Part shown: one piece after another, positions 1 to 64,000 of the stretch
How positions within the stretch are numbered: position 1 is the first letter of the stretch
How the letters are laid out: every line of letters starts with the position of its first letter
NCBI GenBank assembly: GCA_036517115.1
Contig: DATDYB010000005.1
Location: forward strand, 18,970-82,969
DNA: 64,000 nucleotides
From: Minisyncoccota bacterium
GTDB lineage: Bacteria > Patescibacteriota > Minisyncoccia > Phycocordibacterales > PALSA-1337
Reading direction: 5' to 3'
The notes under the pieces: generated by a model
The model's database searches: none
The model's input: the letters and a program-made list of their open reading frames with translations, nothing else
Told to the model about the DNA's origin: nothing
Program-made: the position numbers and the translations under genes

Positions 1-618
1 TAAGGTCAATCGATATCCTGCCTCACCCTTATTCTTGTTCACATACCGGCCGATCTTGAAAATATCGGGATTCTTCCAAAAATAAAAAGTAACGTGCTCG
101 CGGTGTGAGGAGCTCGTGGCCTCTTTCCATGCTTTTTCAAGGGCCTCAAATGAAAAAACTTCCGTATCCATGCCGTCCGGATAGGTATAGGGCTCGAGAT
201 TATTCGATGCGTAGTCAAAATCGTGTTCTTTGTAGAACCTGATCGTCTCGTCAATAACCACCGGATCAATGAACGGGCAGTCTGAAGTCATCCTGACGAT
301 AGTGTCCCCCGTCTTCGCGCCGAACGCTTTCGCCGCGCGATAGTGGCGATCAAGTACGTCATGCTCACTGCCAACGAAACAAGGTTGATGTATCGTCTCA
401 TTGTATTCGATCAATGCTCGATCATTGGGATTTTCCGTAGTAGCAACAATAATTTTTTCTATCTCAGAGCTTTTTCCCACCCGTTCAAGCATGCATTCAA
501 GCATGGTCTTTTGCGGTGCTATCCTAAGCAATACTTTGCCGGGCAGTCTCGTGGAAGAGAGCCTTGCTTGGATAATGGCGATGGTTTTTATTTTTCGCAT
601 CATGATGTTATGAGCCAT
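1..618 (-). CDS. CMP-sugar (acylneuraminate/pseudaminate-type) cytidylyltransferase, C-terminus beyond window start
   Basis: I translated the minus strand by hand (the ORF track misses it because it runs off the edge): MAHNIMMRKIKTIAIIQARLSSTRLPGKVL...DCPFIDP. The IIQARxxSxRLPGK motif is typical of the CMP-NeuAc/KDO synthetase (SpsF/NeuA/PseF) family. The likely start is the Met of MRKIKTIAII (about 600), overlapping the stop of the upstream gene. Confidence 0.75.
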   Translation of the reverse strand, partial: MAHNIMMRKIKTIAIIQARLSSTRLPGKVLLRIAPQKTMLECMLERVGKSSEIEKIIVATTENPNDRALIEYNETIHQPCFVGSEHDVLDRHYRAAKAFGAKTGDTIVRMTSDCPFIDPVVIDETIRFYKEHDFDYASNNLEPYTYPDGMDTEVFSFEALEKAWKEATSSSHREHVTFYFWKNPDIFKIGRYVNKNKGEAGYRLTL

Positions 619-1645
619 TAATCAGGCCCTGCAGCGTATCGAGCTTCTTCTTATGACGTCTCATATCTTTAACGAGCGAGCCTTTGCCGTCCGCGATGCC
701 CACAATGCGGGAAGGCTTTTCAATGTTATCGACAATAATTTCTCCGTATTTGCCTAAAAGACCCATGGAGACCAATGTGATACCTTCATCCTCCATGACC
801 TTCCTGCCCATTGATTGGCCATAATGCAACTTAGTCTCAAGCAGAGCGGAAAAAATATGCTTCTGCGCGATGGAGACATCGGCGCGATATACCGTGTAGG
901 CATTGTTCTTTATCACACTCACAGTAAAACAGCCTTTACCCACGTCAATAAGGATCGCGGGACGACTCTTGTCCATTCCCGTAAGCGTCCGTTCATTAAC
1001 GATACCTTTTTTATCAGCGCACGCAATGACGATAGAAGCGCCATCACATGCGTCCCGAGCACTTTCAACTGCCGTGATCGAAGAAAGAGTATCCTTAGAT
1101 TTTATTTCATTCAAACCGTCGACAATCACTTTAAGTTTCTTTTGATCGGGACGATACGCCCGAATAGCCGCGCCGCGCTCAACAAACTTGAGAGCGATTT
1201 TTGAACCGAGGTTGCCGCAACCCACTACGGCGATGGTCGCACCCCCAATGTCGGCAACAAGCTGTCCGAGGATATAATCAACAGCTTCCATGGTCAAATC
1301 ATTGCCCTTATAAGTAATGATGTTTGATTTGAAAATCTTACTCCTGACTTCTCGTTCGATGTTGCCGGCGTCGTTGTTGCCATAATAGCGTTCTTTTATT
1401 TTTTTCTCCGCGTCTACGAAAACATAATCGACCATTCCGTCAATAATAAGGGCTACGGCGGCAGCGGCGGCTACGTCGCGCACAATTACTCCTGTGTAGA
1501 TGAGTCGTTCGGTTTCCCGGATTGGAATGAGATAATAGCGTTTATTGCCGAATGAGCCGGAAGTATTGCCCACAACGAAGGCGGTGTGTCTGCCCCGCGC
1601 GTCTTTCACGATTTTCTCTATCGCTCTGTTGATTGCTTTTTTCAT
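608..1645 (-). CDS. NAD(P)-binding Rossmann-fold protein of unknown specificity (dehydrogenase/reductase-like)
   Basis: 345 aa. Central glycine-rich dinucleotide-binding motif IAVVGCGNLGSKIALKF preceded by a ~130 aa N-terminal domain. Sits between the NeuB-like synthase and the cytidylyltransferase in one minus-strand operon. Confidence 0.4.
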   Translation of the reverse strand: MKKAINRAIEKIVKDARGRHTAFVVGNTSGSFGNKRYYLIPIRETERLIYTGVIVRDVAAAAAVALIIDGMVDYVFVDAEKKIKERYYGNNDAGNIEREVRSKIFKSNIITYKGNDLTMEAVDYILGQLVADIGGATIAVVGCGNLGSKIALKFVERGAAIRAYRPDQKKLKVIVDGLNEIKSKDTLSSITAVESARDACDGASIVIACADKKGIVNERTLTGMDKSRPAILIDVGKGCFTVSVIKNNAYTVYRADVSIAQKHIFSALLETKLHYGQSMGRKVMEDEGITLVSMGLLGKYGEIIVDNIEKPSRIVGIADGKGSLVKDMRRHKKKLDTLQGLINGS

Positions 1646-1647
1646 GA

Positions 1648-4050
1648 CTATATATGATCCCAGGTGAGTGGGTGATCCATTTTTAGGGATTTTTTAGCAT
1701 GTTTACCCACAATGATATCGATGTGTTTCGGCAATATTCCGCCACCAGGACCCTTGATCGAAAGCATGTCTGCGGTGATTTTTTCTCCCCGTTTGATGGC
1801 AACTTTGGCATAGAGGCATTTTTTGAACTTGTTGACGGCCTCAATTTCGCTTCCGACGATGCTTTTTTCACCGCGTCCCTCAATAACCGGTATAAGATTG
1901 CTCAAACGCACCAGCTCCCGCATTTCTTCCACATCTGAAGAAAGGATGTGGTCGGGACCTTCCATAAATCGATCCAGCGTAAAATGCCGTTCGATTACTT
2001 GTGCTCCCTTGGCGATGGCCACGGTGGCGACGGTCAAACCGATGGCATGATCGGAGAGGCCTACGGGCACGCTGAAAACCGTGCGGAGCGTATTCATAAC
2101 CGAAAGATTCATATCGTGCGGAGACGCGGGATATGAGGAAACGCAATGCAGGAGGATGACATTCTTGTTGCCGGTATTTCGTATCGTCTGTATCGCGTCT
2201 TCGATCTGGCCCAGGGTGGACATGCCTGTCGACACGATCATAGGTTTTCCCGTCTCGGCGACCCTTCTTATAAGGGGAAGATTTACCAGGTCCATCGAGG
2301 AAATTTTGTAAAATTTACAGCCGAGCGATTCGAGCAGCTCCACGCTCTCAAGGTCGAATGGGGTCGAGAAAATCTCTATGCCTTTTTCCTCTGCATACGT
2401 GAAAAGTTGTTCATGCTCTTTTCTGCCGAACTCCAGACGATCAAGCATCTCGTACGTCGTCTCCTCAGTATCGACAAGTTTTTCCGCGTACCTGTTACCC
2501 TTCACCTCTTTTGAAATCCGATTCGCAGCCCGATACGTCTGGAATTTCACCGCCGAACAGCCGATTTCTTTCGCACGGTCAATAAGTTCCATGGCAAGCG
2601 GTAGACTGCCGTTGTGATTGAGGCCGATTTCGGCAATAATAAATGCCGGCGCACTGGCGGACACCCTCTTCGCGCCAAGCATGACCTCTTGGTTAAACTC
2701 ATACCACTCGTCTTTTTTTACGAGCTCCCGCTCTTCCTCGGCATCCTCTGAAGTAGCGAGCCGATCGGCAAGATCAAAACCTTTGACATTTAGAATCTGA
2801 AGATCGGCATAGTGAAAATCGCCCCCCGTGCCGATACCGTAGAGCTGTTTAAATGCCGAGAGCTTGCTTCGCACCTCAACAAGTTCTTCTTCGCATTCCT
2901 TGGTAAGAAGCGGGTACACATGTGGGAGAGAGATCATCCGCGTGTCATACACTTCGTTCTTTTTCGCCAGTCCCACAGTGACAAGATCGAGCACGGCGCG
3001 GTCGATGATTTTTTTCTCGTCTGTTTTGTCCAAAGCATCCCCTTTAGTGTACGCGATTTCAAGAGTGAGCACCGTCTTATTCTTTGGAAAGCCCGCGGAG
3101 CAAAATTTCTTCTGTTCGCTCACGCGATGAAAGATGATCTCCGGTGCATCATAATAGAGAAAATTGAACGTATCGGGAATGGCCACAGCTTTTTTAAGCG
3201 CCACGAACACTAATTTCGCTCCGCGATATTTAAGATTGTTTTTTATGCCGACATGTTCCGCCATGATCGGAAACGGGATGGTCGATACTACTCTGTCCGC
3301 AGGGGAAATTGGAATCTTTTCCCCATCGTTAAACATGAGGCTCTGTATAAGCCGATCTGAATGTTCAACACCCGTAAGCGTTTTTTGAAGAACGAGTTTT
3401 CCGCCCGCTTTTTTGAATTGTTCCGCCATCCTTTCAAGAATTCTTCCCGAACCGTACTTACCAACGGCGCTCCATTGGCCCGCATGAAAATGCTCGTCCT
3501 TGGTACGAAAATTTATCCGCTTGGGCGCCCAATTAGCGGTCATTTCTCCAACCGGCACTCCCCATAATTTCTGCGGATAACGGATGAAAAACGTCTCCAT
3601 GAGCGTGGGTCCGACGAGCTCGCGCACATATTCCGAATAATTTTTCGCCTTAGCTCTTTTGGTCTCGTCGAGATGAGCCAGCTCGTACAGAATCTTTTTC
3701 CTTACTTCTTCGGGGAACTTTTTAAGCGAATCGAAGGAAAGCGGATAGTCAAAAAACTGGTCGAACCTGTCCCCTTTGACATTCTTGCCCCAGAATTCGT
3801 TTTGATGGAAAAGGTCACCATATTCTTTCTTCCATATCTCTTCGAGATTTTTGTCAGGCGTATGATAGATGTGGGGGCCGTAATCGAGATTTTTAAATTC
3901 TCCCCAGGTGAAAGAGCCGGCAAGCCCTCCCACGGTCTTTTCCTTTTCGATGACGATGGTTTTAATACCGCGCCGAGCGAGACGGAGTCCTGTGGCAAGC
4001 CCGCTCATTCCCGCTCCGAGTATATATATTGTGCGTGATTTCTTTACCAT
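1648..4050 (-). CDS. fusion protein: N-terminal FAD-dependent UDP-galactopyranose-mutase-like domain + C-terminal NeuB-family sialic/nonulosonic acid synthase domain with SAF domain
   Basis: 800 aa. N-terminus YILGAGMSGLATGLRLARRG...DYGPHIYHT...FFIRYPQKLWGVP resembles Glf/UGM flavoenzymes. C-terminus IAEIGLNHNGSLPLAMELIDRAKEIGCSAVKFQTY is the NeuB/PseI/SpsE signature, and the terminal GEKITADMLSIKGPGGGI... is SAF-like. Confidence 0.7.
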   Translation of the reverse strand: MVKKSRTIYILGAGMSGLATGLRLARRGIKTIVIEKEKTVGGLAGSFTWGEFKNLDYGPHIYHTPDKNLEEIWKKEYGDLFHQNEFWGKNVKGDRFDQFFDYPLSFDSLKKFPEEVRKKILYELAHLDETKRAKAKNYSEYVRELVGPTLMETFFIRYPQKLWGVPVGEMTANWAPKRINFRTKDEHFHAGQWSAVGKYGSGRILERMAEQFKKAGGKLVLQKTLTGVEHSDRLIQSLMFNDGEKIPISPADRVVSTIPFPIMAEHVGIKNNLKYRGAKLVFVALKKAVAIPDTFNFLYYDAPEIIFHRVSEQKKFCSAGFPKNKTVLTLEIAYTKGDALDKTDEKKIIDRAVLDLVTVGLAKKNEVYDTRMISLPHVYPLLTKECEEELVEVRSKLSAFKQLYGIGTGGDFHYADLQILNVKGFDLADRLATSEDAEEERELVKKDEWYEFNQEVMLGAKRVSASAPAFIIAEIGLNHNGSLPLAMELIDRAKEIGCSAVKFQTYRAANRISKEVKGNRYAEKLVDTEETTYEMLDRLEFGRKEHEQLFTYAEEKGIEIFSTPFDLESVELLESLGCKFYKISSMDLVNLPLIRRVAETGKPMIVSTGMSTLGQIEDAIQTIRNTGNKNVILLHCVSSYPASPHDMNLSVMNTLRTVFSVPVGLSDHAIGLTVATVAIAKGAQVIERHFTLDRFMEGPDHILSSDVEEMRELVRLSNLIPVIEGRGEKSIVGSEIEAVNKFKKCLYAKVAIKRGEKITADMLSIKGPGGGILPKHIDIIVGKHAKKSLKMDHPLTWDHI

Positions 4051-4811
4051 ATCGTAAATCCGCCATCCACAAGAATATTCTGTCCCGTAATATATGACGC
4101 GTCAGAAGAGATTAAAAAGCAGATCGTGCCGGTCAAATCGGAAACACCAGCCATTCTTCCCAAAGGCGTTTTGTATTCGTATTTTTCGACGAATGAAGGA
4201 TCCTGACCACTGTATACCCCGCCTGGACTGATCGAATTGACTTGAATGTTATGCTTGGCGAGATAGGCTGCCAGGTATTTGGTAACGTGAATGATCCCCG
4301 CTTTAGTCGCTCCGTATATTTCAGAGCTATTTCTGCCCGAGTCCCCGTAAATCCTAAAATCCGGCGTCGTTATTCCGTAGATGGATCCGAAATTGACAAT
4401 CCGACCGCTTTTTCTTTTGGCCATTCCTTCCGAAAAAACTTGGGAGGAGAGGATGGTGCCTTTGAGATTGATGTCGATGACGTGGTCGAGCTCTTTCTCG
4501 GTCCGCTTTTCAAACGGCGTGTATACACCGACCCCGGCGCAATTTACCAACGCGTCAAGGGGACGCGTCAAACCGCGAGAAACCTTCCTAAGCGACGCGA
4601 GAGCAGTGACATCCATTTCCTTGTACTCGTAATCGGTCAGTTTTTTTTCTTGGAGTTCTTCTTTAAATTCCTTGGGAAACGTGCTCGTGGCATCGGTGAT
4701 ATAGACAAACGCTCCGCTTTCGAGAAGCGCCGTGACCAGGCCTCTGCCGATGTGGCCGCAGGCGCCCGTAATCAGCACGGTTTTCCCTTTCAAATCATAG
4801 GAATTTGACAT
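4044..4811 (-). CDS. SDR-family short-chain dehydrogenase/reductase
   Basis: 255 aa. TGACGHIGRG glycine-rich motif near the N-terminus and YGATKAG (YxxxK) catalytic motif. Confidence 0.8.
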   Translation of the reverse strand: MSNSYDLKGKTVLITGACGHIGRGLVTALLESGAFVYITDATSTFPKEFKEELQEKKLTDYEYKEMDVTALASLRKVSRGLTRPLDALVNCAGVGVYTPFEKRTEKELDHVIDINLKGTILSSQVFSEGMAKRKSGRIVNFGSIYGITTPDFRIYGDSGRNSSEIYGATKAGIIHVTKYLAAYLAKHNIQVNSISPGGVYSGQDPSFVEKYEYKTPLGRMAGVSDLTGTICFLISSDASYITGQNILVDGGFTIW

Positions 4812-4865
4812 TTTTGTATAATATCATCTCATTTAGGAACGCGCAATATTTCCTTTTTACCTCGC

Positions 4866-5110
4866 GGAAATTGCACGCGTATTCCCTAACGAGGTAACGT
4901 TTCACCGCAATATGCAAAAAAGTGTGCGTCATCCCAGTGCCGACATTGCCTAGCCGTTGGGGCTTGGTCCCCACGGTACTGGTGCCTTATGGGACATGCT
5001 CTGAAGAGCGGCAATGTCGGGAGCGGGACGGCCAAGTCTTACCAACTTTTTTGCATATTGCGGTGTGCTTTACTGAATTAACTCGTCAGGGAATACGTGT
5101 GGGAAATTGC
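4866..5110. repeat. extended intergenic palindromic element A (family 1): 21-bp perfect inverted repeat 4903-4923/5046-5066 (CACCGCAATATGC-AAAAAAGT ... ACTTTTTT-GCATATTGCGGTG) with nested inner stems, flanked by further imperfect inverted repeats
   Basis: Read directly. Same architecture (CACC outer stem / A6 / GC-rich structured core / T6 / outer stem) as elements at 14304-14407 and 23022-23088. Lies between the ABC exporter stop and the SDR start, so it could act as a bidirectional intrinsic terminator. Confidence 0.6.
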
Positions 5111-5115
5111 CTCCA

Positions 5116-6945
5116 CTATTTGATATTGTGCGTATTCCAGAAATATGAATTTTTATCCCGAAGCAGGTCCGCCGGAACGCCTGTCTCAATAATTTTTCCC
5201 TTATCAAGGACGACGATCCTGTCGGTGTTCATGATGGTACTAAGCCGGTGAGCAATGATAATGACGGTAAGCTTGCCGCGCAGATCCTCGATGACCTTTT
5301 GAATTTTTGACTCCGACTCGTTGTCGAGCGCGCTCGTCGCTTCGTCAAAGACCAGTATAGCCGGATTCCGAGCAAGCGCCCGAGCGATGACGATGCGTTG
5401 CCGTTGCCCTTGGGAAAGGGTGACGCCTCGTTCGCCGATCACAGTGTCATATCCTTGCGGCAAATCGGCGACGAAATCATCGATGTATGCCGCTCGCGCC
5501 GAATGTTTGATCCTCTCGTCGGTAATGGCTTCATCGTAGAAACGGATATTACTCGCGATGGTATCGTTCATCAGAAAAATATCCTGCGGCACATAACCGA
5601 TATTTTTTCTCCACAAAGAAAGATCGATTCCGTCCGCGGTACTGCCGTCAACCATGAGCCGACCTGCCTGGGGAGTAAAGAGACGCAACAAGATGTCGAC
5701 GAGTGTCGTCTTGCCTCCGCCGGATGGGCCGATGAGACCGATCATTTCGCCTCGTTTGACTGAAAATGTCACGTCGTCGAGCACTTTCCGCGAATCATCA
5801 TAGTCAAAACAAAGGTGATCGAACCGAATCTCTTTCTCGAACCTGAACAGAGCTTTTCCGTCCCTGTTTTCGGCCGCTTTTTTCGAGTTTTCGGTGAATT
5901 CCAAAATGGCCTTGAAGTATGGATAAGAATCATTGATGACGTGGATATGCCGTTGAAACTTCTGCACATAGAGAAAAATTTGCTGGATGAGATACACGGT
6001 CGCCGCCATAGCGGCCAGATTGAAATTCGGCGTCTTGTAGGCAAAAGCGAATATACCCATCACGAATATGAGTCCGAGGGGCTGCATCAAGGAAGGCGGT
6101 AACACTTTCAAAAGGGAGGCCTTGATCTTATAGAGCTTGAGGGTGTTGAAATACGAATAATCTTTGGCGATGATATTCTCTTCCACCCCCATGGACTTCA
6201 ACGTTTTCATACCGAGAATATTTTCGCTGATATGGTGCGCGATGTCACGATTCACCGCTTCCGCTTGTCTCGCGATCCGGCGAGTTCGAACGAGCAGCGG
6301 TTTAGCCACGAAAAGAAACAACACTCCGACCATGATGGTAAGCACGGTGATTGGAAAAGAAATATTGATCGCGACCGCGCTGTACATGATGAGGCTTGCG
6401 ACGACGACGATCAGCGCGCCGAAGTTGTTAAGCAGTAACTCGCAATACTCAATGTTGGTGAGCACCATGGTGTTCAAATGCCCGAGCCGCTCTCGGAGGA
6501 GGTACGGCCAGCCGGCTTTCATGGTGTGGCGAAGGACCCTCCGTCGTGTCTTTTCCGTATAATCCGCGGTGATTTTTATGGAGATATAATCCGCGAACAC
6601 CACCATGAACGTTTTCATCACGAACAACAAGACAACGAGGATAAGCAGATACTTGAGGCGGAATTCGATATTAAAGTATTCGAACGCCTGAACAATGGTT
6701 TTTGAAATCACGTCGTCGCCACTGTTGCCGTTTCCACTGATGAATGAAAAAATTGGAATAAACGCATTAATACCGATGCCCTCTAAGAGCGCGCTAAAAA
6801 ACCCGGCGACCGCGAGCAGCGTGATTTTCCATTTATACTCTCCGAAGCCTTTATGGAAGGACTTTAAAAATGCGAAAAAATTGGTGCGCTTGAAATATGC
6901 GATCAACATGATGTCGATAATACCCCGCTTAATCTTATTTGTCAA
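5116..6945 (-). CDS. ABC transporter, fused permease/ATP-binding (MsbA/exporter type)
   Basis: 609 aa. N-terminal multi-TM region, Walker A GPSGGGKTT, ABC signature LSQGQRQRIVIARAL and Walker B ILVFDEATSALD. Confidence 0.85.
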   Translation of the reverse strand: MTNKIKRGIIDIMLIAYFKRTNFFAFLKSFHKGFGEYKWKITLLAVAGFFSALLEGIGINAFIPIFSFISGNGNSGDDVISKTIVQAFEYFNIEFRLKYLLILVVLLFVMKTFMVVFADYISIKITADYTEKTRRRVLRHTMKAGWPYLLRERLGHLNTMVLTNIEYCELLLNNFGALIVVVASLIMYSAVAINISFPITVLTIMVGVLFLFVAKPLLVRTRRIARQAEAVNRDIAHHISENILGMKTLKSMGVEENIIAKDYSYFNTLKLYKIKASLLKVLPPSLMQPLGLIFVMGIFAFAYKTPNFNLAAMAATVYLIQQIFLYVQKFQRHIHVINDSYPYFKAILEFTENSKKAAENRDGKALFRFEKEIRFDHLCFDYDDSRKVLDDVTFSVKRGEMIGLIGPSGGGKTTLVDILLRLFTPQAGRLMVDGSTADGIDLSLWRKNIGYVPQDIFLMNDTIASNIRFYDEAITDERIKHSARAAYIDDFVADLPQGYDTVIGERGVTLSQGQRQRIVIARALARNPAILVFDEATSALDNESESKIQKVIEDLRGKLTVIIIAHRLSTIMNTDRIVVLDKGKIIETGVPADLLRDKNSYFWNTHNIK

Positions 6946-6983
6946 ACCTAAACTTTGAATTCTGGCCTGAGGTGCAACGCACC

Positions 6984-7976
6984 CTAGCGAACGCTCATCC
7001 TGCTTACGTTATCCCCCATGAGCGTCTCGTGAATATGCCGCCATTTCGCGTCATAAGGGAAATCGTACGCGCTCAACATTTCGTTTTTCTCCCGACGGTG
7101 CTCGGCATTCGAACTGAAAAAATGGGTATCGCTGAACGATTGCATGAATTCAAAATAATCGGCGATAATATTCTTTGATGTTTCTACCAGGGAGTGAGTG
7201 TTGATGAACAGTTCGATATGTCCGTATCGTGGCAATCCTGATTTCAGAAAACGCTGATAGTTTTTGAAACTGACAAAAATGATATATTTCCCGCCCTCAT
7301 CGAGGGATCGCAATTCCTCCAAAGACTCGAGGTACACCAGACCGTATCCTTTAGCCGATCGCGAATTCGATAGATATGTCATGGCTACGGAAAGCGTTTC
7401 AAACAAGTCAATAATAAAATATCTCGAGGTGTTGTTATTGAGCAGAAAAAATTCGCACATACCTCCATACCCTCCCCCGATCTCGCAAACATTCTTAATA
7501 GTGTCGGAAGCGGCGTGTGAAGCTATGAAATTGTTGAATATGGCATATTTTCTGATGTTAGCGTTAAAAAAGAATATGCTTGTCCCTTCCCGTTCCTTTC
7601 TTCGGAAAGAGTAATAGAACTCTGAATGGACGGGGTCAAACGCCGGAAACCGGAGACCCGAGTCGCATAAGAGATCGAAATCTCTGCGGAAGGCGGATGC
7701 TTGCTTTTTCTCCAGCAGCGATATTTTTGGCCATAGATATTTTTTTAAAAAGAATCCGACATGCAAAGTATCGTACGGGTAGGGCCTCGGTCTAAGGTTT
7801 TTTTCAGGCGGTTCAATAAGCCCTGCGCGAAAACTATTGTTATAAAAATGGAGCAGATCGGCAAGATCATGTCTGTCCGCTTGACGCGGATCCCACGTGC
7901 CAGTGTTGCTGAGATCCAGTTCGCCATCATATTTTTTTTCTATGAACGCATGAACGATGTCGGCAGTAATTTTCAT
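6984..7976 (-). CDS. hypothetical protein, possible class I SAM-dependent (sugar O-)methyltransferase
   Basis: 330 aa. VCEIGGGYGGMCEFF resembles methyltransferase motif I. Weak call. Confidence 0.35.
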   Translation of the reverse strand: MKITADIVHAFIEKKYDGELDLSNTGTWDPRQADRHDLADLLHFYNNSFRAGLIEPPEKNLRPRPYPYDTLHVGFFLKKYLWPKISLLEKKQASAFRRDFDLLCDSGLRFPAFDPVHSEFYYSFRRKEREGTSIFFFNANIRKYAIFNNFIASHAASDTIKNVCEIGGGYGGMCEFFLLNNNTSRYFIIDLFETLSVAMTYLSNSRSAKGYGLVYLESLEELRSLDEGGKYIIFVSFKNYQRFLKSGLPRYGHIELFINTHSLVETSKNIIADYFEFMQSFSDTHFFSSNAEHRREKNEMLSAYDFPYDAKWRHIHETLMGDNVSRMSVR

Positions 7977-8066
7977 AAAAATTTCGAGTATCTTAAATTA
8001 TAGCATTACGTTATCGCTCCATGCAATTTTCCCTTACGCATGGATTTTGTCATGATACGAAACATA

Positions 8067-8097
8067 AAATGTTGAACACCGAGTGTTCAACATTTTA
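8067..8097. promoter_or_regulatory. perfect 13-bp-arm palindrome AAAATGTTGAACA-CCGAG-TGTTCAACATTTT in a divergent promoter region (copy 1 of the AACACCGAGTGTT motif)
   Basis: Read directly. Sits between the divergent starts of genes at 7976 (-) and 8136 (+). Related copies at 22976-23010, 43428-43458 and 23230-23244. Confidence 0.5.
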
Positions 8098-8135
8098 TGA
8101 ATATTTGGCAGATATGGCTTCAGTTGCTATGATGC

Positions 8136-9659
8136 TTGCATATGAAAATATGCTTCTTTTTACAGAGACGCTTCGCGTCGATCGGACACGCGCTCGCGTG
8201 CAACCTGAAAGAGCGTCATGGCATCAAAGATTTCTGCGCCTATGTCAGTATGCGAGAGAGCTATGAATTTCTGACCAACCAGACGGACATCGCCTACACC
8301 TCACTCCTCTCCGACGAAGATATTCACAAAAAAATGAAAGACGAAAAACTCGATATGGAGTATCTCAAGAACCTCGAACGAGAATATGGAAACCCCAATC
8401 TGTGGCCGTATCTTTTCATCGACCGAATCGTCATGCACGGCCAGCTTATCCGCGAATACCCACACGACCGGCCGCTCTACACCGAGGAAGAAATGCTTCG
8501 ACTTCTCCAAGTTACCGCCAAGGAGATTATCGGCTTTCTCGATCGGGAGAAACCGGACGTGCTCGTTATCTCCGTAGTGGCTTCCCTTGGAAGCTCACTC
8601 CTCTATTTCATCGCTCAAAAGAAAGGCATAAAAACCATTAACCTTGAACAAACAAGGATCGGCAATCGCATCGCTCTTTCGGAGAGTTATAAAAATTTCA
8701 CCTGGGCGACCAAACGCGCTCGCAATAGAGAAGTGATCTTCGCGCCGTCAGTTATGAAAGACGCCCGCGCGTACATAGAACGGTTCCGCGCCAAACCGAC
8801 CGCATACAACTCGGTATACGATCCCGAAAAGAATCAGGTCAACCGCCGCTCGCAACTGCGATTTCTCCGCCCCGCCAATCTAGCATGGAGCATACTCTGG
8901 CACGCCAAGGAACTGTATCGCGATATCCGAAAAAAAAATCGCGATTTCGACGATGTGCGAATATGGTGGCTCCTGTGGGACAAAGTCAAACGCAAGGCAA
9001 GGACGATGCGCGGATATAACGACCTCTACAGCAGTGTTGATTGGAATAAGCCGTTCGCCTTTTATCCACTACATGTTGATCCTGAAATGGCCACCATGCT
9101 GCTCGCTCCGTGCTACACTAATCAGCCGGAGCTCATCCGCCAGATCGCTAGGGCGCTCCCTGTCGGCTACACGCTCTATGTTAAAGAGCATGTGGTGATG
9201 TCAGGATATCGGCCACGCTCCTATTACAGAGATATCGTCAAAATTCCAAACGTAAAACTGGTGCATCCGGCAGTGCGGGGATTTGATCTCGCCAAGGCGG
9301 CGAACATCGTTGTTACGATTTCAGGCACGGCCGGTTTCGAGGCCGTGATACTCGGCAACCCAACAATCACCTTCGGCGAAATATTTTATAATGACCTCTC
9401 ATTCGTCAAGCGGATCCGAAGCATCGAAGAACTTCCTTTCGTCATACGAGATCAGCTGAATCATTTCAAATGCGATGAAGAGGAGCTGACGCGGTATGTC
9501 GCGGCGCTTTTTGAAGAGTCCGTTGATGTTGACTATATGGACTTATGGCTCAACGCGAAATCAGATGAGGAGATCAGGCGCAATGCGGGAATAACGCGGT
9601 TGGCCGATTTATTGGCTAAGAAAATACTTGCGGTGACGGACAATACAACTAAATTATGA
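8136..9659 (+). CDS. Capsule_synth-family (KpsS/KpsC-like) polysaccharide biosynthesis protein, putative ulosonic/nonulosonic acid transferase
   Basis: 507 aa. C-terminal region ...LYVKEHVVMSGYRP...IVVTISGTAGFEAVILGNPTITFGEIFY matches the KpsS/KpsC/LpsZ pattern (KEHP...T.nST.G.EAl.lGkPv.t.G...Y). Confidence 0.5.
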   Translation: MHMKICFFLQRRFASIGHALACNLKERHGIKDFCAYVSMRESYEFLTNQTDIAYTSLLSDEDIHKKMKDEKLDMEYLKNLEREYGNPNLWPYLFIDRIVMHGQLIREYPHDRPLYTEEEMLRLLQVTAKEIIGFLDREKPDVLVISVVASLGSSLLYFIAQKKGIKTINLEQTRIGNRIALSESYKNFTWATKRARNREVIFAPSVMKDARAYIERFRAKPTAYNSVYDPEKNQVNRRSQLRFLRPANLAWSILWHAKELYRDIRKKNRDFDDVRIWWLLWDKVKRKARTMRGYNDLYSSVDWNKPFAFYPLHVDPEMATMLLAPCYTNQPELIRQIARALPVGYTLYVKEHVVMSGYRPRSYYRDIVKIPNVKLVHPAVRGFDLAKAANIVVTISGTAGFEAVILGNPTITFGEIFYNDLSFVKRIRSIEELPFVIRDQLNHFKCDEEELTRYVAALFEESVDVDYMDLWLNAKSDEEIRRNAGITRLADLLAKKILAVTDNTTKL

Positions 9660-10855
9660 AAATCACCTTCATCACCCCTAAAATAAATTTCGTCTCGGCC
9701 GGCGGCTCGGTCTTCGATATTGATCTTAAAATGAAGGCGTTTATGAAAATGGGAGCGGATATCCGATGCGTGACGCCCTTTTCCGACGACAACGACATGC
9801 CACAGAAACCGCCCTACCCCGTGATCGAAGAGCTCATCGCTAGACGAGGGCTCGCGGGCATCGCATGGGGCGTATATAAAATTTTGAAAAAATACGAAAA
9901 GGGCACGGACTTTTTCCATATTGACGGTCATATTTATTTTTACGGCGCGGGACTCTACAAACGTCTCGGCGGGAAAGTTCCCATCATTGCCTTTTTCAAC
10001 CGCGAGCAGCCCATCTGGGGACACGACAACCCGAAATATTCATTTGGTATGTTCGACGAGCCGGCGGACGCGCGATGGTGGAGAAAACTGTGGCTAAAAC
10101 TTCGGTATCAGATTGAGTCAAAAATTGGCACCTGGCTCGCCAACGCGATTGAGATCGGCACCTTCCATACCCCGACTCTCCAGAAGCGCTACAATGATTT
10201 CGGATTGCATATACAGTATCAACTCATCAATCCTGACTTGGCGGGCATTGACACCAAAGGTGCTTCTCGCAGTGTCGCCTCTTTCACGCATACGCCACTT
10301 CGGCTTGCCGCGGCGGGACGGCTCATTCCCACTAAAGGATTTGATCTTCTCTTCAAAGCTTTCTCGCTTGTACCACGCCGACAACGATTCACGCTAACCC
10401 TTGCCGGCGAAGGGCCTGATGAACCGCGCCTCCGAAACCTCGCCAAGGAATGGGGTATTGAAAAAGAAGTGAGCTTCACCGGCTGGCTAACCCATGACAA
10501 ACTCTTCCCCTTCTTTGAATCATCCGACGTGTTTCTCATGCCGCGTTGGCGGCCGGAACTTTCTTCGGTCGTGCTTATGGAAGCGATGTCCCACGGACTG
10601 GTGGCAGTAGTGCCGAAAGGTGGCGGGCTCGAATGGGCCGGCGGCAAAGCCATCGTCGGTTTTGATTTCGACGATCCGGAGAGTCTGGCTCGGGCAATTG
10701 ATTCTCTCGGCAATCCGGAATTTTTGGCGGAGAAATCCGCGGCCATCGGCAAGCGCATCGAATTTCTGCATTATGAAAATTGGTTGCCCGTCACCTATCT
10801 CTTTATGAAAAAAGTGTTGGCTGAAAAAAACAAAACAAAAAGAGCAGGACGCTAA
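9656..10855 (+). CDS. glycosyltransferase family 4 (GT-B, group 1)
   Basis: 399 aa. C-terminal domain LTLAGEGPDEPRLRNLAKEWGIEKEVSFTGWLTHDKLFPFFESSDVFLMP...VVLMEAMSHGLVAVV. Confidence 0.8.
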   Translation: MKITFITPKINFVSAGGSVFDIDLKMKAFMKMGADIRCVTPFSDDNDMPQKPPYPVIEELIARRGLAGIAWGVYKILKKYEKGTDFFHIDGHIYFYGAGLYKRLGGKVPIIAFFNREQPIWGHDNPKYSFGMFDEPADARWWRKLWLKLRYQIESKIGTWLANAIEIGTFHTPTLQKRYNDFGLHIQYQLINPDLAGIDTKGASRSVASFTHTPLRLAAAGRLIPTKGFDLLFKAFSLVPRRQRFTLTLAGEGPDEPRLRNLAKEWGIEKEVSFTGWLTHDKLFPFFESSDVFLMPRWRPELSSVVLMEAMSHGLVAVVPKGGGLEWAGGKAIVGFDFDDPESLARAIDSLGNPEFLAEKSAAIGKRIEFLHYENWLPVTYLFMKKVLAEKNKTKRAGR

Positions 10856-10898
10856 ACGCAAAATTGATTTCTAGTCGCCTGTCCTATATAGTAGTGGA

Positions 10899-12032
10899 AT
10901 GTCAAAAGTGGCTCTCATTAGCGGTTCAGCGGGTTTAATTGGCTCTGAGGCAGCCCGATTTTTCGCATCTAAAGGATTTCTCATTGTCGGTATCGACAAT
11001 GATATGCGCGCATATTTTTTTGGTAAGGAAGCGAGTACAGATTGGAATCGGGTGCGTGTTGAAAAAAAACTTGGTAAACAATACCTCCATTACAATGTGG
11101 ATATTCGAGACAACACTGCCCTCGAAAAAATTTTCAAAAAACATCAATTTAACATCATCATTCATACCGCTGCACAACCTTCCCACGATTGGGCAATGAA
11201 GGAACCTTTAACCGACTTCACGGTGAATGCTCTTGGTACTCTCCATATGCTCGAACATATGCGCAAATATTCACCCAAAGCCACCTTTATCTTTACCTCG
11301 ACCAATAAGGTGTACGGCGATCTGCCAAATGAGCTACCACTCATCGAAGGTGAGCAGCGTTTCGAGATCGACAAGAACCATTCATATCATAAGCATGGTA
11401 TCGACGAAACAATGAGTATCGATAACTCTATTCATAGTATTTTTGGGGCATCTAAGATAGCAGCGGACATCTTAGTGCAGGAGTATGGAAAATATTTTAA
11501 ATTAAATACTGGCGTGTTTCGAGGAGGCTGTCTCACCGGACCCTCACATAGCGGTACAACACTCCATGGATTCTTATCATATCTAGTAAAATGCATTGCA
11601 ATAGGTAAAAAATATACGATTTTTGGCTACAAGGGTAAACAAGTGCGTGATAACATCCACGCCTTTGACCTTATCAATATGTTCTGGCACTACCACCAGA
11701 AACCACGCAAGGGCGAAGTTTACAATGCTGGCGGCGGTAGACATTCAAACATTTCGATGAAGGAGGCGATTAAAAAAATTGAAAAAATATTAAGGAAAAA
11801 AGCTATTGTTGAATACCATGACAAGCCGCGCACAGGTGATCATATCTGGTATATTTCAGATGTCAGAAAATTTAAAGAGCATTATCCGAAATGGTATTAT
11901 AGCTATTCGATCGACGATATACTCGCTGAACTCTGTAAAGCGTATACGGTCAAGTCGCCAAAGCGGAAAACTTCCACTGGTTTAAGTGAGCGCAAGAGGC
12001 GTAGATCGAAGGGTCGTGTGGTGACAAAATAA
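10899..12032 (+). CDS. NAD-dependent epimerase/dehydratase family protein
   Basis: 377 aa. N-terminal [22 protein letters not shown] Rossmann motif and YGASKIAAD catalytic YxxxK. The last ~40 codons overlap the convergent gene 11903-13663. Confidence 0.75.
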
Positions 12033-13663
12033 TCTATCCTGTATTTTTTGAGCTCCTCACCGAAATCGTTTTTTATGAACATTTTGTATCGCTGTAGGAG
12101 TTCTTCGATCCGCATCGTTGACTGCGGATCGCGCTCTCGTCTGAAGAGATGGTTCCAGTCGGTGAAAAAATACTCGCGTACATCCACTTCATGTGATTCG
12201 AGGTATTCCCGCGCTCCGAGAGCAGTCACTCCCTCAAGCTTCATTTTGACCAAAAAGTTATGATAAAGTCTTTCTTCAGGAGGTACGGCGCCGAGATAGC
12301 CTGAAAGATAAACGTTAGAGCGCGTAAATGCGGGTACGAGCCTCATGAACTCTTCCTTCGGCTCGTCCGCAAGAACCACAGAGTCTTTGGGGGCATGAAG
12401 TGAGAGGTAGTCGAGCACCGGCGTATAGTCCTGCATTGCTCTGAAATGACCCATGGAATAGCTGTAGCTTCGCACACTCGCTATTCCATAGAAAAGACAT
12501 GCTCCGATCACGAGTGCCGAAGAAAGGTACAGTAACCAGGGTTTTTTGTGAATCATTCTAAAGTACACGACCGAGAGTACAATGTATGAAATCGGAATAG
12601 TGTATTGGACGAAATGATAGGGCCATATTGTTCTTCCGGTAATCAATTGCTGACTGAACACAACAATAGAAGTAGCGGCGAGCGCCAAAGAAAAAACAAT
12701 CCATTTTTCTTCCAATATTTTTTGCACCGTGCTTTTCCGATACAGCGTGACCAGCCCGATGATGAAAAGTACGATCGTGAGTGTTGCCACTTTGTTAATA
12801 ATCGGCGCGTGCGTGAGGATGAGGCCGTTCATTACCGCGGCGCGTGCGTCCTCTCCCGCTTTCGCCATGCCGAGCACATAGACTCCATCGACCACAACTA
12901 TGGACAGGACGGTAATCAGGAAGTATCGGAGTGTTAGCCACTCCTTGCGAATAAGTACATACACGATAAGGAGACAGAGGACGGTGAGCGCGATGGCCCA
13001 GGCGAAAATATAGCCGATACATGCTCCGGCGAGCAATCCGGCACCGATCGCGATAGGTACGGATGGCTTTTTAAAAAGCTTCCAAAGCATCAGGAGGTAT
13101 CCGAACAGAAAAAGTGCTCCGGTGATCGGGTTTACCGGTCGCGTCCACAGACTAAGCTGTGTGTCGTGGAGCGAATCGGTTACTACGGCAAGCGTTCGAT
13201 GAACATCGACAAAGTCGTACCCCAAGACCACCAGGAGGGCCGCGGAAAGTGCGGCAAGTGTTGCGATGCCACGGGACATCCCCTCCATAAGCTTACATAC
13301 CAGAAAATAGACGAGCAAGAAGAGCAGGGCTGGAAACAGGAACTTCGCCAACACGATGGCGGAAGCGAATGAAATGCCGAGCATCTTAGCCATACTGACG
13401 TAGAGGAATTCACCGATGGGCGGCACCATTGCCGGGCGATCTTTGTATTCATAGAACACAGGGGAAGCCACGGATGCGTGACCGTCGGCAATTTCTTGCA
13501 TCCGCGCCAGATAATATTCTTCGTTATTGAGATAGAAAAACGGAATGCCGCGATACTCGTTGCCGAGTGCTTGCGGAGCGAGCACTGCCGGCAGCACGCA
13601 TAGAAAGCCCGCGATGAGCGCACCGCACAGGACGGGTAAACATTGTTTAAAATTCTCTGACAT
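11903..13663 (-). CDS. polytopic membrane protein (~12 TM + C-terminal soluble domain), uncharacterized; paralog of 19623-21386
   Basis: 586 aa. Shares the N-terminal motif [13 protein letters not shown] (YY.DRMQEVADGH in the paralog), overall length and TM layout. Confidence 0.5.
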
Positions 13664-14274
13664 TAACTTTTTTGAAGTCTGACATAGAGCATATCCTCGA
13701 GCTTTATAAAGCGGTCCGGACTTGGAATGACGTTTAATTCCATGATCGGATATTCTTTAAAAAATCTTTTATTCTCTTCGAGCGTCCGGATGAATCTGCC
13801 CTGATCGTTTCGGATAAAAAGCTTGGTGATGACATTGTCTTTTTCCGGCTGTGATAGAGGATCGAAAAAATGCAGCATTCCTCCTTTTTTCAATTTTGAA
13901 AAAAGCACCGCGAGAATGCTCCTCCACGCTTCGTCGGAGAGATGGTGGCCGGCGCAGGCAACAAGCACATGGTCAAAGTCAGTCTCCGGAAACGGCTGTT
14001 CTAAAATATCCGCGCACACAAAGCGGATGTTCGGGTACGTACTCCAGTTTCTCGCCGCGGCGGCGATCGCTTCGCAATCAACATCAATTCCCAAGTAGTC
14101 GAAGTCGGCGAAAGCCGCAGTGCTGTTGCCCATCGAACAGCCGAAATCGAGCAGCTTGCCTTTGGTGTGAAAAACAGACGGATACAGCCCAAGCTTCCAC
14201 GCGTTGGCTCCGACGAATGTCTGGAATATATTCCAGACGAAAGGAATGTTGAGGATTTTTTTAATGAGAGACAT
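13663..14274 (-). CDS. class I SAM-dependent methyltransferase
   Basis: 203 aa. LLDFGCSMGNSTAAF motif I and acidic motif II (ADFDYLGIDVD). Confidence 0.7.
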   Translation of the reverse strand: MSLIKKILNIPFVWNIFQTFVGANAWKLGLYPSVFHTKGKLLDFGCSMGNSTAAFADFDYLGIDVDCEAIAAAARNWSTYPNIRFVCADILEQPFPETDFDHVLVACAGHHLSDEAWRSILAVLFSKLKKGGMLHFFDPLSQPEKDNVITKLFIRNDQGRFIRTLEENKRFFKEYPIMELNVIPSPDRFIKLEDMLYVRLQKS

Positions 14275-14303
14275 GAGTTATATACCAGAATGATAACGCT
14301 CTG

Positions 14304-14407
14304 CCGCACCATGCAAAAAAGTTCGCGCTCCGGGCCGCTGGTGTAGGCAACGGCATCTGTAGACGAGCCGGCAGGCCACCGTCTACGAACTTTTTTGCAT
14401 GGTGCGG
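14304..14407. repeat. intergenic palindromic element B (family 1): 22-bp perfect inverted repeat CCGCACCATGC-AAAAAA-GTTCG ... CGAAC-TTTTTT-GCATGGTGCGG enclosing the core CGCTCCGGGCCG...CCGTCTAC
   Basis: Read directly. The right arm overlaps the last 7 codons and stop of rfbB. The core is shared with element C (AAAAAAGTTCGCGCTnCGGGCCG ... CCGTCTACGAACTTTTTTG), while the outer stems differ but stay complementary. Confidence 0.6.
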
Positions 14408-15405
14408 ATTCGCTGTACTGAATTATCTACTGAAGAGGTGCTTTTGTAAAACGCGAGGGTCTTTTTTAAACCAGACTCGAAAGAAATTTTTGGCGACCAG
14501 CCAAGCTCACGTTTGATTTTCGAACTGTCGAGCGAATAACGGAAATCATGCCCGGGTCGATCAGTGACGTATTCGATAGCCCCTTCATCCCTATCCGTCA
14601 AAGCGATGAGTTTCTTGGTCAAATCGATATTGCGTATTTCATTACTCCCACCAATATTATACACCTCGCCACTCTTCCCTCTCTGCCATACAGTGTCAAT
14701 GGCATCAATATTATCCTCGACATAAATCCAGTCGCGAACATTGTTTCCCTTTCCGTAGACCGGTACTTTTTCTCCCTTAAGAAGGCGCGTCATGAAGAGC
14801 GGGATGAGTTTGGTGGTATCCTGCCTCGGACCGTAGTTATTCGAGGACCTAGTGATAACCACATCCAGTCCGAAGGTTTTAAAATACGACCGCGCCAAAA
14901 GCTCTGCGCCGGCCTTCGAGGCACTGTAAGGATTGTTTGGAGCGAGTATACTCTCTTCGGTGAAGCTCTTTTCCCCTTCCTGAAGCGAGCCATATACTTC
15001 GTCGGTGGACACATGCAGGAATCGCGAGACACCGGTTTCTCGGGCAATGGACAGTAGATTGCCGGTACCTGCTACATTCGTTTCGATGAAGATCCCGGGA
15101 TTACTGATGCTCATGTCAACGTGGCTTTCCGCGGCGAAGTGAATCACTCCATTGGGCTTGTGTTTTTTAAAAAGTTTTAAAAGTGCGGCCTTGTCGCGGA
15201 TATCAGAGCGCTCGAAGGAAAAATTTCGGCTCTTTTGTATTTCCAAATTTTTCAAATTCCCCGCGTAGGTGAGCGAGTCCACGCACACGAAGTGAGTGTC
15301 CGTCCGCACAGGGACGTACTTATTAAGATAGTTGCTGCCGATAAAACCGGCTCCGCCGGTCACGAAAATAACAGATCCAGGTTTACTTTTTGCTTTTGAT
15401 GTCAT
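14383..15405 (-). CDS. rfbB: dTDP-glucose 4,6-dehydratase
   Basis: 340 aa. VIFVTGGAGFIGSNY, ...HFAAESHVD... and YSASKAGAELLARSY are typical of RfbB/RmlB. Confidence 0.85.
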   Translation of the reverse strand: MTSKAKSKPGSVIFVTGGAGFIGSNYLNKYVPVRTDTHFVCVDSLTYAGNLKNLEIQKSRNFSFERSDIRDKAALLKLFKKHKPNGVIHFAAESHVDMSISNPGIFIETNVAGTGNLLSIARETGVSRFLHVSTDEVYGSLQEGEKSFTEESILAPNNPYSASKAGAELLARSYFKTFGLDVVITRSSNNYGPRQDTTKLIPLFMTRLLKGEKVPVYGKGNNVRDWIYVEDNIDAIDTVWQRGKSGEVYNIGGSNEIRNIDLTKKLIALTDRDEGAIEYVTDRPGHDFRYSLDSSKIKRELGWSPKISFESGLKKTLAFYKSTSSVDNSVQRIRTMQKSS

Positions 15406-16132
15406 TGCTTTTTTCCCTCATATAGAGAGACGCGTCGAGGAGACTATCAAATGTGCCGATGTCGAACCACGTCTTTTTGAGTAATACTGATTTCATAGAC
15501 CCTTCTTTTATGTACTTGTTATTCAAATGAGTGATCTCATACTCACCCCGCTTGGAAGGTTTTTGACCCTCCAATTTCTTAAACACCGTATTGTCGTAAA
15601 GATAGAGCCCGATGACGGCGAGGTTTGATTTCGGCTTTGCCGGCTTTTCCTCAATTGACATGATGGCGCCGTTTTTATCAAGCTCCGCGATACCGAAGCG
15701 CTGTGGGTCGACCACTTCTTTCAGAAACACCACCGATCCGCCTTTGAAATTTTTCACCTGCGGCGCAATATCATCTTCGATAATGTTGTCTCCCAAATAG
15801 AACAGACAATCATCATTACCGACATACTCTTTAGCAATACAGAGGCCGTAGGCGAGGCCGTTGGCTTCATTCTGGATTCCATACACAATCTGAATCTGTC
15901 TGCCAGTACGCTTGGACTTAAATGCCGCTCCAGAGCCCAAGAGCTTTACGAAATTTTCTATGTGGTGGGGAGAGGTTACGATCATGATACGGTCTATACC
16001 GGCTTCCACTATTTTTTCAATGGCATAGTAAATGACCGGCTTATCATATAGCGATAAAAGATGTTTATTAGTGGCGAGAGTCAGTGGCGCGAGCCTGGTG
16101 CCGTTGCCGCCGGCAAGGATGACTGCTTTCAT
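15383..16132 (-). CDS. sugar-1-phosphate nucleotidyltransferase (glucose-1-phosphate thymidylyltransferase-like)
   Basis: 249 aa. MKAVILAGGNGTRLAPLTLATNKHLLSLYDKPVIYY is a G1P nucleotidyltransferase signature. Shorter than canonical RfbA. Confidence 0.7.
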   Translation of the reverse strand: MKAVILAGGNGTRLAPLTLATNKHLLSLYDKPVIYYAIEKIVEAGIDRIMIVTSPHHIENFVKLLGSGAAFKSKRTGRQIQIVYGIQNEANGLAYGLCIAKEYVGNDDCLFYLGDNIIEDDIAPQVKNFKGGSVVFLKEVVDPQRFGIAELDKNGAIMSIEEKPAKPKSNLAVIGLYLYDNTVFKKLEGQKPSKRGEYEITHLNNKYIKEGSMKSVLLKKTWFDIGTFDSLLDASLYMREKSNDIKSKK

Positions 16133-17097
16133 GGTTGTTTTTTCTTATGGTCGTTAATGATGTCTCTGATTATAAACCGCGGCCGGCCTTTTGTCTCCTC
16201 GAAAATACGGCCCACATATTCCCCCACAATGGAAAGTGTCAGGAGCTGGACCGCCGAAAAGAAAAGAATGAGGACGATGATGGTGGAGATGCCGCGCGGC
16301 GCGTCAGTCAAAAAGAATGAAACGACGTAATACAGCACGCCGATACATGCAAAAGCGGTAGTGCCAAGCGCCAAGTACGTTACCATCTCAAGCGGTTTGT
16401 AGGAAAAAGAGTAAATAGCCTTCCTTGCCCAACGAAAGCCTCCAAGGAATCCTTTCACCGAGACCCCCTTTCGGCCGTCGTAGCGCTCCGGACGCTCATA
16501 AGGAATGCCTACTGACCGATATCCCACCCACGCCCGCAAACCGCGGATGAAACGATCCCGTTCAGGCATGGCGTTTAGGTGATCGATCACCACCCGATCC
16601 ATGAGCGAAAAATCTCCCGCATCAAGCTGTACTGGTATATACGCCAGACGACTGAAGATAATATAGAAAAGATGATAGAAAAGCCACGCCTTAACTTTCC
16701 CCATGCTCGGCTCCCTTTTTTTTCTCGTGCCGTACACCACACTGAATCCCTTATTCCATTGCTTGACGAACTCAACGATGAGTTCCGGCGGATCCTGCAA
16801 ATCGCCGTCCATGATGACAACCGCGTCGCCGGAAGCCTGCGCCATACCACTCGTAAACGCCGCCTGCGCGCCGAAATTGCGCGAATGATTCACCACCGTC
16901 AGGGCGCTATCCTTGGCAGCCAGATCTCGAAGAATCATTTCCGAATTGTCGGGACTGGCATCATTAACATAGATGATTTCATACGAGGAGGTGATATCTT
17001 TAAGCACGCTCGAGAGCCTCTCATAGAGAGCGAGAATATTGTACTCGTCATGATAACACACCACCACCACTGAAATTTTTTTATGCGTCAGTTTCAT
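16129..17097 (-). CDS. GT2 polyprenyl-phosphate glycosyltransferase (GtrB/ArnC/DPM1-like) with C-terminal TM helices
   Basis: 322 aa. ISVVVVCYHDE...IIYVNDASPDNS...VIMDGDLQDPPELI, plus a C-terminal hydrophobic region. Confidence 0.8.
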   Translation of the reverse strand: MKLTHKKISVVVVCYHDEYNILALYERLSSVLKDITSSYEIIYVNDASPDNSEMILRDLAAKDSALTVVNHSRNFGAQAAFTSGMAQASGDAVVIMDGDLQDPPELIVEFVKQWNKGFSVVYGTRKKREPSMGKVKAWLFYHLFYIIFSRLAYIPVQLDAGDFSLMDRVVIDHLNAMPERDRFIRGLRAWVGYRSVGIPYERPERYDGRKGVSVKGFLGGFRWARKAIYSFSYKPLEMVTYLALGTTAFACIGVLYYVVSFFLTDAPRGISTIIVLILFFSAVQLLTLSIVGEYVGRIFEETKGRPRFIIRDIINDHKKKQP

Positions 17098-17831
17098 TTA
17101 AATAGGATATTTCGCAGTCGCGCGTACATTCGATCCGATAGGACGCGGCTCATGCGGGCAATCATCGTGGAGAAGAAAGGAATGTAATAGGTACTGCGAC
17201 GAGAAACGAGGATCTTTGAAATTTTTTCGGCTGCTTGCTCCGGCGTAATGACCGGAAACCCCGCCTTGCCTTCCCACATTGGGCTCGAAACAGGCCCCAG
17301 ATACACTGTGGAAAATAGCACGCCGGTGCCTCTCATGGCAAGGCCGAAGCCTCTGCTCACAAGTGATACGGCTGCCTTTGTGGCAGGATAGGCAATACCA
17401 CGCGAGCCTGGCCGGAATGCGGCAATGGAAGAAAGGATGACGAAGTGTCCGTTTTTCTTGGCAAGAAAATCGTCAAGAAACATCTCGATGCAGTGCATGA
17501 CGCCAAAAACATTCACCTCAAAGACACGTTTCCCTGCCGCAAAATCATGCCGGCCATCCTTTAGGTCATCATTGAAGATTGCCGCGGCGATAATGACCGC
17601 GTCAGCAAGAAATCCCTTCGACCGCATTGTTTCTGTGGCGCTCGCCATGTCTTCTACTTCAGAAATATCTCCGGCGCTCCATTGAAACGAGCCTGCGGGA
17701 AGGCTTCTCTCGAGCGACTGCAGCGCTTCCTTTCTTCTTGCGATTCCCCATACCCTATGACCCTCCCCCGCCAGTCGGCGTGAAAGTGCTAATCCTATCC
17801 CCGATGAGGCGCCGATAATGCAAATGTTCAT
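17094..17831 (-). CDS. SDR-family oxidoreductase
   Basis: 245 aa. MNICIIGASSGIGLALSRRL Rossmann motif and YPATKAA (YxxxK). Confidence 0.75.
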   Translation of the reverse strand: MNICIIGASSGIGLALSRRLAGEGHRVWGIARRKEALQSLERSLPAGSFQWSAGDISEVEDMASATETMRSKGFLADAVIIAAAIFNDDLKDGRHDFAAGKRVFEVNVFGVMHCIEMFLDDFLAKKNGHFVILSSIAAFRPGSRGIAYPATKAAVSLVSRGFGLAMRGTGVLFSTVYLGPVSSPMWEGKAGFPVITPEQAAEKISKILVSRRSTYYIPFFSTMIARMSRVLSDRMYARLRNILFK

Positions 17832-18763
17832 GGTTTTTGAGATTTTAGTAGGGTCTTGATTTTTTCCACCATCGCTTCGGGATGGAGACCTGCTTCTCGT
17901 AAAAGATAGTTTCGATCACCGACGCTTTTGATGAAACGATCGGGAAAACCGAAAGCATGGAATGATTTCTTAGGGTTTGATGAGGCGACCAAGAGCGACG
18001 CTACGGCGCTTCCAAGTCCTCCGATGACGCTATGTTCTTCGATGGTGCAAATAACTCTTGCAGTTTTTGCCCGATCCAGAACCATTTCTTCATCGAAAGG
18101 CTTCACCGAGGGCATACTCACCACCGCGACGTTTCCTATCTTTTCCTCTTCGAGGCGATGTGCGGTTTCCAAAGCGCAATCAAGGACATTGCCGGTGGAA
18201 ATAAGGAGAATGTCCGTACCCTCTTTAATCACGAATCCCCTGCCTACCTTGAAAGAAAATTCCTTTTTCGAATAGTCGAGCGGAGGATTTTTCCCAAGCC
18301 GGAGATACGCTGGCCCCTTTTGCTTCATCATCGCTTTCGTCGCTTCCAGCGCCTCCCACGAATAGGCTGGGGTGATGACGGTCATGTTTGGCAGCGCGCG
18401 CATAATGGCGACGTCTTCCACTGTGTGGTGAGTCACCCCGTGATGGGCATAGTTGAAACCCCCGCCGGTACCGACGATTTTGACGTCGAGATTATGATAG
18501 CAAACATCGGTGCGGATCTGCTCGAAGGGACGCATCGAGGCGAATGAAGCAATTGAGTAGGCGATCACCTTTTTACCCTCCAGGGCAAGCCCTGCCGCCA
18601 CGCCAACCATGGTGGCTTCGGCGATGCCGATATTTAAAAAACGGTCAGGAAAATTTTCTCTGATCGGTTCGAGCGCGTTGAAGCCAAGATCGGCGGTAAG
18701 GAAGATAATCGAACGATCGCGTTCCATTTCCACGAGCATTTGTTGTACGAAATCTTTTCTCAT
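17828..18763 (-). CDS. transketolase, C-terminal (pyrimidine-binding) subunit
   Basis: 311 aa. FLTADLGFNALEPIRENFPDRFLNIGIAEATMVGVAAGLALEGK. Confidence 0.8.
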   Translation of the reverse strand: MRKDFVQQMLVEMERDRSIIFLTADLGFNALEPIRENFPDRFLNIGIAEATMVGVAAGLALEGKKVIAYSIASFASMRPFEQIRTDVCYHNLDVKIVGTGGGFNYAHHGVTHHTVEDVAIMRALPNMTVITPAYSWEALEATKAMMKQKGPAYLRLGKNPPLDYSKKEFSFKVGRGFVIKEGTDILLISTGNVLDCALETAHRLEEEKIGNVAVVSMPSVKPFDEEMVLDRAKTARVICTIEEHSVIGGLGSAVASLLVASSNPKKSFHAFGFPDRFIKSVGDRNYLLREAGLHPEAMVEKIKTLLKSQKP

Positions 18764-19626
18764 GCGTTTTTTCGAATCTGCCGTGCGGATGCTTCGTCGG
18801 CCACGAAGTAATGAGCGGCGAGGGTATTTTCGATCAGGGGCACTCCTTTACCGGCAACAGTCCGCGCGATGAGCACTGTCGGCCGTGTCACTCCCGCAGC
18901 CTTACGGAATTTTTTTTCGAGATCCACGCAGTCATGTCCGTCGGCGTGCATCACCTCCCAGCCGAATGACTGCCATTGCGCGCCGAGGTCAAAGCGATTA
19001 GTTTCCCCTGTGGCGCCAAATCCTTGAAATTTATTGTCATCCACAATGGCGATAATATTCGAAAGTCCTCTGGAGCCGATGAAGAGCGCGGCTTCCCAAA
19101 TCGAGCCCTCGTTGCACTCTCCGTCTCCGATAAGCACATACACCTTTGAAGATGTCCCCGAAAGAGCGAGCGCCATGCCTGCCCCTATAGCAAGGCCATG
19201 ACCCAAGGAACCGGTAGAAACTTCGATTCCGGGAATTGTTCCGAAGGAAGGATGGCCGTGAAAGAGGCCGTCGTTTACGCGATAGCGCAAAAGATTCTTA
19301 ACAGGGAAAAAGCCACAAAGCGCCAGGGTGGCGTAGAGAGCGGCTGCACCGTGCCCTTTGGATAAAATGAACCGATCACGTCGCGGAAGTGCGGGTTTTT
19401 TCGGATCGATGGAAAGTATTCTTCCGTACAATACCGCCAGAATATCGCTTATGGAAAGAGCCGAGCCCGTCTCGCCCGACTTGCTTCTCCATGACATTTC
19501 AACCACCAGAGAACGTATTTCCTCTCCCATAGCCTCGGGGGCAAGGGCAAGGGCCGCCGAAGATTTTTTTTTGGTTTTCACTACGCGCATTGAAGCTATG
19601 CTATACGAGAGCGACAGTCCAGTCAA
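18760..19626 (-). CDS. transketolase, N-terminal (TPP-binding) subunit
   Basis: 288 aa. GHGAAALYATLALCGF...GSLGHGLAIGAGMAL...LIGDGECNEGSIWEAALF. Immediately upstream of the C-terminal subunit in the correct order. Confidence 0.8.
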   Translation of the reverse strand: MTGLSLSYSIASMRVVKTKKKSSAALALAPEAMGEEIRSLVVEMSWRSKSGETGSALSISDILAVLYGRILSIDPKKPALPRRDRFILSKGHGAAALYATLALCGFFPVKNLLRYRVNDGLFHGHPSFGTIPGIEVSTGSLGHGLAIGAGMALALSGTSSKVYVLIGDGECNEGSIWEAALFIGSRGLSNIIAIVDDNKFQGFGATGETNRFDLGAQWQSFGWEVMHADGHDCVDLEKKFRKAAGVTRPTVLIARTVAGKGVPLIENTLAAHYFVADEASARQIRKNA

Positions 19627-21386
19627 CGCGCACGCGACCTGTTATCGAGCTTATATATAGTGAATCGACCGTCGTCGTATACGAGCGAGGCGTTCGACAA
19701 CAGAGACGGCTTGAAGTGTCCCGTGTCGGTTTCTTTATCTGTAATACCATACGCAACCTTGTACGTCGTGAGTAACTCACTGATGTTCGGCCGAATATCA
19801 CGCTCATAGCGGCGGTATAGATCGTCAAAATATTCTTCGCCCGCGTATCCCACCGCTGTGGTCATACTTCCACAATCTCTGAACCAGTCCAGGCGAAACA
19901 TGCGACAAAGCTTTACCTTCCGGTTATACGTCCTGTATTTGTGCTCCGAATTCCCCACTCCCGCGTATTCTTGGTAGTCAAGGAAGAGATCGTTTTTTGT
20001 AAGATGAAAATAGTTCGCGGTAAGATAGCGCTCCTCGACCTCTCTCGATGACAGGAGATGTAGTGCCCCGCCCGCTCGCCACAGTACGTAATGGGGTGTA
20101 AGCATGGTGACATAGCGTACGATTCTACCATGAGGATCTCCCCATATGACCGAAGGTTCTCGCACGTTCTCCCGAAGCCATGAAAGGGGCTTTTCGAATC
20201 CTTGAATGTTCTCTGAAAGTTCCTTGCCGTAGGAGCTTAGGGGAATAACCGACGGACCATACTGGATGAGATAGCGAACATTGGCGACGAGAAGAAAACC
20301 GATAAGAACGGTCACTATCGCCAACTGTCGCGGTTTAAAAAGTTTGAGGTCTCCCCTCCTCTCCCACACAAGAGAAAAGAGGCAAGCGGTAGCAAGCGAG
20401 AGAAGATAAATAATGAATCGCTCGACATGCTGAGGCAATTCAAGATCCTTGCCGGTAATAAGGTTCGACCATGTGACCGCGACGGCGGCAAGGCCCACTA
20501 TGGAAAAAAACAGCGCACTTTGTCTGTCTATCATCCTTCTGAACATCAGCCCGACCAGGAAAATTATCAGAACGGGAAGGCAGGAATAGAGAGCGGCCGC
20601 CGTAGGTAGATGGGTATAGAGAAGACCGATCCGATCCATGGTCTGCCAATAGTCGGGATGGTTGAGTTGTTTCAACGTATACATGATAAGCGGTAGTGAA
20701 GCGAGGATAAAAATGCCGAAAACCCTGAACCATGCGGTTAAAAGATTTTTCCGACCGGAATACCAAAAGAGTGCGGCGGTGAGGAGAAACGCCACGACGA
20801 CGATCTGCCATGCGTACGTATAGACATAGGCCGAAGAAGCTCCGGCAATACCGAGAAAGAGCATTTTCTTGCGACTTTCCGGCTCTCTAAGCCAGAGGGC
20901 ATACGCAATGAGAAAAGCGATGAAAAAAGGAAATATGACCTGCATCGAAACAGGGCGGATGATAAAAAGGTAGAGTTCGAGATAGCAGAGCATTGAACCC
21001 GCGAGAGCCGCCTTCCTAAAACCGAGGACGGTTATCAAAACGTAGGTGAGCAAAAGAAAAATAAAGGACCACAAGAAAAGGTTGACATGAATGGCAGTCA
21101 TAAGCGGTAGACCGAGGATGAGCGGCACCGCGCTTATCCAATCCGCCGCAAAAAAAGCCGGAGCTGGTGCATCACGATGTTCAAAAAAATACGGGTTACC
21201 GAGAAAAGGATGGCCGTCCGCGACTTCCTGCATGCGGTCGTAATAGTAGTCGGTATCATTGTAGATTCCGACAGGCACGCGGGGAGATGCTCCGAGTGTT
21301 AAAAAGGTATGGATGAAAGGCAGTACCGTAAAAAAAAGTGCTGTAATCGCCAGTATGATGAGGTGTTTTGAAGATATGAATTTCAT
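19623..21386 (-). CDS. polytopic membrane protein, paralog of 11903-13663
   Basis: 587 aa. Shared YY.DRMQEVADGH motif, ~12 TM and a C-terminal soluble domain. Confidence 0.5.
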   Translation of the reverse strand: MKFISSKHLIILAITALFFTVLPFIHTFLTLGASPRVPVGIYNDTDYYYDRMQEVADGHPFLGNPYFFEHRDAPAPAFFAADWISAVPLILGLPLMTAIHVNLFLWSFIFLLLTYVLITVLGFRKAALAGSMLCYLELYLFIIRPVSMQVIFPFFIAFLIAYALWLREPESRKKMLFLGIAGASSAYVYTYAWQIVVVAFLLTAALFWYSGRKNLLTAWFRVFGIFILASLPLIMYTLKQLNHPDYWQTMDRIGLLYTHLPTAAALYSCLPVLIIFLVGLMFRRMIDRQSALFFSIVGLAAVAVTWSNLITGKDLELPQHVERFIIYLLSLATACLFSLVWERRGDLKLFKPRQLAIVTVLIGFLLVANVRYLIQYGPSVIPLSSYGKELSENIQGFEKPLSWLRENVREPSVIWGDPHGRIVRYVTMLTPHYVLWRAGGALHLLSSREVEERYLTANYFHLTKNDLFLDYQEYAGVGNSEHKYRTYNRKVKLCRMFRLDWFRDCGSMTTAVGYAGEEYFDDLYRRYERDIRPNISELLTTYKVAYGITDKETDTGHFKPSLLSNASLVYDDGRFTIYKLDNRSRAR

Positions 21387-22234
21387 TTTTTTCTAGCGAT
21401 AATGAACATATTATCACGAGTGTTGAGGGAAATGGATATCCGCGAAAGCGCTCCCCTCCGGAACAGAAACGAGAGACGTTTCCAGAGTGATAATCCCTGC
21501 CATTTATATAGCATTTTGAAAATGTACTGTAGCGTAAACTGTTTGCCGATCGTGGTCAAGAGCAGTGTATCAAATCCCGCTTTTTCTAAAAGTGTGACGA
21601 TATTTCTACGGTTGAAATAGTAGAGATGCTCAGGTGGCACGATGAGATGCCATCTTTTCCCAAAAATTCTCGCCACATTACTACCTGCGTCGGGAGTGTT
21701 GATAACGAGAATGCCGCCCTCCGAGAGCAGCGCATGCGCTGCTGCGAGCTCCTGGTGAGGATTCTCGACATGCTCGATAAGATCAAGCATGGTGATGGCG
21801 TCAAACGAGACTTCTTTGGGAAGGGACTGGAGCGTGCCGGTAACAACATCGAGTCCTTTCTTCCTCCCGAGCGCCGCCGCATGCTCGGAAACCTCCACCC
21901 CCTTAACCTGCCATCCATCCTTCTGGGCAAGATCAATGAAGAATCCAGAGGCCGCACCGACGTCTAGCAGCTTTTTTCCGGCAGGGACATATGACCGAAT
22001 AAGGCGAAGATACCGCATGAAGGTCAGGATCATAGGCTCCTTGTCCGCATCGTAGTCAACGTAACCGAAGCCTCCTTTTGCTCCACCGAAATAGTCTTCA
22101 GAATAAACCATAGCCGCGTCCACGGTTGTCGGATAGACAAAAAGAAGTCCACACGATCCGCACTCGAAAATATCGCAATTATTTTTGCGAACAAAAAATT
22201 TGATGGTAATACTGCTACAAACAAGACATTTCAT
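21383..22234 (-). CDS. class I SAM-dependent methyltransferase with N-terminal Cys4 zinc-ribbon
   Basis: N-terminal CLVCSS...CGSCG and LLDVGAASGFFIDLAQKDGWQVKGVEVSE motif I. The ORF track start (22261) overlaps the upstream gene; the Met of MKCLVC at about 22234 is the likelier start. Confidence 0.7.
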   Translation of the reverse strand: MKCLVCSSITIKFFVRKNNCDIFECGSCGLLFVYPTTVDAAMVYSEDYFGGAKGGFGYVDYDADKEPMILTFMRYLRLIRSYVPAGKKLLDVGAASGFFIDLAQKDGWQVKGVEVSEHAAALGRKKGLDVVTGTLQSLPKEVSFDAITMLDLIEHVENPHQELAAAHALLSEGGILVINTPDAGSNVARIFGKRWHLIVPPEHLYYFNRRNIVTLLEKAGFDTLLLTTIGKQFTLQYIFKMLYKWQGLSLWKRLSFLFRRGALSRISISLNTRDNMFIIARKK

Positions 22235-22941
22235 ACTCGTTTTCGGAAAATCATTTTCCACGGTGCAATGATACCTTCACGAATAATGTGTGAGCTTAAT
22301 TTCGACTCCCCTTCCCGTCGCCGTTTAAAGACGATGGGCACTTCACTCATGCGGGCACCCTTCTTCCACAATGCGTATTTAAGCTCGATCAGGAAAGCAT
22401 AGCCAGACAGGTCAATACTTTTAGTGAAGTTGCTGTCAAGCATCGTTGTGCGGATAAGCATATAACCAGCAGTGAAATCCGTAAGTGGCATTCTAGTTAC
22501 AGCCCGACAATAGAAGCTTGCGAGCCGCGACAACACCCTCCGCCACAACTCCCATCCTTCCGTTCCAGAACCACCGCCAACGTACCGTGAACCGATCACC
22601 ATGTCGCTTGTTTCGGCTGCCTTGAGTATTGCGGGAAGATAGGAGGGGTGATGAGAAAAATCGGCGTCCATCATGACAATATGCTCGATGCCGACATCTT
22701 GAGACAGCTCCTCAAACGCGTGAAGATACGCCTTGCCCAGACCTTCTTTTTTCTCTCTCCAGAGGAGCGACACCTGCTTGTTCGAGGCGGCGATTCTTCG
22801 GACGACATCGGCCGTGCCGTCGGGGGAATTGTCGTCCACCACCATAATATGAATATGGGGCATCAGCTGGAGTACCTCCGGAATAAGCGCCTCAATATTA
22901 TTTCGCTCATTATAGGTCGGAATGACGATGACCGTTTTCAT
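22231..22941 (-). CDS. GT2 polyprenyl-phosphate glycosyltransferase (DPM1-like, soluble/short form)
   Basis: 236 aa. MKTVIVIPTYNERNNIE...HIMVVDDNSPDGTADVV...GLGKAYLHAFEE...VMMDADFSHHP. Confidence 0.8.
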   Translation of the reverse strand: MKTVIVIPTYNERNNIEALIPEVLQLMPHIHIMVVDDNSPDGTADVVRRIAASNKQVSLLWREKKEGLGKAYLHAFEELSQDVGIEHIVMMDADFSHHPSYLPAILKAAETSDMVIGSRYVGGGSGTEGWELWRRVLSRLASFYCRAVTRMPLTDFTAGYMLIRTTMLDSNFTKSIDLSGYAFLIELKYALWKKGARMSEVPIVFKRRREGESKLSSHIIREGIIAPWKMIFRKRV

Positions 22942-22975
22942 GCGAATCAGTATATTCTATTTCCTCCCCACCGCC

Positions 22976-23010
22976 AAATGTTAAACACCGAGTGTTGAAC
23001 AGTGTTGAAC
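22976..23010. promoter_or_regulatory. copy 2 of the AACACCGAGTGTT palindrome motif (AAATGTTAAACACCGAGTGTTGAACA, plus a tandem GTGTTGAACA), upstream of the GT2 gene start
   Basis: Read directly. Imperfect relative to copy 1. Confidence 0.45.
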
Positions 23011-23021
23011 AAAAAGCTCCA

Positions 23022-23088
23022 CACCCCGACAAAAAAGTTCGCGCTACGGGCCGACAGGCCTCCGTCTACGAACTTTTTTGTCGGGGTG
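23022..23088. repeat. intergenic palindromic element C (family 1): CACCCCGAC-AAAAAA-GTTCGCGCTACGGGCCGACAGGCCTCCGTCTACGAAC-TTTTTT-GTCGGGGTG
   Basis: Read directly. Same A6/core/T6 architecture and core as element B, with a different but perfectly compensatory outer stem. A short direct repeat CTCCA flanks it on both sides. Lies between the RT stop and the next gene. Confidence 0.6.
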
Positions 23089-23093
23089 CTCCA

Positions 23094-24086
23094 CTACCTC
23101 TGCTTTTTTGTGATCTGTTGTTGGAGTTTATACCCCTCCCCATGCTTCAAAAGCCCGAGATAGGAAGCGATTGTTGCTGTGCTTGGTTTATCATAGCACC
23201 GCGCAAACATTCTCCTCTTTGTTGTCGTTCTTAACACTCGGTGTGTGGGGAAATGCACCCAGCCGAGGAAGTCCACGCCAGAGGCAAGGGTTTTTATGAA
23301 TACTTTGTCAGGGTGAAGTGACAATTTCAATCGTTCTGAAAGAAATGTGCCGATCTTCACTATCAGATCTTCTAGGTATGCTTTACTGTGGTGCAGAATG
23401 ACGAAGTCATCGGCATAACGAATGTAGTACTTCACTTTCTGTGTATGTTTCACCCACTGATCGAACTCGTTCATGTAGACATTGACTAGGAGTTGGGAGG
23501 TGAGGTTGCCGAGAGGGAGACCAACTCCGAGAGTAGCACTATGGAAACTCTCGATGATATTCTGAAGAAGCCGAAGGATGTCGCTGTCGGATATGTGTTT
23601 TTCGAGAATTGAGAGCAATATCGGCTGATCGATAGAGGCGAAGAACTTGCGGATGTCGCATTTTAATACGAAGCATGTCCGATAACCACAATCCTCCACC
23701 CATGTCGAAAATGACGTAAACCTTCGGAGTGCTTTATGCGTCCCCTTACCCAACCTGCATGAATATGAATCATAGATAAATATTTGGTTAAAAAATGGAT
23801 ATAGCGCACGGAACACTGCGTGATGAACTATTCTGTCTCTCACACTTGCCTTATGGATGTCTCTCGGCTTCGGATCATTTATTTTGAAATGTCCGTATCC
23901 GCCATGTTGATAACTTCTTGATGATAGATCTTGTTGTAATGACATAAGATTCGGCATGAGACGGAGGCCGAACTCTTGAACGTCCGCTCTCTTCGTTTTT
24001 CCTTTTAAAAAAATTCTCCACGAGGTAAGTAGATTTTCCAAAGAGATGATATTCTTATACTGATGAGTAAAATAAACTTGATGCAT
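23094..24086 (-). CDS. diversity-generating retroelement reverse transcriptase
   Basis: N-terminus YKNIISLENLLTSWRIFLKGKTKRADVQEF...KINDPKPRDIHKASVRDRIVHHAV. Motif GLPLGNLTSQLLVNVY (the [ILV]GxxxSQ variant characteristic of DGR RTs, instead of QGxxxSP). YADDFVILHH catalytic motif. ~330 aa. The ORF track starts at GTG 24152; the in-frame ATG at 24086 (MHQVYF...) avoids overlap with avd. Confidence 0.85.
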   Translation of the reverse strand: MHQVYFTHQYKNIISLENLLTSWRIFLKGKTKRADVQEFGLRLMPNLMSLQQDLSSRSYQHGGYGHFKINDPKPRDIHKASVRDRIVHHAVFRALYPFFNQIFIYDSYSCRLGKGTHKALRRFTSFSTWVEDCGYRTCFVLKCDIRKFFASIDQPILLSILEKHISDSDILRLLQNIIESFHSATLGVGLPLGNLTSQLLVNVYMNEFDQWVKHTQKVKYYIRYADDFVILHHSKAYLEDLIVKIGTFLSERLKLSLHPDKVFIKTLASGVDFLGWVHFPTHRVLRTTTKRRMFARCYDKPSTATIASYLGLLKHGEGYKLQQQITKKQR

Positions 24087-24117
24087 TCCATAAATAGTAC
24101 CCACCCCCCGCACGGTT

Positions 24118-24465
24118 TTGCCAGTGCTTGAGAAATTGAAAGATGGATACACATTGTGGCACAGATGTCACGAACTGATGCCAAAAACACAGCGATATTC
24201 ACTTGGCAACAGAATTGATAAATTGTTTATAGAGGCGATCGAGGCGACAGCAACGGCAGCTTTCCTTCCCCCACAAGAAAAGGTGGCGTGGGTTCGTTTA
24301 GCACTTCGAAAAACCGACGTCATACAAGTGTTATTATTGATCTGCTTAGAGACTGATTCATTCGAAGAAAAGCATTTTGTTGATGTATCGATGAAGCTTG
24401 CGGAGATTGGTAAAGATCTAGGCGGGTGGAACGGCAAACTTACAAAACAAAACTCCGGCGGATAA
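24118..24465 (+). CDS. Avd-like accessory variability determinant (four-helix-bundle protein)
   Basis: ~115 aa. ...QRYSLGNRIDKLFIEAIEA... and C-terminal ...EEKHFVDVSMKLAEIGKDLGGWNGKL, which resembles the bAvd C-terminus (..AEVGRILGSW..). TTG start in the track, and other starts are possible. Divergent from the RT. Confidence 0.65.
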   Translation: MPVLEKLKDGYTLWHRCHELMPKTQRYSLGNRIDKLFIEAIEATATAAFLPPQEKVAWVRLALRKTDVIQVLLLICLETDSFEEKHFVDVSMKLAEIGKDLGGWNGKLTKQNSGG

Positions 24466-24487
24466 ATCCTACGGAGAAATGAATAAG

Positions 24488-24615
24488 TTGCGGAAGGACG
24501 AAGGCGAAACCGCCATTGTCGTTCCAGTTGTTGTCCGGCCTATCGTAGTTGGCGTTCAAACAGCGACCGTCATTGTCACGGTTCGCATAGAGCACGTTCG
24601 GATCGCCGTCGGAAT
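24488..24615 (-). repeat. DGR template repeat (TR), 128 bp, non-coding
   Basis: Near-identical to 24931-25058. At all ~23 mismatch positions the TR carries T on the + strand (A in the coding sense of the minus-strand target). In that frame the TR reads S D G D P N V L Y A N R D N D G R C L N A N Y D R P D N N W N D N G G F A F V L P Q (Asn AAC/AAT-rich). Confidence 0.85.
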
Positions 24616-24844
24616 GCGCGAGATTTCATCCCTGCAACTGTAAAATCATAGCTAGTTTTTGTAATTTTAAATTACCCAAAACCCCGCGCCAAGTAGCTTC
24701 ATTTTTTTAAAGAAGTGTCTACATGTACCCTCCGTCTAGAATGATAATTCTAAAGACGCTCTCAATACATGGATACTGGTTTCGGCAGTCCTGACATTCT
24801 GATGCCAAAACAGATTCGCCTACTTCCGTCTGTAAGTATATATG

Positions 24845-24869
24845 AAAAAACCTCGACGTGTGTCGAGGT
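24845..24869 (-). terminator. hairpin ACCTCGAC-GTGT-GTCGAGGT followed by T6 (on minus strand) ~60 nt downstream of the VR/stop; target-gene terminator and possible DGR-associated stem-loop
   Basis: Read directly. A6 on the plus strand precedes the stem. Confidence 0.5.
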
Positions 24870-24900
24870 TGTGTAAAAACCAAAGCCAAGGGACCGAGGG

Positions 24901-25659
24901 CTAGGTTTGAGAAACCGAAGTCGAGGGCTCTTGCGGAAGGACGAAGGCGAAACCGCCATTGCCGTACCAGCTGAAGCCCGGCCCACCGTAGAAGGCGTCC
25001 AAACAGCGACCGTCATCGTCACGGCCCGCACAGAGCACGCTCGGATCGCCGTCGGAATCATTGATCGCGTCATGCATCGCTACGATGTACCAGAGACCGA
25101 GTTCTTCGAGTTCGGCATCGGTGAGAAGGTCTCGAATAAGCGGACCAACTTCCCAATGAGGTGTCTTCCACCCCCGAACCTCTGCGTCTTTGCGGATTGT
25201 TTTGGTGTACCGATCCTTGTTCTTGATCTTATTACCGGGCCGGACAGCGATGTTATACGTCACGCCGGTGGTAGGTGCGTCCGTTGCCCTCCTTAGAACA
25301 TTCTTGCCCCAGTCGGAAACGCGATAGGGCTGCCCCTTGGCATCCTTCTTTTCCTTTTCGAAATAGGTAATCCACTGTTCATTGGTACGACCGTTGGAAG
25401 TGACTTCGAAGTAAATAGTTCCTTCGGAGTCAATTACCCATTTGGAACCCGCCGGAATGGCAGGAATGACTGGCTTGATCGTTTCGCCGCTTTGATCAAT
25501 GAGTACGAGCTTGGCTTTGCCTCTTACGAGCATCGATACAGCCGTGAAGTTTTCTTCTGTCGACAACCATTCAACGTCATTGGTGTCGCCGTCGTTGCGT
25601 TTAATAGCCGTCTCCAATTTGTGACCTGCACCTTGAGTTAGTACGAACGTGCTGTTCAT
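24901..25659 (-). CDS. DGR target (variable) protein with C-terminal C-type-lectin/FGE-like variable region
   Basis: 252 aa. C-terminal ...GLWYIVAMHDAINDSDGDPSVLCAGRDDDGRCLDAFYGGPGFSWYGNGGFAFVLPQ contains the VR. No obvious signal peptide. N-terminal domain unrecognised. Confidence 0.8.
   Translation of the reverse strand: MNSTFVLTQGAGHKLETAIKRNDGDTNDVEWLSTEENFTAVSMLVRGKAKLVLIDQSGETIKPVIPAIPAGSKWVIDSEGTIYFEVTSNGRTNEQWITYFEKEKKDAKGQPYRVSDWGKNVLRRATDAPTTGVTYNIAVRPGNKIKNKDRYTKTIRKDAEVRGWKTPHWEVGPLIRDLLTDAELEELGLWYIVAMHDAINDSDGDPSVLCAGRDDDGRCLDAFYGGPGFSWYGNGGFAFVLPQEPSTSVSQT
24931..25058 (-). repeat. DGR variable repeat (VR) at the 3' end of the target gene
   Basis: Encodes ...DSDGDPSVLCAGRDDDGRCLDAFYGGPGFSWYGNGGFAFVLPQ. 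Ends 28 nt before the stop codon. Differs from the TR only at TR-adenine positions. Confidence 0.85.
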
Positions 25660-25845
25660 AACAGCGTGTCCTTTCTTTTGTTTGAGCGTGCCTTCTATGG
25701 AGCATGCCCTTTTAGTTTATTGAACGCTGGACTCTTCGCCACAGCGGAGAACCCCTTTATTTAGCAAGGCTAAGCCTTGCTAAGAGGGACTTTCTGCTGG
25801 GGCGAATCTCACTTTTTAAGGTACTTTTACCTGCTTAGTGGTATA

Positions 25846-26997
25846 CTACAAATGGGTACAAAAGTCAATGATAGCTCCTGCCCTTTTTTCCCAAGTGTGT
25901 TCCTGTACATCAGTGTACGCTTGTTTCCGCCGTTGTTCTGCATCTTGGGGGTTTTCTAGTGCTTCTCGAAGAGTTTCGGCGAATGAGTGCGAGCTATCGG
26001 ACTGTGCGAAAAAGCAGTTTTTTTCCGAGAGAATTTCCCGTAGCGACGGCAGGTCGGAGGCGACAATGGGACGGCCACTTGCCATGTATTCAAAAAGCTT
26101 CAGAGGTGAGGTATAGCTTTTTGAAAGCTCGCTTTTTCCACTATTAGGAATAACAAGAACATCTGCCGCTTTCATGTAAAAGGGCATATGCTCATGCTTT
26201 GCAAATGGTAGAACCCTTACATTCGCCGCTTCATACTTCTTTTTGAAAAGAGACAGCTCCGGTTCCACCCCTCCAATGAAGACGAACAGATAATCATCTC
26301 CAAACTCTTTTGCTGCCTCTGCAAGCGTCTCCCCTCCTTTCCATGAATAGAGGTGCCCCGTGTAGAGCACGATTCTTTTATCTTTCGGTAAACCGAGTTT
26401 TTGCCTGGCTTCATTTTTTGAAATAGGGATATCAAATTTTTTCAAGTCGACCCCATCTGGCGCAACAAGAATTTTTTCACCCTCAATACCCGCTTCAATG
26501 AGCCTTGATCGCATGATGGAGGTGAGCACGATCAGGCGATCGGGGATGAGGAGGTGTTTTTTAGATATTCCATCAAGCGAATGGAGCTCCGCGACCCGAT
26601 AATGTTTTTTTGCCGAGAAAAAAGAAAGCAGACGAGGATTTCTTGCATAGACCACGCTTCCTTGCGGAAGTGCGGTGAACAAGAGGCGTAGGTGAAAAAA
26701 GAGTGCATCGAGCCGGTACAGCAGATTGCCGAACCGAAGCGTTCTGCCCAAAAAATCCGGACTTGCCACCTTCCTGATTTCGAAATTTCTTTCCACGCCA
26801 TAATAGACGAAAGGGTCATGTTCCTCGCCGGCGTTATTCTTTCGATTCGGCACGAGCAGTGTTACCTCCTGTCCCCCACGGGCGAAGGCCTCGCACATCT
26901 TCATGATCTGCAAACCATGCGCCCGCTCGGTCGGCAACCTGACATCGGCAATGTAGTAGAGTTTCATAATATCGCTAGTATAAAGTAAAAATTTCAC
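25846..26997 (-). CDS. glycosyltransferase family 4
   Basis: 383 aa. ...FIGGVEPELSLFKKKYEAANVRVLPFAKHEHMPFYMKAADVLVIPNSGKSELSKSYTSPLKLFEYMASGRPIVASDLPSLREIL. Confidence 0.8.
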   Translation of the reverse strand: MKFLLYTSDIMKLYYIADVRLPTERAHGLQIMKMCEAFARGGQEVTLLVPNRKNNAGEEHDPFVYYGVERNFEIRKVASPDFLGRTLRFGNLLYRLDALFFHLRLLFTALPQGSVVYARNPRLLSFFSAKKHYRVAELHSLDGISKKHLLIPDRLIVLTSIMRSRLIEAGIEGEKILVAPDGVDLKKFDIPISKNEARQKLGLPKDKRIVLYTGHLYSWKGGETLAEAAKEFGDDYLFVFIGGVEPELSLFKKKYEAANVRVLPFAKHEHMPFYMKAADVLVIPNSGKSELSKSYTSPLKLFEYMASGRPIVASDLPSLREILSEKNCFFAQSDSSHSFAETLREALENPQDAEQRRKQAYTDVQEHTWEKRAGAIIDFCTHL

Positions 26998-27149
26998 AAT
27001 TACTATAAGTCGGAATAGAATCGATAAAATCGCTCATATGCGAGGCGCCGGCGAGTGAGAAGCGAATACTTGTAGCTTCGCAAGACCTTTTGAGACATTT
27101 TCTGAAATGTCCAAAAGGTATACAGTTCCTGTAAGGAATTGCGACCATT

Positions 27150-28148
27150 CTAAATATGCTTGAGAAATTGCTCGGCAAACTTCATCGGGTTTTGATATTT
27201 TTCCATATCGGCCTTGACCATCATCGAGACTAGCTCTTTAAGAGACGTCTTGGCCTCCCAGCCCAAGTTTTTCTTGGCCTTAGCAGGGTCGCCCAAAAGA
27301 TAGCGCACATCAACCGGTCGGATGAACTGCTGGTCCACCCGAACGTATTTTTTGTAGTCCAGTCCGAGCGTGCCGAATGCCGCTTCGCAAAATTCACGCA
27401 CAGAATGACTCTCGCCCGTGGCGATGACATAGTCATCGGGCTTAGGCTGCTGGAGCATCCGCCACATCGCTTCGACATAGTCCCCCGCGAAACCCCAGTC
27501 ACGCATGGCGTCAAGATTGCCGAGTGGTAGGTAGTCGACATAGCCGAGCTTGATGCGTGCCGCGCCATCGGTGATTTTCTTGGTGACAAATTCGATACCA
27601 CGGATCGGAGACTCGTGATTAAAGAGAATGCCGGAGCAGGCAAAGAGCCCGTACCCCTCGCGATAATTTTTAGTCACCCAGTGGGCGTAGAGCTTACCCG
27701 CGGCATAGGGACTGGCCGGCTCGAAAGGAGTTTTCTCGCTCTGCGGATGCGGGGCATTGCCGAACATTTCTGATGTGGAGGCTTGATAAAATTTTATTTT
27801 TGGATTTAAAATTCGAATCGAGTCAAGAATGCGCGTCACTCCGAGGGCGCAGATTTCTCCGGTAGCAATGGCCTCCTCGAAAGACACTCCGACGAAGCTT
27901 TGTGCAGCCAGGTTGTATATTTCATCCGGCTCGCTTTTTTGTATGGCGGTTAGGATGGAGGTCTGATCGAGGAGATCCATAGGAATGAGCTCGATATCTT
28001 TTTTAACGTCAAGGTAATGGAGACGCCAGAAATTCCTTGTGCTTGTACGACGATAACCACCGAAGACCTTGTAACCTTTACTAACAAGGAACTTCGCGAG
28101 ATATGCTCCATCCTGTCCCGTTATACCTGTAATAAGTGCTCGTTTCAT
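27150..28148 (-). CDS. gmd: GDP-mannose 4,6-dehydratase
   Basis: 332 aa. MKRALITGITGQDGAYLAKFLVSKGY...FYQASTSEMFG...YAAGKLYAHW...GILFNHESPIRG are highly typical of Gmd. Confidence 0.85.
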   Translation of the reverse strand: MKRALITGITGQDGAYLAKFLVSKGYKVFGGYRRTSTRNFWRLHYLDVKKDIELIPMDLLDQTSILTAIQKSEPDEIYNLAAQSFVGVSFEEAIATGEICALGVTRILDSIRILNPKIKFYQASTSEMFGNAPHPQSEKTPFEPASPYAAGKLYAHWVTKNYREGYGLFACSGILFNHESPIRGIEFVTKKITDGAARIKLGYVDYLPLGNLDAMRDWGFAGDYVEAMWRMLQQPKPDDYVIATGESHSVREFCEAAFGTLGLDYKKYVRVDQQFIRPVDVRYLLGDPAKAKKNLGWEAKTSLKELVSMMVKADMEKYQNPMKFAEQFLKHI

Positions 28149-28149
28149 A

Positions 28150-29427
28150 TTATTTTTTATAATTTTTTACCAGTTCCTCAAACCATCCCAGCTTGATTTT
28201 CGTCGTTATATCGATGTCCACTTTCTCAGCAATGGCACGACTCTTTCGCGCCATCTCCTGACGCTCGGCAGGAGTCCTTTTAAAAATTTTAAGAATGGCT
28301 TCTGCCGCCTTTGGAATATCATTCATCGGCACACAGTAGCCGTTTTCTTCCCCTGGTACCGCTTTGTAGAGGGCACCAGTGTCATAGACAACGAGTGGTA
28401 ACCCCGAGGCCATAGCTTCAAGCAACGCGAGATCTAGACTGCACGAGCGCTGGGTGTTTGAAAGATTTGTGTAAAGGTCAATGGCTCGATGAAGACGAGC
28501 AAGATCCTTTTCCGAAATACTAGAGAAAAAGTAGCATCTGTCACTCACACCTTCTTCATCAGCGATAGCTTTCCATTTTTTCATACCACCGAGACTTCCG
28601 CAAATTACGATACCAACATCATGTCCTGCCTTGGCAAGAATAGCCACTGCCCTGATCAAATGATCATGACCTTTACGTAGTTCAAATGAACCGACGGCTC
28701 CCGTAAGAAAAGTTTTTTGAGGAAGCTTGAAGTGTTCGCGAAGCTTCTCCTTACTCTCTCCTGTATCTTTGCTATAAAACTGATAGTCACAGGTATCCCA
28801 GAACACTTTGAGTTTTTCTGAAGGAACGTAAGCTTTCATTTCCACGGCACAATTATCGAGGCCAATCAAAAGATCCAGCTTGTTCAGGTATGAGACCCAG
28901 TATTTTTTACGCTCATCTTCATTTAACCGTCTATTTTCGCCCATAGAAAGATCTCGTACCTCAGCATAAACGTCGGCAACGATGGGAATTTTACGGCGAT
29001 TGGCGATTTCTACAGCCATAAATGTCTTCACAAGTACTGCCTCAGCGAGCACAATATCAGGCTTCCACGTCTCGAATATATTATCAAGATACACGCCATA
29101 AGCAGAGTAGAGAAGCACTTCGCGAGTCAATCGTGCACCGGTCATGGTGTAGCTTCTGATCAGGCTCGTATAGAGTACCGGCTTCGATAGAAAATATTTA
29201 AAAAGGAACATGAGTTTAGCAATTTTCCCTGGACGTTTTGAATATTCAAAGAAATAATCACCTCCAGCCCGAAGATCATCAGCACCCTCCGGTTTGTAGG
29301 TAAATGTGATTGCTACCTCATTACCCCACTTTCGCCATGCTCTTGCAGTAAGAAGCATAAGCTTTGGTATGCCGGCATATGGTGGTGGCATACTGTTACC
29401 TGTTGTGCCTGTAATGAGAATTCTCAT
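28150..29427 (-). CDS. glycosyltransferase family 4 (GT-B)
   Basis: 425 aa. N-terminal MRILITGTTGNSMPPPYAGIP and C-terminal GT-B domain (...ICGSLGG...LLEAMASGLPLVVYDTG). Confidence 0.7.
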   Translation of the reverse strand: MRILITGTTGNSMPPPYAGIPKLMLLTARAWRKWGNEVAITFTYKPEGADDLRAGGDYFFEYSKRPGKIAKLMFLFKYFLSKPVLYTSLIRSYTMTGARLTREVLLYSAYGVYLDNIFETWKPDIVLAEAVLVKTFMAVEIANRRKIPIVADVYAEVRDLSMGENRRLNEDERKKYWVSYLNKLDLLIGLDNCAVEMKAYVPSEKLKVFWDTCDYQFYSKDTGESKEKLREHFKLPQKTFLTGAVGSFELRKGHDHLIRAVAILAKAGHDVGIVICGSLGGMKKWKAIADEEGVSDRCYFFSSISEKDLARLHRAIDLYTNLSNTQRSCSLDLALLEAMASGLPLVVYDTGALYKAVPGEENGYCVPMNDIPKAAEAILKIFKRTPAERQEMARKSRAIAEKVDIDITTKIKLGWFEELVKNYKK

Positions 29428-29429
29428 GA

Positions 29430-30557
29430 TTATTTTGAAGTTATTGCTTCAACAACCGCCGCAACCTGTTTCGAAACGTAGTCAAGCTCTTTCTTTGAAA
29501 TGTCAGGTCCACTAGGAAGATAGAGTCCATCTTTCGAAAAATCGTTAGCTACCGGACATGCATTCTTTTTCACCATCCGCCGGCGTATAAATATTTCCTG
29601 CTGGTTATACGGTATGAAATGTTCCCTGGTATCGACACCTCGTTTTTTCAGTTCCGCCATAAATTCCTTCCTCTTTCCCGACAATCTGCCGCGGAGCACG
29701 ATACTGAACATCCAGTATACATTAAAGGCGTAGGGCTCTTCAACGGGCAACTGGATCTCGGGAATATTCTTAAAAGCGCGAAGATAGTATTTCGCCATCG
29801 TTCGCTTTTTTTGTATCACTTCATTGACTTTGCCCATCTGCGCAACGCCGATGGCGGCGGTGACATTGGTCATGCGATAGTTGTAGCCGATGTCCTGATG
29901 CATGAAACGATTTTCTTTGCCGTAGGCGAAGGTTTTTAAGAGACGTGAGCGATCCGCCAACGCTTGATCATTGGTCGTAATCATGCCGCCCTCGCCGGAT
30001 GTAATGATTTTATTGCCGTAAAAGCTGAAACAACCGATGTCTCCGAGCGAACCGACTTTCTTTCCCTTATAGAGAGCTCCGTGAGCTTCTGCTGCGTCTT
30101 CGATGACGTAAAGATTGTGTTTTTTAGCGATAGCGAGCACCGGATCCATATCTACCGGATGTCCGTAGATATGGATGACGATGATGGCTTTGGTTTTCTT
30201 GGTAATCTTCGACTCGAGAAGTTTCGGATCGAGATTCCATGTCCGAGGTTCAGAGTCAATAGGAACGGGTTTCGCCCCCTGATAGATGACGGCAAGAAAT
30301 GTTGCCATGTTGGTAAACGTGCCCACCAGCACCTCATCCCCTTTGCCGATATTCAAGACAGCAAGGGCGAGGTGGAGGGCAGCAGTGCCGTTTGAAACCG
30401 CCACCGCGTGCTTTACACTGCAAAATTTCGCGAACGTTTCTTCAAATTTCTGGAGATACGAGCCTGAGAGTCCGGAAATCTCGCCGCGTTTCATGGCGTC
30501 GTTCACCAGCGCTGTTTCTTCTTTACCGAGCAGTGGTTTTGATACGGGGACGAACAT
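29430..30557 (-). CDS. DegT/DnrJ/EryC1/StrS-family PLP-dependent sugar aminotransferase
   Basis: ...HAVAVSNGTAALHLALAVLNIGKGDEVLV...SFYGNKIITSGEGGMITTND... The ORF track start (30653) adds a ~32 aa non-homologous extension; the Met of MFVPVSKPLLG (about 30557) is the likelier start. Confidence 0.8.
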   Translation of the reverse strand: MFVPVSKPLLGKEETALVNDAMKRGEISGLSGSYLQKFEETFAKFCSVKHAVAVSNGTAALHLALAVLNIGKGDEVLVGTFTNMATFLAVIYQGAKPVPIDSEPRTWNLDPKLLESKITKKTKAIIVIHIYGHPVDMDPVLAIAKKHNLYVIEDAAEAHGALYKGKKVGSLGDIGCFSFYGNKIITSGEGGMITTNDQALADRSRLLKTFAYGKENRFMHQDIGYNYRMTNVTAAIGVAQMGKVNEVIQKKRTMAKYYLRAFKNIPEIQLPVEEPYAFNVYWMFSIVLRGRLSGKRKEFMAELKKRGVDTREHFIPYNQQEIFIRRRMVKKNACPVANDFSKDGLYLPSGPDISKKELDYVSKQVAAVVEAITSK

Positions 30558-30558
30558 A

Positions 30559-30933
30559 CTATAGGAGATTCTCGTCTGGCTTAAAGGTATCCTTATGACA
30601 ATCCATGCCCTTGCTGGGGCCGAAGTTGAATGACAATATTTCCGAATCCTCAAGTGCTAAAAAGGTGTGGACATCGTAAGGATGAATGTGCACTAAGTGA
30701 CCGGCCACCACGATTCTCTTCATTTTTTTACCTTTTTTTATATTTTTGCAATGATATTCGAAAGAGCCGGAAAGGATGTATTCGTACTGCATAGTTTCTT
30801 TATGGTAGTGATTACCGCGCACCGTGCCTTTTTTGCTTGAAATATGCGTGATACCAATATCGTCCACAATCAACAGATCGCGTATTTCTCCCCGATGATC
30901 GGAAAAATTGATTTTTGTTTTTTGCAGTTTCAT
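30559..30933 (-). CDS. cupin-fold sugar 3,4-ketoisomerase (FdtA/QdtA, WxcM-like)
   Basis: 124 aa. ...HRGEIRDLLIVDD...TVRGNHYHKETMQYEYILSGSFEYH... pattern (RG.H.H...Q....SG). Adjacent to the DegT aminotransferase. Confidence 0.5.
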   Translation of the reverse strand: MKLQKTKINFSDHRGEIRDLLIVDDIGITHISSKKGTVRGNHYHKETMQYEYILSGSFEYHCKNIKKGKKMKRIVVAGHLVHIHPYDVHTFLALEDSEILSFNFGPSKGMDCHKDTFKPDENLL

Positions 30934-30991
30934 GGCGAATTACAACGTATTTCTATCACATAACACTTCAAAATACAAACCGTAGCCAAAG

Positions 30992-31690
30992 ATGTTTCTT
31001 CACACTATAATGATGGGCATGAACCCTGCTACTATCCACCAAGCGCTTACCCAAAAGTATGGAAAATTTTTGGAGAAGCTTATGGAAAGACATGCCGACA
31101 TCGAGAAGGCCGGTAAGGGAAACAGAGGCCATGGTTTCGACCACGATCTTTTAGTAGCGCATTATGCTCTCGCTATTCAAGAACAAAGGGAGACGGCGGA
31201 AGCCTCGTGGATCGCCAGCCTTCTGCATAGCTTTGATCATTTTTATGGTGACGCGGCCGAAACTGAAATTATGGCCATGCTTGAAATCGCAACAACAGAT
31301 CTCACGGAGGACACACTCCAAGACATCGCCAGTGCTGTTATGCTACACAGTACTAAAAATGATGAAAACGACAGTATGATAAAAATAACCCTCCAGGATG
31401 CGGATCGTCTGGCCAATATCGGCGGCATCGTGATTATAAGATCAGGTCAATTCAGACCAACAATCCCCGCCTGCGAGATCGGTCGCATCGGGGTGAAAAA
31501 TCCGGAAAGCACGTATAAAAATCCTCGCTCCATTCTGGATGACTTGCGCAACTGTCTTTCATGGGAAAGTGATCCGAGATTTTTGATACGCCTACCCAAA
31601 GCGATAGAAATTGCGAAACCACAATTCGCCTATCTACGAGCGTTTCTCGCACACGTCGAATCACAATTCAGAGAAATCGGACTTTCTTAA
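30992..31690 (+). CDS. HD-domain phosphohydrolase-like protein
   Basis: 232 aa. ...GHGFDHDLLVAHYA... and ...LQDADRLANIGG... resemble HD-superfamily metal-binding motifs. Confidence 0.5.
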   Translation: MFLHTIMMGMNPATIHQALTQKYGKFLEKLMERHADIEKAGKGNRGHGFDHDLLVAHYALAIQEQRETAEASWIASLLHSFDHFYGDAAETEIMAMLEIATTDLTEDTLQDIASAVMLHSTKNDENDSMIKITLQDADRLANIGGIVIIRSGQFRPTIPACEIGRIGVKNPESTYKNPRSILDDLRNCLSWESDPRFLIRLPKAIEIAKPQFAYLRAFLAHVESQFREIGLS

Positions 31691-32460
31691 TCTTTTCTTG
31701 TAAGAAAAAAACTTCTGAGTCCTCCAAGCGCCAGCTCTTCCTGCCCATAGAGACCTCTCCAGTATTGTTCGAAACGCTTTTTCGTCCTGACGTAGCCACT
31801 CCAACGCTTCTTCACTCCCTTAAAAAACCATTTTATTTCTCGCCATTTCCTGTTGTACACAGAGAGCACCGTAAGCATACCAGTAGGAATATAGAGCACC
31901 TTTTCCACCCCGGCGCCATGAAGCGTCTTGAAAATGGAGTGCCACTCACCGTCGCTCATACTGGCGTCAATGCGGTACATAAGGCAAAGTGCGTTGTGCC
32001 CCAGATATTTTTTATTTGCCGCCACCCAGTCGTCTTTCATAAGGTCGAAGAAAACGATCTCGTCACATTTCAAGAAAACCTTTTTTAGCGTCTCGACGGT
32101 TACCGTGGAATAGTCGGAGCAAACAATCTTGACCCCCGGCATCATTTTCTTCATCTGATATTCTAGAGCCGCGCCGCCGACCCCGAGTGAAAATACTCTT
32201 TCAATACCTTCGCGTTTCAATAACTCCGTTACTCCCCTCGCTCTTTCTATAAGTCCCCCATCTTGCCCGTCTTTTTTCACTAAAAGCTCGCTTGCCGAAA
32301 GCCACTCTTCTCGGTTGGGTGAAATAGAAAAATGTGGATGATTGAGACGTAGGGCGTCCCATGATTGCGGAGAATCAAGCGCCTTGTCGCCGAAAACCTG
32401 GTAGTGCTTCATCGAAAACGGAAACGGTATGGAATTGATGTACTTGAGAAACTTTTTCAC
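31687..32460 (-). CDS. hypothetical protein (possible methyltransferase-like Rossmann fold)
   Basis: 257 aa. VFSLGVGGAALEY is weakly motif-I-like. Otherwise unrecognised. Confidence 0.3.
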   Translation of the reverse strand: MKKFLKYINSIPFPFSMKHYQVFGDKALDSPQSWDALRLNHPHFSISPNREEWLSASELLVKKDGQDGGLIERARGVTELLKREGIERVFSLGVGGAALEYQMKKMMPGVKIVCSDYSTVTVETLKKVFLKCDEIVFFDLMKDDWVAANKKYLGHNALCLMYRIDASMSDGEWHSIFKTLHGAGVEKVLYIPTGMLTVLSVYNRKWREIKWFFKGVKKRWSGYVRTKKRFEQYWRGLYGQEELALGGLRSFFLTRKD

Positions 32461-34169
32461 GGCGTTTTGTTATCAGCAAAAAAACTTCGATCGCCATTCT
32501 TACAGTTAAATATGTAGCCCTTCACTCTTCCGTCCTCTGCGGAATAAGTCGTCTTGCATGTCTCCAAATATTTCCAGATCACGGATTGTTTGTCGATCTC
32601 GGGAAAATCCACGACAGCATAATATCCGCTGTAGCTTGCGAGCCTTGAGCGCGTCGATTTGGCGAACATGGGGTCGGTGTAAAAGCGGCGCAAGTATTTC
32701 TTCGACTCGCCAAGCTCGTAGCCGCCGATATCGTAGTAGGTGATGACTTCTTTAATATTTTCATTTCGCACCGCCTCGCCGATTACTGCACTCGCCACCC
32801 TCGGCACACTGCCATACAAAGAGCCTGAAAGAAATTCGGAAGAAAGGACGATATTGTAGGCGAATCCAAGGGCGATCAAAAGCGTCAGGAGTTGATGCTT
32901 GAATGTCGGATTTCGAAGCGTTCGAAAAGCAACGATAGCGACAAGCGCAATGCTCGAAGCGAAAAGAACAAGCGGCACCGAGACGTAAAAACCAGCCGGC
33001 CCCGACCCGCCCGTCACGGGAATCAGAAAATCAACATTAAAATCTTTTATTCTCGAAAGATACTCGCTCTTGGGGTTCAAGGGTAAAATGTCGTGGGGCT
33101 TTAAGGAAACGAGGTATGAGAAGCCGAGCGTAAGAGCCGAAAATATCGAGGCGGAGAGGGCCAGGCTTTTGCGGGAAAGAGAGGAAGTGAATCCGGCGAT
33201 GAGGGAACCGGCGATGAGCGCCGAAGGAATAATGAGAAACATGAGATAGCGCTCGATGGTTCGGTTGGTAAAATCGAAGATAACAAAGTAGAACAGGAAA
33301 TTATAGAGAAGAAAGATAATCCAGAGGCGATAGCGGCGGAGATGCTCCCTCTTGGTGAATACAAGGAAATACCAGACCAAGAGCAACGGTGACGCGAGCA
33401 CAGCGGCCTTCACCGAAAGAAAAAGTACCTGGCCGTAGTTTCGTTCAGTGAAATTAAGGGTGCTGAAATGGCTGACGTACCGCACGAAATCCGCGCTGTC
33501 GGCGATGTGAAATATTTTGATGATAGCAAAGGCCGCACACGCCGAAAAAAAGAACAAAAAAATGATGAGACCAGCCGCTCGGGAGAGCGTTTTTCTGCTT
33601 GGTCTATGTTCAATCACATATTCCGTGAGCAAGGCCGCGATCCAGATCACAAAACTTAACTTGATGAGCAATCCCAGAGCGAGAGCAATCGCAACAAGAG
33701 CAAACCACCGGTAGTTGTGCCTTCCCCGCACATTGCCGAAATCAATCCGATAATAGGAGTAAACGAGCAATAATCCGGCAAACGGTAGGAGTGCGCCGTC
33801 GATATCAACCTGCGTACTGGCAATCACATTATACGCGCTTACCGTCAGAATGAGCGCCGTCCACAGCGCGGCACGGCGACCATAAAGCCGTTTCGCCACA
33901 AGTGACGAGAGGATGAGCACGAGCAGTCCGAAGAATATCGGCACCAGCCGCAGGTTTTCAAAACCCGCGATCTCCCCCGCCGCGCGATAGATAACGGAGA
34001 CGAGTGGCGGATGGTTGCTTTTAAGATCGAGGCCGAAGGCGGGATTGACGATGGTCGCCCATTTGTATTCGTCCTGATGGTAAATCTGACCAAGCGCGAA
34101 AAGCCTCGATACCACGAATATGAGGGCGATGAGCACGAAAACCCAATTTTTTTTCACGAAGGTAGTCAT
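32457..34169 (-). CDS. PMT/ArnT-like membrane glycosyltransferase (GT39/GT83 family)
   Basis: 570 aa, polytopic. N-terminal ...VSRLFALGQIYHQDEYKWATI... and the hydrophobic profile are typical of the ArnT/PMT family. Confidence 0.65.
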   Translation of the reverse strand: MTTFVKKNWVFVLIALIFVVSRLFALGQIYHQDEYKWATIVNPAFGLDLKSNHPPLVSVIYRAAGEIAGFENLRLVPIFFGLLVLILSSLVAKRLYGRRAALWTALILTVSAYNVIASTQVDIDGALLPFAGLLLVYSYYRIDFGNVRGRHNYRWFALVAIALALGLLIKLSFVIWIAALLTEYVIEHRPSRKTLSRAAGLIIFLFFFSACAAFAIIKIFHIADSADFVRYVSHFSTLNFTERNYGQVLFLSVKAAVLASPLLLVWYFLVFTKREHLRRYRLWIIFLLYNFLFYFVIFDFTNRTIERYLMFLIIPSALIAGSLIAGFTSSLSRKSLALSASIFSALTLGFSYLVSLKPHDILPLNPKSEYLSRIKDFNVDFLIPVTGGSGPAGFYVSVPLVLFASSIALVAIVAFRTLRNPTFKHQLLTLLIALGFAYNIVLSSEFLSGSLYGSVPRVASAVIGEAVRNENIKEVITYYDIGGYELGESKKYLRRFYTDPMFAKSTRSRLASYSGYYAVVDFPEIDKQSVIWKYLETCKTTYSAEDGRVKGYIFNCKNGDRSFFADNKTP

Positions 34170-34897
34170 TTCTTTTTGAGAATTATGAGCAATGATACAC
34201 CGAAGGGAAAATTAAACAAACGGAGGGCGTATCGTTCCAGTCCGAAAATAAATTTAAGGACGGCATTTGTAAAGGCGTTGTTGAGATCGAAGTCCGAACT
34301 TCGATTGATTTTCGTACAACGTTCCAAAAAGCGGATCGCTACGATAGGAATAAAAAGCAGAGTATTGAAATACGTACTTCGCACCACTTCAAATCCGCTC
34401 CCCGAAATCGCCTCGGCGAAACTTTTCTTGGTATAGCGCCTCTCGTGTTGTGCCACTTCGTCCTGCAAGCTCCAGAGAAACATGTATGCCGGCACCATGA
34501 TGAATGAATATCCACCACTTTTAGTAACGCGAGACATCTCCCCCAATACCGCCCTGTCGTCCTTGATATGCTCCACTACATCAAGCGCCATAGTAAGGTC
34601 AAAACGAGCGTCGGTAAACGGAAGTCTTTCCGCTTTCGACGCGCTAAGATTCTTTATTCCCCGCTCACTGCCGTAACGGATGGCTTCTTCTGAAATGTCC
34701 GTGCCGGAGGTATTTATAAATCCTTGTTTTTGAAGTTCGCCGACGAAAAATCCCCAGTTAGAGCCTACGTCTAAAATCCCTGCATTCTTTCCGATATCAT
34801 ATTTTTTGAGTATGTCTTCGACAATCAAACGACGCACCACGAACCACCAATGCGTCGCCTCAATGTTCCTGTAGGTGTCATAGAGTTCGGCTTTCAT
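34166..34897 (-). CDS. class I SAM-dependent methyltransferase
   Basis: 243 aa. GILDVGSNWGFFVGELQKQGF motif I and ...TMALDVVEHI... Confidence 0.7.
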   Translation of the reverse strand: MKAELYDTYRNIEATHWWFVVRRLIVEDILKKYDIGKNAGILDVGSNWGFFVGELQKQGFINTSGTDISEEAIRYGSERGIKNLSASKAERLPFTDARFDLTMALDVVEHIKDDRAVLGEMSRVTKSGGYSFIMVPAYMFLWSLQDEVAQHERRYTKKSFAEAISGSGFEVVRSTYFNTLLFIPIVAIRFLERCTKINRSSDFDLNNAFTNAVLKFIFGLERYALRLFNFPFGVSLLIILKKK

Positions 34898-35667
34898 GCT
34901 TTTTTACCGCGGACGATCCAGCCGTTTTTGTTAGGGGGCACCGTAACGGTGACACCTTCAAATTCGGAAAGCAAGTTTCGCGCTTCGGCTTCCGTATAGT
35001 AGTTAGCCACGTCGGGAAGGAGCTGGTCGAAGATAATGCTGTGAACGTGTGAAAATGAAAATTGACTAAGCTCTCTGAAATATGCTTTTTTCGGGCGGAA
35101 TATTTTAAGAAAAATATAATAAAAAGGAATACTAACGCAATAGGTAAGAGCATGAAGTAAGGGTAGTGGTAGCTTGCTGGTAAAGTATCTACGAACCGGA
35201 TTTAGAATCCTAAGGATACCCTCGAAGCCCGCACTGCCATAAACCCACAAGAGCACTTCTCCTCCAGGCCGAAGTGCTTTTTTTATTTCAGTAAGCGCCC
35301 TTTTGGGATCCTTGAGGTGATGGATGACGCCGATCGAGAATGCGAAATCAAATTCATCTCGCCATGGAAGATCATAAATATCTCTAATCTCCGTTTTCGC
35401 ATGAGCGAATTCTTTTAGGTTTTCCTTTGCCCGCGTCACGCTCCGTTCGTCTTTATCGAAGGCTGTGAGTGAGGAAGCCCTCCACAAAAGAGGCCAGTAG
35501 GCGTTCCTGCCCATGCCACAGCCAGCATCGAGAACTTTCTTACCTTTATAGAATTCTTCGCGGAGTGGAAACGTCCAGTTCAAAAACTGGTCGCGATAAT
35601 TTTTCTTATACTCCGAAAGAGAGGAATATTTGTCCCATTCGTATCCGAATCGTTCGCTTGATGACAT
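34894..35667 (-). CDS. class I SAM-dependent methyltransferase
   Basis: 257 aa. KVLDAGCGMGRNAY motif I and ...FDFAFSIGVIHHL... Confidence 0.7.
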   Translation of the reverse strand: MSSSERFGYEWDKYSSLSEYKKNYRDQFLNWTFPLREEFYKGKKVLDAGCGMGRNAYWPLLWRASSLTAFDKDERSVTRAKENLKEFAHAKTEIRDIYDLPWRDEFDFAFSIGVIHHLKDPKRALTEIKKALRPGGEVLLWVYGSAGFEGILRILNPVRRYFTSKLPLPLLHALTYCVSIPFYYIFLKIFRPKKAYFRELSQFSFSHVHSIIFDQLLPDVANYYTEAEARNLLSEFEGVTVTVPPNKNGWIVRGKKA

Positions 35668-35685
35668 AGGCTGTATTGTAACAAA

Positions 35686-37545
35686 TTACTTCAAAAAATT
35701 CTCCCGCCATAATTCAAAGACCATAAGGTTCCAGAGTTTTTTACGATTATCGCGCGCTCCGTCCATGTGTTCGCATTTCAATCTCTCTACGAATTCATAC
35801 TCGAAAATGCCCGCTTTTTTTATTCTGTCCTTTGACAACAACTCCTCGCACAATGATCGAAGAGGACCGCGAAGCCACGTTCCCAATGGAATACCGAAAC
35901 CTTTCTTTTTCCTCCACACAATATCATGCGGCAAATATCGCTCCATCAGTTTTTTCAATATATATTTTGTCTTGAGACCTTTTATTTTGTAGTGGTAAGG
36001 CAATGTGTTTACGAATTCCACCACATCTTTGTCCAGAAACGGAGCCCGCACTTCCAAACCAGAAAGCATGCTCGCACGATCGACTTTCGCCAACACTCCA
36101 TCCATCATGTACGTTCGTTGATACAAGAAAAGATTCTTATTCCGGTCGTCGGAAAAATTACTCTTGCTGTAACGCGCAATGTCATCAAAAGTTTTAACTT
36201 CCGGGGGCTCTCGTAACACCAAGAGGTCTTTCTTTTCTTCATCACTAAATGTCTGGAGCCACGCTTGGTGCCGATAGAAGATGTTTTTTTCACGCACCCC
36301 GTCCATGAACTTTTTGAGTTTAAAATCGACGCTGAAATTTGCATGAGACACCGGAAGGCGTCCCACAGCGTAAGCAAGGATGTGAGCGAAGGTGTCTCCA
36401 AAATGAGAGAGAAGACCCCAAAGCTTTTCTGCCTGAAACGTCGGATAGCCGGCGAACAGCTCATCGCCGCCGTCGCCTCCTAAAGCTACCGTGACTTCCC
36501 TCTTGGTCTCCCGCGAAAGCACATAGGTAGGAACGATCGAAGCGTCGGCGAGCGGCTCGTCGAGCCTCGGAAATATTTCGGGTATGGCGGCAAGAAGATC
36601 ACTGGGCGTGACGCGGTAGACATGGTGATCGGTGCCAAGCGAGCGAGCGACTACTTCCGCGTAACGAGATTCATCAAAACTTGCATCGTCGAAGCCGATG
36701 GAGAATGTTGTAAGCGGCACGGACGACCGGCGCGCGGCATAGTAGGCGACGGTGGAGCTGTCAAGCCCGCCGGAGAGGAAAATGCCGAGCGGCACGTCGG
36801 ACATAAGCCGGCGCTCTGTGGCATTCGAGATCAAGGTGTCGAGCTTCTCCATTGCATCGCCAAAGGGAATATCCATCTCCTTACACTCAGGCTTCCAAAA
36901 CGTTTCCTGACGGACGATGCCATTTTTGTAGGCGAGATAGGTGCCCGCTTCGAGCTTGTACACCCCTTTAAAGATCGAATGCGGCGTCGGAACAAAATCA
37001 TAGCTTAGATATTTATACAGAGCCTCCTCATTGAGCGCACGCGTAAACAAAGAGTGTGCCGAAAACGCCTTGGCTTCCGACGCGAAAAGAAGTGTGCCGC
37101 CGAATATCCCCCAGTAGAGAGGCTTCTTGCCCATCGGATCCCGCGCAATAAAAAGCTCTTTTTTCTTAAAGTCATAGAGCGCAATGGCGAACATGCCGGA
37201 AAGTTTATCGAAGCACCGCTCGCCATATTTTTCATACAACCGAAGAATGACTTCAGTATCGGTCCCGCTTTGCCACTGAGAGGCCTTGCCTCTCAGTTCG
37301 TCTTTTAGCTCTTTAAAGTTGTATATTTCACCATTAAATACGATAGCGAGACTCTTATCTTCCATGAACATCGGCTGGGCTCCCTTGTCGCTCGTATCGA
37401 TAATGGAAAGCCTAGCGTGACCCAGGCCGATGCCTTCGTGGTGAAAAGCGCCTTGCTGGTCAGGGCCACGGTGTTTGATCTTCTCGACCATGCCTTCGAG
37501 CTCCCGTCTGTTCCCATATCCCATAAATCCAGTGATGCCACACAT
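35686..37545 (-). CDS. asnB: asparagine synthetase (glutamine-hydrolysing)-family amidotransferase
   Basis: 619 aa. N-terminal MCGITGF (Ntn Cys2), ...SGGLDSS... PP-loop. Full-length AsnB-like. Confidence 0.85.
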   Translation of the reverse strand: MCGITGFMGYGNRRELEGMVEKIKHRGPDQQGAFHHEGIGLGHARLSIIDTSDKGAQPMFMEDKSLAIVFNGEIYNFKELKDELRGKASQWQSGTDTEVILRLYEKYGERCFDKLSGMFAIALYDFKKKELFIARDPMGKKPLYWGIFGGTLLFASEAKAFSAHSLFTRALNEEALYKYLSYDFVPTPHSIFKGVYKLEAGTYLAYKNGIVRQETFWKPECKEMDIPFGDAMEKLDTLISNATERRLMSDVPLGIFLSGGLDSSTVAYYAARRSSVPLTTFSIGFDDASFDESRYAEVVARSLGTDHHVYRVTPSDLLAAIPEIFPRLDEPLADASIVPTYVLSRETKREVTVALGGDGGDELFAGYPTFQAEKLWGLLSHFGDTFAHILAYAVGRLPVSHANFSVDFKLKKFMDGVREKNIFYRHQAWLQTFSDEEKKDLLVLREPPEVKTFDDIARYSKSNFSDDRNKNLFLYQRTYMMDGVLAKVDRASMLSGLEVRAPFLDKDVVEFVNTLPYHYKIKGLKTKYILKKLMERYLPHDIVWRKKKGFGIPLGTWLRGPLRSLCEELLSKDRIKKAGIFEYEFVERLKCEHMDGARDNRKKLWNLMVFELWRENFLK

Positions 37546-37546
37546 A

Positions 37547-39205
37547 TTAGAATGAATAAATTTCTACATACGGACCGGTCATGCGAATATTCAAAAGTGT
37601 TTGGAAGGGCGAATGCATGTTGTTGGCGATGTCGGTCAAGGAACGTACCTTTTCTGTCGGATACAACGAACGGATAAGCTTGGCAGATACAGGCAGTTTC
37701 ATTTTCAACGCTTGCGCTTCTTCCTCGTTCCAGAAAGAGATGACGGCGTATTTGAATGAAAGGCTCTTGTCCGCGATAGCGCCGAGCTTGCCGTCAATGC
37801 GCGCGAAATATCGTGGCTTCCCGAGAAGCTCCTCTGGCAAAGAAACAATAGCCCTTCGTTCGGTCGTGTCCGCGATTACGCTTTTCTCAGCTGCATACGC
37901 CGCGGCTTTTTTATTCTCCGGAATATCAATATAAAAATTATTGGTAATAAGAGAGGTATCGGCGGGAAGCGTATTCATCACTAAGCTCCGCGCCGATAAA
38001 AGCGTGTTCGGTAGGATGATGGCCCTTGTCCACGCAAGCGGTAAAAGAAGTATGAACAAAACAAGTGTCGAATAGAGGGTGCGCCGAATATACTGGTTCT
38101 GTACCATATCAAAAACAGCGACGATGAAAAACGCCGTGGGAATGACGAGAAACGGCATGGTCGAAACGATGAAGCGTGGTTCCGAATGAACGGCATAGGC
38201 GATGCTTAGGATGTGAACGGCAATATACGCGAACAATCCCAGGGCAATTTCCTTTTTTCTTTTGTACAAATACACAAACGCCGGAATAGAGAGAACGGCC
38301 AAAAGCGTATCGTAGGTGGAAAATATCCAGGCGTAATATTTCAGATTATATAAAAACCCTTCGACTGCTCCCGCCGCTCGTTCGACCGATGGTTGGGTGA
38401 GATAGACGAGCACCCCGGCCGGATGGAGAATGTAGTACACAAGGAGGACGAGGACGAGCGAGACTGTTGTCGCCGTGAAATACTGAAGATGCCTTTTCAA
38501 TTGACCGTGTTCCTTAAAGCGGCGGATCTTTGAAAGAAAGAATACAACAAAGACGGCGTACACGAAGCCGCCGACCAAATGAACACCGTAGGTCAAAAAG
38601 GAAGTGAGGGCAACCCACGCGTAGTCTCGCCGTTTCGGATCCTCTTTTTCATTCCATGAGAGATACGCCATGAGGGCGATGAGGAGCAGGGCAATCTGAA
38701 GCGACCACGCACGGCCAAAATGCGTCACCTGAAAAAACATCAAGTTGAACGACAAGAGAAATGACGCGAGAAGCGCGGCCTTCTCACTCCCCCCTATTTT
38801 CTTCATAACACGGTAGATAAGGAAGCCTGCGAGTGTCGCGAAAAGCGCCGCAATGAGACGAGCGAATGGAAGCAATATGCCGTAGTCGAGCATGACGAAA
38901 TTTTTAAGGGATTCGATGTCGGGGAATATGCCGCTTCCCAAAAGAAACAGGACGAGAATGAGATAAAAAGGAATCTGAAGATAGACCGTCATCGGCAAAT
39001 GATAGAAGGAAGCGTAGTCCGGCCGGAGGGTATGGTCATCGAACATCTTAAAGATTGTGCTCATGATCGTCACCTCGTCGCCCACGTTATTCTTCATGGG
39101 AATGCCGTAAAAAAGTCCGGGAACATGCAGTAAAAAAGCAGCGATGAGAATAATCGCGAGCACCCACTGTGGAGAAGAAAGTTTTAACGCTTGTATGCGG
39201 AACAT
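37547..39205 (-). CDS. PMT/ArnT-like membrane glycosyltransferase (GT39/GT83 family)
   Basis: 552 aa, polytopic. N-terminal ...LHVPGLFYGIPMKNNVGDEVTIMSTI... Confidence 0.65.
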   Translation of the reverse strand: MFRIQALKLSSPQWVLAIILIAAFLLHVPGLFYGIPMKNNVGDEVTIMSTIFKMFDDHTLRPDYASFYHLPMTVYLQIPFYLILVLFLLGSGIFPDIESLKNFVMLDYGILLPFARLIAALFATLAGFLIYRVMKKIGGSEKAALLASFLLSFNLMFFQVTHFGRAWSLQIALLLIALMAYLSWNEKEDPKRRDYAWVALTSFLTYGVHLVGGFVYAVFVVFFLSKIRRFKEHGQLKRHLQYFTATTVSLVLVLLVYYILHPAGVLVYLTQPSVERAAGAVEGFLYNLKYYAWIFSTYDTLLAVLSIPAFVYLYKRKKEIALGLFAYIAVHILSIAYAVHSEPRFIVSTMPFLVIPTAFFIVAVFDMVQNQYIRRTLYSTLVLFILLLPLAWTRAIILPNTLLSARSLVMNTLPADTSLITNNFYIDIPENKKAAAYAAEKSVIADTTERRAIVSLPEELLGKPRYFARIDGKLGAIADKSLSFKYAVISFWNEEEAQALKMKLPVSAKLIRSLYPTEKVRSLTDIANNMHSPFQTLLNIRMTGPYVEIYSF

Positions 39206-39208
39206 ACT

Positions 39209-40150
39209 TTAAAAATTAATCTTTTTCCCGATGGCATAGGTCTCCTTACCAGACGCTTCCCGCGACACACGGATGAAAAACTCGGCAAGAATGCCCATAA
39301 GGATGAAGTTGATTCCCACGATGAAAAAGAGGGCGGTGAAAATCGGCAAGGGCGTCGATATGAAATCCTTGAGGCCGGCGAGCTTGTAGTAGATTGCCAA
39401 GAGAGCGCACACTCCGGAAATAAAAAAAGAGAGAAAGCCGAATCCGCCGAAAAAATGCGACGGCCGATCCTGGTATTTAAATAAGAATTTAATAACAAGG
39501 AGATCCAACAACACTCTCCCTATCCTCGACATGCCGTACTTTGAAACACCGTGAACGCGAGGACGGTCACTGACCGCGATCTCCCCGACCCTGCCTCCCT
39601 GCCAGGCGGCATACGCCGGAATAAACCGATGCATCTCGCCATAGAGCTTCACTGGCTTCAAGTATTCTTTTTTATAGGCTTTGAGGGTGCAACCGTAGTC
39701 ATGGAGCTTTACGCCCGTCACGAGAGAGATGAGCGCGTTTGCCATGCGTGAAGGCAGCTTTCTTCTGAACAGTTCTTTTTTCCAGCGGTCCTTCCTCCAT
39801 CCGGAAACTACATCGTACCCTTCGTTCATTTTTTCCAAAAGACGCGGAATGTCTTTAGGCGAATTTTGCAAATCGGAATCCATCATGACAATAATATCCC
39901 CCTCGGCGAAGGCGATACCGGCGGCGATGGCCGCGGTTTGTCCGCAATTTTTCTGGAAACTGAGTATCCTAAAATTTTTGTTCCCGCGTAGGGCGACCTC
40001 GAGCGCGGGAAGACTCGCGTCCTTTGACCCGTCATCGACGAAAATGACTTCGGATGAGGAAGTTGTGGTACAAAACTCGTTTAATTCACCCGCTAAAATG
40101 GGGATATTCTTCTCTTCGTTGTATACGGGGATGACGATTGACAGCTTCAT
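39209..40150 (-). CDS. GT2 polyprenyl-phosphate glycosyltransferase (ArnC/GtrB-like) with C-terminal TM helices
   Basis: MKLSIVIPVYNEEKNIP...VIFVDDGSKD...IIVMMDSDLQNSPKDIPRLL. The ORF track start at 40213 adds 21 aa; the Met of MKLSIV (about 40150) is the likelier start. Confidence 0.8.
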   Translation of the reverse strand: MKLSIVIPVYNEEKNIPILAGELNEFCTTTSSSEVIFVDDGSKDASLPALEVALRGNKNFRILSFQKNCGQTAAIAAGIAFAEGDIIVMMDSDLQNSPKDIPRLLEKMNEGYDVVSGWRKDRWKKELFRRKLPSRMANALISLVTGVKLHDYGCTLKAYKKEYLKPVKLYGEMHRFIPAYAAWQGGRVGEIAVSDRPRVHGVSKYGMSRIGRVLLDLLVIKFLFKYQDRPSHFFGGFGFLSFFISGVCALLAIYYKLAGLKDFISTPLPIFTALFFIVGINFILMGILAEFFIRVSREASGKETYAIGKKINF

Positions 40151-40231
40151 TGCCTTGTACTCTACCACATCGGAACAACTTTTTGAATGAAACTTAGGTA
40201 TATATCCCACCATCAGGTAAAAAGATCCATA

Positions 40232-40374
40232 AACAACCCTCGAAGAAGCCCTCGGGTATTCCTAAAAAGTGGCCGGATAATTTTTCTGGTGAAAAATTTC
40301 CTAGGACTCCGCGCCGCCGCGCTGCGTAGCCACATTTTTAGAAACACCTTCGGGCTTTGTTCTTCGAGGGTTGT
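40232..40374. repeat. intergenic palindromic element D (family 2): imperfect long inverted repeat AACAACCCTCGAAGAA.../...TTCTTCGAGGGTTGTT enclosing A5-GTGGC-[CCGGATAATTTTTCTGGTGAAAAATTTCCTAGGACTCCG-GCGC-CGCC-GCGC-TGCGTAG]-CCAC-T5
   Basis: Read directly. A 39-nt core is identical to element E (61957-62055). The second small hairpin shows stem covariation (GCGC/GCGC here, GGCT/AGCC in E) with the loop CGCC conserved. Confidence 0.6.
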
Positions 40375-40415
40375 TCCTTGCGCTTTACTGCGAGTTCTTT
40401 TTGGGCCGGCGAAGC

Positions 40416-41138
40416 TTATGAATGCATCCTCTTTCTCATCTTCCAGATGTTTTTAAGTTGGCGGATGATTTCGACAAGAGGTGAGACTTTGCTCGCGCGA
40501 AGCTCGTCCCGAACTTCGCGCCAGGTTACGGGTACTTCGAGCACGCGGTATCCTTTTCTGCAAGCGAGAATCATGAGCTCAGTATCCCAGAACCATCCCG
40601 CGTCCTGAGTCTCCGGAATGAGCTCATGAACAATCTTTCTACTGAATGCCTTAAAGCCGCATTGAGCGTCCTTGAAATTCACTCGAAGCACAATTTGGAG
40701 CAAAATATTATAGATCTTTGAAAGTAGTTTACGTTTAAAGCTTCTTTTGGCGTCGGCATATGGCACATACCGTGATCCCGTCACCAGGTCATACCCCTCG
40801 TCGATTTTTGAAACAATGAACGGAAAATCTTTGAGATCGGTAGCAAGGTCGGCATCCATATAGGAGTATATATCGTAGTCCGGTTTTCTCGCCCACGCCT
40901 TTCTGATGGCTATCCCCCGTCCTGCGTCCGACACCCGATCAGTGACAATAGAAGGATATTTTTTCTTTAAATCCTCGGCAATGGAAAACGTCCGGTCACT
41001 CGAGTTGTTATCGAGGATAAGTATCGTCCACGCGTAGCCGGAGAGGTGCGCCTTGGCATGCTCGAGCACCGCAAAAACGCTTTTTTCGAGCACAATTTCC
41101 TCGTTATAGCATGGAATGGTGATGAGAAGTTTTTTCAT
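40416..41138 (-). CDS. GT2-family glycosyltransferase
   Basis: MKKLLITIPCYNEE...ILILDNNSSDRT...YSYMDADLATDL. The ORF track start at 41234 overlaps the upstream gene; the internal Met at about 41138 is the likelier start. Confidence 0.75.
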   Translation of the reverse strand: MKKLLITIPCYNEEIVLEKSVFAVLEHAKAHLSGYAWTILILDNNSSDRTFSIAEDLKKKYPSIVTDRVSDAGRGIAIRKAWARKPDYDIYSYMDADLATDLKDFPFIVSKIDEGYDLVTGSRYVPYADAKRSFKRKLLSKIYNILLQIVLRVNFKDAQCGFKAFSRKIVHELIPETQDAGWFWDTELMILACRKGYRVLEVPVTWREVRDELRASKVSPLVEIIRQLKNIWKMRKRMHS

Positions 41139-42205
41139 GGTTGCATCATGATAGAGGTAATTTTTTCCGCGAATCGCTCCACGCCGTGACAGCGCACCAC
41201 GATCTCGCGCATGTCTTGCCGCAGCGCCGACCACTCCGAGGGCGGCAGGGCATAAAGGGTCAGTATGGCGCGGGAGAGTCCCTCGTAATCCCCTTTTTCA
41301 AAAAAGAGGAGTGGCAAGTATTTTCCAAGCACTGCTTTGTACGCTTCGTTGCACGTCACAACCGGCATAGCGGCTGCCATGGCTTCAAGCCCCGCCTTGT
41401 CGAGACTTCCAGTCAGGCTGGTGTTGATAAACATGTCGCTTGCGTGAAGGTACGGGAGCATGTTCCTGTATTCTACTTTGCCGTGCATGGTTACCACTCC
41501 CTCAAGGCCAAGTGAAGTAATCATCGTCTTGAGACTTCGCTCGTATGCAACTTGCTCAGGCACTCCAGCCGCTCCAACAATCGAGAGTGAGAGCGGCATG
41601 GCATTTTTGATACGTGAGGCCGCCTTTAAAAGCGTAGGGTGGTCTTTGACCGGAGAAAGTCTGCCGACCATGATAAGACGGCTTCGCGAAGCACTGGTGA
41701 CCTCTCTCGGCCTGAAATAATCGGTATCAATGCCCTGCCCCACCACTCGAATTTTTCCACTACGAAGACGGCAACCGCTCGCAGTCGACGTGAAGATACT
41801 TCGGGAGAATAGCGCGGCAATCCGAAGGGTAAACGGGGTATGCCCGTGGGCGTACCACAAAAATACTTTCTTACCCATAAGCATCCAGAAAGGCGCTCCG
41901 AGGAGAACATACATCTGGTTCATATGCACGAAGACCGCGTCGTAGCTATTCCTTTTTCGTACGATATGTCGCAAGAATCTCCACGTATATTTGATTCTTT
42001 TCGTAATTCGTAATTCAAAATTCACCGCTCGTTCTTTCCCTAATGAATGTACCTGTACATTTTCTGGCAATTGATGCTCCCCCTCATACAGGCAAATAAC
42101 CTCCACCCTTTCAACTTTTTTTGAAAACTCTTCCACCCAGCGGTGCACAAAGCCGAGCACGTCGTCATGCATATCCATTTTCTGAGTGATGAATAGGAGT
42201 TTCAT
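41135..42205 (-). CDS. glycosyltransferase family 4
   Basis: MKLLFITQKMDMHDDVLGFVHRW... N-terminal domain and C-terminal ...GLEAMAAAMPVVTCN... The track start 42256 is probably a 17-aa over-extension. Confidence 0.75.
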   Translation of the reverse strand: MKLLFITQKMDMHDDVLGFVHRWVEEFSKKVERVEVICLYEGEHQLPENVQVHSLGKERAVNFELRITKRIKYTWRFLRHIVRKRNSYDAVFVHMNQMYVLLGAPFWMLMGKKVFLWYAHGHTPFTLRIAALFSRSIFTSTASGCRLRSGKIRVVGQGIDTDYFRPREVTSASRSRLIMVGRLSPVKDHPTLLKAASRIKNAMPLSLSIVGAAGVPEQVAYERSLKTMITSLGLEGVVTMHGKVEYRNMLPYLHASDMFINTSLTGSLDKAGLEAMAAAMPVVTCNEAYKAVLGKYLPLLFFEKGDYEGLSRAILTLYALPPSEWSALRQDMREIVVRCHGVERFAEKITSIMMQP

Positions 42206-42206
42206 G

Positions 42207-42662
42207 TTACGCGCGAAAAATGATTTTTTTGTAGACAAAATAACTACCCACGGCAATCGACAAGCCGATAATTATTTGGGATAAAATATACCAGATGCCG
42301 AATCTGTCCACCAGTACGTACATGAGCGCGGTGTTGAGGGCGAGATTGACGAGCGCCACTAAAAAATATTTTCCGACCTGGATATGCATGTCCGTCGTCC
42401 TATCGTCCCTGAATGTCCAAAATTTTTGAAGCGTAAAACTGATGCAAAAAGCAAATACGAACGCGATGATTGCCGAGGTGATGTACCAGATGTCAAGAAC
42501 GTCGGTAAAGACGTACAAGAACCCCACGTCGACAACAGCCGCCGTGCCGCCGGCGATAACGTATTTGATCTTCCGTCGGTGGGTAAAAGCGTGACCGTAG
42601 AAAAAAGGAAACGCCCGTTCAACGGAGCGGAGAAACCGATAGTAGGCTCTTTTGATGCTCAT
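42207..42662 (-). CDS. GtrA-family small membrane protein (polysaccharide synthesis / flippase-associated)
   Basis: ~150 aa with 4 TM. ...KYVIAGGTAAVVDVGFLYVFTDVL... and ...FTLQKFWTFRD... are typical of GtrA-like proteins. Confidence 0.6.
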   Translation of the reverse strand: MSIKRAYYRFLRSVERAFPFFYGHAFTHRRKIKYVIAGGTAAVVDVGFLYVFTDVLDIWYITSAIIAFVFAFCISFTLQKFWTFRDDRTTDMHIQVGKYFLVALVNLALNTALMYVLVDRFGIWYILSQIIIGLSIAVGSYFVYKKIIFRA

Positions 42663-42672
42663 AATGCGACTA

Positions 42673-43845
42673 TTATACCCCATTACCTTTAAGCGCTTCC
42701 CGCCATGACTCTTGGTAGCGGAGCGTGTATGCTTCTTTGGAAATCACGTGCGACCGCGCGGCGCGGTATGCAGCAACGGCGAACGTTTCTCTTTTCTCTT
42801 TGTTTGCGACAAGCTCGAGCAGTGCGCCGACCAGACACTTCGAATCGTTGACACCGCATACGAAGGCGCTCTCGGCGTCAACGAATACCTCTCCCGCGAT
42901 GCCGACATCGGTCGTCACGATGGCGGACCCCGAGAGGGCCGCTTCAACGAGTGACATGCCATATCCTTCGTACGACGAAGTGGAGAGAACGATGTCGGCC
43001 GACGCATAATACGAAGCGAGATTTTCCTGCCAACCTTCAAAGCGAACGGAGTTAGTAAGTCGCAGATTGTGCGTCATGCGCTCTAAAGCGGCAAGCTCCG
43101 AGCCGGAACCGACGATGACAAGACCGGTTTTGGGGAACTTGTTTACAACCGCTGCAAATGCCTGCAAAGCTGTCGCAATATCCTTTTCCGGTTCGAGGCG
43201 CGATGCCATAAGTATGATCGTTTCGAATTCTGGATATTTTTTGCAGAGATCAAAGGACGGCACCTCATTTTCTATTTTTTCTGCATCCACCAAAATCGGA
43301 AGAACAGTAATTTTCTTATCATGAATCTTAAACCATACGTCGTGAATCAACGCACGTTTGATTCGCTCCGATACGACGCGAACGGCATCGGCGCTACGGA
43401 GTACGCGACCGGCGATCATCACCCGCATCATGTTCAACACCGAGTGTTTAACAAAATATGGGCTTAAAAAATCAGTGTGTATTTGAACATGGAGCCGCAC
43501 CTTCCCCGTTTTTTTAAGCGCGCTCCCGACCATGCCGGACTCAAAGGGATCCTGGACCGTGACTAGAGAGTCTCTCTGGTTGAGATTCCTCTCCTTGATT
43601 ATTCTCTTGCCGACGCGAATAGCATCGAAAATGTAGTGCCATCTGTTTCTCGAGTTGGTGGGATAGAGCCAAACATTCTCGGCAATCTTCTCTTCCTTGA
43701 AGGCAGGATCATCAGTCGTGCGCCCCGTATTAAAAACCACAATATGAAGCTCATTTACCAGAGTGCCATAGAGGCGGGTACGCGCTCGTACCGCACTCCC
43801 CTCCTTAAAAATATTTCTGTCGGATCCGATGCTTATTACGTTCAT
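42673..43845 (-). CDS. glycosyltransferase family 4
   Basis: ...LVIVGSGSELAALERMTHNLRLTNSVRFEGW...SSYEGYGMSLVEAALSGSAIVTTDVG... The track start 43890 overlaps the upstream gene; the Met at about 43845 fits. Confidence 0.8.
   Translation of the reverse strand: MNVISIGSDRNIFKEGSAVRARTRLYGTLVNELHIVVFNTGRTTDDPAFKEEKIAENVWLYPTNSRNRWHYIFDAIRVGKRIIKERNLNQRDSLVTVQDPFESGMVGSALKKTGKVRLHVQIHTDFLSPYFVKHSVLNMMRVMIAGRVLRSADAVRVVSERIKRALIHDVWFKIHDKKITVLPILVDAEKIENEVPSFDLCKKYPEFETIILMASRLEPEKDIATALQAFAAVVNKFPKTGLVIVGSGSELAALERMTHNLRLTNSVRFEGWQENLASYYASADIVLSTSSYEGYGMSLVEAALSGSAIVTTDVGIAGEVFVDAESAFVCGVNDSKCLVGALLELVANKEKRETFAVAAYRAARSHVISKEAYTLRYQESWREALKGNGV
43428..43458. promoter_or_regulatory. copy 3 of the AACACCGAGTGTT palindrome motif (ATCATGTTCAACACCGAGTGTTTAACAAAAT), located inside the GT4 coding sequence (encodes ..VKHSVLNMM..)
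   Basis: Read directly. A 23/25-nt match to the intergenic copies is unlikely by chance. Confidence 0.4.
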
Positions 43846-44858
43846 ATTTTTTTGGAAAGATTTATATACTCCTCCGCCATATCGCCCCATGAATGTCTGT
43901 ACGCGAACGTTTCAATATTCTTCACATATTCCCTGTACTCTGCATCATCCACGAGTCGTAGGATTGCTTTGGTAATTGCTTCCTTGTCGAGTGGATCGAC
44001 GAAGATACCAAGATTCTTTACCGTTTCGTATAAGCCGGTGTCCTTGGTGAGGATGAACGGCTTACCCCGCTGTATCGCCTCAAGGATAAGGTTGGGGCAG
44101 ACTTCAGAGAGCGAAGGCAGGATGATCGCATAGGAACTTTTTATTTTTTCCATGAATTTCTCATGCGGCAACTTTTCCGTATCAAGCTCGATCTCAGGGC
44201 GGATTTTTTTCGCTTCCGCAAAAGCTTCCCGAAGCGTTATTTCATTTTTGATAACGATCGAGCGTGTTGAAAAAATGAAGTTCTTCTTCGACGGTGCTTC
44301 CCCGCCAAGCTTCATTCCAACGTAATTTGGAATGATCTGCGTCCGTGTCGGACTAATGGCATAGGGAGTACTCATGATGTTTTTCTGCCATTCGGTCGTA
44401 AAAGCAAGTGCGTTAGTATTTCGGAGCGCGATGCCCATAAGCATTTTGATTATTTTCTCCTTTACGTTCAGTCTGACGCTTTTATCGCCATAAAATCGCG
44501 AGAGTGGGATCATGTGCTTGCTTCGCTCGACATATGATTCCCACAGAAAATCTCCGCCTATCCGCATGATAACTTTCTTTCCGAACAGTTTGGCGGCAAG
44601 GAGTGCCGGAAGCCCCACACTCCACGTATCAAGAGCCAGAATGAACGTGGTGCCCGGTAAACTAAAAACCGTACGGAAAAAATAATAAAGATGGCGTATT
44701 CCTATAGGCAACTTTTTCTCCAGTCTGTAAGAAAGCACGTTTACCTCATATCCCAACGCTCTAAACTCCCTCTCTAAGTTGAAGGCGTATTCCGCCGGCC
44801 CGCCAATATCCGGAGGATAAATACCAGTGGCGATGAGGATTTTCATTGACTTTTCCAT
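43842..44858 (-). CDS. glycosyltransferase family 4
   Basis: 338 aa. MKILIATGIYPPDIGGPAEYAFNLEREFRALGYEV... Confidence 0.75.
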   Translation of the reverse strand: MEKSMKILIATGIYPPDIGGPAEYAFNLEREFRALGYEVNVLSYRLEKKLPIGIRHLYYFFRTVFSLPGTTFILALDTWSVGLPALLAAKLFGKKVIMRIGGDFLWESYVERSKHMIPLSRFYGDKSVRLNVKEKIIKMLMGIALRNTNALAFTTEWQKNIMSTPYAISPTRTQIIPNYVGMKLGGEAPSKKNFIFSTRSIVIKNEITLREAFAEAKKIRPEIELDTEKLPHEKFMEKIKSSYAIILPSLSEVCPNLILEAIQRGKPFILTKDTGLYETVKNLGIFVDPLDKEAITKAILRLVDDAEYREYVKNIETFAYRHSWGDMAEEYINLSKKI

Positions 44859-44867
44859 TGAAACACA

Positions 44868-46076
44868 TCATACAACATCTTTATGGATTGGAAAAACAGG
44901 ATAAAATACTCTTTTCTTCATATCGGCGACAATCACCTTCCAATCATACCGCTCTTCTGCCATTTTCTTGGCGCTCGCTACGATCATTTCACGAAGAAGT
45001 TTTGCCTCAAGAAAAAGTTCCACCTTTTCCGCAATGCTTCGAGGATTGTTCGGCTCGCAGAAAAGTCCGGTAATCCGATCGAACAGAAAATCCGGAATGC
45101 CACCCACCGGTGTTGCGATGACGGGAAGCCCCGCCGCCATCGCTTCGACAAAGGCGCTACCCATGCCTTCAGAGAGCGAGGGTCGAACAAAAACGTCGGC
45201 GAGGGAGAAATATTTCGGAATATCTTTTTGCTCAACGTACCCCAAAAAACGAACCCGGTCCTCCACCCGAAGCGCGTGGGCAAGCGAGCGAAGTTCTCCG
45301 CGAAGTGGGCCATCTCCCAGAATAAGTAGTTTCGTGGTAAGCGGCATCATGGCAACCGCGTGAATGACATCATCTACCGCGTTTTTAGTGACAAGCCGTG
45401 AAGCAGTGACTATTACCTTGTCTTTCTTGCCAATATTCAGGCCTTCTTCAAGGGCCTTTTTTTCATCGCGCGGCACTTTTGCTCCGAAAATCGCGACATC
45501 CACACCATTAGGAATGATCTCACTTCTTCCCTTATACCCCATGTCCCGAGCAAACTGTTCAAGGAATTTTGAGATGGTCTGCACCATATCGGCCTGTTTA
45601 AAAACTTGTGTTAAGAACGGATACACCAGTCGGATACGTTTTCGCTTTTTAATATGTGCTAACGTGTCGCCGTCTTGTAAGGTCAAAATATAGGGAATTT
45701 TTCGATAGAGCAATTTGAAGAAAACTGCGGAGAATCCCATATAGGTCATGATTGACCAGAGGGCATCGAATTTATTTCTGCGGTCCAACAACACCGCTTT
45801 CAGAAACGCCATCAGCGGATAGAGCACTTTATTCAAATACATCGGGAATCGAAGTAAGTCTTCAGGCGTAGGGTTTCTTTTTGAAAATCCGATTCGGTGT
45901 ACGAGAATGTTACCGATGCGTTCCCGCTTTGGGAGAGTGCTGTCGAAACGCAAAGTAATCATCTCAAATTCAATGTCGGAAGACGGTATCCGGTCAGTAA
46001 TCTCTTTAACTGCAAGCTCCGCCCCACCCAGAAAGGGATGGTATGCAAGGGAAAATATAAGTATTCGTTTCGCCAT
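44868..46076 (-). CDS. glycosyltransferase family 4
   Basis: 402 aa. MAKRILIFSLAYHPFLGGAELAV... and ...SEGMGSAFVEAMAAGLPVIATPVGGIPDFL... Confidence 0.8.
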   Translation of the reverse strand: MAKRILIFSLAYHPFLGGAELAVKEITDRIPSSDIEFEMITLRFDSTLPKRERIGNILVHRIGFSKRNPTPEDLLRFPMYLNKVLYPLMAFLKAVLLDRRNKFDALWSIMTYMGFSAVFFKLLYRKIPYILTLQDGDTLAHIKKRKRIRLVYPFLTQVFKQADMVQTISKFLEQFARDMGYKGRSEIIPNGVDVAIFGAKVPRDEKKALEEGLNIGKKDKVIVTASRLVTKNAVDDVIHAVAMMPLTTKLLILGDGPLRGELRSLAHALRVEDRVRFLGYVEQKDIPKYFSLADVFVRPSLSEGMGSAFVEAMAAGLPVIATPVGGIPDFLFDRITGLFCEPNNPRSIAEKVELFLEAKLLREMIVASAKKMAEERYDWKVIVADMKKRVFYPVFPIHKDVV

Positions 46077-46126
46077 TTCTTACAATGATAAGCTAATTTT
46101 CTTACTAAAACAAACTTTTACACATT

Positions 46127-46154
46127 AAAAAATCCCACTTAGTACAAGCGGGAT
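46127..46154 (-). terminator. possible intrinsic terminator (imperfect hairpin + T6 on minus strand) downstream of 46179-47264
   Basis: AAAAAA-TCCCAC...GCGGGAT read on the plus strand. Stem imperfect. Confidence 0.35.
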
Positions 46155-46178
46155 ATTGAGTCTGCAGAGGATACAAAG

Positions 46179-47264
46179 TTACCGTTTCCCCCTTCGAGCG
46201 ATAGCTCGATTGGAATACTCAGGATCACCGGTGACGTTTCTAATAATCCTGAAAAAAGGAGGAATGTATCGCTTCGCTCCCCGATCCGTCCATTCCATTT
46301 CGAGAAGTGCGAGATCACTCCTGGGTTCATCCACCAGATCCGCTTCACAGAATTGCTCCTGCCAAAAGAAACAGGCTCGTCGCTTCTTGATGGTGTGCGA
46401 ATCTTTGTCTCGGAGCAACAAGAGAGCGTTATATTCTCTTCCATCGATGATCCGATCACGTTCAACACGTATCCCTTTCTCCACCTCTTCCTTAATGGTG
46501 TAGTAGAAGGACGGATCGCCGTGGTCAACACGCATACGCACACGATGCTCTTCCTTCGAGGACGGTGAGACGAGGTAATCCTGTGTGATATGACTCACGT
46601 GATACTGCACAGGAATGTCACGGAGTTCAAATCGCCCGATCAGAAATTTATCCTCCTTTTCAAGCGGTACAGGATCTCCAATGACGTTGCAGACTTCCGC
46701 ACATAGCCGATGAATCTTTTCACTAAAGTCCGTGCTGTTATCGATGACCCGCGGATGCGGATGACGTTTCCATGCCTGCAAAGTTCGCTCGTCAATCACC
46801 CGAGCTTCCTCCGGCGTTTCTTTCCTTGCCTCGTTGTTCGCAAGCGTATAGAACGCTTCCTTACCGAAGGCAGCAGTCCTAAGATGTATTGCAGCGTGAT
46901 AACGCTCTTGGCACAATTCACCAAGTGAGAAACCGAGTCGCTGAACCATTTCCAAAAATGCAGCTTCCTCGACGTATGCCATGCCGTCCATAGCTCCACG
47001 ATCACAAAGGACAACAACTTTACGGCCCTTATTCCGGTACCGAATAGCGGCAGAAAGGAACCGTTCATACTGCATTAGTGTGTCGAAAAGAATTTCCTCC
47101 TGGAACTCTGTTTTCTCGAGTTCAGGCGACCACGGCGTGACCCCACCCATAATGAGTTTGGTTGCCGACTCAGGCACCACCAACACTTTACGCCCACGGC
47201 CAGAAAGCATTTCTTTGAGCTGTGAAAGTCCTGTGCTTTTACCACTGCATGGACCGCCCGTCAC
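46179..47264 (-). CDS. P-loop NTPase (NadR-kinase/AAA_28-like) fused to CYTH-like triphosphate-tunnel domain
   Basis: N-terminal TGGPCSGKSTGL Walker A with ...VLCDRG.. Walker-B-like. C-terminal half has EK.../R.R.../E.E... strand motifs resembling CYTH. The in-frame upstream sequence encodes ...ENIWVIVV before the GTG start, so the true start is probably a few codons upstream (no ATG; CTG or ATA candidates after an AAAGGAG). Confidence 0.45.
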   Translation of the reverse strand: MTGGPCSGKSTGLSQLKEMLSGRGRKVLVVPESATKLIMGGVTPWSPELEKTEFQEEILFDTLMQYERFLSAAIRYRNKGRKVVVLCDRGAMDGMAYVEEAAFLEMVQRLGFSLGELCQERYHAAIHLRTAAFGKEAFYTLANNEARKETPEEARVIDERTLQAWKRHPHPRVIDNSTDFSEKIHRLCAEVCNVIGDPVPLEKEDKFLIGRFELRDIPVQYHVSHITQDYLVSPSSKEEHRVRMRVDHGDPSFYYTIKEEVEKGIRVERDRIIDGREYNALLLLRDKDSHTIKKRRACFFWQEQFCEADLVDEPRSDLALLEMEWTDRGAKRYIPPFFRIIRNVTGDPEYSNRAIARRGKR

Positions 47265-47483
47265 TACGATGACCCAGATATTCTCCCCAACGGTGAGAAG
47301 TGTGTGAGGATTCCAAAGATGAGATATAGTTTTCAGAGACTACTCCTTTCTATTGAGGTTAACAGACAAATTCCTGCCTCCTTGGTTGTCAGGGAGCAGG
47401 AATTCTGCAAGGCTATAGGGTACCTATTCTACAGCACTTGATTATGATCGCATCTTAGCATGTTTTATTAATGCTGTCAATTA

Positions 47484-49529
47484 TTATTTCTCAATCTTGA
47501 GAACATCTCGGAGCACCGCTTCAGGCACTTCCTTTACCGGGACGGAAGGTTGTATGACTGGTGTGGATTCTGACTTTTTGTTTTCCGGCCGACTCTGAGA
47601 TTTTTCTTGTGGCTTTGGAGATATCGGAGTAGGTCCTGTTGTTATCACCTTCGATAATGCGGCACGGAGATCATTCAAATTTTCTTTGCTAGGGGCTTTA
47701 CCGTCATTTTTTGCAGGTGTTTTAAGTGACTGTAATGACACGGGCTTCGGAGTTGTCACTGGCTGTGTAGGTGATGATGGAGTGGGAGTCGCAACAGATT
47801 TTGGAATTACGGGAGCTACAGTCGGAGTCGGTGTTGCTTTCGCTAAAAGCTTCTGGAGTTCACTTTTAAGCGTGCCTCCTCCTAGATCATCTTTAGGGGG
47901 CTCTCTTCGTTCCAACTGAGCCTGTGGAGTAGGTTCTGCTGCTCTAGGTTGCGAAGGAGCCTGACCTGATGGTTCAGATGGTGTAGCCGGACGCTGTAAA
48001 GGAGCCGCGGGACGTGGAGCTTCTTTAGTTGGTGACGATGAGGATGGTCGTGGAGGTTGTGCTGGAGCACTCGGTCGAGGCTCGCTTTTTTCAAGACGAG
48101 TAGGAGCTGGTGCTGGACGTCCCAGTGCCGGAATTGCCTTGCCATTGAGGCTTGGTCCCACATCGGGACGTTGTCCCGAAGGGACCAGCTTTGAGGAAGA
48201 GACAACGTCGGGAGCGGGACGTTTAGGCGCAGGGATCGAAATGGTCTCATGCCATTTTTTGATTTCTCCTTCGACATCGATTCTCGTCTGCGCAAATTGG
48301 CCGCGCGAAGCATCAAGAATCTCTTTTACATAGGTTACTTCTGGCTCCTTGATGGGCGGCAAGGTGGTGGCGGAAAAAGGATGGGAGCTCACGCCGTCGA
48401 TCATGAGCTTAAGATAAATTTGCGTAAAGCCCAGATTCACCAGATCTTCGGCGGTGAACTGCGGCGCAAATTCTTTTTCCAATACTTCCGCGTCATAGGC
48501 GCCGACACGGAACGTCACCATTGTACCGACGTTGCCGAATACTGCCGCCCGCACTTCCTCTTCCATTTGTTCGATGTACTGATGTGCGATGGTAAGGTTC
48601 AAATTGTACTTTCGAGCCTCTGAGAGAATGTCCGCGAAAGACTCATTAGCAAAAGATTGGAACTCGTCCACATAGAGATAGAAATTCGGTAGTGTTTTTA
48701 GTACCTTTGGCGCCACATCCGCACGACTCATGGCAGCCAAATATATTTTGGTAATGAGCATGCCGCCTAGGAGGTTGGCATTCGACTCCCCCACTCTTCC
48801 CTTGGAAAGGTTGATGATGATAATCTTTTTTTCATCCATCATTTTACGAATGTCAAAGGACGATCGCGGCTGTCCGATCATGTTGCGAATGAGAGCGTTC
48901 GAAGTGAATTGTCCGATCTTGTTTTGGATGGCGGGTGTGGCTTCGGCGGCAAACTTTTCAGTGTATTTTCCGAACTCGTCAATCCAGAATGATTTCACCG
49001 CCGGGTCTGTGACGTTATCAACTACCTTCTTTCGGTATTCCTTGTCGGCGAGCATTTTGTTTACACCTAAGAGCGTCGCGTCAGGATATTCAAGAAGCGC
49101 CAAGAGTGTGTTCGCAAGAATATATTCCATACGGGCCGACCACGCGTCCACCCAAATCTTTTTGAAGGTTGACATGAGCCCTGATACCACAAGATGTCGT
49201 TTATCAGCATCGACTTTTTCGAGCACGTTGAAAGAGACGGGATAATCAAGATCGAAAGGAGCGAAATAGAGTACATCCTTAATGCGCTCTTTCGGGACAT
49301 ACTCGAGCAAAAGATCAGCAGTTTTGCCGTGCGGGTCGATAAAGGCCAATCCTTCGCCGTTTTGAATATCTTGCACTGCCATGTTCTCAAGCAGCGTCGA
49401 TTTACCCATACCGGTTTTGCCGATAACGTAGACATGCTTCGTGCGGTCTTTAGCTTTGATACCAAAAGGAGTTTTTTTGTTTCTTGAATCCGCTTGGCCA
49501 AAATATGTAATTCTATTTTCGTCGATCAT
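47484..49529 (-). CDS. TraD/TraG/VirD4-like (type IV coupling protein family) P-loop ATPase with ~250 aa Pro/Ser/Thr/Ala-rich low-complexity C-terminal tail
   Basis: 681 aa. KHVYVIGKTGMGKSTLLENMAVQDI..GEGLAFIDPHGKTADLL Walker A region. ...FYLYVDEFQSFANE... (TraG-D_C-like DEF motif). ...TIAHQY... Residues ~430-681 are PAPTPS repeats. Confidence 0.55.
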   Translation of the reverse strand: MIDENRITYFGQADSRNKKTPFGIKAKDRTKHVYVIGKTGMGKSTLLENMAVQDIQNGEGLAFIDPHGKTADLLLEYVPKERIKDVLYFAPFDLDYPVSFNVLEKVDADKRHLVVSGLMSTFKKIWVDAWSARMEYILANTLLALLEYPDATLLGVNKMLADKEYRKKVVDNVTDPAVKSFWIDEFGKYTEKFAAEATPAIQNKIGQFTSNALIRNMIGQPRSSFDIRKMMDEKKIIIINLSKGRVGESNANLLGGMLITKIYLAAMSRADVAPKVLKTLPNFYLYVDEFQSFANESFADILSEARKYNLNLTIAHQYIEQMEEEVRAAVFGNVGTMVTFRVGAYDAEVLEKEFAPQFTAEDLVNLGFTQIYLKLMIDGVSSHPFSATTLPPIKEPEVTYVKEILDASRGQFAQTRIDVEGEIKKWHETISIPAPKRPAPDVVSSSKLVPSGQRPDVGPSLNGKAIPALGRPAPAPTRLEKSEPRPSAPAQPPRPSSSSPTKEAPRPAAPLQRPATPSEPSGQAPSQPRAAEPTPQAQLERREPPKDDLGGGTLKSELQKLLAKATPTPTVAPVIPKSVATPTPSSPTQPVTTPKPVSLQSLKTPAKNDGKAPSKENLNDLRAALSKVITTGPTPISPKPQEKSQSRPENKKSESTPVIQPSVPVKEVPEAVLRDVLKIEK

Positions 49530-49571
49530 AGAGCAAAGTATGTATAGTATTATATCACGCAGATTGTAGAT

Positions 49572-49620
49572 AAAAAGTTAGCCCAGCACATTTGGAATGT
49601 GCTGGGCTGGTTTAGTTTAT
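49572..49620. terminator. bidirectional intrinsic terminator: 13-bp perfect stem AGCCCAGCACATT-TGGA-AATGTGCTGGGCT flanked by A5 upstream and T-rich downstream
   Basis: Read directly. Confidence 0.5.
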
Positions 49621-49621
49621 A

Positions 49622-49885
49622 TTAAACCATTGCATAGGTTCGAGCCACTCGAAGTGCTCGTAACACCGGAATATCATGTTTTCTCCCTTGAATTACCTCC
49701 ACACGATACTGCGGATCAGTGAGATCCAGGATAGTCGTTGCTTCAAGCTTTGACATCGGAAGATGTTCGAGCATGAGTTGTTGTCCTTGTATCCTCCGCA
49801 CGGAAGCCATCGAAGGCTTCACGCACAGAGGTCTCACTGTCACTCTTCGGACAGACGCTGCTGCCCGTATATGGTGTGCACTCAT
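49622..49885 (-). CDS. hypothetical small protein (uncertain; could instead be non-coding)
   Basis: 87-aa ORF directly upstream (minus sense) of the terminator hairpin. No recognisable motif. Confidence 0.2.
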   Translation of the reverse strand: MSAHHIRAAASVRRVTVRPLCVKPSMASVRRIQGQQLMLEHLPMSKLEATTILDLTDPQYRVEVIQGRKHDIPVLRALRVARTYAMV

Positions 49886-49991
49886 AGGTTGTTACCGCAC
49901 CGACGTTGTTGGTTTTGTTCTAGGAACACGACATGCCTGCTCTAGTGCAAACAAGTTCCGCCTTCCATACTATCAGATTTAATCACATTTG

Positions 49992-51191
49992 TCAATCCCG
50001 TTCATCAGTTGTTGAGGCAGAGAGGAGCGCATCCCGCGTATAGCGATTGGAGGGATTCCATAGCATCCAGGAGTCGAGCCCTGCATCATAGGTCGCCTGA
50101 ATCTGAGCCCTCACTTCTTTCGGTCCATACACTCCACCGTAATTAAAATCCTGCAACCACGGCCTTAATTTCAAAGGAGTAGTGCTCGCGTTCGTTGCCC
50201 GCAAGGCCGCGCTGTCCATTGAGAACTTTATGATCTCGTATGGTACCTTATTCGGATCGGGCCAACCGTTGAAATTCGGCGGGTAATGAGACGGGTAGAC
50301 CATGGGTGCGACATAATCAAAATGTGTCAAAGCATGTTCAAGGATTTGTCCGATATTTAAATCATCCTTGTTGGTCGCTGTCATTCCAAAGAGGTCGGCT
50401 GAAACAGTAATGCCCTCGGAGCGAAGTACGTCGGTAATATAGCTAAAAAATTCATTGATGACCTCGGCTTTTTTTCTGCTACCGGCCCAAGGAAACGAAA
50501 TATCATTCATAGGACCGTCGGATGGAAAGCGTATATAGTCAAGATTGATTTCATCAAACCCTCGCGCATACGCCTCTTTTGAAATCGCCGTGATATATTC
50601 CCATACCGGCTTTGCTCCCGCATCGAGCCATCGCACACCTTTGTGATCTTTCCATTCTGTAGTGCCATTTTTATTTTTCACGGCCAGTTCAGGTCGCTTC
50701 CCTACCAAGTATTGATCTTGGAACACCGAGACTCTGCCGATGACATAAATATTTTTTTCATGAAGGGTTTTAATGAGCTCGTCCAGATCGCTGATGCGAC
50801 GTTCGGACGCTCCCGTCTCTTTGAGTACCGGATCATTCACTGGAAACGCGATGCGTCCTGTGTAATCTTTAATATCAATGACTACCGCATTAACCTCAGT
50901 TTCATCAATGAGTGAAATGACTCCTTGACGCACTGCCGGTGAACCAGCAACATAGCTAGTCATGTAGACAGCCTTGAGCGGCACGGGCGTCGCTAGATGA
51001 AGAGGGATACTAGGGATTACTGCCACCTCGGCCTTAATAGGAGCGACGGAGATATAGGTAAAAGGAAAAAGTTCGGGTATGCCTACATAGAGTGCCGAGA
51101 GAGATAAAAGAGAAAACACCAGAAGTAGGTAACCCCAGACTATTCCGGATTTTCTCTTGGTTTCCGGAAAATGGGAAGCACCTTTTCTCAT
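49992..51191 (-). CDS. membrane-anchored putative glycoside hydrolase-like protein (GHL10/DUF4015-type TIM barrel)
   Basis: 399 aa. N-terminal signal anchor (GIVWGYLLLVFSLLSLSALYVG), then ...AVVIDIKDYTGRIAFP...DEINLDYIRFP... typical of the hypothetical-glycosyl-hydrolase family. Confidence 0.45.
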   Translation of the reverse strand: MRKGASHFPETKRKSGIVWGYLLLVFSLLSLSALYVGIPELFPFTYISVAPIKAEVAVIPSIPLHLATPVPLKAVYMTSYVAGSPAVRQGVISLIDETEVNAVVIDIKDYTGRIAFPVNDPVLKETGASERRISDLDELIKTLHEKNIYVIGRVSVFQDQYLVGKRPELAVKNKNGTTEWKDHKGVRWLDAGAKPVWEYITAISKEAYARGFDEINLDYIRFPSDGPMNDISFPWAGSRKKAEVINEFFSYITDVLRSEGITVSADLFGMTATNKDDLNIGQILEHALTHFDYVAPMVYPSHYPPNFNGWPDPNKVPYEIIKFSMDSAALRATNASTTPLKLRPWLQDFNYGGVYGPKEVRAQIQATYDAGLDSWMLWNPSNRYTRDALLSASTTDERD

Positions 51192-51455
51192 TTAATTAGC
51201 GAGCGTGCTGTTTCGGTTATCGATAAATACCTGATCGGTTGATTCCTTTTCTATGCCACATCCGCATGTTCGTGCGGGATTGTATCTGCGATACCCATAT
51301 GAACCAAGAAGAAAAAACCCTGTCACTACAAGAAGTATTGTTTTCCAAGAATCCGGAAAACCCAAAAAAGGTAGTACTAAGATCCAGATGCCGAGAGTAA
51401 GTACTGTTTGTGACTTTAACATATAGTCATTATATTCTATTTTCCCAAAGCGCAA
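51192..51455 (-). CDS. small membrane protein, hypothetical
   Basis: 87 aa with two hydrophobic segments. Start codon abuts the stop of the upstream gene. Confidence 0.35.
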   Translation of the reverse strand: MRFGKIEYNDYMLKSQTVLTLGIWILVLPFLGFPDSWKTILLVVTGFFLLGSYGYRRYNPARTCGCGIEKESTDQVFIDNRNSTLAN

Positions 51456-51547
51456 ACTGTGGAGAACTCCGAAAGTACCCCTTCGAACACAGGTGTGATA
51501 GGATGATGCCAGAAAAATTGAACCAAACCTTGAAAGGAGGTGAGTCT

Positions 51548-52051
51548 ATGAAGTGGTGGCAATATAGAGCACGGTCACATCCAGGACGATTAGCGGCCCG
51601 ACTTGTGAAATACAGAGAAGGCCAGATCATGTTGGAGTCAAAAAAAGAAAAGGGGCAGGAGACGGAAGTATGGCGAGGCGCCATAGAGGAAATAATCCCT
51701 GTCCGAACCACCGTGCATTTTCATTTGCACTGGCTGGCGAAAAGAAGAAGTGTTTTTGACAAACATTGGTCAAAAAAATGGGAATGGGAATTCGAAAAAC
51801 GCGCTACCAGTCTTCCTTACGTTCTCGATATCCAAACAGGGATCGAACCCGCAGGGTCTGACCCTATTGAACTTGAGAAGGAAATTTTCAAGTTTTATCA
51901 GAACAAACAAAGTAAGTGCGGTGGGATTACTTTTCCCAAACGTTGCTTCTTTGTAACAACACAGGGAGAAAACGGAACGTTGTTCCAACCCTCTGATCCA
52001 TATAACCTGGAGATACGGGGAGACGAGCTCATCGATCCTTTAAGCACATAA
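51548..52051 (+). CDS. hypothetical protein
   Basis: ORF track begins at 51410, but a strong RBS (GAAAGGAGGTGAGTCT) precedes the ATG of MKWWQYRA at 51548. Confidence 0.4.
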   Translation: MKWWQYRARSHPGRLAARLVKYREGQIMLESKKEKGQETEVWRGAIEEIIPVRTTVHFHLHWLAKRRSVFDKHWSKKWEWEFEKRATSLPYVLDIQTGIEPAGSDPIELEKEIFKFYQNKQSKCGGITFPKRCFFVTTQGENGTLFQPSDPYNLEIRGDELIDPLST

Positions 52052-52098
52052 CCCCTACCGAAAGGCCGGGGGTTATCATTTTATACCCAACCCCGAGC

Positions 52099-52800
52099 CT
52101 AATGGAATGACTCCACCATCACCACGAATTCCCCGCGCACCTTTTCAGGATGGCCTTTAAAGTAATTCAGTACCTCTTCCGGCGTACCAGAGACGATCTC
52201 TTCAAACACCTTAGTGAGTTCCCGCGCCACCACAACTTTTCTATTACTTGGAAGCTCGGCTTCCAAGTGGATGTTGAGTGCTTCGAGCGTTTTCAATATC
52301 CGATGCGGGGATTCGTAAAATACGACGGTTCTTTCGGAGTCGGCTATTTCTTTAAAAAGAGTCTGTCGTCCTTTCTTATGCGGCAGGAATCCTAAGAACA
52401 AAAAGTCAGAGGAGGGCAAGCCGCTTGCTGAGAGAGCGGCCGTGAGTGCGGATGCACCGGGAATAGGCATGACAGTCACTTCTCCTTTCTTAAAATGATC
52501 CCGCACTTCTTTCACGATCAAACATCCCGGATCAGAGATCCCTGGGGTACCCGCATCGGTTACGAGTGCAAGATTTTTTCCTTCTTCGAGTAAACCGATG
52601 AGTTGCTCCGACTTCGCCTCGGTACTGTGGGCATTATAGGAAATGAGAGGTTTTTTGATCTCGTATTTGTTGAGTAAGCGGGCGGTCATCCGCGTATCCT
52701 CGCAAATAACGCCGTCAACATTTTTGAGAATGTTAAGCGCCCGAAGAGTAATATCTTCAAGATTACCGATGGGTGTTGCCACAATGTAGAGGATAGCCAT
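52099..52800 (-). CDS. rsmI: 16S rRNA (cytidine1402-2'-O)-methyltransferase
   Basis: 233 aa. MAILYIVATPIGNLEDITLRALNILKNVDGVICEDTR...VTDAGTPGISDPG is an RsmI signature. Confidence 0.85.
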   Translation of the reverse strand: MAILYIVATPIGNLEDITLRALNILKNVDGVICEDTRMTARLLNKYEIKKPLISYNAHSTEAKSEQLIGLLEEGKNLALVTDAGTPGISDPGCLIVKEVRDHFKKGEVTVMPIPGASALTAALSASGLPSSDFLFLGFLPHKKGRQTLFKEIADSERTVVFYESPHRILKTLEALNIHLEAELPSNRKVVVARELTKVFEEIVSGTPEEVLNYFKGHPEKVRGEFVVMVESFH

Positions 52801-52908
52801 GCCTCTACCCTAGCAGATTTTTGAATGTTTACAATACGTGTGCATCGTCGACCGTAGGTAGTAGATTTCATAGTGATTTGTAGTTCGTATTGCTGTATAA
52901 TCGGCCTA

Positions 52909-54138
52909 ATGGACGAGCTTAGAACAACACTCAAAAAAAGACCGATCGTATACGTTACTCGCGACATCGAGCGGGCACTCGGTTTCTTGCCTTCGGATGG
53001 CTATTTTGTAATTAGCAACCGTACCAGCTACGCAGAAAAGATACTCACCAAACATCCCAACAATGTTGTACTCATTGATCGCGTGGATAGTGGCATGCTT
53101 GATACTCATGAACTACTATCCACCTCTGAAGTAGCCACCACAATTTCAAAGCACGCCGCACACGTCATGGTGTTTAAAAATACTTCGGCTATTGAAACGA
53201 TTTGTAAAGAAAGGGGCTGGAGTTTACTTAACCCAAAAGCCGCTCTTGCTGAAATGATTGAAAATAAAATAACTCAAGTTGCATGGCTCGGCAAACTCAA
53301 AAAATTCCTACCACCGCACCGCATCACTACAGGGAAAGATTGTGTATGGAGCAATACACCCTTTATCGTTCAATACGCGCATGCTCACACCGGTGAAGGT
53401 ACGATCCTCGTCAATAACAATGAAACAGCGGAAAACATCCGAGAAACATTCCCTCATCGCGAGGTACGAATCACCGACTTCGTCGATGGTCCTGTATTTA
53501 CGAGCAATAACATCGTCACAGAGGAAGAAGTGCTCCTCGGAAACGTAAGTTACCAGATCACCGGTCTCTCACCATTTACCGAAAATAAATTCTCTACGAT
53601 CGGCAACGACTGGAACTTTGCAACAAGAACACTCTCGCCTACTCAAAAAAGCGAGATCGAAAAAATGGTCCGGGAGATCGGAAAAAGAATGAGAGATGAT
53701 GGATGGAAGGGTCTTTTTGGCGTCGATGTAATCCTCGACTCAAAAACAGGAAAAATATACTTGATTGAAATCAACGCACGCCAACCGGCTTCTACGACAT
53801 ATGAATCACAACTCCAAAAAAAATCTAACCCTTTTAGCATTTCCGTATTCGAGGCTCATCTCGCTTCCCTCCTCGGTCTTTCAACCTTCAACCTTCAACC
53901 TTCAACTATTCTTGATGGCGCTCAAATCATCGCCCGTCATACCAACGCTCACATCGACACAGGAGGACTCGCGACAAAACTTCGCCAAATGAATCTTACT
54001 GTTATAGAATATGAAAATAACGCCCATAATGCAGACGCGTTACGAATTCAAAGCGGCCATTCACTAATCGAGAATGTGAACATACTGAACGATACCGGTA
54101 AACAGATTGCCTCCATCTTAAATCCTCATGGAAACTAA
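52909..54138 (+). CDS. ATP-grasp domain protein (ligase of unknown specificity)
   Basis: ...WKGLFGVDVILDSKTGKIYLIEINARQP... is an ATP-grasp core motif. The track start 52873 is probably over-extended; MDELRTTLKK at about 52909. Confidence 0.65.
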   Translation: MDELRTTLKKRPIVYVTRDIERALGFLPSDGYFVISNRTSYAEKILTKHPNNVVLIDRVDSGMLDTHELLSTSEVATTISKHAAHVMVFKNTSAIETICKERGWSLLNPKAALAEMIENKITQVAWLGKLKKFLPPHRITTGKDCVWSNTPFIVQYAHAHTGEGTILVNNNETAENIRETFPHREVRITDFVDGPVFTSNNIVTEEEVLLGNVSYQITGLSPFTENKFSTIGNDWNFATRTLSPTQKSEIEKMVREIGKRMRDDGWKGLFGVDVILDSKTGKIYLIEINARQPASTTYESQLQKKSNPFSISVFEAHLASLLGLSTFNLQPSTILDGAQIIARHTNAHIDTGGLATKLRQMNLTVIEYENNAHNADALRIQSGHSLIENVNILNDTGKQIASILNPHGN

Positions 54139-54904
54139 CACCTTAACCGAAAAGGCTCTTGCCGTCATCAACGCGTACATGCACCTGCCTATTGGAAATG
54201 GTGTGGCGTGTCCCTACCATAATAATCGCCGACGAAAGGTACGTGCCGGTCTTCGGGCGCTGGTTGGCAAAGGAAGCGTGAACGACATCGTAGACGAAGC
54301 GACGATTATGAGCATTCGAGAAAAGAAACCGCTAGCTGCACTCACCACCCCTGAACTGACTAAATTTCTTGTCGACCATTCGTTAGGCATCGATTGTTCG
54401 GGATTCGCCTATTATGTACTTGATGAAGAGAGTAAAGCGTTTAATCGAGGAACGCTCCGGAGACGTTTACGATACCCTTTCGCCACCTCTCCGCTCCGGA
54501 AATTGATTATCCTTTTGCGGAAAGTTGAGAATGCTGGAGTAAGTACCTTCGCTCACCCCAACAATAGTCGAGAGATTGCTCTTGCTGAAATAAAACCTGG
54601 AGATTTTATTGCCATGACCTATGCCGGAGTAGGCACGGTTCTTGACCACATGGTGATTATTCATGCAGTCGACAAAGAAAACGAACGTGTCAAAACCATT
54701 CATTACTCTAATGCTATCGCTTGGTCTTCCGATGGACTCTACGGACATGGAGTGCGGCAAGGAACTATCAAGATCCTCAACGCCGAAAAATCAATCATCC
54801 ATCAATACTGGACTGAAAACGGGAAATCCGGAAACGAAAATTATACGCTCGTCCGCGCACTGCAATCATCCTCATGTACCATACGACGACTTAATTGGTT
54901 TTAA
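54128..54904 (+). CDS. NlpC/P60-like (papain-fold) cysteine hydrolase/amidase, putative
   Basis: 258 aa. ...SLGIDCSGFAYYVL... (D-C-S-G catalytic Cys motif) and downstream His (..HMVIIHAVD..). No signal peptide. Confidence 0.4.
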   Translation: METNTLTEKALAVINAYMHLPIGNGVACPYHNNRRRKVRAGLRALVGKGSVNDIVDEATIMSIREKKPLAALTTPELTKFLVDHSLGIDCSGFAYYVLDEESKAFNRGTLRRRLRYPFATSPLRKLIILLRKVENAGVSTFAHPNNSREIALAEIKPGDFIAMTYAGVGTVLDHMVIIHAVDKENERVKTIHYSNAIAWSSDGLYGHGVRQGTIKILNAEKSIIHQYWTENGKSGNENYTLVRALQSSSCTIRRLNWF

Positions 54905-54907
54905 AAT

Positions 54908-54990
54908 ACCAATCTACAAATGGCTACGAATACTCTCGATCTTCACATTTGTAGCCATTCGTATATTTGCAAGGATTAGTATATTAGTAT
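54908..54990 (+). repeat. direct repeat R1 (~83 bp): hairpin CTACAAATGGCTAC...CATTTGTAGCCATT + TTGCAAGGATTAGTATATTAGTAT, upstream of mraY
   Basis: Near-identical copy at 56182-56264, downstream of mraY. Confidence 0.6.
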
Positions 54991-55023
54991 CTATTTACTT
55001 AAGCTATTTTTACTGATAAAGTT

Positions 55024-56160
55024 TTGAGCATGAATCTCACCGTAGCGACCATTCAAGCGCTTTCCTCAACCATCGGTTTTGCCATTCTAAGTGCTGTTGT
55101 AAGCTTCGCGTGGAGCCCTCTTTTGATCTTTCTTCTATATAAATACAACATTACGCGCAGAGCGGAATTTGACCCGACACTTGGTATGGAGTCGCGCAAA
55201 GATAAAGCCCATGTGCCGGTCATGGGAGGGCTTCTCGTTATCATCACTGTCGCCGTCATCACCATCGTTTTTAATTGGGAGAGAAGTTATACATGGGTAC
55301 CAATCGGCGTAATGATCCTTGCTGCCGCTCTGGGTGCCGCGGATGATTTACTCAATATTTTCGGCAACAAGCGCCGGTCTCGAAGCATACGCCAAATTTT
55401 CACCCTAATCCGCGTTCACCACGACTGGAAAATGCGTGTGTGGTATGTACTGACATTCCCCTGGTCCCTTTTCAAGCGCACCTCACTCTGGCTCGGCTCG
55501 CACCCGGGCACCGGCATTCATGTGCACGAAAAACTACTGCTTCAATTCATAGCGGGGGCGATCACGGCGTGGTGGGTCTACTTTAAACTGGGCGAAGATT
55601 GGCAATCGCTCTATGTTCCCTTCCACGGCTTTATCGACATCGGCTGGATCATCATTCCTCTCATTATCGTCGTGGTAATGTTTACCGCTAATGCAGTTAA
55701 TATCGCGGACGGCATGGACGGACTCGCCGGCGGCATGCTCATCCCCACCTTCGGCGCACTCGCTATTTTAAGTTGGACATCAAGCTATCATGAAATGGCA
55801 GTTTTGAATGCCACCGCCATGGGGGCGCTTGTGGCGTACACCTATTTCAATATAAAACCTGCTCGCTTTCAGATGGGCGATGTGGGGTCGCTCGGTCTCG
55901 GTGCGCTCCTCGCCATTAACACCATTGTAATCAATCAACTAATAGTTCTTCCGATTCTCGGCTTCATGTTCTACATCGAGGCAGTGAGCGTGGTGATTCA
56001 GGTATCTGGTCGCTATCTTTTAGGTCGGAGAATTTTCAAAATGGCTCCCATCCATCATCACTTCGAGCTCAAAGGCTGGAGTGAGGAAAAAACCATCATG
56101 CGCTTCTGGATCATTCACCTGGCGGCGGTACTTCTCGGGATGTGGGTAGCGCTTCATTAA
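55024..56160 (+). CDS. mraY: phospho-N-acetylmuramoyl-pentapeptide transferase
   Basis: 378 aa. ...NAVNIADGMDGLAGG... and C-terminal ...FKMAPIHHHFELKGWSEEKTIMRFWI... are MraY hallmarks. TTG at 55024 or ATG at 55030. Confidence 0.85.
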   Translation: MSMNLTVATIQALSSTIGFAILSAVVSFAWSPLLIFLLYKYNITRRAEFDPTLGMESRKDKAHVPVMGGLLVIITVAVITIVFNWERSYTWVPIGVMILAAALGAADDLLNIFGNKRRSRSIRQIFTLIRVHHDWKMRVWYVLTFPWSLFKRTSLWLGSHPGTGIHVHEKLLLQFIAGAITAWWVYFKLGEDWQSLYVPFHGFIDIGWIIIPLIIVVVMFTANAVNIADGMDGLAGGMLIPTFGALAILSWTSSYHEMAVLNATAMGALVAYTYFNIKPARFQMGDVGSLGLGALLAINTIVINQLIVLPILGFMFYIEAVSVVIQVSGRYLLGRRIFKMAPIHHHFELKGWSEEKTIMRFWIIHLAAVLLGMWVALH

Positions 56161-56181
56161 AAACCAAATATACGAATGAGT

Positions 56182-56264
56182 ACCAATCTACAAATGGCTA
56201 CGAATACTCAAGATCTTAACATTTGTAGCCATTTGTAGATTTGCAAGGATTAGTATATTAGTAT
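56182..56264 (+). repeat. direct repeat R2, copy of R1; its 3' end contains the ATG of the next gene
   Basis: ACCAATCTACAAATGGCTACGAATACTC..GATCTT.ACATTTGTAGCCATT.GTA.ATTTGCAAGGATTAGTATATTAGTAT shared with R1. Confidence 0.6.
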
Positions 56265-56949
56265 GTACCTTTTCTGGAACAAAAAAACTATAACCGACTT
56301 CAGTGATTCAAACATAGAGTCGCTCTATAATGACGGCTTCGTTTTCACCCGCCTCGGCAAAGGGGTGATGCATCAGACGAGGAGTGCCCGGATCGATCTT
56401 TCAAAGTTCGAACTCTCGAGCGAAAACCGAAGAATTTTAAAAAAAGTGGAAGGGTTATGTTTAGAGAAACACCCGATCCCCTATTTAGAATACTCTTGGG
56501 AAATTGGAAAAATAGCTAAAGATTTTTATACTTCTCGAGATGCTGATTTTTCCGCAAATAAAATAAAGGAATTACTAACCGATGATACTGAATCGAACTT
56601 TAACATCCTACTCGCCTTTGAAGAGGACACCATCCCCTCCCCATCCTCCCCTTTCCAAGGGGAGGTGGCCGAAGGCCGGAGGGGTTATGCTATCTGCTAC
56701 CAATCCCCAACCCTGCTCCACTACAGCTACCCTTTTTATGATCTCTCCGCCCCCAAAGACACCGGTCTCGGTATGATGCTCAAAGCGATCCTCTGGGCAA
56801 AAGAAAATGGCAAAAAATATTTTTATCTAGGTTCGCTCCAACGTCCTACCGACGTCTACAAGCTCCAATTTGCGGGATTGGAGTGGTTCGACGGAAAGAA
56901 GTGGCAAACCGATCTTGCAACAGCTAAGAAAACTCTCAATGAAAATTAA
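56263..56949 (+). CDS. ATE/Bpt-like (aminoacyl-tRNA-protein transferase C-terminal family, GNAT fold) protein, putative aminoacyl transferase
   Basis: 228 aa. ...TGLGMMLKAILWAKENGKKYFYLGSLQ... resembles the ATE_C/Bpt motif (..G.YS.LW.IE.A...GL.Y.YLGYWI). Confidence 0.4.
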   Translation: MYLFWNKKTITDFSDSNIESLYNDGFVFTRLGKGVMHQTRSARIDLSKFELSSENRRILKKVEGLCLEKHPIPYLEYSWEIGKIAKDFYTSRDADFSANKIKELLTDDTESNFNILLAFEEDTIPSPSSPFQGEVAEGRRGYAICYQSPTLLHYSYPFYDLSAPKDTGLGMMLKAILWAKENGKKYFYLGSLQRPTDVYKLQFAGLEWFDGKKWQTDLATAKKTLNEN

Positions 56950-57358
56950 TCTCGTTGTAGTAGGAAAACAAGAGGCTCTTTTTACTGAAGCAGTGCTTGA
57001 ATTTACGAAGCGTATTAAACGGTACAGCGATTTTGAAGTAGTAGAAACGACTGACGAGAAACTCGGTGAGGTCATACAAAAATACGAACGGATGTTTCTG
57101 CTCGATGAAAAAGGTAAAGAATTTTCAACGATGGAGTTCTCCGACCTCCTACAGAAACAGTTAAACATAGGTGGTAAAAACATGTGCTTCGTCATCGGCG
57201 GAGCGTATGGTTTTAGTGCCGAAGTAAAAGAACAAGCCAACGCCACAATCTCTCTTTCCAAACTGACCTTCCCTCACCAGCTCGTCCGCGTCATTTTCCT
57301 CGAACAGCTCTATCGAGCATTCACTATTTTAAATAACGAGAAGTATCACCATCAATAG
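56939..57358 (+). CDS. rlmH: 23S rRNA (pseudouridine1915-N3)-methyltransferase (SPOUT)
   Basis: MKINLVVVGKQEALFTEAVLEFTKRIKRY...CFVIGGAYGFSAEV... is typical of RlmH. The track start 56870 is over-extended. Confidence 0.8.
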   Translation: MKINLVVVGKQEALFTEAVLEFTKRIKRYSDFEVVETTDEKLGEVIQKYERMFLLDEKGKEFSTMEFSDLLQKQLNIGGKNMCFVIGGAYGFSAEVKEQANATISLSKLTFPHQLVRVIFLEQLYRAFTILNNEKYHHQ

Positions 57359-57443
57359 AGATTAGTATATCAATGGTTAGAAATTGGATACCGAAGAATA
57401 AAAAACTCGCGACGGATGGGCCCGCGCGAATCATACACATGTG

Positions 57444-57821
57444 CTATTTTAGTAACGCGGTCTCTAAAGAAACCTGCTGCCAATCACCCGAATTGATCCC
57501 TGAGGTGACAGTCCATCCCTGTGTTTCAAATCTTTGTGTAACCAAAAGAACCGCCTTCTTTTCGTTCGAAAGACACCGTTTCTTGTCCCTCTCGGCATAG
57601 TAATCGTACGGAACCTTCGACTCGAATTCACATACGATCTTGTCATCAGACATCTCAAGCTCGCAAGCACGAAGTTTTTTATCAAGCGAATTCTCAATAT
57701 CCCAAGCTCTTTGAGCTATAAGAAATTCATCCTGCGCTTGTTCCACCTCTTTTTTCCTCTCTGCTTCAGTGGACAGCTTGGCGGTTAGTGCTTCTAAGAT
57801 TGTTTTTGCTGGCATAGCCAT
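57444..57821 (-). CDS. hypothetical coiled-coil protein
   Basis: 125 aa. Charged/helical, no motif. Confidence 0.4.
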   Translation of the reverse strand: MAMPAKTILEALTAKLSTEAERKKEVEQAQDEFLIAQRAWDIENSLDKKLRACELEMSDDKIVCEFESKVPYDYYAERDKKRCLSNEKKAVLLVTQRFETQGWTVTSGINSGDWQQVSLETALLK

Positions 57822-57953
57822 ACTTTTTATCCTTTCATCTAAGCATGAATATAATACGAATATTTATAATGTCAACTCCTATATTTCACACCCATTTTCC
57901 GTTAAACTGAGTAAGTATTTTTACTTTATGGACTTTTCGACTTTATAGACTTT

Positions 57954-59369
57954 ATGACTTCTCCCAAACATATTCACATAGTAGGTATTTGCGGTGTGGG
58001 TACCGGGGCGCTTGCTGTAGCGCTTAAAAACGCCGGTTACAAGGTCACCGGCAGCGACAAAGGATTTTTCCCTCCCGTTTCAACCGCCCTCGAACAAGTG
58101 GGTGTAGAATTTTACGCTGGCTGGCATCCGGAAAAAATGGGCAAACCCGATTTTGTTGTGGCCGGAGGATCAGGCACTTCCCTATCCAATCCAGAAGTTG
58201 TGCGTGCAAAAGAATTGGGTATCCCCATTCAATCATTTGCGCAAGCGGTTGGAGAATTTATCGTCAAAGAAGGAAATTCGATCGTGGTCGCAGGAACGTG
58301 GGGAAAGAGTAGTTCTACAGCAATACTTTCGTATATTCTAGAGCAGGTGGGGTTAAACCCAGGCTATTTCTTTGGAGGACTCGCCACCTCCCTTCAAAGT
58401 GGGAAAATCGGTTCAGGAAATATCAGTGTGGTTGAAGGAGACGAATACCAAGCAGCTATTTATGATAAAAAACCAAAGTTTGCATATTACAAACCTACTC
58501 ACCTGCTGTTGACCGCCGTCTCGTGGGATCATGCAGATCTGTACCCAACCGAAGATGCATACTTCAATACTTTTAAAAAATTAGTTAACTCCATTCCTCG
58601 CGACGGAAAAATTATAGCGAGCACCGATGATGATGGGGTAAAAAGCATCCTCGGTCTTGCGGGAGATGAACACTACGATAAACGTATTGCTTATGGAAAA
58701 GAGGAGTGTTCTTTCCCCTTCTATAGATATCAGAATGTGCAGCAAAGCAAAGACGGGATCACGTTCGAGATCGTCGATCTTGAAGTCAAGACGCATACTA
58801 TCCATTCACCCATGCTTGGTGAATTTCAGGCGGAAAATATCACCGGTTGCTTTGCCATGGCACGAGAGATCGGTATTGAGCCGAGGGCGATCATCAAAGC
58901 TATCGCCGAATTCAAGGGCATGAAACGCAGACTGGAAAAACGGCACGAAGGAGACATCACCGTCATCGACGACATCGCCCATTCGCCGGAAAAAGCCGCT
59001 TCTGTACTAGCTACGCTCCGAAACATCTACCAAGGAAAAATTTTCGTCGTCTTCGAGCCGAATATCGGCGGACGGCAAAAAGAAGCCGTATCGAAATATG
59101 ACAACGCATTCAAAAACGCCAATGAGATAATCATTCCACGACTTACAAAACTTAAAGTTTCAGACGATGAGGACAAGCGACCACTCGAAGGCGACGAACT
59201 TACGAAAGTAATATCAAAAACCCATCCGAACACCTACTACATCGACAACGATGACACCCTCATTCACCACATCACAGCTCACGCAAAGAAAGGTGACGTC
59301 ATCGCCTTCCTAGGATCACATGGATTTAGGGGGATGATTGAAGAAACGATTAAGACATTAAATCGTTAG
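57954..59369 (+). CDS. Mur ligase family protein, Mpl/MurC-like (UDP-N-acetylmuramate:peptide or L-Ala ligase)
   Basis: 471 aa. HIHIVGICGVGTGALAVALKNAGYKVTGSD...VAGTWGKSSSTAIL...VVEGDEY...SWDHADLY closely follows the Mpl/MurC pattern. Confidence 0.8.
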   Translation: MTSPKHIHIVGICGVGTGALAVALKNAGYKVTGSDKGFFPPVSTALEQVGVEFYAGWHPEKMGKPDFVVAGGSGTSLSNPEVVRAKELGIPIQSFAQAVGEFIVKEGNSIVVAGTWGKSSSTAILSYILEQVGLNPGYFFGGLATSLQSGKIGSGNISVVEGDEYQAAIYDKKPKFAYYKPTHLLLTAVSWDHADLYPTEDAYFNTFKKLVNSIPRDGKIIASTDDDGVKSILGLAGDEHYDKRIAYGKEECSFPFYRYQNVQQSKDGITFEIVDLEVKTHTIHSPMLGEFQAENITGCFAMAREIGIEPRAIIKAIAEFKGMKRRLEKRHEGDITVIDDIAHSPEKAASVLATLRNIYQGKIFVVFEPNIGGRQKEAVSKYDNAFKNANEIIIPRLTKLKVSDDEDKRPLEGDELTKVISKTHPNTYYIDNDDTLIHHITAHAKKGDVIAFLGSHGFRGMIEETIKTLNR

Positions 59370-59442
59370 ACGTGATATAACTGGATCCCCGCATCCGCGA
59401 GGATGACAGAAAATATAGTCGGCTTCGCCTCTTTATTTTCTG

Positions 59443-59607
59443 TCACTTCCCTTCATCAACAATCTCGGCCTCAATCTTTTCGTTCGAAATTTCTTTGATC
59501 AAAAGTGAGATACCACAAGTGTCACATTCAACGACTTGGTCTTTTGCCAGGTTGGGATACTGTTCAAGACTGACGTCGTTTTTACATTCAGGACAAATTA
59601 ATTGCAT
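59443..59607 (-). CDS. small Cys4 zinc-ribbon protein, LysW/ArgW-like (amino-group carrier-like), 54 aa
   Basis: Hand-translated (below the ORF track cutoff): MQLICPECKNDVSLEQYPNLAKDQVVECDTCGISLLIKEISNEKIEAEIVDEGK. CPEC-(19)-CDTCG spacing and an acidic tail resemble LysW. It lacks the canonical terminal EDWGE. Confidence 0.45.
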   Translation of the reverse strand: MQLICPECKNDVSLEQYPNLAKDQVVECDTCGISLLIKEISNEKIEAEIVDEGK

Positions 59608-59744
59608 GGGTGTTAGCTTCTAGCTGTAAGCTGTTAGACTGATAAATCTACAGTCATCATTCTAATGCAATGACTTCAATAAAACAAATATTTGGGAACT
59701 AAAAGCTAGTAGCTAAAAGCTAACAGCTTCGCTACAATACAACT

Positions 59745-60626
59745 ATGACTCCACAAGAAGAACGACCTAAACTTACTCTCGCTTTAAGCGCCACGAATCT
59801 CGGTATTGTGTATTTCAAACGTGAAGATCTACACCCCTACAAGTCGCACAAAGGGCGGTCAATCCCCTTTATGATCGACTGGTACAAGGATAAGGGTTCA
59901 AAGGATTTTGTCATCTCTTCCTCAGGCAATGCGGCGCTTGCAGCACTCCTCTATATTCAAGAATGGAACAGCAAGAACACCGACGACGCTCTTTCCCTGA
60001 CCATTTTCGTAGGAGAAAAAATCGCCCAAGCAAAATTCGATCTTTTGAAAAGCACTGCTAAAGACTCTCATGTCTCTGTCACACAAACCACCAGACCCCA
60101 GCAGAGCGCCTTTGAAGCAAGTAAACGGGGGAAAACACTCCTACGTCAGTCAACAGACGAAGTGGCGCTTCTAGGATACGCTACTCTCGCGGAAGAGCTC
60201 GGGCGAATTCAAAATCTCGAGGCGATATTCATAGCTACTTCATCCGGCACCACCGCAGAGGCCCTACATGATTTTTTTAAAAAAGGAGGGGTGTTCCCTC
60301 AGATTCATATTGTGCAAACTACCGGATGTAACCCAATCGCTCGTGAATTCGAACCCTCCCCTCTACAGGAAATTTCTTTTGCCGACGCTATTGTCGACCG
60401 CACCGCCCTTCGAAAAGAAAAGGTGATTAACGCCGTTTCAGCATCAAAAGGTTTTGGCTGGATAGTCTCCAATCAGGAAATCGCGGACGCGGTCAACCTC
60501 GTAGAGCAACATGAGGGGTTAAAAATTTCTCCGAACGGCGCTCTTTCGGTAGCAGGACTTACAAAAGCCCTCTCAAAAAACTGGCAGTGGAAGGGAGCGG
60601 TGGTCTGCGTCATCACTGGAAGGTGA
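59745..60626 (+). CDS. PLP-dependent fold-type II enzyme (threonine synthase / cysteine synthase superfamily)
   Basis: 293 aa. ...VYFKREDLHPYKSHKGRS... (PLP-Lys motif, cf. K.E..NPTGSFKDRG) and ...VISSSGNAALAAL... Confidence 0.7.
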   Translation: MTPQEERPKLTLALSATNLGIVYFKREDLHPYKSHKGRSIPFMIDWYKDKGSKDFVISSSGNAALAALLYIQEWNSKNTDDALSLTIFVGEKIAQAKFDLLKSTAKDSHVSVTQTTRPQQSAFEASKRGKTLLRQSTDEVALLGYATLAEELGRIQNLEAIFIATSSGTTAEALHDFFKKGGVFPQIHIVQTTGCNPIAREFEPSPLQEISFADAIVDRTALRKEKVINAVSASKGFGWIVSNQEIADAVNLVEQHEGLKISPNGALSVAGLTKALSKNWQWKGAVVCVITGR

Positions 60627-61934
60627 TCACTTCATTAGTGCATCAAACGCCTCAATGCGGCTCGTCACGTCCCGTGACTGTTCTTCGGGGCCGAATGACG
60701 GACTAAAGAGGATCACATCTCCTGCGCGCGAACTATCAAAAGCTTTCTTGACCGCATCAGCAAGACCCTCACTGTGCACATGGGTAACACCCTTGCAGTC
60801 AAGCAGATTTTTATGAATCTTAATAGTCCCTGTGCCCGGCACCGCGATAACGGTAGTCGCGTATTGGTTGAGATGTGCCAAGAGAGGTGCCATGTCTTCC
60901 CCTACATCCTTGCCACCCATTATCAGAACGGTGTTTTTATTAACGGAAACCGTACGGAGCGCTCCTAGCGTAGAGTGGGGGGTGACTGACGCCCCATCGT
61001 TATATATTTTCCTTTCTTTTACCATTCCTTTGTATTCCAAACGTCCAGAAAGAGCCCTACAATTCTTAAGTGCCTCTTCAATGATGTCTTCACTGATTTT
61101 AAAAATATGGGCTGTCTCCACAGCACAAGCAACGTCGTCTTTCATCAACTCCCCCTCAAAAAGCGCGGACCACGACAGAGGTAGCATTTGCCGCGACGCT
61201 TTCATGGGGCGACTTCGGATCTTTGTGTCGAGCGCCCGTATCACCTCTTCGGGTGCCACAAAATAGTTGTTGGACGATTGGAATGCATACAGCGCATGAG
61301 TTTCGTCAGCTCCCAACGCTGGACACACCGACACATAAGGACTCATTTTCATGGAAGCAAAATCACGGAGTTGTGTAAACGAAAGTTCGATGATGACAAT
61401 ATCGCCTGAAGCAATGTTCTCAAGCAAGGAAATGAGGCCGGTGTTTTCATAATTCGTTACACAGAAAATATTTTTACGAAGGATGGTTTTTCCTCTTTCG
61501 AGTATATCCCGAATCAGTAACGCTGTGGTTGTTTTGCCTGCACCTCCACCTACCCCAATGACAATAACCGGAGGGGAGAGTTTAGTGAATAATAACTCAG
61601 GTGTTTCTACCTGCACGTTATTGTGTTCGATGGCCTTTACAAGAATGTTGGGGAACGTTACATCCCGCGGCTTTATAATAAGATTCGCGCTGGTGAATAG
61701 TTCAAGATCATAGTTCCCGAAGGAATAATTAAGCCTACCCACCTTCTCTTCCTCCGTCATGAGCTCAAGTGCTGCGATAGCTTTTTCTAAATCAGCCTTT
61801 TTGCCGACATCCGCTATGGTGACGTCAGCTCCGCATGCAACTAAAAACTTTATATCCCCAACTAAGGAGGTGTGGGAACGAAGACCAGTAACCACGACTC
61901 TTTTGCCACTAAAATATTCCCGAGCATTATTCAT
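60627..61934 (-). CDS. murD: UDP-N-acetylmuramoylalanine--D-glutamate ligase
   Basis: 435 aa. N-terminal ...GKRVVVTGLRSHTSLVGDIKFLVACGADVTIAD... and Mur ligase central domain ...IGVGGGAGKTTTALL... Confidence 0.85.
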   Translation of the reverse strand: MNNAREYFSGKRVVVTGLRSHTSLVGDIKFLVACGADVTIADVGKKADLEKAIAALELMTEEEKVGRLNYSFGNYDLELFTSANLIIKPRDVTFPNILVKAIEHNNVQVETPELLFTKLSPPVIVIGVGGGAGKTTTALLIRDILERGKTILRKNIFCVTNYENTGLISLLENIASGDIVIIELSFTQLRDFASMKMSPYVSVCPALGADETHALYAFQSSNNYFVAPEEVIRALDTKIRSRPMKASRQMLPLSWSALFEGELMKDDVACAVETAHIFKISEDIIEEALKNCRALSGRLEYKGMVKERKIYNDGASVTPHSTLGALRTVSVNKNTVLIMGGKDVGEDMAPLLAHLNQYATTVIAVPGTGTIKIHKNLLDCKGVTHVHSEGLADAVKKAFDSSRAGDVILFSPSFGPEEQSRDVTSRIEAFDALMK

Positions 61935-61956
61935 ACGAGGTCAATCATAACACACT

Positions 61957-62055
61957 CACCATTCATCAAAAAAGAGACCGGATAATTTTTCTGGTGAAAA
62001 ATTTCCTAGGACTCCGGCTCGCCAGCCTGCGTAGTCTCTTTTTTGATGAATGGTT
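61957..62055. repeat. intergenic palindromic element E (family 2): CACCATTCATC-AAAAAA-GAGAC-[CCGGATAATTTTTCTGGTGAAAAATTTCCTAGGACTCCG-GCTCGCCAGCC-TGCGTA]-GTCTC-TTTTTT-GATGAATGG
   Basis: Read directly. 20-bp perfect outer inverted repeat. Core shared with element D. Confidence 0.6.
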
Positions 62056-62141
62056 CGCTCTTGTAGACTCTACGTCGCTTCAGAAAGCGACGTCCTCAAT
62101 TTTACAACTACTCGCAAAGCTCGCAGGTAAAATTGGGAAAT

Positions 62142-62170
62142 AAAAAAACAGACTCGAATTGCTTCGAGCC
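62142..62170 (-). terminator. intrinsic terminator (CTCGAA-GCAA-TTCGAG hairpin + T7 on minus strand) of the gene ending at 62184
   Basis: Read directly. Confidence 0.55.
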
Positions 62171-62183
62171 TGATGTGAACTGC

Positions 62184-63572
62184 TTATTTACCGGCGAACG
62201 CTTTGTCCACCATTTTCTCTAACATCGCGATGTTAGATGTGTTACCCGCTTTTACGTAACTTTGATTATGGGGGATTCTATCCCCGTACTCACACCGCCA
62301 ATTTGCAGTAAGTACTTTGTTAAGTGAGCACCGGACGATGTCACATAACTCTTCCTTAGTTAGCAGAGAGCGTGCCACATTCGGCGTCGTGGTGCTCCCG
62401 TTCAAGAGCATATCCTCGTGGCGATACCACATCTCCAGGCTTGGAACGCTGCCCTGCACACATAATTTCTCAAATGGCGGGAGGTTCGCAAGAGGAATGC
62501 GACGTTTGATCGCCTCCGCTGTCCGCACCATACTGACGAGCGTGTCGATAGAGAGACGTCTCTCCCTGACGAGCTTGTCGTTACGGTTCAAGGATATCAT
62601 GGTGTTTCCCGCACTATTCCTTTGGATCACTACCCCCACGTATCCACCACTCCCTGAACGGGCGGCACTGCTGACCTGCTGGCTGTCTGACTCTATATAT
62701 AGCATAGTCAAGCCTCCCGAGTGGTTGTTGATCTGAACATCTCGAAAGACGCCTTTTGTATTTATCTCATCAACAGTTTCCCAATGTTTAACATTCTTGT
62801 TGTACATGTCGATCAATACAAAGGCCACCCAATTGTCGACCCCAGCAAATCCTGATTTTATCAAGACCTTCCGTAAGTGCGCTAGCTCGGTCAAATACAT
62901 GTCTGAGCGTGACTCAGAATCTTTGACCATTTCCTTTGTCGCGAGATACGCCTTTCCTTTATGAGACTCTGCCGGCGCCTTGTCCCACCCTTGGGACACC
63001 GCCAATCGCTCGTAAATGTCCGAGAGGCCTGTTGGGTCAACCGTTGTAGCGATTTGTTCCGCCCCTGTTTCCCAGAGCGCGTCATACGCAGTCGTGGCCC
63101 ATTCTATCACCATGTACATTTTTTTGTACTCCCCCTCTTTATCAGGGTTCTGGCTGTACCGCACTTTGATCAGTGTGGGGAGTTGTGTAGGCCACACCTT
63201 ATCAGACTGATCACAGTGATACACTTCCTCCAGTAAGGGTTTAAGCATAGGATCCGTATCGAGTCCCAACACCTTTGCCGTTAGAGTGAAGGAGCAATCT
63301 CTTGGTTTAACTCGCACCCCATCTATCATGGTGTGTTCGTCGAGGTCGCCCGCACCCACCCCCACAGCAAGCATTCCTGTCTTAAGGAGTGCCTCTGCCG
63401 TGAGACCGCGGGGTAGCTTCCCGTCGTTGATGAAATACACCGGTGCTTTTTCGACACCAGGATATACGTCACCCCCTTTTTTTCGGAGCGCTAGAAACGA
63501 AATGATTTCGTCCCCGTGAGGCTTCAAATGTGTCACCAACTGCTTAACTGAATGTTGAGCTCTAGTTGTCAT
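62184..63572 (-). CDS. hypothetical protein
   Basis: ORF 62184-63683. Likely start MTTRAQHSV at about 63572. No recognisable motif. Confidence 0.4.
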   Translation of the reverse strand: MTTRAQHSVKQLVTHLKPHGDEIISFLALRKKGGDVYPGVEKAPVYFINDGKLPRGLTAEALLKTGMLAVGVGAGDLDEHTMIDGVRVKPRDCSFTLTAKVLGLDTDPMLKPLLEEVYHCDQSDKVWPTQLPTLIKVRYSQNPDKEGEYKKMYMVIEWATTAYDALWETGAEQIATTVDPTGLSDIYERLAVSQGWDKAPAESHKGKAYLATKEMVKDSESRSDMYLTELAHLRKVLIKSGFAGVDNWVAFVLIDMYNKNVKHWETVDEINTKGVFRDVQINNHSGGLTMLYIESDSQQVSSAARSGSGGYVGVVIQRNSAGNTMISLNRNDKLVRERRLSIDTLVSMVRTAEAIKRRIPLANLPPFEKLCVQGSVPSLEMWYRHEDMLLNGSTTTPNVARSLLTKEELCDIVRCSLNKVLTANWRCEYGDRIPHNQSYVKAGNTSNIAMLEKMVDKAFAGK

Positions 63573-63680
63573 TACTATCCTTTCTTTTCTGTTGTTAAGG
63601 TACTTTGATCCTTGGCGCTGGGCCTTGGAATACCTTGGTTTTCTGATGTAAATTATAGCATAAACAGACCAATAAGTCAA

Positions 63681-63722
63681 CAAAAAGAAGACCCTGGAAA
63701 GAAGCCTCTTTCCAGGGTCTTC
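63681..63722 (-). terminator. intrinsic terminator: 15-bp perfect stem GAAGACCCTGGAAAG / CTTTCCAGGGTCTTC followed by T5 on the minus strand
   Basis: Read directly. Downstream of the pyruvate kinase gene. Confidence 0.6.
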
Positions 63723-63739
63723 TTCGACCGGCTGAATTA

Positions 63740-64000
63740 CTAGATGGTCTCCACAAGCACCATGTTGGTGTCCCCACCCTCACCTAACGGCATTGCTGCC
63801 GCAAGGACAAAACGATCACCTTTATTCGCAATCTTATGCTTCTGCAAATATTTCTTTATCTCAGGCAACGCTTCACGCACCCCAATAAATTTTTCGGTCT
63901 TAACTGCTGTACAGCCAAATGTCAGGAGCATCTGTCGACATGTTTTTTCATACGGCGTAAACACATAGACATCCTGTGTTGGTTTGTACCTAGCGATCAT
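63740..64000 (-). CDS. pyk: pyruvate kinase, C-terminal domain (gene continues beyond window end)
   Basis: ...IARYKPTQDVYVFTPYEKTCRQMLLTFGCTAV...GDRFVLAAAMPLGEGGDTNMVLVETI matches the Pyk C-terminal alpha/beta domain. The Met in the track is internal. Confidence 0.7.
   Translation of the reverse strand: MIARYKPTQDVYVFTPYEKTCRQMLLTFGCTAVKTEKFIGVREALPEIKKYLQKHKIANKGDRFVLAAAMPLGEGGDTNMVLVETI

Follow-up and report, generated by a model that had tools for sequence, protein, structure and literature searches.

Diversity-generating retroelements (DGRs) have been catalogued in tens of thousands and are especially frequent in CPR bacteria. DGRs of CPR/Patescibacteria are reportedly also the subject of Paul et al. 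2017 (Nat Microbiol 2:17045). In the CPR set of Wu et al. 2018 (NAR 46:11, PMC5758913), 90% of the elements have architecture B3, which is defined as TR-(avd)-RT with avd on the reverse strand. These elements are chromosomal, their small target proteins lack recognisable domains, and the differences between template repeat (TR) and variable repeat (VR) are adenine-specific. In the DGR of Bordetella phage BPP-1 (mtd-avd-TR-brt), which serves as the mechanistic prototype, the VR forms the 3' end of the gene for a C-type-lectin-fold protein. The TR is flanked directly 3' by an Avd-binding stem-loop and at its 5' edge by a cPRT-stop duplex, and downstream of the VR there is a hairpin whose loop has 4 nt. 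According to Guo et al. 2011, such DGR hairpins or cruciforms combine a G+C-rich stem of 7-10 bp with a 4-nt GRNA loop, and 4-34 bp separate them from the VR.

The window analysed here, a 64-kb stretch of DNA from a Candidatus Paceibacterota MAG, contains a cassette with the gene order target/VR, TR, inverted avd, and reverse transcriptase (RT) within a glycan-biosynthesis locus (Table 1). The avd gene is encoded on the plus strand between TR and RT, both of which have minus sense, and the cassette has no further accessory gene, as in the B3 definition of Wu et al. 2018. This layout is the norm among CPR DGRs, and the cassette thus belongs to an already known DGR type. It shares with the CPR DGRs of that study (PMC5758913) the host lineage, gene order, reverse-strand avd, chromosomal location, domain-less small target, and adenine-specific TR/VR differences, and does not differ from them in kind. 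The original prediction of a complete DGR is supported by the adenine-only TR/VR mismatches, the DGR-type RT, the Avd protein, and the lectin-like target. With high confidence, the region can be regarded as a complete DGR typical of CPR bacteria, with architecture B3, a Candidatus Paceibacterota host, and a location in a glycan-biosynthesis locus. In the public annotation of this MAG, the cassette is not labelled as a DGR; the target is called 'hypothetical' and the RT 'reverse transcriptase/maturase family'.

Relatives are encoded in 217 genome stretches, and in each of the approximately 45 that bear a cassette, target and RT are encoded on one strand (+) and avd on the other (-). An association with phages was rejected, as a relative of the target was found on only one IMG/VR contig compared to these 217 genome stretches. 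Neither a tRNA or tmRNA nor any Rfam family at the gathering threshold was detected in the 64-kb window. The perfect inverted repeat following the RT gene is probably a terminator bounding the cassette. With this cassette, a target family that lacks domains and is restricted to Patescibacteria gains a well-resolved example.

Table 1. Positions of the cassette features in the window.
Feature	Position	Strand	Remarks
Perfect 20-nt inverted repeat, 27-nt loop	23022..23088	.	Directly after RT stop
DGR RT, 330 aa from ATG 24086	23094..24086	-	ORF open up to GTG 24152
TACTAT, -10-like hexamer (tentative)	24094..24099	-	Directly after tract, 7 nt before RT ATG
Simple-sequence tract between divergent avd and RT starts	24100..24109	.	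G6TG3 on minus strand
avd, 115 aa from TTG 24118	24118..24465	+	PF22296, NF033474, PHROG 3206
3' module of TR RNA	24443..24487	-	Linker, stem-loop, U-run
Run GUUUUGUUUUG	24452-24443	-	GUUUU core invariant, remainder nearly so
Stem-loop CUCCG-UA-GGA-UUUA-UCC-GC-CGGAG	24476-24453	-	3' module; avd stop codon in loop
Conserved linker	24487-24477	-	3' module
TR, non-coding	24488..24615	- sense	31 adenines, 27 upstream of invariant 3' segment
Structured 5' flank of TR RNA	24616..24689	-	RNAalifold, 40 loci
P1, 12-bp helix	24689-24678 with 24627-24616	-	3' strand abuts first TR base
P2 hairpin	24675-24671 with 24665-24661	-	RNAalifold, 40 loci
Hairpin, 9-bp stem, ACAC loop, then T-run	24849..24870	-	31 nt after stop
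Target gene, 252 aa	24901..25659	-	C-type-lectin-like domain residues ~71-240 (model)
IMH-like 3' segment of VR	24931..24961	-	31 nt identical to TR 3' end
VR, target residues 201-243	24931..25058	-	Direct repeat of TR

The original prediction had placed two repeats at 24488-24615 and 24931-25058, and a 128-nt direct repeat was found at exactly these coordinates. Its manual count of about 23 mismatches and 105 identities was not reproduced; the ungapped alignment has 16 mismatches and 112 identities. As claimed, the plus strand of the non-coding copy carries T at every mismatch, which corresponds to A in the coding sense (16/16; hypergeometric P = 3.2e-12 with 31 T among 128 positions). In the coding copy, for which C, A, or G had been named, the plus strand has C at 11 and A at five of these positions, but never G; the coding-sense substitutions from TR to VR are A>G (11) and A>T (5). 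Nearly all TR adenines (30/31) are located at codon positions 1 or 2, and AAC or AAT make up nine of the 42 TR codons, in agreement with the Asn-codon richness noted earlier. All 13 changed codons are non-synonymous. The VR comprises 43 codons as described, but it is not the very end of the gene because nine further codons precede the stop. Adenine-dominated TR/VR mismatches recur in related loci from about 40 genomes. The last mismatch in the window is located at 24962/24519, and the four adenines of the adjoining G+C-rich, IMH-like segment are unchanged. This segment is the same in TR and VR, so that IMH and IMH* have no sequence distinction, a case also noted by Wu et al. 2018 (PMC5758913), and discrimination between them must rely on flanking sequence. 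An adenine-tolerant scan for a second VR on both strands of the 64 kb returned only TR and VR.

The 13 diversified residues of the target are 207, 210, 212, 215, 221, 223, 225, 226, 228, 229, 230, 232, and 233, and these columns are also hypervariable within the target protein family. In the structural model, the residues specified by the VR are exposed and belong to the C-terminal part of a predicted C-type-lectin-like domain, which is preceded by about 70 N-terminal residues modelled as low-confidence helices. The predicted fold aligns over 100-130 residues with Mtd (1yu0) and TvpA (2y3c), which have the C-type lectin fold, and with FGE-like domains. As in the DGR variable proteins Mtd and TvpA, the C-terminal portion of the domain is where the variable residues are found. 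The C-terminus (...FYGGPGFSWYGNGGFAFVLPQ) had been described as FGE/C-type-lectin-like; the lectin-like fold is reproduced by the model, but a match to FGE-sulfatase or DUF1566 profiles was not obtained. Searches of the 252-aa protein against Pfam, NCBIfam, and PHROG gave no match, none of about 70 target homologs has a precomputed Pfam domain, and a Foldseek search of the model against the PDB gave no match at E < 0.3.

Both flanks of the TR have the features of a structured RNA. In the 5' domain, 96.1% of the cells are paired compared to 30-57% when slid, and 144 compensatory cells were counted compared to 42 in shuffles, none of 500 shuffles being as high. A third helix, P3, is present in most relatives and absent from this window. 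The stem-loop on the 3' side is supported in the same way by the pairing of 91.8% of cells compared to 33-60% when slid, and by 55 compensatory cells compared to 16.5 (0/500 shuffles as high). The position of this stem-loop matches that of the Avd-binding stem-loop of BPP-1. In the 170 nt following the U-run, which are antisense to avd and in which BPP-1-like spacer elements might be located, RNAalifold found no conserved structure. A primer duplex between the TR 3' end and a UUG(U/C)(A/G) motif after the U-run had no convincing covariation by eye. For a candidate duplex of an upstream with a downstream segment, resembling the cPRT-stop of BPP-1, AAUGAAGA and UCUUCAUU are complementary, but there are two compensatory, two wobble, and at least three broken cases. 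In the accessible literature on CPR DGRs, neither the TR 5' domain nor the repeat tract at the avd/RT junction (see below) is mentioned.

The only consensus match for a TR promoter is a sigma-70-like site at 24692-24664. It was rejected, as helices P1 and P2, within which it is located, have to belong to the RNA. TAGACA/GCTACT (24721-24716 / 24697-24692) is a tentative alternative candidate; a promoter of the TR RNA was not securely identified.

Features shared with BPP-1 are an RT that is homologous (5e-41) and has the I/LGxxxSQ motif, the presence of Avd, a TR of about 130 nt, and a VR at the 3' end of the gene for a protein with a predicted C-type lectin fold. In addition, stem-loop and P1 duplex are found at the places equivalent to the Avd-binding stem-loop and the cPRT-stop duplex. 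By homology with this system, a non-coding RNA of about 250 nt consisting of the structured 5' domain, the TR, and the 3' stem-loop with the U-run would be transcribed from the minus strand and bound by an RT-Avd complex, with Avd probably contacting the 3' stem-loop. This complex would self-prime and copy the TR into cDNA, misincorporating opposite adenines, and the P1 helix at the TR 5' edge would probably halt the synthesis. Replacement of the VR by the cDNA would follow, for which the shared G+C-rich 3' segment of 31 nt and perhaps also the downstream hairpin would serve as guides. In this way, up to 27 adenine-templated positions and thus the ligand-binding surface of the 252-aa protein could be re-randomised.

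Several features distinguish the locus from BPP-1. Its avd gene is inverted and divergent from the RT gene, and the host is cellular and not a phage. Two upstream segments build the duplex at the 5' edge of the TR, where BPP-1 uses one upstream and one downstream segment. The structured 3' flank measures about 45 nt, whereas BPP-1 requires a spacer of 140 nt; no counterpart of the RT-binding stem-loop or of the priming adenosine was identified. Because the flank is this short and neither a priming site nor an RT-binding stem-loop was found, the RNA mechanism is extrapolated. The covariation-supported model for the inverted-avd (B3) architecture provides a defined RNA of about 250 nt for reconstitution.

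A hairpin beyond the VR had also been predicted and is indeed present, but at a distance of 60 nt and not just beyond the VR. It has a 9-bp stem and, like the BPP-1 hairpin, a loop of 4 nt, and its position is conserved in the clade. From the BPP-1-type hairpins described by Guo et al. 2011 it differs in the distance (60 nt versus 4-34 nt), the loop sequence (ACAC versus GRNA), and the T-run. Equivalent hairpins were found in 39 related loci at a median distance of +53 nt, mostly with a 4-nt loop and a T-run. The T-run makes the hairpin an ordinary terminator candidate. It is likely the terminator of the target gene and possibly a DGR target-recognition hairpin.

The junction between the divergent avd and RT genes carries a simple sequence repeat (SSR) in 35 of 40 related loci. 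The tract is poly-G in 26 of these 35 and otherwise consists of (TGGT)n, (CTGA)n, (GATT)n, (GGCT)n, (GCTGATT)n, or (GGCGGCT)n with up to 11 copies, located in an avd-RT spacer of 12-90 nt. All units have a length of 1, 4, or 7 nt, never a multiple of 3. In the background, SSRs are about 80 times less dense, and G/C homopolymers of at least 8 nt are almost absent from about 700 kb. Among contigs of the window's species with at least 99.9% identity, the tract occurs in the interrupted 10-nt form and as G10, G11, and G12, and species B has G10 in seven and G11 in three contigs; in both cases, homopolymer sequencing errors are a possible source of the differences. Tract length is constant in species A, which has substitutions only, and in the four contigs of species C. 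The arrangement of poly-G, TAnnAT, 7 nt, and ATG in front of the RT gene is also found in the related loci L027, L034, L043, L046, L078, and L089, and the TACTAT hexamer was not detected by a consensus promoter scan.

The presence of SSRs at 35 of 40 junctions together with length variation among near-identical contigs suggests a phase-variable control of the diversifier. A tentative but plausible reading of these sequence patterns is that the hypermutable tract makes expression of the avd/RT machinery phase-variable. Slipped-strand mispairing would change the tract length and thereby shift the avd reading frame, the geometry of the RT promoter, or both, and only a subpopulation would run mutagenic retrohoming at any time. 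In G12 variants, avd is in frame with ATG 24063 (134-aa call), which is not the case in the 10-nt forms. In seven of nine loci with a non-homopolymer tract, a start codon located directly beyond the repeat shares the reading frame of avd, but an in-frame ATG beyond the tract occurs in only about a third of the poly-G loci, as expected by chance, so that a purely translational switch is not established.

It is also possible, if somewhat doubtful, that the tract is a fixed element, for example an insulator, a spacer within a promoter, or a G-run resembling a ribosome-binding site, and that the length differences are noise from homopolymer sequencing or assembly. The predominance of poly-G, the error-proneness of G10-G12 tracts, the absence of length variation in species C and of anything but substitutions in species A, and the chance-level frequency of in-frame ATGs beyond poly-G tracts are in line with this explanation. 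However, unrelated repeats occupy the same position across lineages, indicating that repetitiveness is conserved and not sequence. The restriction to units of 1, 4, or 7 nt, the in-frame starts in seven of nine non-homopolymer loci, and the recurrence of length variants in independent assemblies of two species also argue against it.

The tract resembles the SSR contingency loci of Haemophilus, Neisseria, and Campylobacter, in which G/C homopolymer or tetranucleotide tracts with units that are not multiples of 3 likewise occupy a promoter or the 5' end of a gene and differ in length among near-identical genomes. These contingency loci control surface structures, whereas here the mutagenesis machinery (avd and/or RT) would be controlled, and the hosts are uncultured Patescibacteria. 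The accessible literature does not link DGRs with SSRs or phase variation; an earlier mention in Paul et al. 2017 is possible. If true, this would be a contingency locus controlling a targeted hypermutator, would give a simple answer to the question of how the cost of DGR mutagenesis is kept in check, and would explain why the VR is frozen here and diversifying in sister populations.

In the species of this window, 12 contigs that come from at least seven samples all share one VR allele and give no sign of ongoing retrohoming, and the two members of the target's 90%-identity cluster have the same VR. A sister element has six VR alleles in 10 near-identical contigs, and its variable columns coincide with TR adenines in 24 of 25 cases. 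Sister species B has a single VR allele in nine contigs and one variant contig. The interrupted tract and the identical VR in 12 contigs suggest that the copy in this window may currently be quiescent. An alternative explanation is that the cassette is a relic, in which past activity produced the 16 A-to-N differences and which is now silent, so that the VR is an ordinary fixed segment. This would fit the single allele compared to the six alleles of the sister element from the same sample series, the substitution that breaks up the tract in L003 as well as here, the missing P3 helix, and the fact that ATGs upstream of the 10-nt tract are out of frame with avd. It is nevertheless unlikely, because the ORFs for RT, Avd, and target are intact, the TR keeps all its features, and P1, P2, and the 3' stem-loop are fully paired. 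P3 is also missing from L038 and L082, which have functional-looking cassettes. Moreover, minority variants are not visible in consensus assemblies, strong selection for one VR allele would give the same picture, and a single allele predominates in sister species B as well. Diversifying and non-diversifying sister elements in the same samples provide a natural contrast.

The 115-aa ORF, which carries KLAEIGKDLGGW and had been regarded as Avd-like, was confirmed as Avd by profile matches and is encoded on the strand opposite to RT, TR, and target. It has full-length matches to PHROG 3206 (4e-11), PF22296 (4e-7; score of 30.9, missing the curated Pfam cut-off of 40), and NF033474 (5.5e-12; 45.9, missing the NCBIfam cut-off of 80). 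All 25 clade orthologs match PF22296, the best with 5e-13. Sequence and profile searches against solved structures gave no match to Avd chains of the 4DWL type.

The RT motifs LGNLTSQ and YADDFVIL were found in the RT ORF as predicted, and the protein matches RVT_1 (2.9e-21) and PHROG 1423 (1e-103). Its best solved relative is the 328-aa RT 8ub7 (5e-41), in which IGSLTSQ aligns with LGNLTSQ, while RTs of the group II intron and retron type match at about 1e-15. By sequence comparison, the enzyme is an RT of the DGR clade, with the DGR RT of the Bordetella phage as its nearest relative. It is hardly conceivable that the RT stems from a group II intron, a retron, or a defence system and that the repeat pair is an unrelated diverged duplication: its top NCBIfam match is a group II intron RT/maturase model and its public annotation reads alike, but with 136 bits this model (TIGR04416) stays far below its cut-off of 300, as does the retron RT model with 54.6 and a cut-off of 235. 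Compared with any intron or retron RT, the match to the bRT-like solved RT is better by 26 orders of magnitude, and neither a group II intron nor a retron msr/msd nor any other Rfam family was detected in the 64-kb window. In addition, random divergence would produce mismatches confined to adenines with P = 3e-12, and the avd gene adjoins the RT gene. Homologs span 96-100% of the 330-aa form of the RT.

The cassette at 23094-25659 of the window is supported as a complete diversity-generating retroelement (DGR), as the original prediction had proposed, and is a Candidate Phyla Radiation (CPR)-type element with architecture B3. It belongs to a well-described kind that is ordinary for its lineage. 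What the analysis adds is a covariation-backed model of the template repeat (TR) RNA for architecture B3 and a conserved hypermutable tract between avd, the accessory variability determinant gene, and the gene for the DGR reverse transcriptase (RT).

The earlier observation on TR and the variable repeat (VR) was confirmed with a corrected mismatch count. Both copies of the 128-nt direct repeat were found where they had first been placed (24488-24615 and 24931-25058), and no further copy is present in the window. Ungapped alignment yields 16 mismatches and 112 identities, instead of the approximately 23 and 105 counted initially. As claimed, every mismatch (16/16) has a plus-strand T in the non-coding copy, corresponding to A in the coding sense of the target gene on the minus strand; in the coding copy, 11 of these positions hold C and 5 hold A, and the G that had also been named never occurs on this strand. 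Given that T occupies 31 of the 128 positions, a placement of all 16 differences on T has a probability of 3.2e-12. Read in frame with the 252-aa target ORF, codon positions 1 or 2 hold 30 of the 31 template adenines, AAC or AAT make up 9 of 42 template codons, and the encoded amino acid differs between TR and VR in all 13 altered codons. The final 31 nt of both repeats are identical and G+C-rich, and the four adenines within them are unaltered.

Features of the DGR cassette and their positions in the window
Feature	Position	Strand	Description or evidence
Target ORF	24901-25659	minus	252 aa
VR	24931-25058	minus	coding copy of the 128-nt direct repeat
VR-side hairpin	24870-24849	minus	9-bp stem, ACAC loop, T-run; 60 nt past VR
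P1	24689-24678 with 24627-24616	minus	covariation, 40 loci
P2	24675-24671 with 24665-24661	minus	covariation, 40 loci
TR	24488-24615	minus sense	non-coding copy of the 128-nt direct repeat
3' module of TR RNA	24487-24443	minus	
Simple-sequence tract	24100-24109		between divergent avd and RT start codons; sibling contig comparison

One sibling contig of the same species (L003, ERZ27254767) carries two substitutions at the equivalents of window positions 24499 and 24484, one being a G>A exchange in the invariant segment at the TR 3' end and the other lying just beyond TR, while its VR is unchanged. Thus, TR is not strictly invariant in the population. Public annotations of sibling contigs (e.g. 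L002, 5017-5181) also include a 54-aa ORF antisense to TR (window 24479-24643, plus strand), which is almost certainly spurious because this stretch is the non-coding template repeat.

The cassette layout is shared by related loci. In every cassette-bearing locus, which applies to about 45 of the 80 related loci, the order is target (+), TR (+), avd (-), and RT (+), and the TR/VR pairs of these relatives span 120-135 nt with mismatches overwhelmingly at template adenines. This layout of window and relatives is the one that Wu et al. 2018 (PMC5758913) call architecture B3, 'TR-(avd)-RT'; therefore, inversion of avd and a chromosomal location are the norm for the lineage. About 35 of the 80 loci contain target paralogs without adjacent RT, Avd, or TR (e.g. 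L013, L014, L018-L020, L025, and L026), which may be remote or orphan targets. On a single Falkowbacteria contig (L043 and L067), a complete cassette and an orphan target copy are about 15 kb apart.

A Candidatus Paceibacterota MAG encodes a hypothetical protein with 100% identity to the target, and the source-named members among about 70 target homologs and the 80 fetched related loci are all Patescibacteria or loosely labelled MAGs. A relative of the target is encoded on only 1 of 2.9 million viral contigs. The cassette had been described as residing in a glycan locus, which is correct: it is flanked by GT2 and GT1/GT4 glycosyltransferases, a GDP-mannose 4,6-dehydratase, a DegT aminotransferase, and a methyltransferase. 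The RT stop codon is directly followed by a perfect inverted repeat (20-nt arms, 27-nt loop; 23022-23088), probably a terminator that marks the cassette boundary; its loop holds a GGCC-GACA-GGCC mini-hairpin of its own. Chromosomal contexts are unrelated between cassettes of different species. In sister species B, the genes 3' of RT differ between contigs: L100-L104 encode a DNA methylase and a transposase of the IS1595 family there, and L099 encodes SIMPL, SecE, and NusG.

Evidence of ongoing activity comes from another sister species (L089-L098; RT P0076, 63% identical to the RT of the window). Its ten contigs, fetched through RT and originating from different samples of the same sample series as the window species, are otherwise near-identical and carry six VR alleles, with 24 of 25 variable columns in VR (positions 446-572) at TR adenines. 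These alleles show directly that diversification is ongoing in an element closely related to that of the window; the clade thus diversifies in situ. The window's own element attests to past activity only. At 90% identity, its target clusters with just one other protein; a single residue not in VR distinguishes the two, and between them they account for 12 contigs (at least 7 samples). The occurrence of one VR throughout the sibling contigs is partly circular, since these were first fetched via exact identity of the target protein; the two-member cluster is free of this circularity, as is retrieval via RT variants, which yields the same contigs.

Conserved RNA structures flank TR on both sides. 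The module directly 3' of TR is common to all relatives and consists of a conserved linker, an approximately 9-bp stem-loop with a variable apex, and GUUUUGUUUUG, the GUUUU core of which is invariant in all relatives. In this stem-loop, 91.8% of cells are paired vs 33-60% with the partner slid by 1-3 columns, and 55 compensatory cells compare with 16.5 in shuffles (0/500 as high). In the window, the loop contains the avd stop codon, and the final Avd codons (…TKQNSGG*; 24443-24465, plus strand) are antisense to both the U-run and the stem-loop. The U-run is invariant or nearly so across 40 loci even at avd third-codon positions, which suggests selection on an RNA or DNA element and not on the Avd protein tail. 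No consensus structure is predicted in the 170 nt after the U-run in the alignment of relatives, where the sequence varies like coding sequence.

On the 5' side of TR, a structured domain common to 40 loci comprises P1, a 12-bp helix whose 3' strand stops 0-3 nt short of TR, the hairpin P2, and in most loci a further helix P3, which is absent from the window and from two relatives (L038 and L082). Here, 96.1% of cells are paired vs 30-57% when slid, and 144 compensatory cells are found vs 42 in shuffles (0/500 as high). Neither flanking structure (24616-24689 and 24443-24487) matches an Rfam family. In the Bordetella phage element, the first element past TR is an Avd-binding stem-loop and a duplex at the TR 5' edge halts cDNA synthesis (Handa et al., bioRxiv 10.1101/2023.10.23.563531). 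The 3' stem-loop and P1 occupy the corresponding positions. Compared with the phage element, however, the 3' flank is shorter (about 45 nt instead of 140 nt), and the 5' duplex, unlike that of the phage, is built from two upstream segments. The TR RNA would be about 250 nt long, from about 24689 to about 24443 on the minus strand; it would have a start of its own, and its end would be terminator-like. RT and avd would be transcribed separately, as was also concluded by Wu et al. (PMC5758913) for split-strand cassettes. The predicted RT transcript may be leaderless, beginning at ATG 24086. No priming site or promoter of the TR RNA was identified here.

A hairpin just beyond VR had also been noticed; it is present, 60 nt past VR. 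Most of 39 relatives have a comparable structure with a T-run, its stem mostly 13-16 bp and its loop 4 nt long, located at a median distance of +53 nt from VR. The hairpins described by Guo et al. 2011 have 7-10-bp stems and GRNA loops and lie 4-34 bp from VR, so that the resemblance is one of form, with a different distance and loop sequence. The structure may simply be the terminator of the target gene.

Sibling contigs, otherwise identical to at least 99.3% (most to at least 99.9%), show one recurrent difference, the tract between avd and RT. On the minus strand it reads G6TG3 in the window and L003 and G10, G11, or G12 in the other siblings, and in species B it is G10 in seven contigs and G11 in three; homopolymer sequencing error is a possible source of such length differences. 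Two further species fetched via their RTs have poly-G at the junction, without length variation among the contigs shown. Of 40 related junctions, which together span 2.2 kb, 35 have a simple-sequence repeat at the same position. In 26 loci it is poly-G (8-15), in 6 a tetranucleotide repeat, and in 3 a heptanucleotide repeat, with up to 11 copies. G/C homopolymers of at least 8 are almost absent from about 700 kb of surrounding sequence, and most of the exceptions listed are further avd/RT junctions missed by the filter. Different lineages have unrelated repeat units, with lengths of 1, 4, or 7 and in no case a multiple of 3.

In 7 of 9 tracts that are not homopolymers, a start codon just past the tract lies in the avd frame; this is the case for about a third of poly-G tracts. 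In the window, neither the ATG at 24063 nor that at 24081 shares the avd frame; they come into frame only in G12 variants, for which gene callers give a 134-aa Avd. Poly-G is often directly followed by TAnnAT (TACTAT in the window), 7 nt, and the RT ATG, a geometry compatible with a promoter in which the tract would serve as spacer. Such features are hallmarks of contingency loci. A plausible, still tentative reading of these sequence patterns is that the tract acts as a phase-variable switch of the diversifier. No link between DGRs and such repeats was found in the accessible literature, the coverage of which excludes Paul et al. 2017. G/C homopolymers of at least 7 do not occur in the whole 64-kb window, and its only other non-trivial tandem repeats are TTCAACC x3 at 53880-53900 and AGCG x3 at 36638-36649.

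Follow-up and report, generated by a model that had tools for sequence, protein, structure and literature searches.

A CPR-type DGR with an inverted avd gene and a predicted stand-alone template RNA

The 64 kb stretch of DNA analysed here (hereafter the window) carried a CPR-type DGR with the canonical B3 layout, TR-(avd)-RT. The cassette is most likely organized in separate transcription units, one of which would yield a stand-alone RNA carrying the template repeat (TR). The preliminary description of this locus had called the layout atypical, which was correct only by comparison with the Bordetella prototype, since the same layout is the norm in CPR DGRs (PMC5758913). The flagged layout therefore needed no new biology. 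The layout itself was already published as the CPR norm, and what may be new are the RNA features around the TR.

Identity and arrangement of the cassette genes

The reverse transcriptase gene (RT) occupied 24086-23094 on the minus strand, the avd homologue 24118-24465 on the plus strand, the TR 24615-24488 in minus-strand sense, and the VR 25058-24931; each element was re-located in the window at the coordinates first given for it. The RT, 330 aa long from an ATG at 24086, contained a YADD and an LGNLTSQ motif, and it matched Pfam RVT_1 (E 2.9e-21) and an NCBIfam model of group-II-intron-like RTs. An [ILV]GxxxSQ motif together with YxDD marks DGR-type RTs. TR (24488-24615) and VR (24931-25058, minus strand) aligned over 128 nt without gaps at an offset of 443, with 112 of 128 positions identical, and all 16 mismatches fell at TR adenines, where the TR reads T on the plus strand and hence A on the minus strand. 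Because the differences were A-specific on the minus strand, the sense strand of the TR was minus, the same as that of the RT ORF (23094-24152) and the target ORF (24901-25659), as had been proposed. The target gene (252 aa, minus strand) matched no Pfam or NCBIfam family and carried the VR near its 3' end, the VR ending 30 nt ahead of the stop codon. The last 31 nt of the VR (24961-24931) were identical in the TR and resembled an IMH segment. The locus thus combined TR/VR differences confined to A, a DGR-type RT beside the TR, and a VR at the 3' end of the target with an IMH-like segment. No further TR copy and no second VR or target was found in the 64 kb window.

To place the window among its relatives, the best 80 of 400 RT relatives were taken, all of which adjoined TR/VR pairs. 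These closest relatives came overwhelmingly from CPR (Patescibacteria) MAGs, and they aligned with the RT from the ATG at 24086. With this start the gap between avd and RT (24087-24117) measured 31 bp, and the divergent junction of about 31 bp that had been described was borne out. In 75/80 relatives avd and RT formed a divergent pair, avd lying 25-70 bp upstream of RT and reading the other way, and in 58 loci the order was VR, a spacer of ~300-450 bp, TR(+), (avd) and RT. Since the layout recurred in 75 of 80 related loci, it was not due to chance. The comparison with a catalogue of DGR architectures that the preliminary description had suggested showed that inverted-avd cassettes had already been defined by Wu et al. 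2018 (Nucleic Acids Res 46:11; PMC5758913) as architecture B3, written TR-(avd)-RT, in which the reverse strand carries avd. B3 made up 90% of the CPR DGRs in that set and was nearly absent elsewhere (PMC5758913). The window showed the same features, with TR, avd and RT in this order and avd facing against both TR and RT. According to Wu et al. 2018 (PMC5758913), a cassette whose components are split between the strands requires no fewer than two transcription units. At one related locus (L046) the target-leader-TR-(avd) module was inverted and lay 1.5 kb from RT, with avd still convergent with the TR. As the TR module and RT were on opposite strands 1.5 kb apart in L046, co-transcription was not required, and the retained convergence of avd in the inverted module argued for an autonomous TR unit.

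The 115 aa avd ORF, which runs towards the TR RNA and away from RT, began with TTG, and its matches to NCBIfam NF033474 'DGR protein Avd' (E 5.5e-12, 45.9 bits) and Pfam bAvd (PF22296; E 4e-7, 30.9 bits) scored below the curated cut-offs of 80 and 40 bits. Moreover, sequence searches of PDB gave no match, whether run with the ORF alone or with a profile of 40 sequences. These points could be read to mean that the plus-strand ORF was not a real avd, or else the inversion might be a rearrangement or assembly artefact of this contig alone. Since the PDB sequence search was empty, the identity of Avd was settled by fold comparison. The AF2 model was a four-helix bundle (pLDDT 88), and its Foldseek matches included Bordetella Avd 4dwl (TM 0.86-0.90, rmsd 1.6 A) as well as the Avd chains in 8ub7 and 8ube, cryo-EM entries of the DGR RNP. 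The NF033474 match spanned the full length, 40/40 homologues tested matched the same model (best E 2.7e-23), and the codon-position entropy pattern of avd was typical of a coding gene. An artefact of one contig was at odds with the inverted position of avd in 75/80 independent assemblies and with its publication as B3 (PMC5758913). Recurrence in relatives, Avd-model matches and fold effectively refuted both readings, which we consider scarcely credible, and the assignment of 24118-24465 as an Avd homologue was upheld.

Predicted promoter, leader and flank duplex of the TR RNA

Downstream of the target gene, the minus strand carried CTTGG-like short repeats just 3' of the stop codon (CCCTCGGTCCCTTGGCTTTGG, 24880-24900). 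The repeats were kept in relatives, where the VR-to-TR alignment showed the region as a conserved block (CTTnGAnCCTTnGAnCTTTG). An intrinsic-terminator-like hairpin (24870-24849) with a T-run was identified at 24843-24870 on the same strand by terminator scan and folding, and a T-run at this position was kept in the alignment of relatives. Directly after this terminator lay a predicted -10 box of the TR RNA (TATACT, 24840-24835, minus strand). The family consensus of the box in the alignment was TGnTATAAT / TAnnnT, with T in at least 90% at column 1, an invariant A at column 2, and TATAAn overall; no -35 element was present at this predicted promoter. From the box, the TR RNA is predicted to start near 24829. 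The preliminary description had argued that any TR-sense RNA has to begin within the spacer 24616-24844, which it took to be free of ORFs and to contain the TR promoter. The ORFs overlapping the spacer were short and unsupported and its covariation was RNA-like, leaving no credible ORF, and the conserved -10 box, close to the upper limit of the interval given, supported that argument. The spacer held far more than a promoter, however, most of it being conserved, structured RNA leader.

The leader totalled ~215 nt 5' of the TR, and sequence conservation in relatives was unbroken from the -10 box to the TR. The 5' domain (24829-24710, minus strand), recognized by conservation and compensatory changes, included the conserved segments GGAAGTAGGCGAATCTG at 24827-24811 and CCGAAACCAGTATCC at 24785-24771. 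It also contained helix a (24772-24765 / 24728-24719) and helix b (24758-24747 / 24742-24733), and the 5' helices of the alignment (columns 107-115/167-175 and 134-143/153-162) showed many compensatory changes. The 3' domain (24692-24613, minus strand) comprised helix P1 (24689-24678 / 24627-24616), which abutted the 5' edge of the TR, and the P2 hairpin (24675-24661). In this domain 95.2% of cells were paired, compared with 33-51% when the strands were slid, and 22/26 pairs had double (compensatory) changes; for the full leader, the count was 36/38 pairs. A covariance model of the leader (R1), built without the window, gave a single match in the 64 kb window (42.3 bits, E 2.4e-8). The same model matched once each in 72/80 related loci, always adjoining the TR, and 16 of these 72 loci were outside the R1 training set. 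Rfam yielded no match to the element, either for the window (E<=5) or for the five relatives searched (E<=1). Full-text searches of the literature, with the CPR DGR survey of Paul et al. 2017 (Nat Microbiol) outside their scope, found no description of the leader. The window leader was a reduced variant, with P3 reduced or not clear and two GRTYACGGYTT loops missing.

Two other promoter candidates within the spacer were rejected. One, proposed by a scan at 24692-24664 (TTGGCG-17-TAAAAT), sat within the covarying helices P1 and P2. The other (TAGACA-N17/18-GMTACT, 24721-24692) was dismissed because a start there would lose covarying P1 pairs, and also because conservation and covarying helices ran ~130 nt further upstream to a better -10 box.

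The two flanks of the TR were complementary to each other. An A-run region of the leader (24708-24696, minus strand) held the upstream strand, AAAUGAA at 24704-24698, which pairs with UUCAUUU at 24483-24477, within a segment (24484-24476, minus strand) just 3' of the TR. The pairing was 9 bp in the family and 7 bp in the window, and 93.3% of its cells were paired, compared with 45-56% when slid. Duplex energies gave a modest signal (-6.6 kcal/mol for cognate versus -4.8 for non-cognate strands) because most loci shared the consensus. The column-wise count of compensatory cells was the better test, with 14 observed against 3.4 in shuffles (0/500). The duplex formed within 10 nt of the TR end. 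A duplex across the TR flanks, as in the Bordetella-type DGR RNA, was present here.

The predicted 3' end of the TR RNA and the alternatives to termination

On the minus strand, a hairpin at 24476-24453 was followed by a U-run at 24452-24443, overlapping the avd stop and last codons (KQNSGG*). This is the arrangement of an intrinsic terminator, a stable hairpin and then a U-run on the transcribed strand. Its energy was -10.4 in the window and -10 to -20 in 55 relatives, and a hairpin with a T-run within 75 nt of the TR was present in 55/60 loci, whereas 0.035 was expected per 75 nt. Conserved RNA features ended at the U-run, ~45 nt past the TR. These data suggested that the TR RNA most likely ends near 24443, inside the avd tail, and that it is probably a stand-alone, highly structured transcript of ~390 nt. 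The preliminary description had the TR RNA either stopping before avd or running antisense through it. Judged from sequence, neither was exactly right, and an end at the hairpin and U-run overlapping the last ~8 avd codons was favoured.

A different reading is that hairpin, U-run and avd overlap are by-products of coding, in that the conserved C-terminal tail of Avd, '..KQNSPxxxGEK', by chance codes for a palindrome as well as an A-run, neither of which would act in the RNA. In many relatives the reading frame does continue across the hairpin and gives a similar tail, and A-rich Lys/Gln/Asn codons give a T-run on the opposite strand. The avd stop, however, fell before or inside the hairpin in the window and several other loci, with hairpin and T-run persisting beyond the coding sequence, and the hairpin was kept whether the stop lay ahead of, within or past it. 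Examples of such a stop were L049 and L063, where the avd tails ended in ...LIK* and ...LEK*. The stems, moreover, differed fully among loci yet remained complementary (for example CUUCCGCGC/GCGCGGAAG and CUAAAACGCAC/GUGCGUUUUAG), and the outer stem covaried, all of which makes a coding by-product very improbable.

A more serious, though still unlikely, alternative is one long minus-strand transcript running through leader, TR, antisense avd and RT, in which the hairpin after the TR would be an Avd-binding stem-loop and not a terminator. The antisense-avd part would then serve as a functional spacer with a primer site and an RT-binding stem, comparable to the spacer that separates TR from brt in the Bordetella phage. 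In the Bordetella DGR RNA, priming and RT binding depend on ~140 nt downstream of the TR, and the first element of this region is an 11-bp Avd-binding stem-loop (Handa et al., bioRxiv 10.1101/2023.10.23.563531). Such stem-loops were reported just 3' of the TR in 207/278 DGRs, CPR members included (Handa et al. 2024, bioRxiv 10.1101/2023.10.23.563531). The window hairpin sits at this very position and need not be a terminator. An RNA that ended ~45 nt past the TR would, given the Bordetella requirement, need a different priming arrangement. Also in keeping with read-through, a consensus scan found no RT promoter, with no sigma-70-like one in 24100-24460, and the avd-RT gap is just 31 bp, so that read-through from TR to RT would be a simpler route to RT expression. 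Against a long transcript, the U-run conserved after the hairpin in 55/60 loci would be needless for an Avd-binding loop, the flank duplex was already formed within 10 nt of the TR end, and in L046 the TR module and RT were on opposite strands. Third-codon-position entropy in avd was uniformly 1.4-1.8 bits, and no reduction in synonymous variation was seen in avd except slightly at its extreme 3' tail. In the absence of synonymous-site constraint, a long functional antisense spacer (a conserved structure of 100 nt) was unlikely, and a functional antisense-avd spacer was rejected. A Bordetella-type 3' spacer of ~140 nt, with primer strand, thumb ring and long RT-binding stem, was accordingly not found in this unconstrained antisense-avd region.

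Proposed model and comparison with known systems

Within the 31-bp avd-RT intergenic region of the window, we found an interrupted G-tract on the minus strand (GGGGGGTGGG, G6-T-G3, 24100-24109). In relatives, a G7-12 tract lay between avd and RT in 70-71/78 loci, while (GA)n/(GT)n took this place in four more; other G/C runs of at least 7 numbered only 4 in 590 kb. Tract length differed in 6/8 locus pairs with 90-100% identical flanks, a difference that could also be due to homopolymer assembly error. An uninterrupted tract of slippage length was thus present in the control region of relatives but absent from that of the window. Given its reduced leader and interrupted G-tract, the window copy of the DGR could be partly degenerate.

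The preferred model is a B3 DGR with separate transcription units. The target gene transcript would end at its own terminator (24870-24843), and the -10 promoter at 24840-24835, right after it, would drive a TR RNA of ~390 nt. This RNA would consist, in order, of the ~215 nt leader with its last helix P1 abutting the TR, the 128-nt TR, a back-pairing segment of 7-9 nt, and the hairpin with the U-run. The back-pairing segment would hold the TR flanks together, much like the Bordetella avd:Sp duplex, and the hairpin and U-run would end the RNA within the last codons of the convergent avd. Expression of avd and RT would proceed in opposite directions from one very short control region common to both, which in relatives holds the simple-sequence tract, and the tract may regulate it. 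Avd and RT would then bind the TR RNA, probably including its leader, and reverse-transcribe the TR, misincorporating at its adenines, after which the cDNA would replace the VR.

We put forward a broader proposal only tentatively, with more doubt than confidence, namely that inverted-avd DGRs of CPR bacteria use an uncatalogued large structured template RNA, with functions that lie 3' in Bordetella moved 5', and with avd and RT switched by the tract. The RNA would carry a ~215 nt leader with at least six covarying helices 5' of the TR, the flank duplex, and a terminal hairpin and U-run in the avd tail. RT/Avd-binding and cDNA-stop functions would lie 5' of the TR, since the convergent avd takes up the 3' side, and a G, (GA) or (GT) tract prone to slippage, within a shared control region of 30-60 bp, would make targeted hypermutation phase-variable. 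The stereotyped relatives make the non-coding parts readable and provide a testable template RNA model, with a predicted 5' end at ~24829, a predicted 3' end at ~24443, a covarying leader and a flank duplex, for the largest and least studied DGR clade. If the proposal is true, DGR RNPs can hold accessory RNA on the side opposite to that in the sole structurally characterised example, and CPR bacteria might turn hypermutation on and off through repeat slippage.

Simple-sequence contingency tracts occur in bacterial promoters, for example as homopolymer or dinucleotide tracts between divergent phase-variable genes in Neisseria and Haemophilus. The tract of the relatives resembled them in its place within a short divergent avd/RT region and in its varying length among near-identical loci, whereas the window tract is interrupted. 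Like intrinsic terminators at convergent gene ends, the window hairpin contained GC and led directly into a U-run in the TR sense, between convergent units, but this predicted terminator overlapped the coding tail of avd. The arrangement was one-directional, since on the avd strand the hairpin was followed by AGAAAUGAA, with no U-run. The B3 elements of Wu et al. (PMC5758913) were identical to the window in order and orientation (target/VR, TR, reverse-strand avd, RT); they came without a described promoter, leader structure, terminator or intergenic tract, and the layout itself was no different. With the Bordetella phage BPP-1 DGR, the window shared an RT and a four-helix-bundle Avd, A-specific transfer from TR to VR, a duplex across the TR flanks (here leader AAAUGAAGA with UCUUCAUUU), and, a short way past the TR, a stem-loop of ~9-11 bp. 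The BPP-1 avd precedes the TR and points the same way, whereas in the window avd was inverted and downstream. The order of duplex strand and stem-loop was reversed between the two, and in the window, unlike in Bordetella, the stem-loop was followed by a U-run. Finally, the Bordetella DGR RNA consists of the avd 3' end, the TR and a 140-nt spacer, with nearly all accessory RNA 3' of the TR (Handa et al. 2018; Handa et al. 2024, bioRxiv 10.1101/2023.10.23.563531), whereas in the window the covarying structure, ~215 nt, preceded the TR, and conserved RNA extended just ~45 nt beyond it.

Genes, repeats and layout of the cassette

Two 128-nt repeats in the window aligned without gaps, one lying at the 3' end of a 252-aa target ORF (variable repeat, VR, 24931-25058 in ORF 25659-24901, minus strand) and the other lying nearer the reverse transcriptase (RT) ORF (template repeat, TR, 24488-24615, minus sense; RT, 24152/24086-23094, minus strand). 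All 16 of the 16 mismatches were T in the plus-strand TR, i.e. minus-strand adenines of the RT-proximal copy. This is the signature of a diversity-generating retroelement (DGR) whose TR is read on the minus strand, with the VR at the 3' end of the target. No further TR copy was found in the 64-kb window. The RT contained a Pfam RVT_1 domain (E 2.9e-21) and carried YADD and LGNLTSQ, the latter fitting the [ILV]GxxxSQ motif of DGR RTs.

Between the target and RT ORFs, the plus strand encodes 115 aa (24118-24465). Along its full length the product matched NCBIfam model NF033474 ('DGR protein Avd', E 5.5e-12). A match to Pfam bAvd was also obtained (E 4e-7); the two scores fell under the curated cut-offs. 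Of the homologues from related loci, 40 of 40 matched NF033474 (best E 2.7e-23). PDB sequence searches with the product matched nothing. Its AF2 model, four helices with pLDDT 88, superposed on Bordetella Avd 4dwl (TM 0.86-0.90, rmsd 1.6 A), and also on the Avd chains of DGR RNP cryo-EM structures. Across a codon alignment of 60 sequences, position 3 was far more variable than positions 1 and 2 over the whole gene, indicating that avd is a real coding gene. The first codon is TTG in the window (24118-24120) and at the aligned position in most relatives; several others have TTA, CTG, ATT, CTA, ATC or CTT there, and no in-frame upstream start was found in the relatives with a non-TTG codon. On the RT strand, a -10-like GGYAAAAT overlaps this first avd codon. 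The adenine-specific TR/VR pair, the DGR-type RT and the Avd fold together establish that the element belongs to, and works like, the DGR family; the minus-strand sense of the TR and the assignment of the plus-strand ORF to Avd, both proposed in the preliminary description, were thus borne out.

An RT scan limited to one genome per species returned 400 relatives, of which the best 80 (56-67% identical) were analysed. They came overwhelmingly from MAGs labelled Patescibacteria/CPR, with a few carrying another label or none, and a DGR clade confined to Patescibacteria has been described (Roux et al. 2021). In 75 of the 80 loci, an Avd homologue lay 25-70 bp upstream of the RT and was encoded on the opposite strand; the five exceptions comprised two without upstream sequence, two without a tblastn hit, and one rearranged locus (L046). 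TR/VR pairs with adenine-biased mismatches were detected in 58 loci, where the order was VR, about 300-450 bp, TR, reverse-strand avd and RT, with VR and TR on the RT strand. In L046 (2100-4950), alone among the relatives, the module of target, leader, TR and avd was inverted with respect to the RT and separated from it by 1.5 kb; avd remained convergent with the TR. The preliminary description had called this layout atypical, which holds only against the Bordetella prototype. The TR-(avd)-RT order, with parentheses marking the reverse strand, was published as architecture B3 (Wu et al. 2018, PMC5758913), and the same divergent pair is present in 75 of 80 relatives. The window cassette is an ordinary member of this stereotyped, known class.

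One relative, from a MAG labelled Bdellovibrionales, carried, about 250 bp downstream of its RT, a full-length match to bacterial RNase P class A (L052:5220-5587; 86.7 bits against an Rfam gathering threshold of 100). The match would be consistent with a bin that is mislabelled and holds a divergent RNase P RNA of the CPR type.

A structured leader 5' of the TR

Downstream of the target gene, a terminator-like hairpin (24870-24849) is followed by a T-run. When the whole VR-to-TR interval was aligned over 59 loci, a -10 box with the consensus TGnTATAAT was found directly after this terminator (T1 at least 90%, A2 invariant), and conservation was continuous from the box to the TR. The predicted box in the window is TATACT (24840-24835, minus strand), with no evident -35 element ahead of it, and the TR RNA is predicted from these features to start near 24829. 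Such a start would lie within the spacer in which TR-sense RNA had been proposed to initiate, at its upper edge. Two candidates closer to the TR, a scan-tool promoter at 24692-24664 and a TAGACA-N17-GMTACT element, were rejected because both lie within covarying helices.

The ORF-less spacer (24829-24616, minus strand) is a leader some 215 nt long, conserved immediately 5' of the TR in the 80 relatives' loci and containing at least six covarying helices. The 90-130 nt or so adjoining the TR form a three-helix domain composed of P1 (12 bp, its 3' strand ending at the first TR nucleotide) and the P2 and P3 hairpins, with conserved joining sequences that include GAAUAAGAUACA and GGUGGUG. In 59 sequences, 95.2% of cells in this domain paired, compared with 72% in shuffled and 33-51% in slid controls, and 22 of 26 pairs showed compensatory changes (390 cells). 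A covariance model trained on 56 relatives, leaving the window out, gave a single match in the 64-kb window (24692-24613, minus strand, 42.3 bits, E 2.4e-8). It also matched 72 of the 80 relatives' loci, 16 of them outside the training set, once each; every match adjoined the TR and lay on its strand. At least two more helices with abundant compensatory changes were present in the leader's 5' half, bringing the entire leader to 36 of 38 predicted pairs with such changes. In most relatives (e.g. L048:3227-3330) this 5' domain also carried two separate hairpins with similar 11-12-nt loops, GRTYACGGYTT-like, and the likeness of the loops suggests a repeated binding site for one putative partner. 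The window leader is a reduced variant that keeps P1 (24689-24678/24627-24616), P2 (24675-24661), helix a (24772-24765/24728-24719) and helix b (24758-24747/24742-24733), all on the minus strand, without a clear P3 or the two GRTYACGGYTT-like loops. No Rfam 15 family matched the leader/TR region in the window or in five relatives.

Predicted 3' end of the TR RNA

No more than about 10 nt separate the TR from a conserved downstream segment (consensus UCUUCAUUU) that is complementary to AAAUGAAGA, immediately 5' of P1. This flank duplex was 93.3% paired in 32 sequences, compared with 45-56% when slid, and had 14 compensatory cells where shuffles had 3.4; more divergent loci had other complementary flank pairs, such as ACGAAGA/UCUUCGU and AAUAACA/UGUUGGUU. 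In the window it comprises 7 bp of long-range pairing (24704-24698 with 24483-24477, minus strand). In 55 of 60 loci, the duplex strand was followed by a hairpin of 8-12 bp (dG -10 to -20 kcal/mol) with UUUUGUUU directly after it; background would give 0.035 such sites per 75 nt. Its stem sequences varied freely among loci with complementarity kept, and the outer stem covaried. In the window, the hairpin (24476-24453) and U-run (24452-24443, minus strand) overlap the end of avd, so that the stop codon (24463-24465) lies inside the hairpin and the last codons (KQNSGG) are antisense to its 3' arm and the U-run.

The avd stop fell before, within or after the hairpin in different relatives, which argues that coding for the protein tail does not account for the hairpin. 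Since the avd strand has an A-rich rather than U-rich stretch after the hairpin, any termination would occur in the TR direction only. Beyond the U-run, synonymous variation in avd was not reduced (third-position entropy 1.4-1.8 bits throughout), which makes a conserved functional RNA on the antisense strand less likely, and the inverted L046 module, 1.5 kb from its RT, indicates that TR-RT co-transcription is not obligatory. As the principal alternative, the TR and RT would share a read-through transcript, and the hairpin would be the Avd-binding stem-loop of the prediction by Handa et al. 2024 (bioRxiv 10.1101/2023.10.23.563531); this reading is compatible with partial termination, and we consider it unlikely. 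Taken together, the flank duplex, the hairpin and U-run, the variable avd stop, the avd entropy and L046 favour a TR RNA transcribed as a unit of its own, about 390 nt long and predicted to run from about 24829 to about 24443.

The avd-RT junction and comparison with Bordetella

Alignments of the relatives to the RT begin at ATG 24086, so the avd-RT gap is 31 bp, as the preliminary description had it. A G7-12 run was present on the RT-sense strand between avd and RT in 70-71 of the 78 loci with upstream sequence, while only four G or C runs of at least 7 occurred elsewhere in 590 kb. Four loci without a G run had (GA)n or (GT)n in the same position; in L046, the G-tract was absent upstream of both avd and RT. 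The window has an interrupted tract, GGGGGGTGGG (G6-T-G3, 24109-24100). Tract length differed in six of eight locus pairs with 80-nt flanks 90-100% identical (e.g. G11/G8/G10, (GA)7 vs (GA)6). A slippage-prone control tract would show this pattern, and the tract may be a slippage-based switch; alternatively, the length differences between near-identical loci may be assembly error.

The leader, the flank duplex, the terminal hairpin in the avd tail and the intergenic tract may represent new non-coding anatomy, being absent from Rfam and from the literature searched (which stopped short of Paul et al. 2017 and the Wu and Handa supplementary tables). Short repeats resembling CTTGG/CTTTG and recurring about every 8 nt (24900-24880, minus strand), conserved across loci between the target stop and the terminator, occupy the place of Bordetella's GC-rich inverted repeat downstream of the IMH. 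Like the Bordetella DGR RNA, the TR RNA combines a duplex between the TR flanks with a stem-loop on the 3' side of the TR, and the duplex joins both sides of the TR as does the avd:Sp 'cPRT stop' duplex in the Bordetella RNP. Unlike the Bordetella RNA, it lacks a spacer of some 140 nt on the 3' side of the TR, which is one defining feature there, and its large conserved structure lies instead 5' of the TR.

Follow-up and report, generated by a model that had tools for sequence, protein, structure and literature searches.

Family 2, a set of palindromic elements of ~100–150 bp, is present in eight copies with an identical 39-nt core (CCGGATAATTTTTCTGGTGAAAAATTTCCTAGGACTCCG) in ~190 kb of the genome of an uncultivated Parcubacteria/Paceibacterota bacterium, a member of the CPR. 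We see about an even chance that it is a mobile palindromic repeat of the REP/BIME/ERIC/MITE kind whose conserved core serves as a recognition module, and it most likely spreads as selfish DNA. We infer the mobility of the element, the DNA-level nature of its structure and the existence of an enzyme that recognises it. The original prediction, made on two copies, had seen in their covarying stems the hallmark of a selected RNA structure.

Both of these copies, W1 and W2, lie in the window, the 64,000-nt stretch of DNA that was analysed (Table 1). Each contains an exact match to the core on the forward strand; no third match with ≤3 mismatches occurs in the window, the chance expectation is 0 matches, and 100 shuffles produced 0. 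The search for further copies, which the original prediction had called for, raised the number to eight. The anatomy was confirmed in the sequence. The AT-rich hairpin within the core (P2) comprises 11 bp in W1, with a bulged T that had gone unmentioned. The second hairpin (P3) reads GCGC-CGCC-GCGC in W1 and GGCT-CGCC-AGCC in W2 and is directly followed by TGCGTA (40323–40328 and 62028–62033) as part of TGCGTAG. Between the A-run and the T-run, the clamp is G-TGGC/GCCA-C in W1 and G-AGAC/GTCT-C in W2, and in W1 an extra A separates it from the T-run (GCCAC-A-TTTTT). The predicted outer inverted repeats measure 16 bp in W1 (40232–40247/40360–40375) and 21 bp, without a mismatch, in W2 (61958–61978/62034–62054). 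The palindrome of W1 continues as weak further shells to ~40221–40392, past the limits first assigned to it, and the sequence of W2 is identical across five independent assemblies. The window also contains a sister family, family 1. Its copy at 14304 has the scaffold and the CGCT-type flanks of family 2 with a different core, and its copy at 23022 lies 6 nt past the stop codon of a DGR reverse transcriptase gene.

Table 1. Positions of the family 2 copies, their parts and neighbouring features in the window ([T], bulged base).
Feature	Position	Strand	Remarks
W1, whole nested palindrome	40232–40375	+	
W1, 39-nt core	40273–40311	+	identical in 8/8 copies of the genome
W1, hairpin P2	40275–40301	+	GGA[T]AATTTTTC, loop TGGT, GAAAAATTTCC
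W1, hairpin P3	40311–40322	+	GCGC, loop CGCC, GCGC
W1, left bracket	40263–40273	+	TAAAAAG and clamp TGGC; pairs with 40329–40340
W1, right bracket	40329–40340	+	clamp GCCAC, extra A, TTTTTA
W2, whole element	61958–62054	+	perfect 21-bp outer stem enclosing 55-nt core region
W2, 39-nt core	61978–62016	+	
W2, hairpin P2	61980–62006	+	
W2, hairpin P3	62016–62027	+	GGCT, loop CGCC, AGCC
W2, left arm	61958–61977	+	ACCATTCATC, AAAAAAG, AGA
W2, right arm	62034–62054	+	GTCTC, TTTTTT, GATGAATGGT
Canonical intrinsic terminator of the upstream 499-aa gene	62149–62172	−	context; outside W2
Family 1 copy	14304–14407	+	scaffold arm-AAAAAAG...CTTTTTT-arm'
Family 1 copy	23022–23088	+	7-bp flanking direct repeats, GCTCCAC x2
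Family 1-type scaffold	4903–5065	+	121-nt interior

Every family 2 copy folds into one three-way junction made of a long outer stem that carries both an A-run and a T-run, the AT-rich hairpin P2 with its bulged T, and the 4-bp hairpin P3 with a CGNC loop. Relative to shuffled sequences, the RNA folding z-scores of W1 and W2 range from −7.6 to −9.9, and the DNA folding z-scores, for the W2 copy only (61958–62054), are −8.3 and −9.9. Both copies fold far better than shuffles. The elements form a repeat family rather than chance palindromes, as had been proposed. The stem covariation is likewise real and far wider than two copies could reveal. Among seven copies, two-sided changes affect 15 of 36 pairs and paired cells reach 96.8%, beyond all 500 shuffles; all pair variation replaces one Watson-Crick pair by another, with no one-sided variable pair and a single G·U cell. 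The cross-genome alignment has two-sided changes in 12 of 24 pairs and none one-sided, and an independent RNAalifold run on it returned the three-way junction again. Comparison of the copies shows 3–8 differences per 10 positions in the outer 10-nt arms and unrelated outermost shells in W1 and the L005 copy; only the inner A-run and the clamp are conserved. A structural descriptor (P2 with the bulged T, P3 as NNNN-CGNC-NNNN, then TNCG) matched the known elements only in 877 kb.

The step from covariation to a selected RNA structure could not be upheld. The variation is confined to Watson-Crick pairs, the element occurs in both orientations, it is missing at orthologous sites of relatives, and its modules are shuffled and its copies nested. 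Watson-Crick-only variation fits a DNA palindrome or copied arms at least as well as RNA, and both orientations, absences, nesting and module shuffling are traits of dispersed, probably mobile, palindromic DNA repeats.

The genomic setting of the copies is diverse. Their neighbours are unrelated housekeeping genes (GT2, murD-like, secA, tsf/tRNA-Thr, rpsP/rnr, pilC, M23 peptidase and a TraG-like gene), and relative to the flanking genes five copies are antisense, two sense and one divergent. Six of the eight start 10–70 nt past the stop codon of the upstream gene. The L003 copy is situated between the divergent genes rpsP and rnr and precedes the −10 box of each. W2 comes after a canonical terminator, which is conserved in the relative L011, and shortly precedes the −10 box of the following gene; the original prediction was thus right that W2 is not needed as a terminator. 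No conserved ORF runs through family 2, and the sole open frame is broken in L002 (1-nt indel) and L005 (insertion). Independent assemblies end inside the element (L014 and L102), as expected at a repeat, and the set of copies does not vary among the assemblies of this population, an absence of insertion polymorphism that counts against a mobile repeat.

Some copies are nested in other repeats, and parts are shuffled between copies. The L003 copy is set into the middle loop of another, larger palindrome that is itself repeated; the second example of this palindrome (L097, 5040–5250) has a different loop. In the L005 copy an unstructured insertion of ~80 nt within P3 destroys this hairpin. A second copy of the composite unit around W1 (L107a; L107, 20074–20224) has all of its outer shells. 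All four combinations of clamp and P3 hairpin are found among the copies, the L001 arms resemble those of family 1, and a TAAAA(G/T) motif in the flanks stands at spacings anywhere between 0 and 6 nt. Perfect direct repeats of 6–7 bp flank L001 (GCGCTC x2), L003 (TCGCTC x2), F1c and the diverged homologue h1 (GCTCCGC x2). The flanks of all copies resemble CGCTC (mean identity 5.0/6 within a copy and 4.7/6 between copies) and belong in part to a repeated unit, so they cannot cleanly be called target-site duplications. A longer flanking duplication is found in one of ten copies, the homologue h2, where 19 nt of a tRNA-Leu 3' end are duplicated.

These homologues, h1 and h2, belong to one Zambryskibacteria MAG (L019) whose RNase R is only ~54% identical to that of the present genome. 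In both, the fold is preserved together with the bulged T and the consensus of the P3 loop, and compensatory changes occur, among them in the basal pairs of P2. The retention of fold and bulged T over such a distance, as a functional RNA would show, speaks against a mobile repeat. At the sites themselves, presence is irregular. In a relative with 92% amino-acid identity, the element is missing from the murD site, where the terminator and the TGnTATGAT promoter are conserved. The homologue h1, 11 nt past the smc stop codon and followed by a separate 20-bp terminator hairpin, is found in L104 and L105; L106 and L108, relatives at 77% amino-acid identity, lack it in the same smc/rnr spacer, and so do other loci of Zambryskibacteria. 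Neither murD nor smc/rnr offers a clean pair of filled and empty sites, as the whole spacer, beyond the element alone, differs in both relatives; this, too, counts against a mobile repeat.

If family 2 is a mobile repeat, its invariant P2/P3 core would be the recognition module for a putative trans-acting protein that copies or moves the element, and pairing, probably in a cruciform or a hairpin of single-stranded DNA, would be the only demand on the arms. Their sequence could therefore drift, and selection for propagation, or else templated (template-switch) copying of one arm from the other, would keep them perfectly complementary. That template switching can form and preserve perfect hairpin stems without each pair being under selection is documented (PMC8794818). 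Surviving copies would be those at sites tolerated by a compact genome, namely directly behind stop codons, ahead of promoters and within the apical loops of other hairpins, and onion-like nested palindromes would result. The A-run/stem/T-run bracket would incidentally form a bidirectional terminator-like hairpin.

A functional structured RNA is possible, albeit unlikely: family 2 would be either a small RNA gene in several copies or a cis-acting RNA module that works in any orientation, and its conserved junction (P2 with the bulged U, P3 with the CGNC loop and conserved joining strands) would bind a protein or catalyse a reaction, with the outer stem closing the fold. The 100% conservation of the core amid variable stems, the descriptor's restriction to these elements and the compensatory changes in h1 and h2 agree with such a role. 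Two A-C mismatches on the forward strand in the arms of W1 and L005 become G·U pairs on the reverse strand, on which W1 also folds more stably (−77.6 against −67.0 kcal/mol). The bracket could end transcripts either way, and the RNase III encoded in the genome would process stems of at least 20 bp. However, the ~250 pair cells contain hardly any G·U pairs or one-sided changes, both orientations relative to genes occur, and one copy lies upstream of both neighbouring promoters. No conserved promoter stands at a fixed distance, given the variable spacing of TAAAA(G/T), and no Rfam family matches. Furthermore, copies are non-syntenic between relatives, and one of them has lost P3 to an insertion.

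The preference for sites just past stop codons, which h1 shares, would also suit host-beneficial punctuation. According to this improbable explanation, the element would act as an intrinsic terminator in both directions, stabilise the 3' ends of mRNAs or serve as a processing hairpin for RNase III, and would have been recruited repeatedly as its bracket works both ways. Ordinary terminators of the genome share the A-run/stem/T-run layout (e.g., L006, 5639–5670, AGCAAAAAACCGCC..GGCGGTTTTTTGCT), and RNase III is at hand. Yet W2 already follows a conserved terminator and precedes a −10 box, L003 separates divergent genes, and h1 has its own terminator hairpin behind it. The clamp beside the T-run has only 5 bp and closes a 55-nt multiloop, and a consensus terminator scan did not call the element. 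Termination would also leave the invariant 39-nt core and the arms past the T-run unexplained.

We also allow a small chance that the conserved three-way junction, with its fixed joining strands, defines an undescribed Parcubacteria-wide element, either a new class of multi-copy structured RNA or a new hairpin-shaped mobile element that moves via a folded single-stranded intermediate. In its mobile version, the arms would be remade by templated (snap-back or template-switch) copying, and a reverse transcriptase or a Xer-like recombinase would take the place of a classical transposase as the mobilising enzyme. Mobility through a folded intermediate would lead to a conserved centre, copy-specific complementary arms, duplications of 6, 7 or 19 nt, and insertion into hairpin loops. 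Genes of both kinds are present, a DGR reverse transcriptase gene and a XerC/D-like recombinase gene 540 nt from the L005 copy, neither with a link to the element. The Xer-like gene has its own promoter and terminator, is separated from the L005 copy by another small ORF and looks like an ordinary housekeeping copy.

Extrahelical bases mark folded attC sites and IS608 hairpins. The bulged base of P2 recalls them, duplex P2 is an imperfect palindrome (11–12-bp arms, 4-bp centre) reminiscent of Xer/dif-like or attC-like sites, and the tRNA-Leu duplication at h2 is a signature of tyrosine-recombinase integration, but a DNA site for a site-specific recombinase or DNA-binding protein, that is, a recombination module and not a transposon, is very unlikely, as the nearby Xer-like gene appears to be housekeeping, attC core sites are absent, many identical sites would be hazardous in one small chromosome, and the long flanking duplication is confined to a single copy.

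The genomes of CPR/Patescibacteria are tiny and gene-dense, and mobile DNA is believed to be scarce in them. A family of nested palindromes, perhaps with tens of copies in each genome and recognisable in two distant Parcubacteria lineages, would be a layer of genome dynamics unreported for this group, and the family 2 repeat is a practical source of breaks in MAG assemblies. For motif discovery, the case is a warning that a conserved loop surrounded by abundant compensatory changes is not in itself proof of a selected RNA, since DNA palindromes and templated copying of arms give the same signal. If the core is indeed an enzyme recognition site or a functional RNA, the descriptor makes a direct test possible.

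Rfam contains no family that matches the element: the whole window gave 0 matches at gathering thresholds and permissive searches of W1 and W2 gave noise only (E > 2). Scans of phage, plasmid, viral-contig and GTDB sequences for family 2 returned no matches. Among the loci examined (~190 kb of the genome), no transposase, RAYT, IS or other candidate enzyme was found, which counts against a mobile repeat, and none of the annotated genes matched Y1_Tnp. Small self-cleaving ribozymes with a three-way junction (hammerhead and others; conserved nucleotides CUGAUGA ... GAAA ... UH) were rejected on the junction strands of family 2 (C / UAGGACUCC / UGCGUA) and the lack of an Rfam match; the CUGGUGA of the P2 loop is not conserved in h1. 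An integron attC site was likewise rejected, as the core sites RYYYAAC/GTTRRRY (GTTRRRY/RYYYAAC) are absent on reading the sequence and the neighbours are housekeeping genes and not cassettes.

Among known systems, bidirectional intrinsic terminators share with family 2 the A-run, stem and T-run, the location after stop codons and a layout that would work on either strand. In family 2, however, the stem closes a conserved, branched core of 55 nt, extra arms pair beyond the A- and T-runs, and the positions of two of the eight copies (W2 and L003) call for no terminator. Integron attC sites, the end hairpins of IS200/IS605 elements (IS608) and the attP hairpin of CTX phage (XerCD) are recombination sites that act as folded single strands. 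As in family 2, their structure is conserved rather than their arm sequence, an extrahelical or bulged base is present, and Watson-Crick-only pairing is expected of a DNA hairpin; family 2 differs in having no attC R/L boxes, TTAC/TCAA cleavage sites or dif arms, and no integrase, TnpA or cassette array adjoins it.

ERIC/IRU and Correia (CREE/NEMIS) elements are MITE-like bacterial repeats of 100–150 bp, and Correia hairpins are RNase III substrates that can serve as terminators. Family 2 resembles them in size (~100–150 bp), in its long imperfect palindrome, in its intergenic location with transcription in either orientation, and in variants that arise by internal insertions at fixed points. 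In Correia elements, as in other MITEs, the terminal inverted repeats are conserved and the target duplication is fixed (TA), whereas the termini of family 2 differ between copies and its flanking repeats are 6–7 bp and of CGCT type or ambiguous. Like MITEs, family 2 is small, non-coding and dispersed in multiple copies. It does not share conserved terminal inverted repeats with a parent IS, as its arms differ and the loci examined contain no IS or transposase, and we know of no parent IS for it. The outermost arms, not conserved between copies unlike MITE terminal repeats, count against a mobile repeat.

REP, BIME and REPIN elements (PMC3116915, PMC3337134, PMC3733652) are, like family 2, short, non-coding extragenic palindromes with many copies, mostly just downstream of genes and in both orientations; they share its mosaic or nested arrangements and the paired changes that maintain the hairpin, and side effects on termination and mRNA stability have been proposed for them. 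A REP/REPIN is defined as an imperfect palindrome of 20–40 nt with GTAG or CGTC at its foot and conserved arms (PMC3733652). Family 2 falls outside this definition, with variable arms and a GTAG only in this genome's copies, 3' of P3 and not 5'; h1 has GTTAG instead and h2 has no GTAG. REP elements are mobilised by RAYT (TnpA-REP), whereas no RAYT gene was seen in the ~190 kb of sequence available from the genome, and they occur in Proteobacteria, whereas the host of family 2 is a CPR bacterium. In REPINs the arms (REP sequences) are conserved and the spacer is variable, whereas in family 2 the centre is invariant and the arms vary.

The palindromic repeat designated family 2 is best read as a selfish element whose core serves as the recognition module of a putative enzyme, a proposal to which we give about even credence. 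The facts that matter most are its invariant centre and its arms, which are perfectly complementary yet copy-specific. The 39-mer CCGGATAATTTTTCTGGTGAAAAATTTCCTAGGACTCCG, which the original prediction had placed in two intergenic elements, is indeed shared by both copies inside the window (W1 and W2), and six further copies occur on contigs of the same organism, with the core identical in all eight. Five of these were located by the exact core 22-mer on other contigs of one groundwater metagenome, and the eighth (L107a), about 8.5 kb past the left end of the window, by a covariance model. No additional 39-mer match with up to three mismatches was found in the window, and 100 shuffles gave none. 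The exact 22-mer had no match in GTDB species representatives or viral contigs, BLAST against phage and plasmid collections returned nothing, and the literature on CPR repeats yielded no mention. The neighbours of the eight copies are unrelated housekeeping genes; relative to these, two copies are sense, five are antisense, and the one at L003 falls between two divergent genes, upstream of the −10 box of each. Two assemblies, made independently, are broken within the element. As a guide to whether the copies keep one orientation relative to replication, GC skew is negative on four contigs and positive on two short loci.

The window corresponds, in reverse complement, to a section of a 96.9-kb metagenome contig (ENA ERZ4903055 k141_3461162), and the same organism has been assembled in several JGI, ENA and SRA samples. 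Groundwater metagenomes in which it is present include JGI 3300002502, 3300025317 and 3300025323 as well as ENA ERZ4903055. Judged by its proteins, the host is a member of the Patescibacteria (CPR), Parcubacteria/Paceibacterota. One relative has a 92% identical MurD homologue; the next closest (~33%) are from Nomurabacteria and Minisyncoccia. Its RNase R shares 70% identity with a Taylorbacteria protein and 53–56% with Zambryskibacteria proteins, and an identical RNase R entry in NCBI carries the name Candidatus Paceibacterota.

The structural description of the two elements was reproduced throughout. The AT-rich hairpin P2 (GGA[T]AATTTTTC-TGGT-GAAAAATTTCC) carries a bulged T, and the second hairpin P3 has a 4-bp stem (GCGC/GCGC in W1, GGCT/AGCC in W2) and loop CGCC, followed by TGCGTA. 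A 5-bp clamp (GTGGC/GCCAC vs GAGAC/GTCTC) lies between an A-run and a T-run, and both elements have outer inverted repeats. RNA folding of W1 and W2 was far better than that of shuffled sequence (z −7.6 to −9.9), as was DNA folding of W2 alone (z −8.3 and −9.9). Covariation was measured on an alignment of seven copies that had been edited by hand: W1, L003 and L005 each lost one bulge, L002 lost an additional loop base, and P3 of L005, disrupted by an insertion, was masked with N. Standard pairs make up 96.8% of pair cells, with a single G·U cell, and the copies vary by paired changes: 15 of the 36 pairs are changed on both sides and none on one side only. By every covariation measure the alignment surpasses 500 of 500 shuffles and each slid control. 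Chance palindromes are thus ruled out by the 39-mer search and by folding and covariation against shuffles. P2 is invariant within this genome; what varies are separate modules, the clamp and the P3 stem, each in two versions that are found in all four combinations. The outer 10-nt arms are mutually related (ACCATTCATC, GCCATTCTCC, AGCATTCTCC, etc.). Mismatches are confined to the W1/L005/L107a lineage, as two A-C pairs on the plus strand that would be G·U on the minus strand.

The original prediction took covarying stems as the hallmark of a selected RNA structure. The covariation holds; the step to RNA is not supported, given the near absence of wobble pairs and the features typical of DNA repeats. 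In these alignments, the scarcity of wobble pairs points to pairing as DNA, or to one arm having been copied from the other. 'Compensatory' stems are documented to arise by template switching (PMC8794818), and hairpins of REPINs can be maintained by selection for propagation (PMC3116915).

A functional RNA is nevertheless a serious rival, if a rather unlikely one, since different genera share the fold. On 14 Parcubacteria loci that had been retrieved by way of RNase R, the covariance model gave two matches, both in one Zambryskibacteria MAG (L019, JACOVQ010000007.1): h1 (32 bits, E ~1e-6) and h2 (14 bits). In h1, P2 is CAG[T]TTTTTCT-TGCT-AGAAAAACTG and P3 is GCCT-CGAC-AGGC; in h2, they are CGAG[T]ATTTTTC-TGCT-GAAAAATCTCG and GGCT-CGTC-AGCC, with TCCG following in both. 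The bulged T is kept, basal pairs are changed compensatorily, and both fold into the same three-way junction. A descriptor (T-run/A-run hairpin with bulge, 8–20 nt, NNNN-CGNC-NNNN, TNCG) matched only the family-2 copies, h1 and h2 over 877 kb, including ~600 kb of Bacteroidota control loci. RNAalifold independently recovered the same structure from the cross-genome alignment, in which 12 of 24 pairs are changed on both sides and none on one side. The shared fold and its recovery indicate that the core fold predates this genome and is no accident private to one strain.

A primary role in termination or processing is less likely than a functional RNA. Six of the eight copies start 10–70 nt past a stop codon, and h1, between smc and rnr, lies 11 nt downstream of the stop codon of smc. 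However, h1 stands ahead of a separate 20-bp terminator hairpin, and W2, as had been proposed, is not needed as a terminator, since a canonical, conserved terminator on the minus strand precedes it. Any terminator-like effects of the selfish repeat would be a by-product. W2 also abuts an extended −10 box (TGTTATGAT) just before the ATG of the murD-like gene, conserved in the 92%-identical relative (L011). The murD-like mRNA is probably leaderless, and with the box between W2 and the ATG, W2 would lie outside it. A 5′-UTR regulator was considered since W1 and W2 lie 19–24 nt ahead of start codons, and was rejected on these grounds and because other copies are opposite in orientation or far from start codons. 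Extended −10 boxes of the form TGnTAnnnT (TGTTATGAT, TGCTATAGT) lie 7–10 nt ahead of start codons, without a Shine-Dalgarno sequence, and are conserved in relatives, which points to widespread use of leaderless mRNAs in this lineage.

Least probable is a recombination-site role; the XerC/D-like gene near L005 is tied to family 2 by proximity only.

Short direct repeats flank several copies: a perfect 7-bp GCTCCGC at h1, TCGCTC at L003 and GCGCTC at L001. Across this genome the flanks are all similar to a single motif (CGCTC ... TCGCT), which at W1 and L107a lies inside a larger repeated unit, and thus the repeats are not confidently target-site duplications. At h2, the flanks are a 19-nt duplicate of a tRNA-Leu 3′ end, and one arm is an inverted copy of that segment. 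The order there is tRNA-Leu(tag), hairpin, h2, then the 19–22-nt duplicate including CCA; by sequence, this resembles an att-type duplication that encloses an insert of just ~100 nt.

Copies are also non-syntenic, and several are clearly nested. At the W2 site of the 92%-identical relative, terminator and promoter are kept and the spacer is unrelated, with another hairpin. The element is missing from the smc/rnr spacer of L106 and L108, two relatives with 77% amino-acid identity, and likewise from that spacer in other Zambryskibacteria loci and in the organism of the window. Family X, a larger palindrome of ~200 nt, has two copies separated by 4.6 kb, one of which bears the L003 copy in its central loop and the other an unrelated hairpin. 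L005 has an unstructured insertion of ~80 nt in P3. At least five concentric palindromic shells are common to W1 and L107a, and for this reason an origin of the outer arms of W1 by insertion into the loops of local terminators was rejected. Matches to a palindromic target GTAAAGCGCTTTAC, which would mark empty sites elsewhere, were not enriched (4 vs 2.7 expected), no clean empty site was found at orthologous sites of relatives, and no insertion polymorphism was seen among this population's assemblies.

No mobilising enzyme was found in the loci examined (~190 kb of this genome). The window holds a complete DGR, whose 128-nt repeats are 88% identical, with 16 of 16 internal mismatches at template-repeat adenines; its reverse transcriptase is linked to family 2 by proximity only. 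Several identities were rejected: a known RNA family (no match in the Rfam scans), a hammerhead-like core (junction strands mismatch; CUGGUGA loop not conserved in h1), a small peptide gene (open frame PDNFSGEKFPRTP.. across the core, with no conserved start and broken by the L002 indel and L005 insertion) and an attC site (core boxes absent).

Family 1, a sister repeat, shares with family 2 the arm-AAAAAAG...CTTTTTT-arm′ scaffold and the CGCT-type flanks, but these enclose another core, (T)GTGCGCTCCGGGCCG..GGCC..GTCT(T)AC, with variants differing by central-loop insertions. The arms of L001 resemble family-1 arms, and the copy at 23022-23088 is flanked by a GCTCCAC direct repeat. One GDP-mannose-dehydratase-like ORF runs through a family-1 flank and right arm to a stop codon inside the element, which supplies its ~9 last codons. 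Within a VirD4/TraD-like ORF, ~105 nt match the inside of the 4903-5065 element at roughly 80% identity, either a repeat in frame within a coding region or an ORF call crossing an element. Other repeats are listed in the table.

Positions of family-2 copies, related repeats and neighbouring features
Feature	Locus	Position	Strand	Neighbours or remarks
Family-2 copy W1	window	40232..40375		two GT2 glycosyltransferases
39-mer of W1	window	40273-40311	+	
Family-2 copy W2	window	61958..62054		499-aa gene, murD-like gene
39-mer of W2	window	61978-62016	+	
Family-2 copy L107a	L107	20102-20200		214-aa gene, secA
Family-2 copy	L001			small ORFs adjoining TraG-like ATPase
Family-2 copy	L002			gene after tsf, tRNA-Thr
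Family-2 copy	L003			rpsP, rnr
Family-2 copy	L004			pilC, pilin-like gene
Family-2 copy	L005			M23 peptidase
Terminator near W2	window	62149-62172	−	
Extended −10 boxes	window; L003; L096	61935-61955; 1340-1368; 95-118		
h2 region	L019	2330-2540		
Family X	L097	5040-5250; 9690-9970		second is the L003 locus
Family-1 copies	window	14304-14407; 23022-23088; 4903-5065		
Family-1 copy	L107	17584-17652		
GDP-mannose-dehydratase-like ORF	window	14383..15405	−	overlap 14383-14410
Stretch similar to interior of 4903-5065 element	window	48120-48221		in ORF 47484..49529
DGR	window	23094-25659	−	
DGR reverse transcriptase ORF	window	23094..24152	−	
DGR template repeat	window	24488-24615	−	
DGR variable repeat	window	24931-25058	−	3′ end of 252-aa target ORF 24901..25659
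AATCTACAAATGGCTAC(GAAT) repeat, inverted pairs	window	54911-54967; 56167-56259		flank MraY-like gene region
Long perfect hairpins on CCCAGCAC	window; L011	49575-49613; 2259-2299		L011 hairpin at W2 position of relative
Conserved perfect palindrome (A)AGGTGTCAACCTG / CAGGTTGACACCT(T)	L019; L021; L024	9712-9742; 4975-5003, 5668-5696; 5941-5967		intergenic, several Zambryskibacteria and Parcubacteria MAGs

The selfish-repeat reading is favoured by the assembly breaks together with the multiple copies in both orientations, their non-syntenic positions, nesting, shuffled modules and short flanking repeats. The combination is that of dispersed, probably mobile palindromic DNA repeats such as REP/BIME/REPIN, ERIC and Correia elements.
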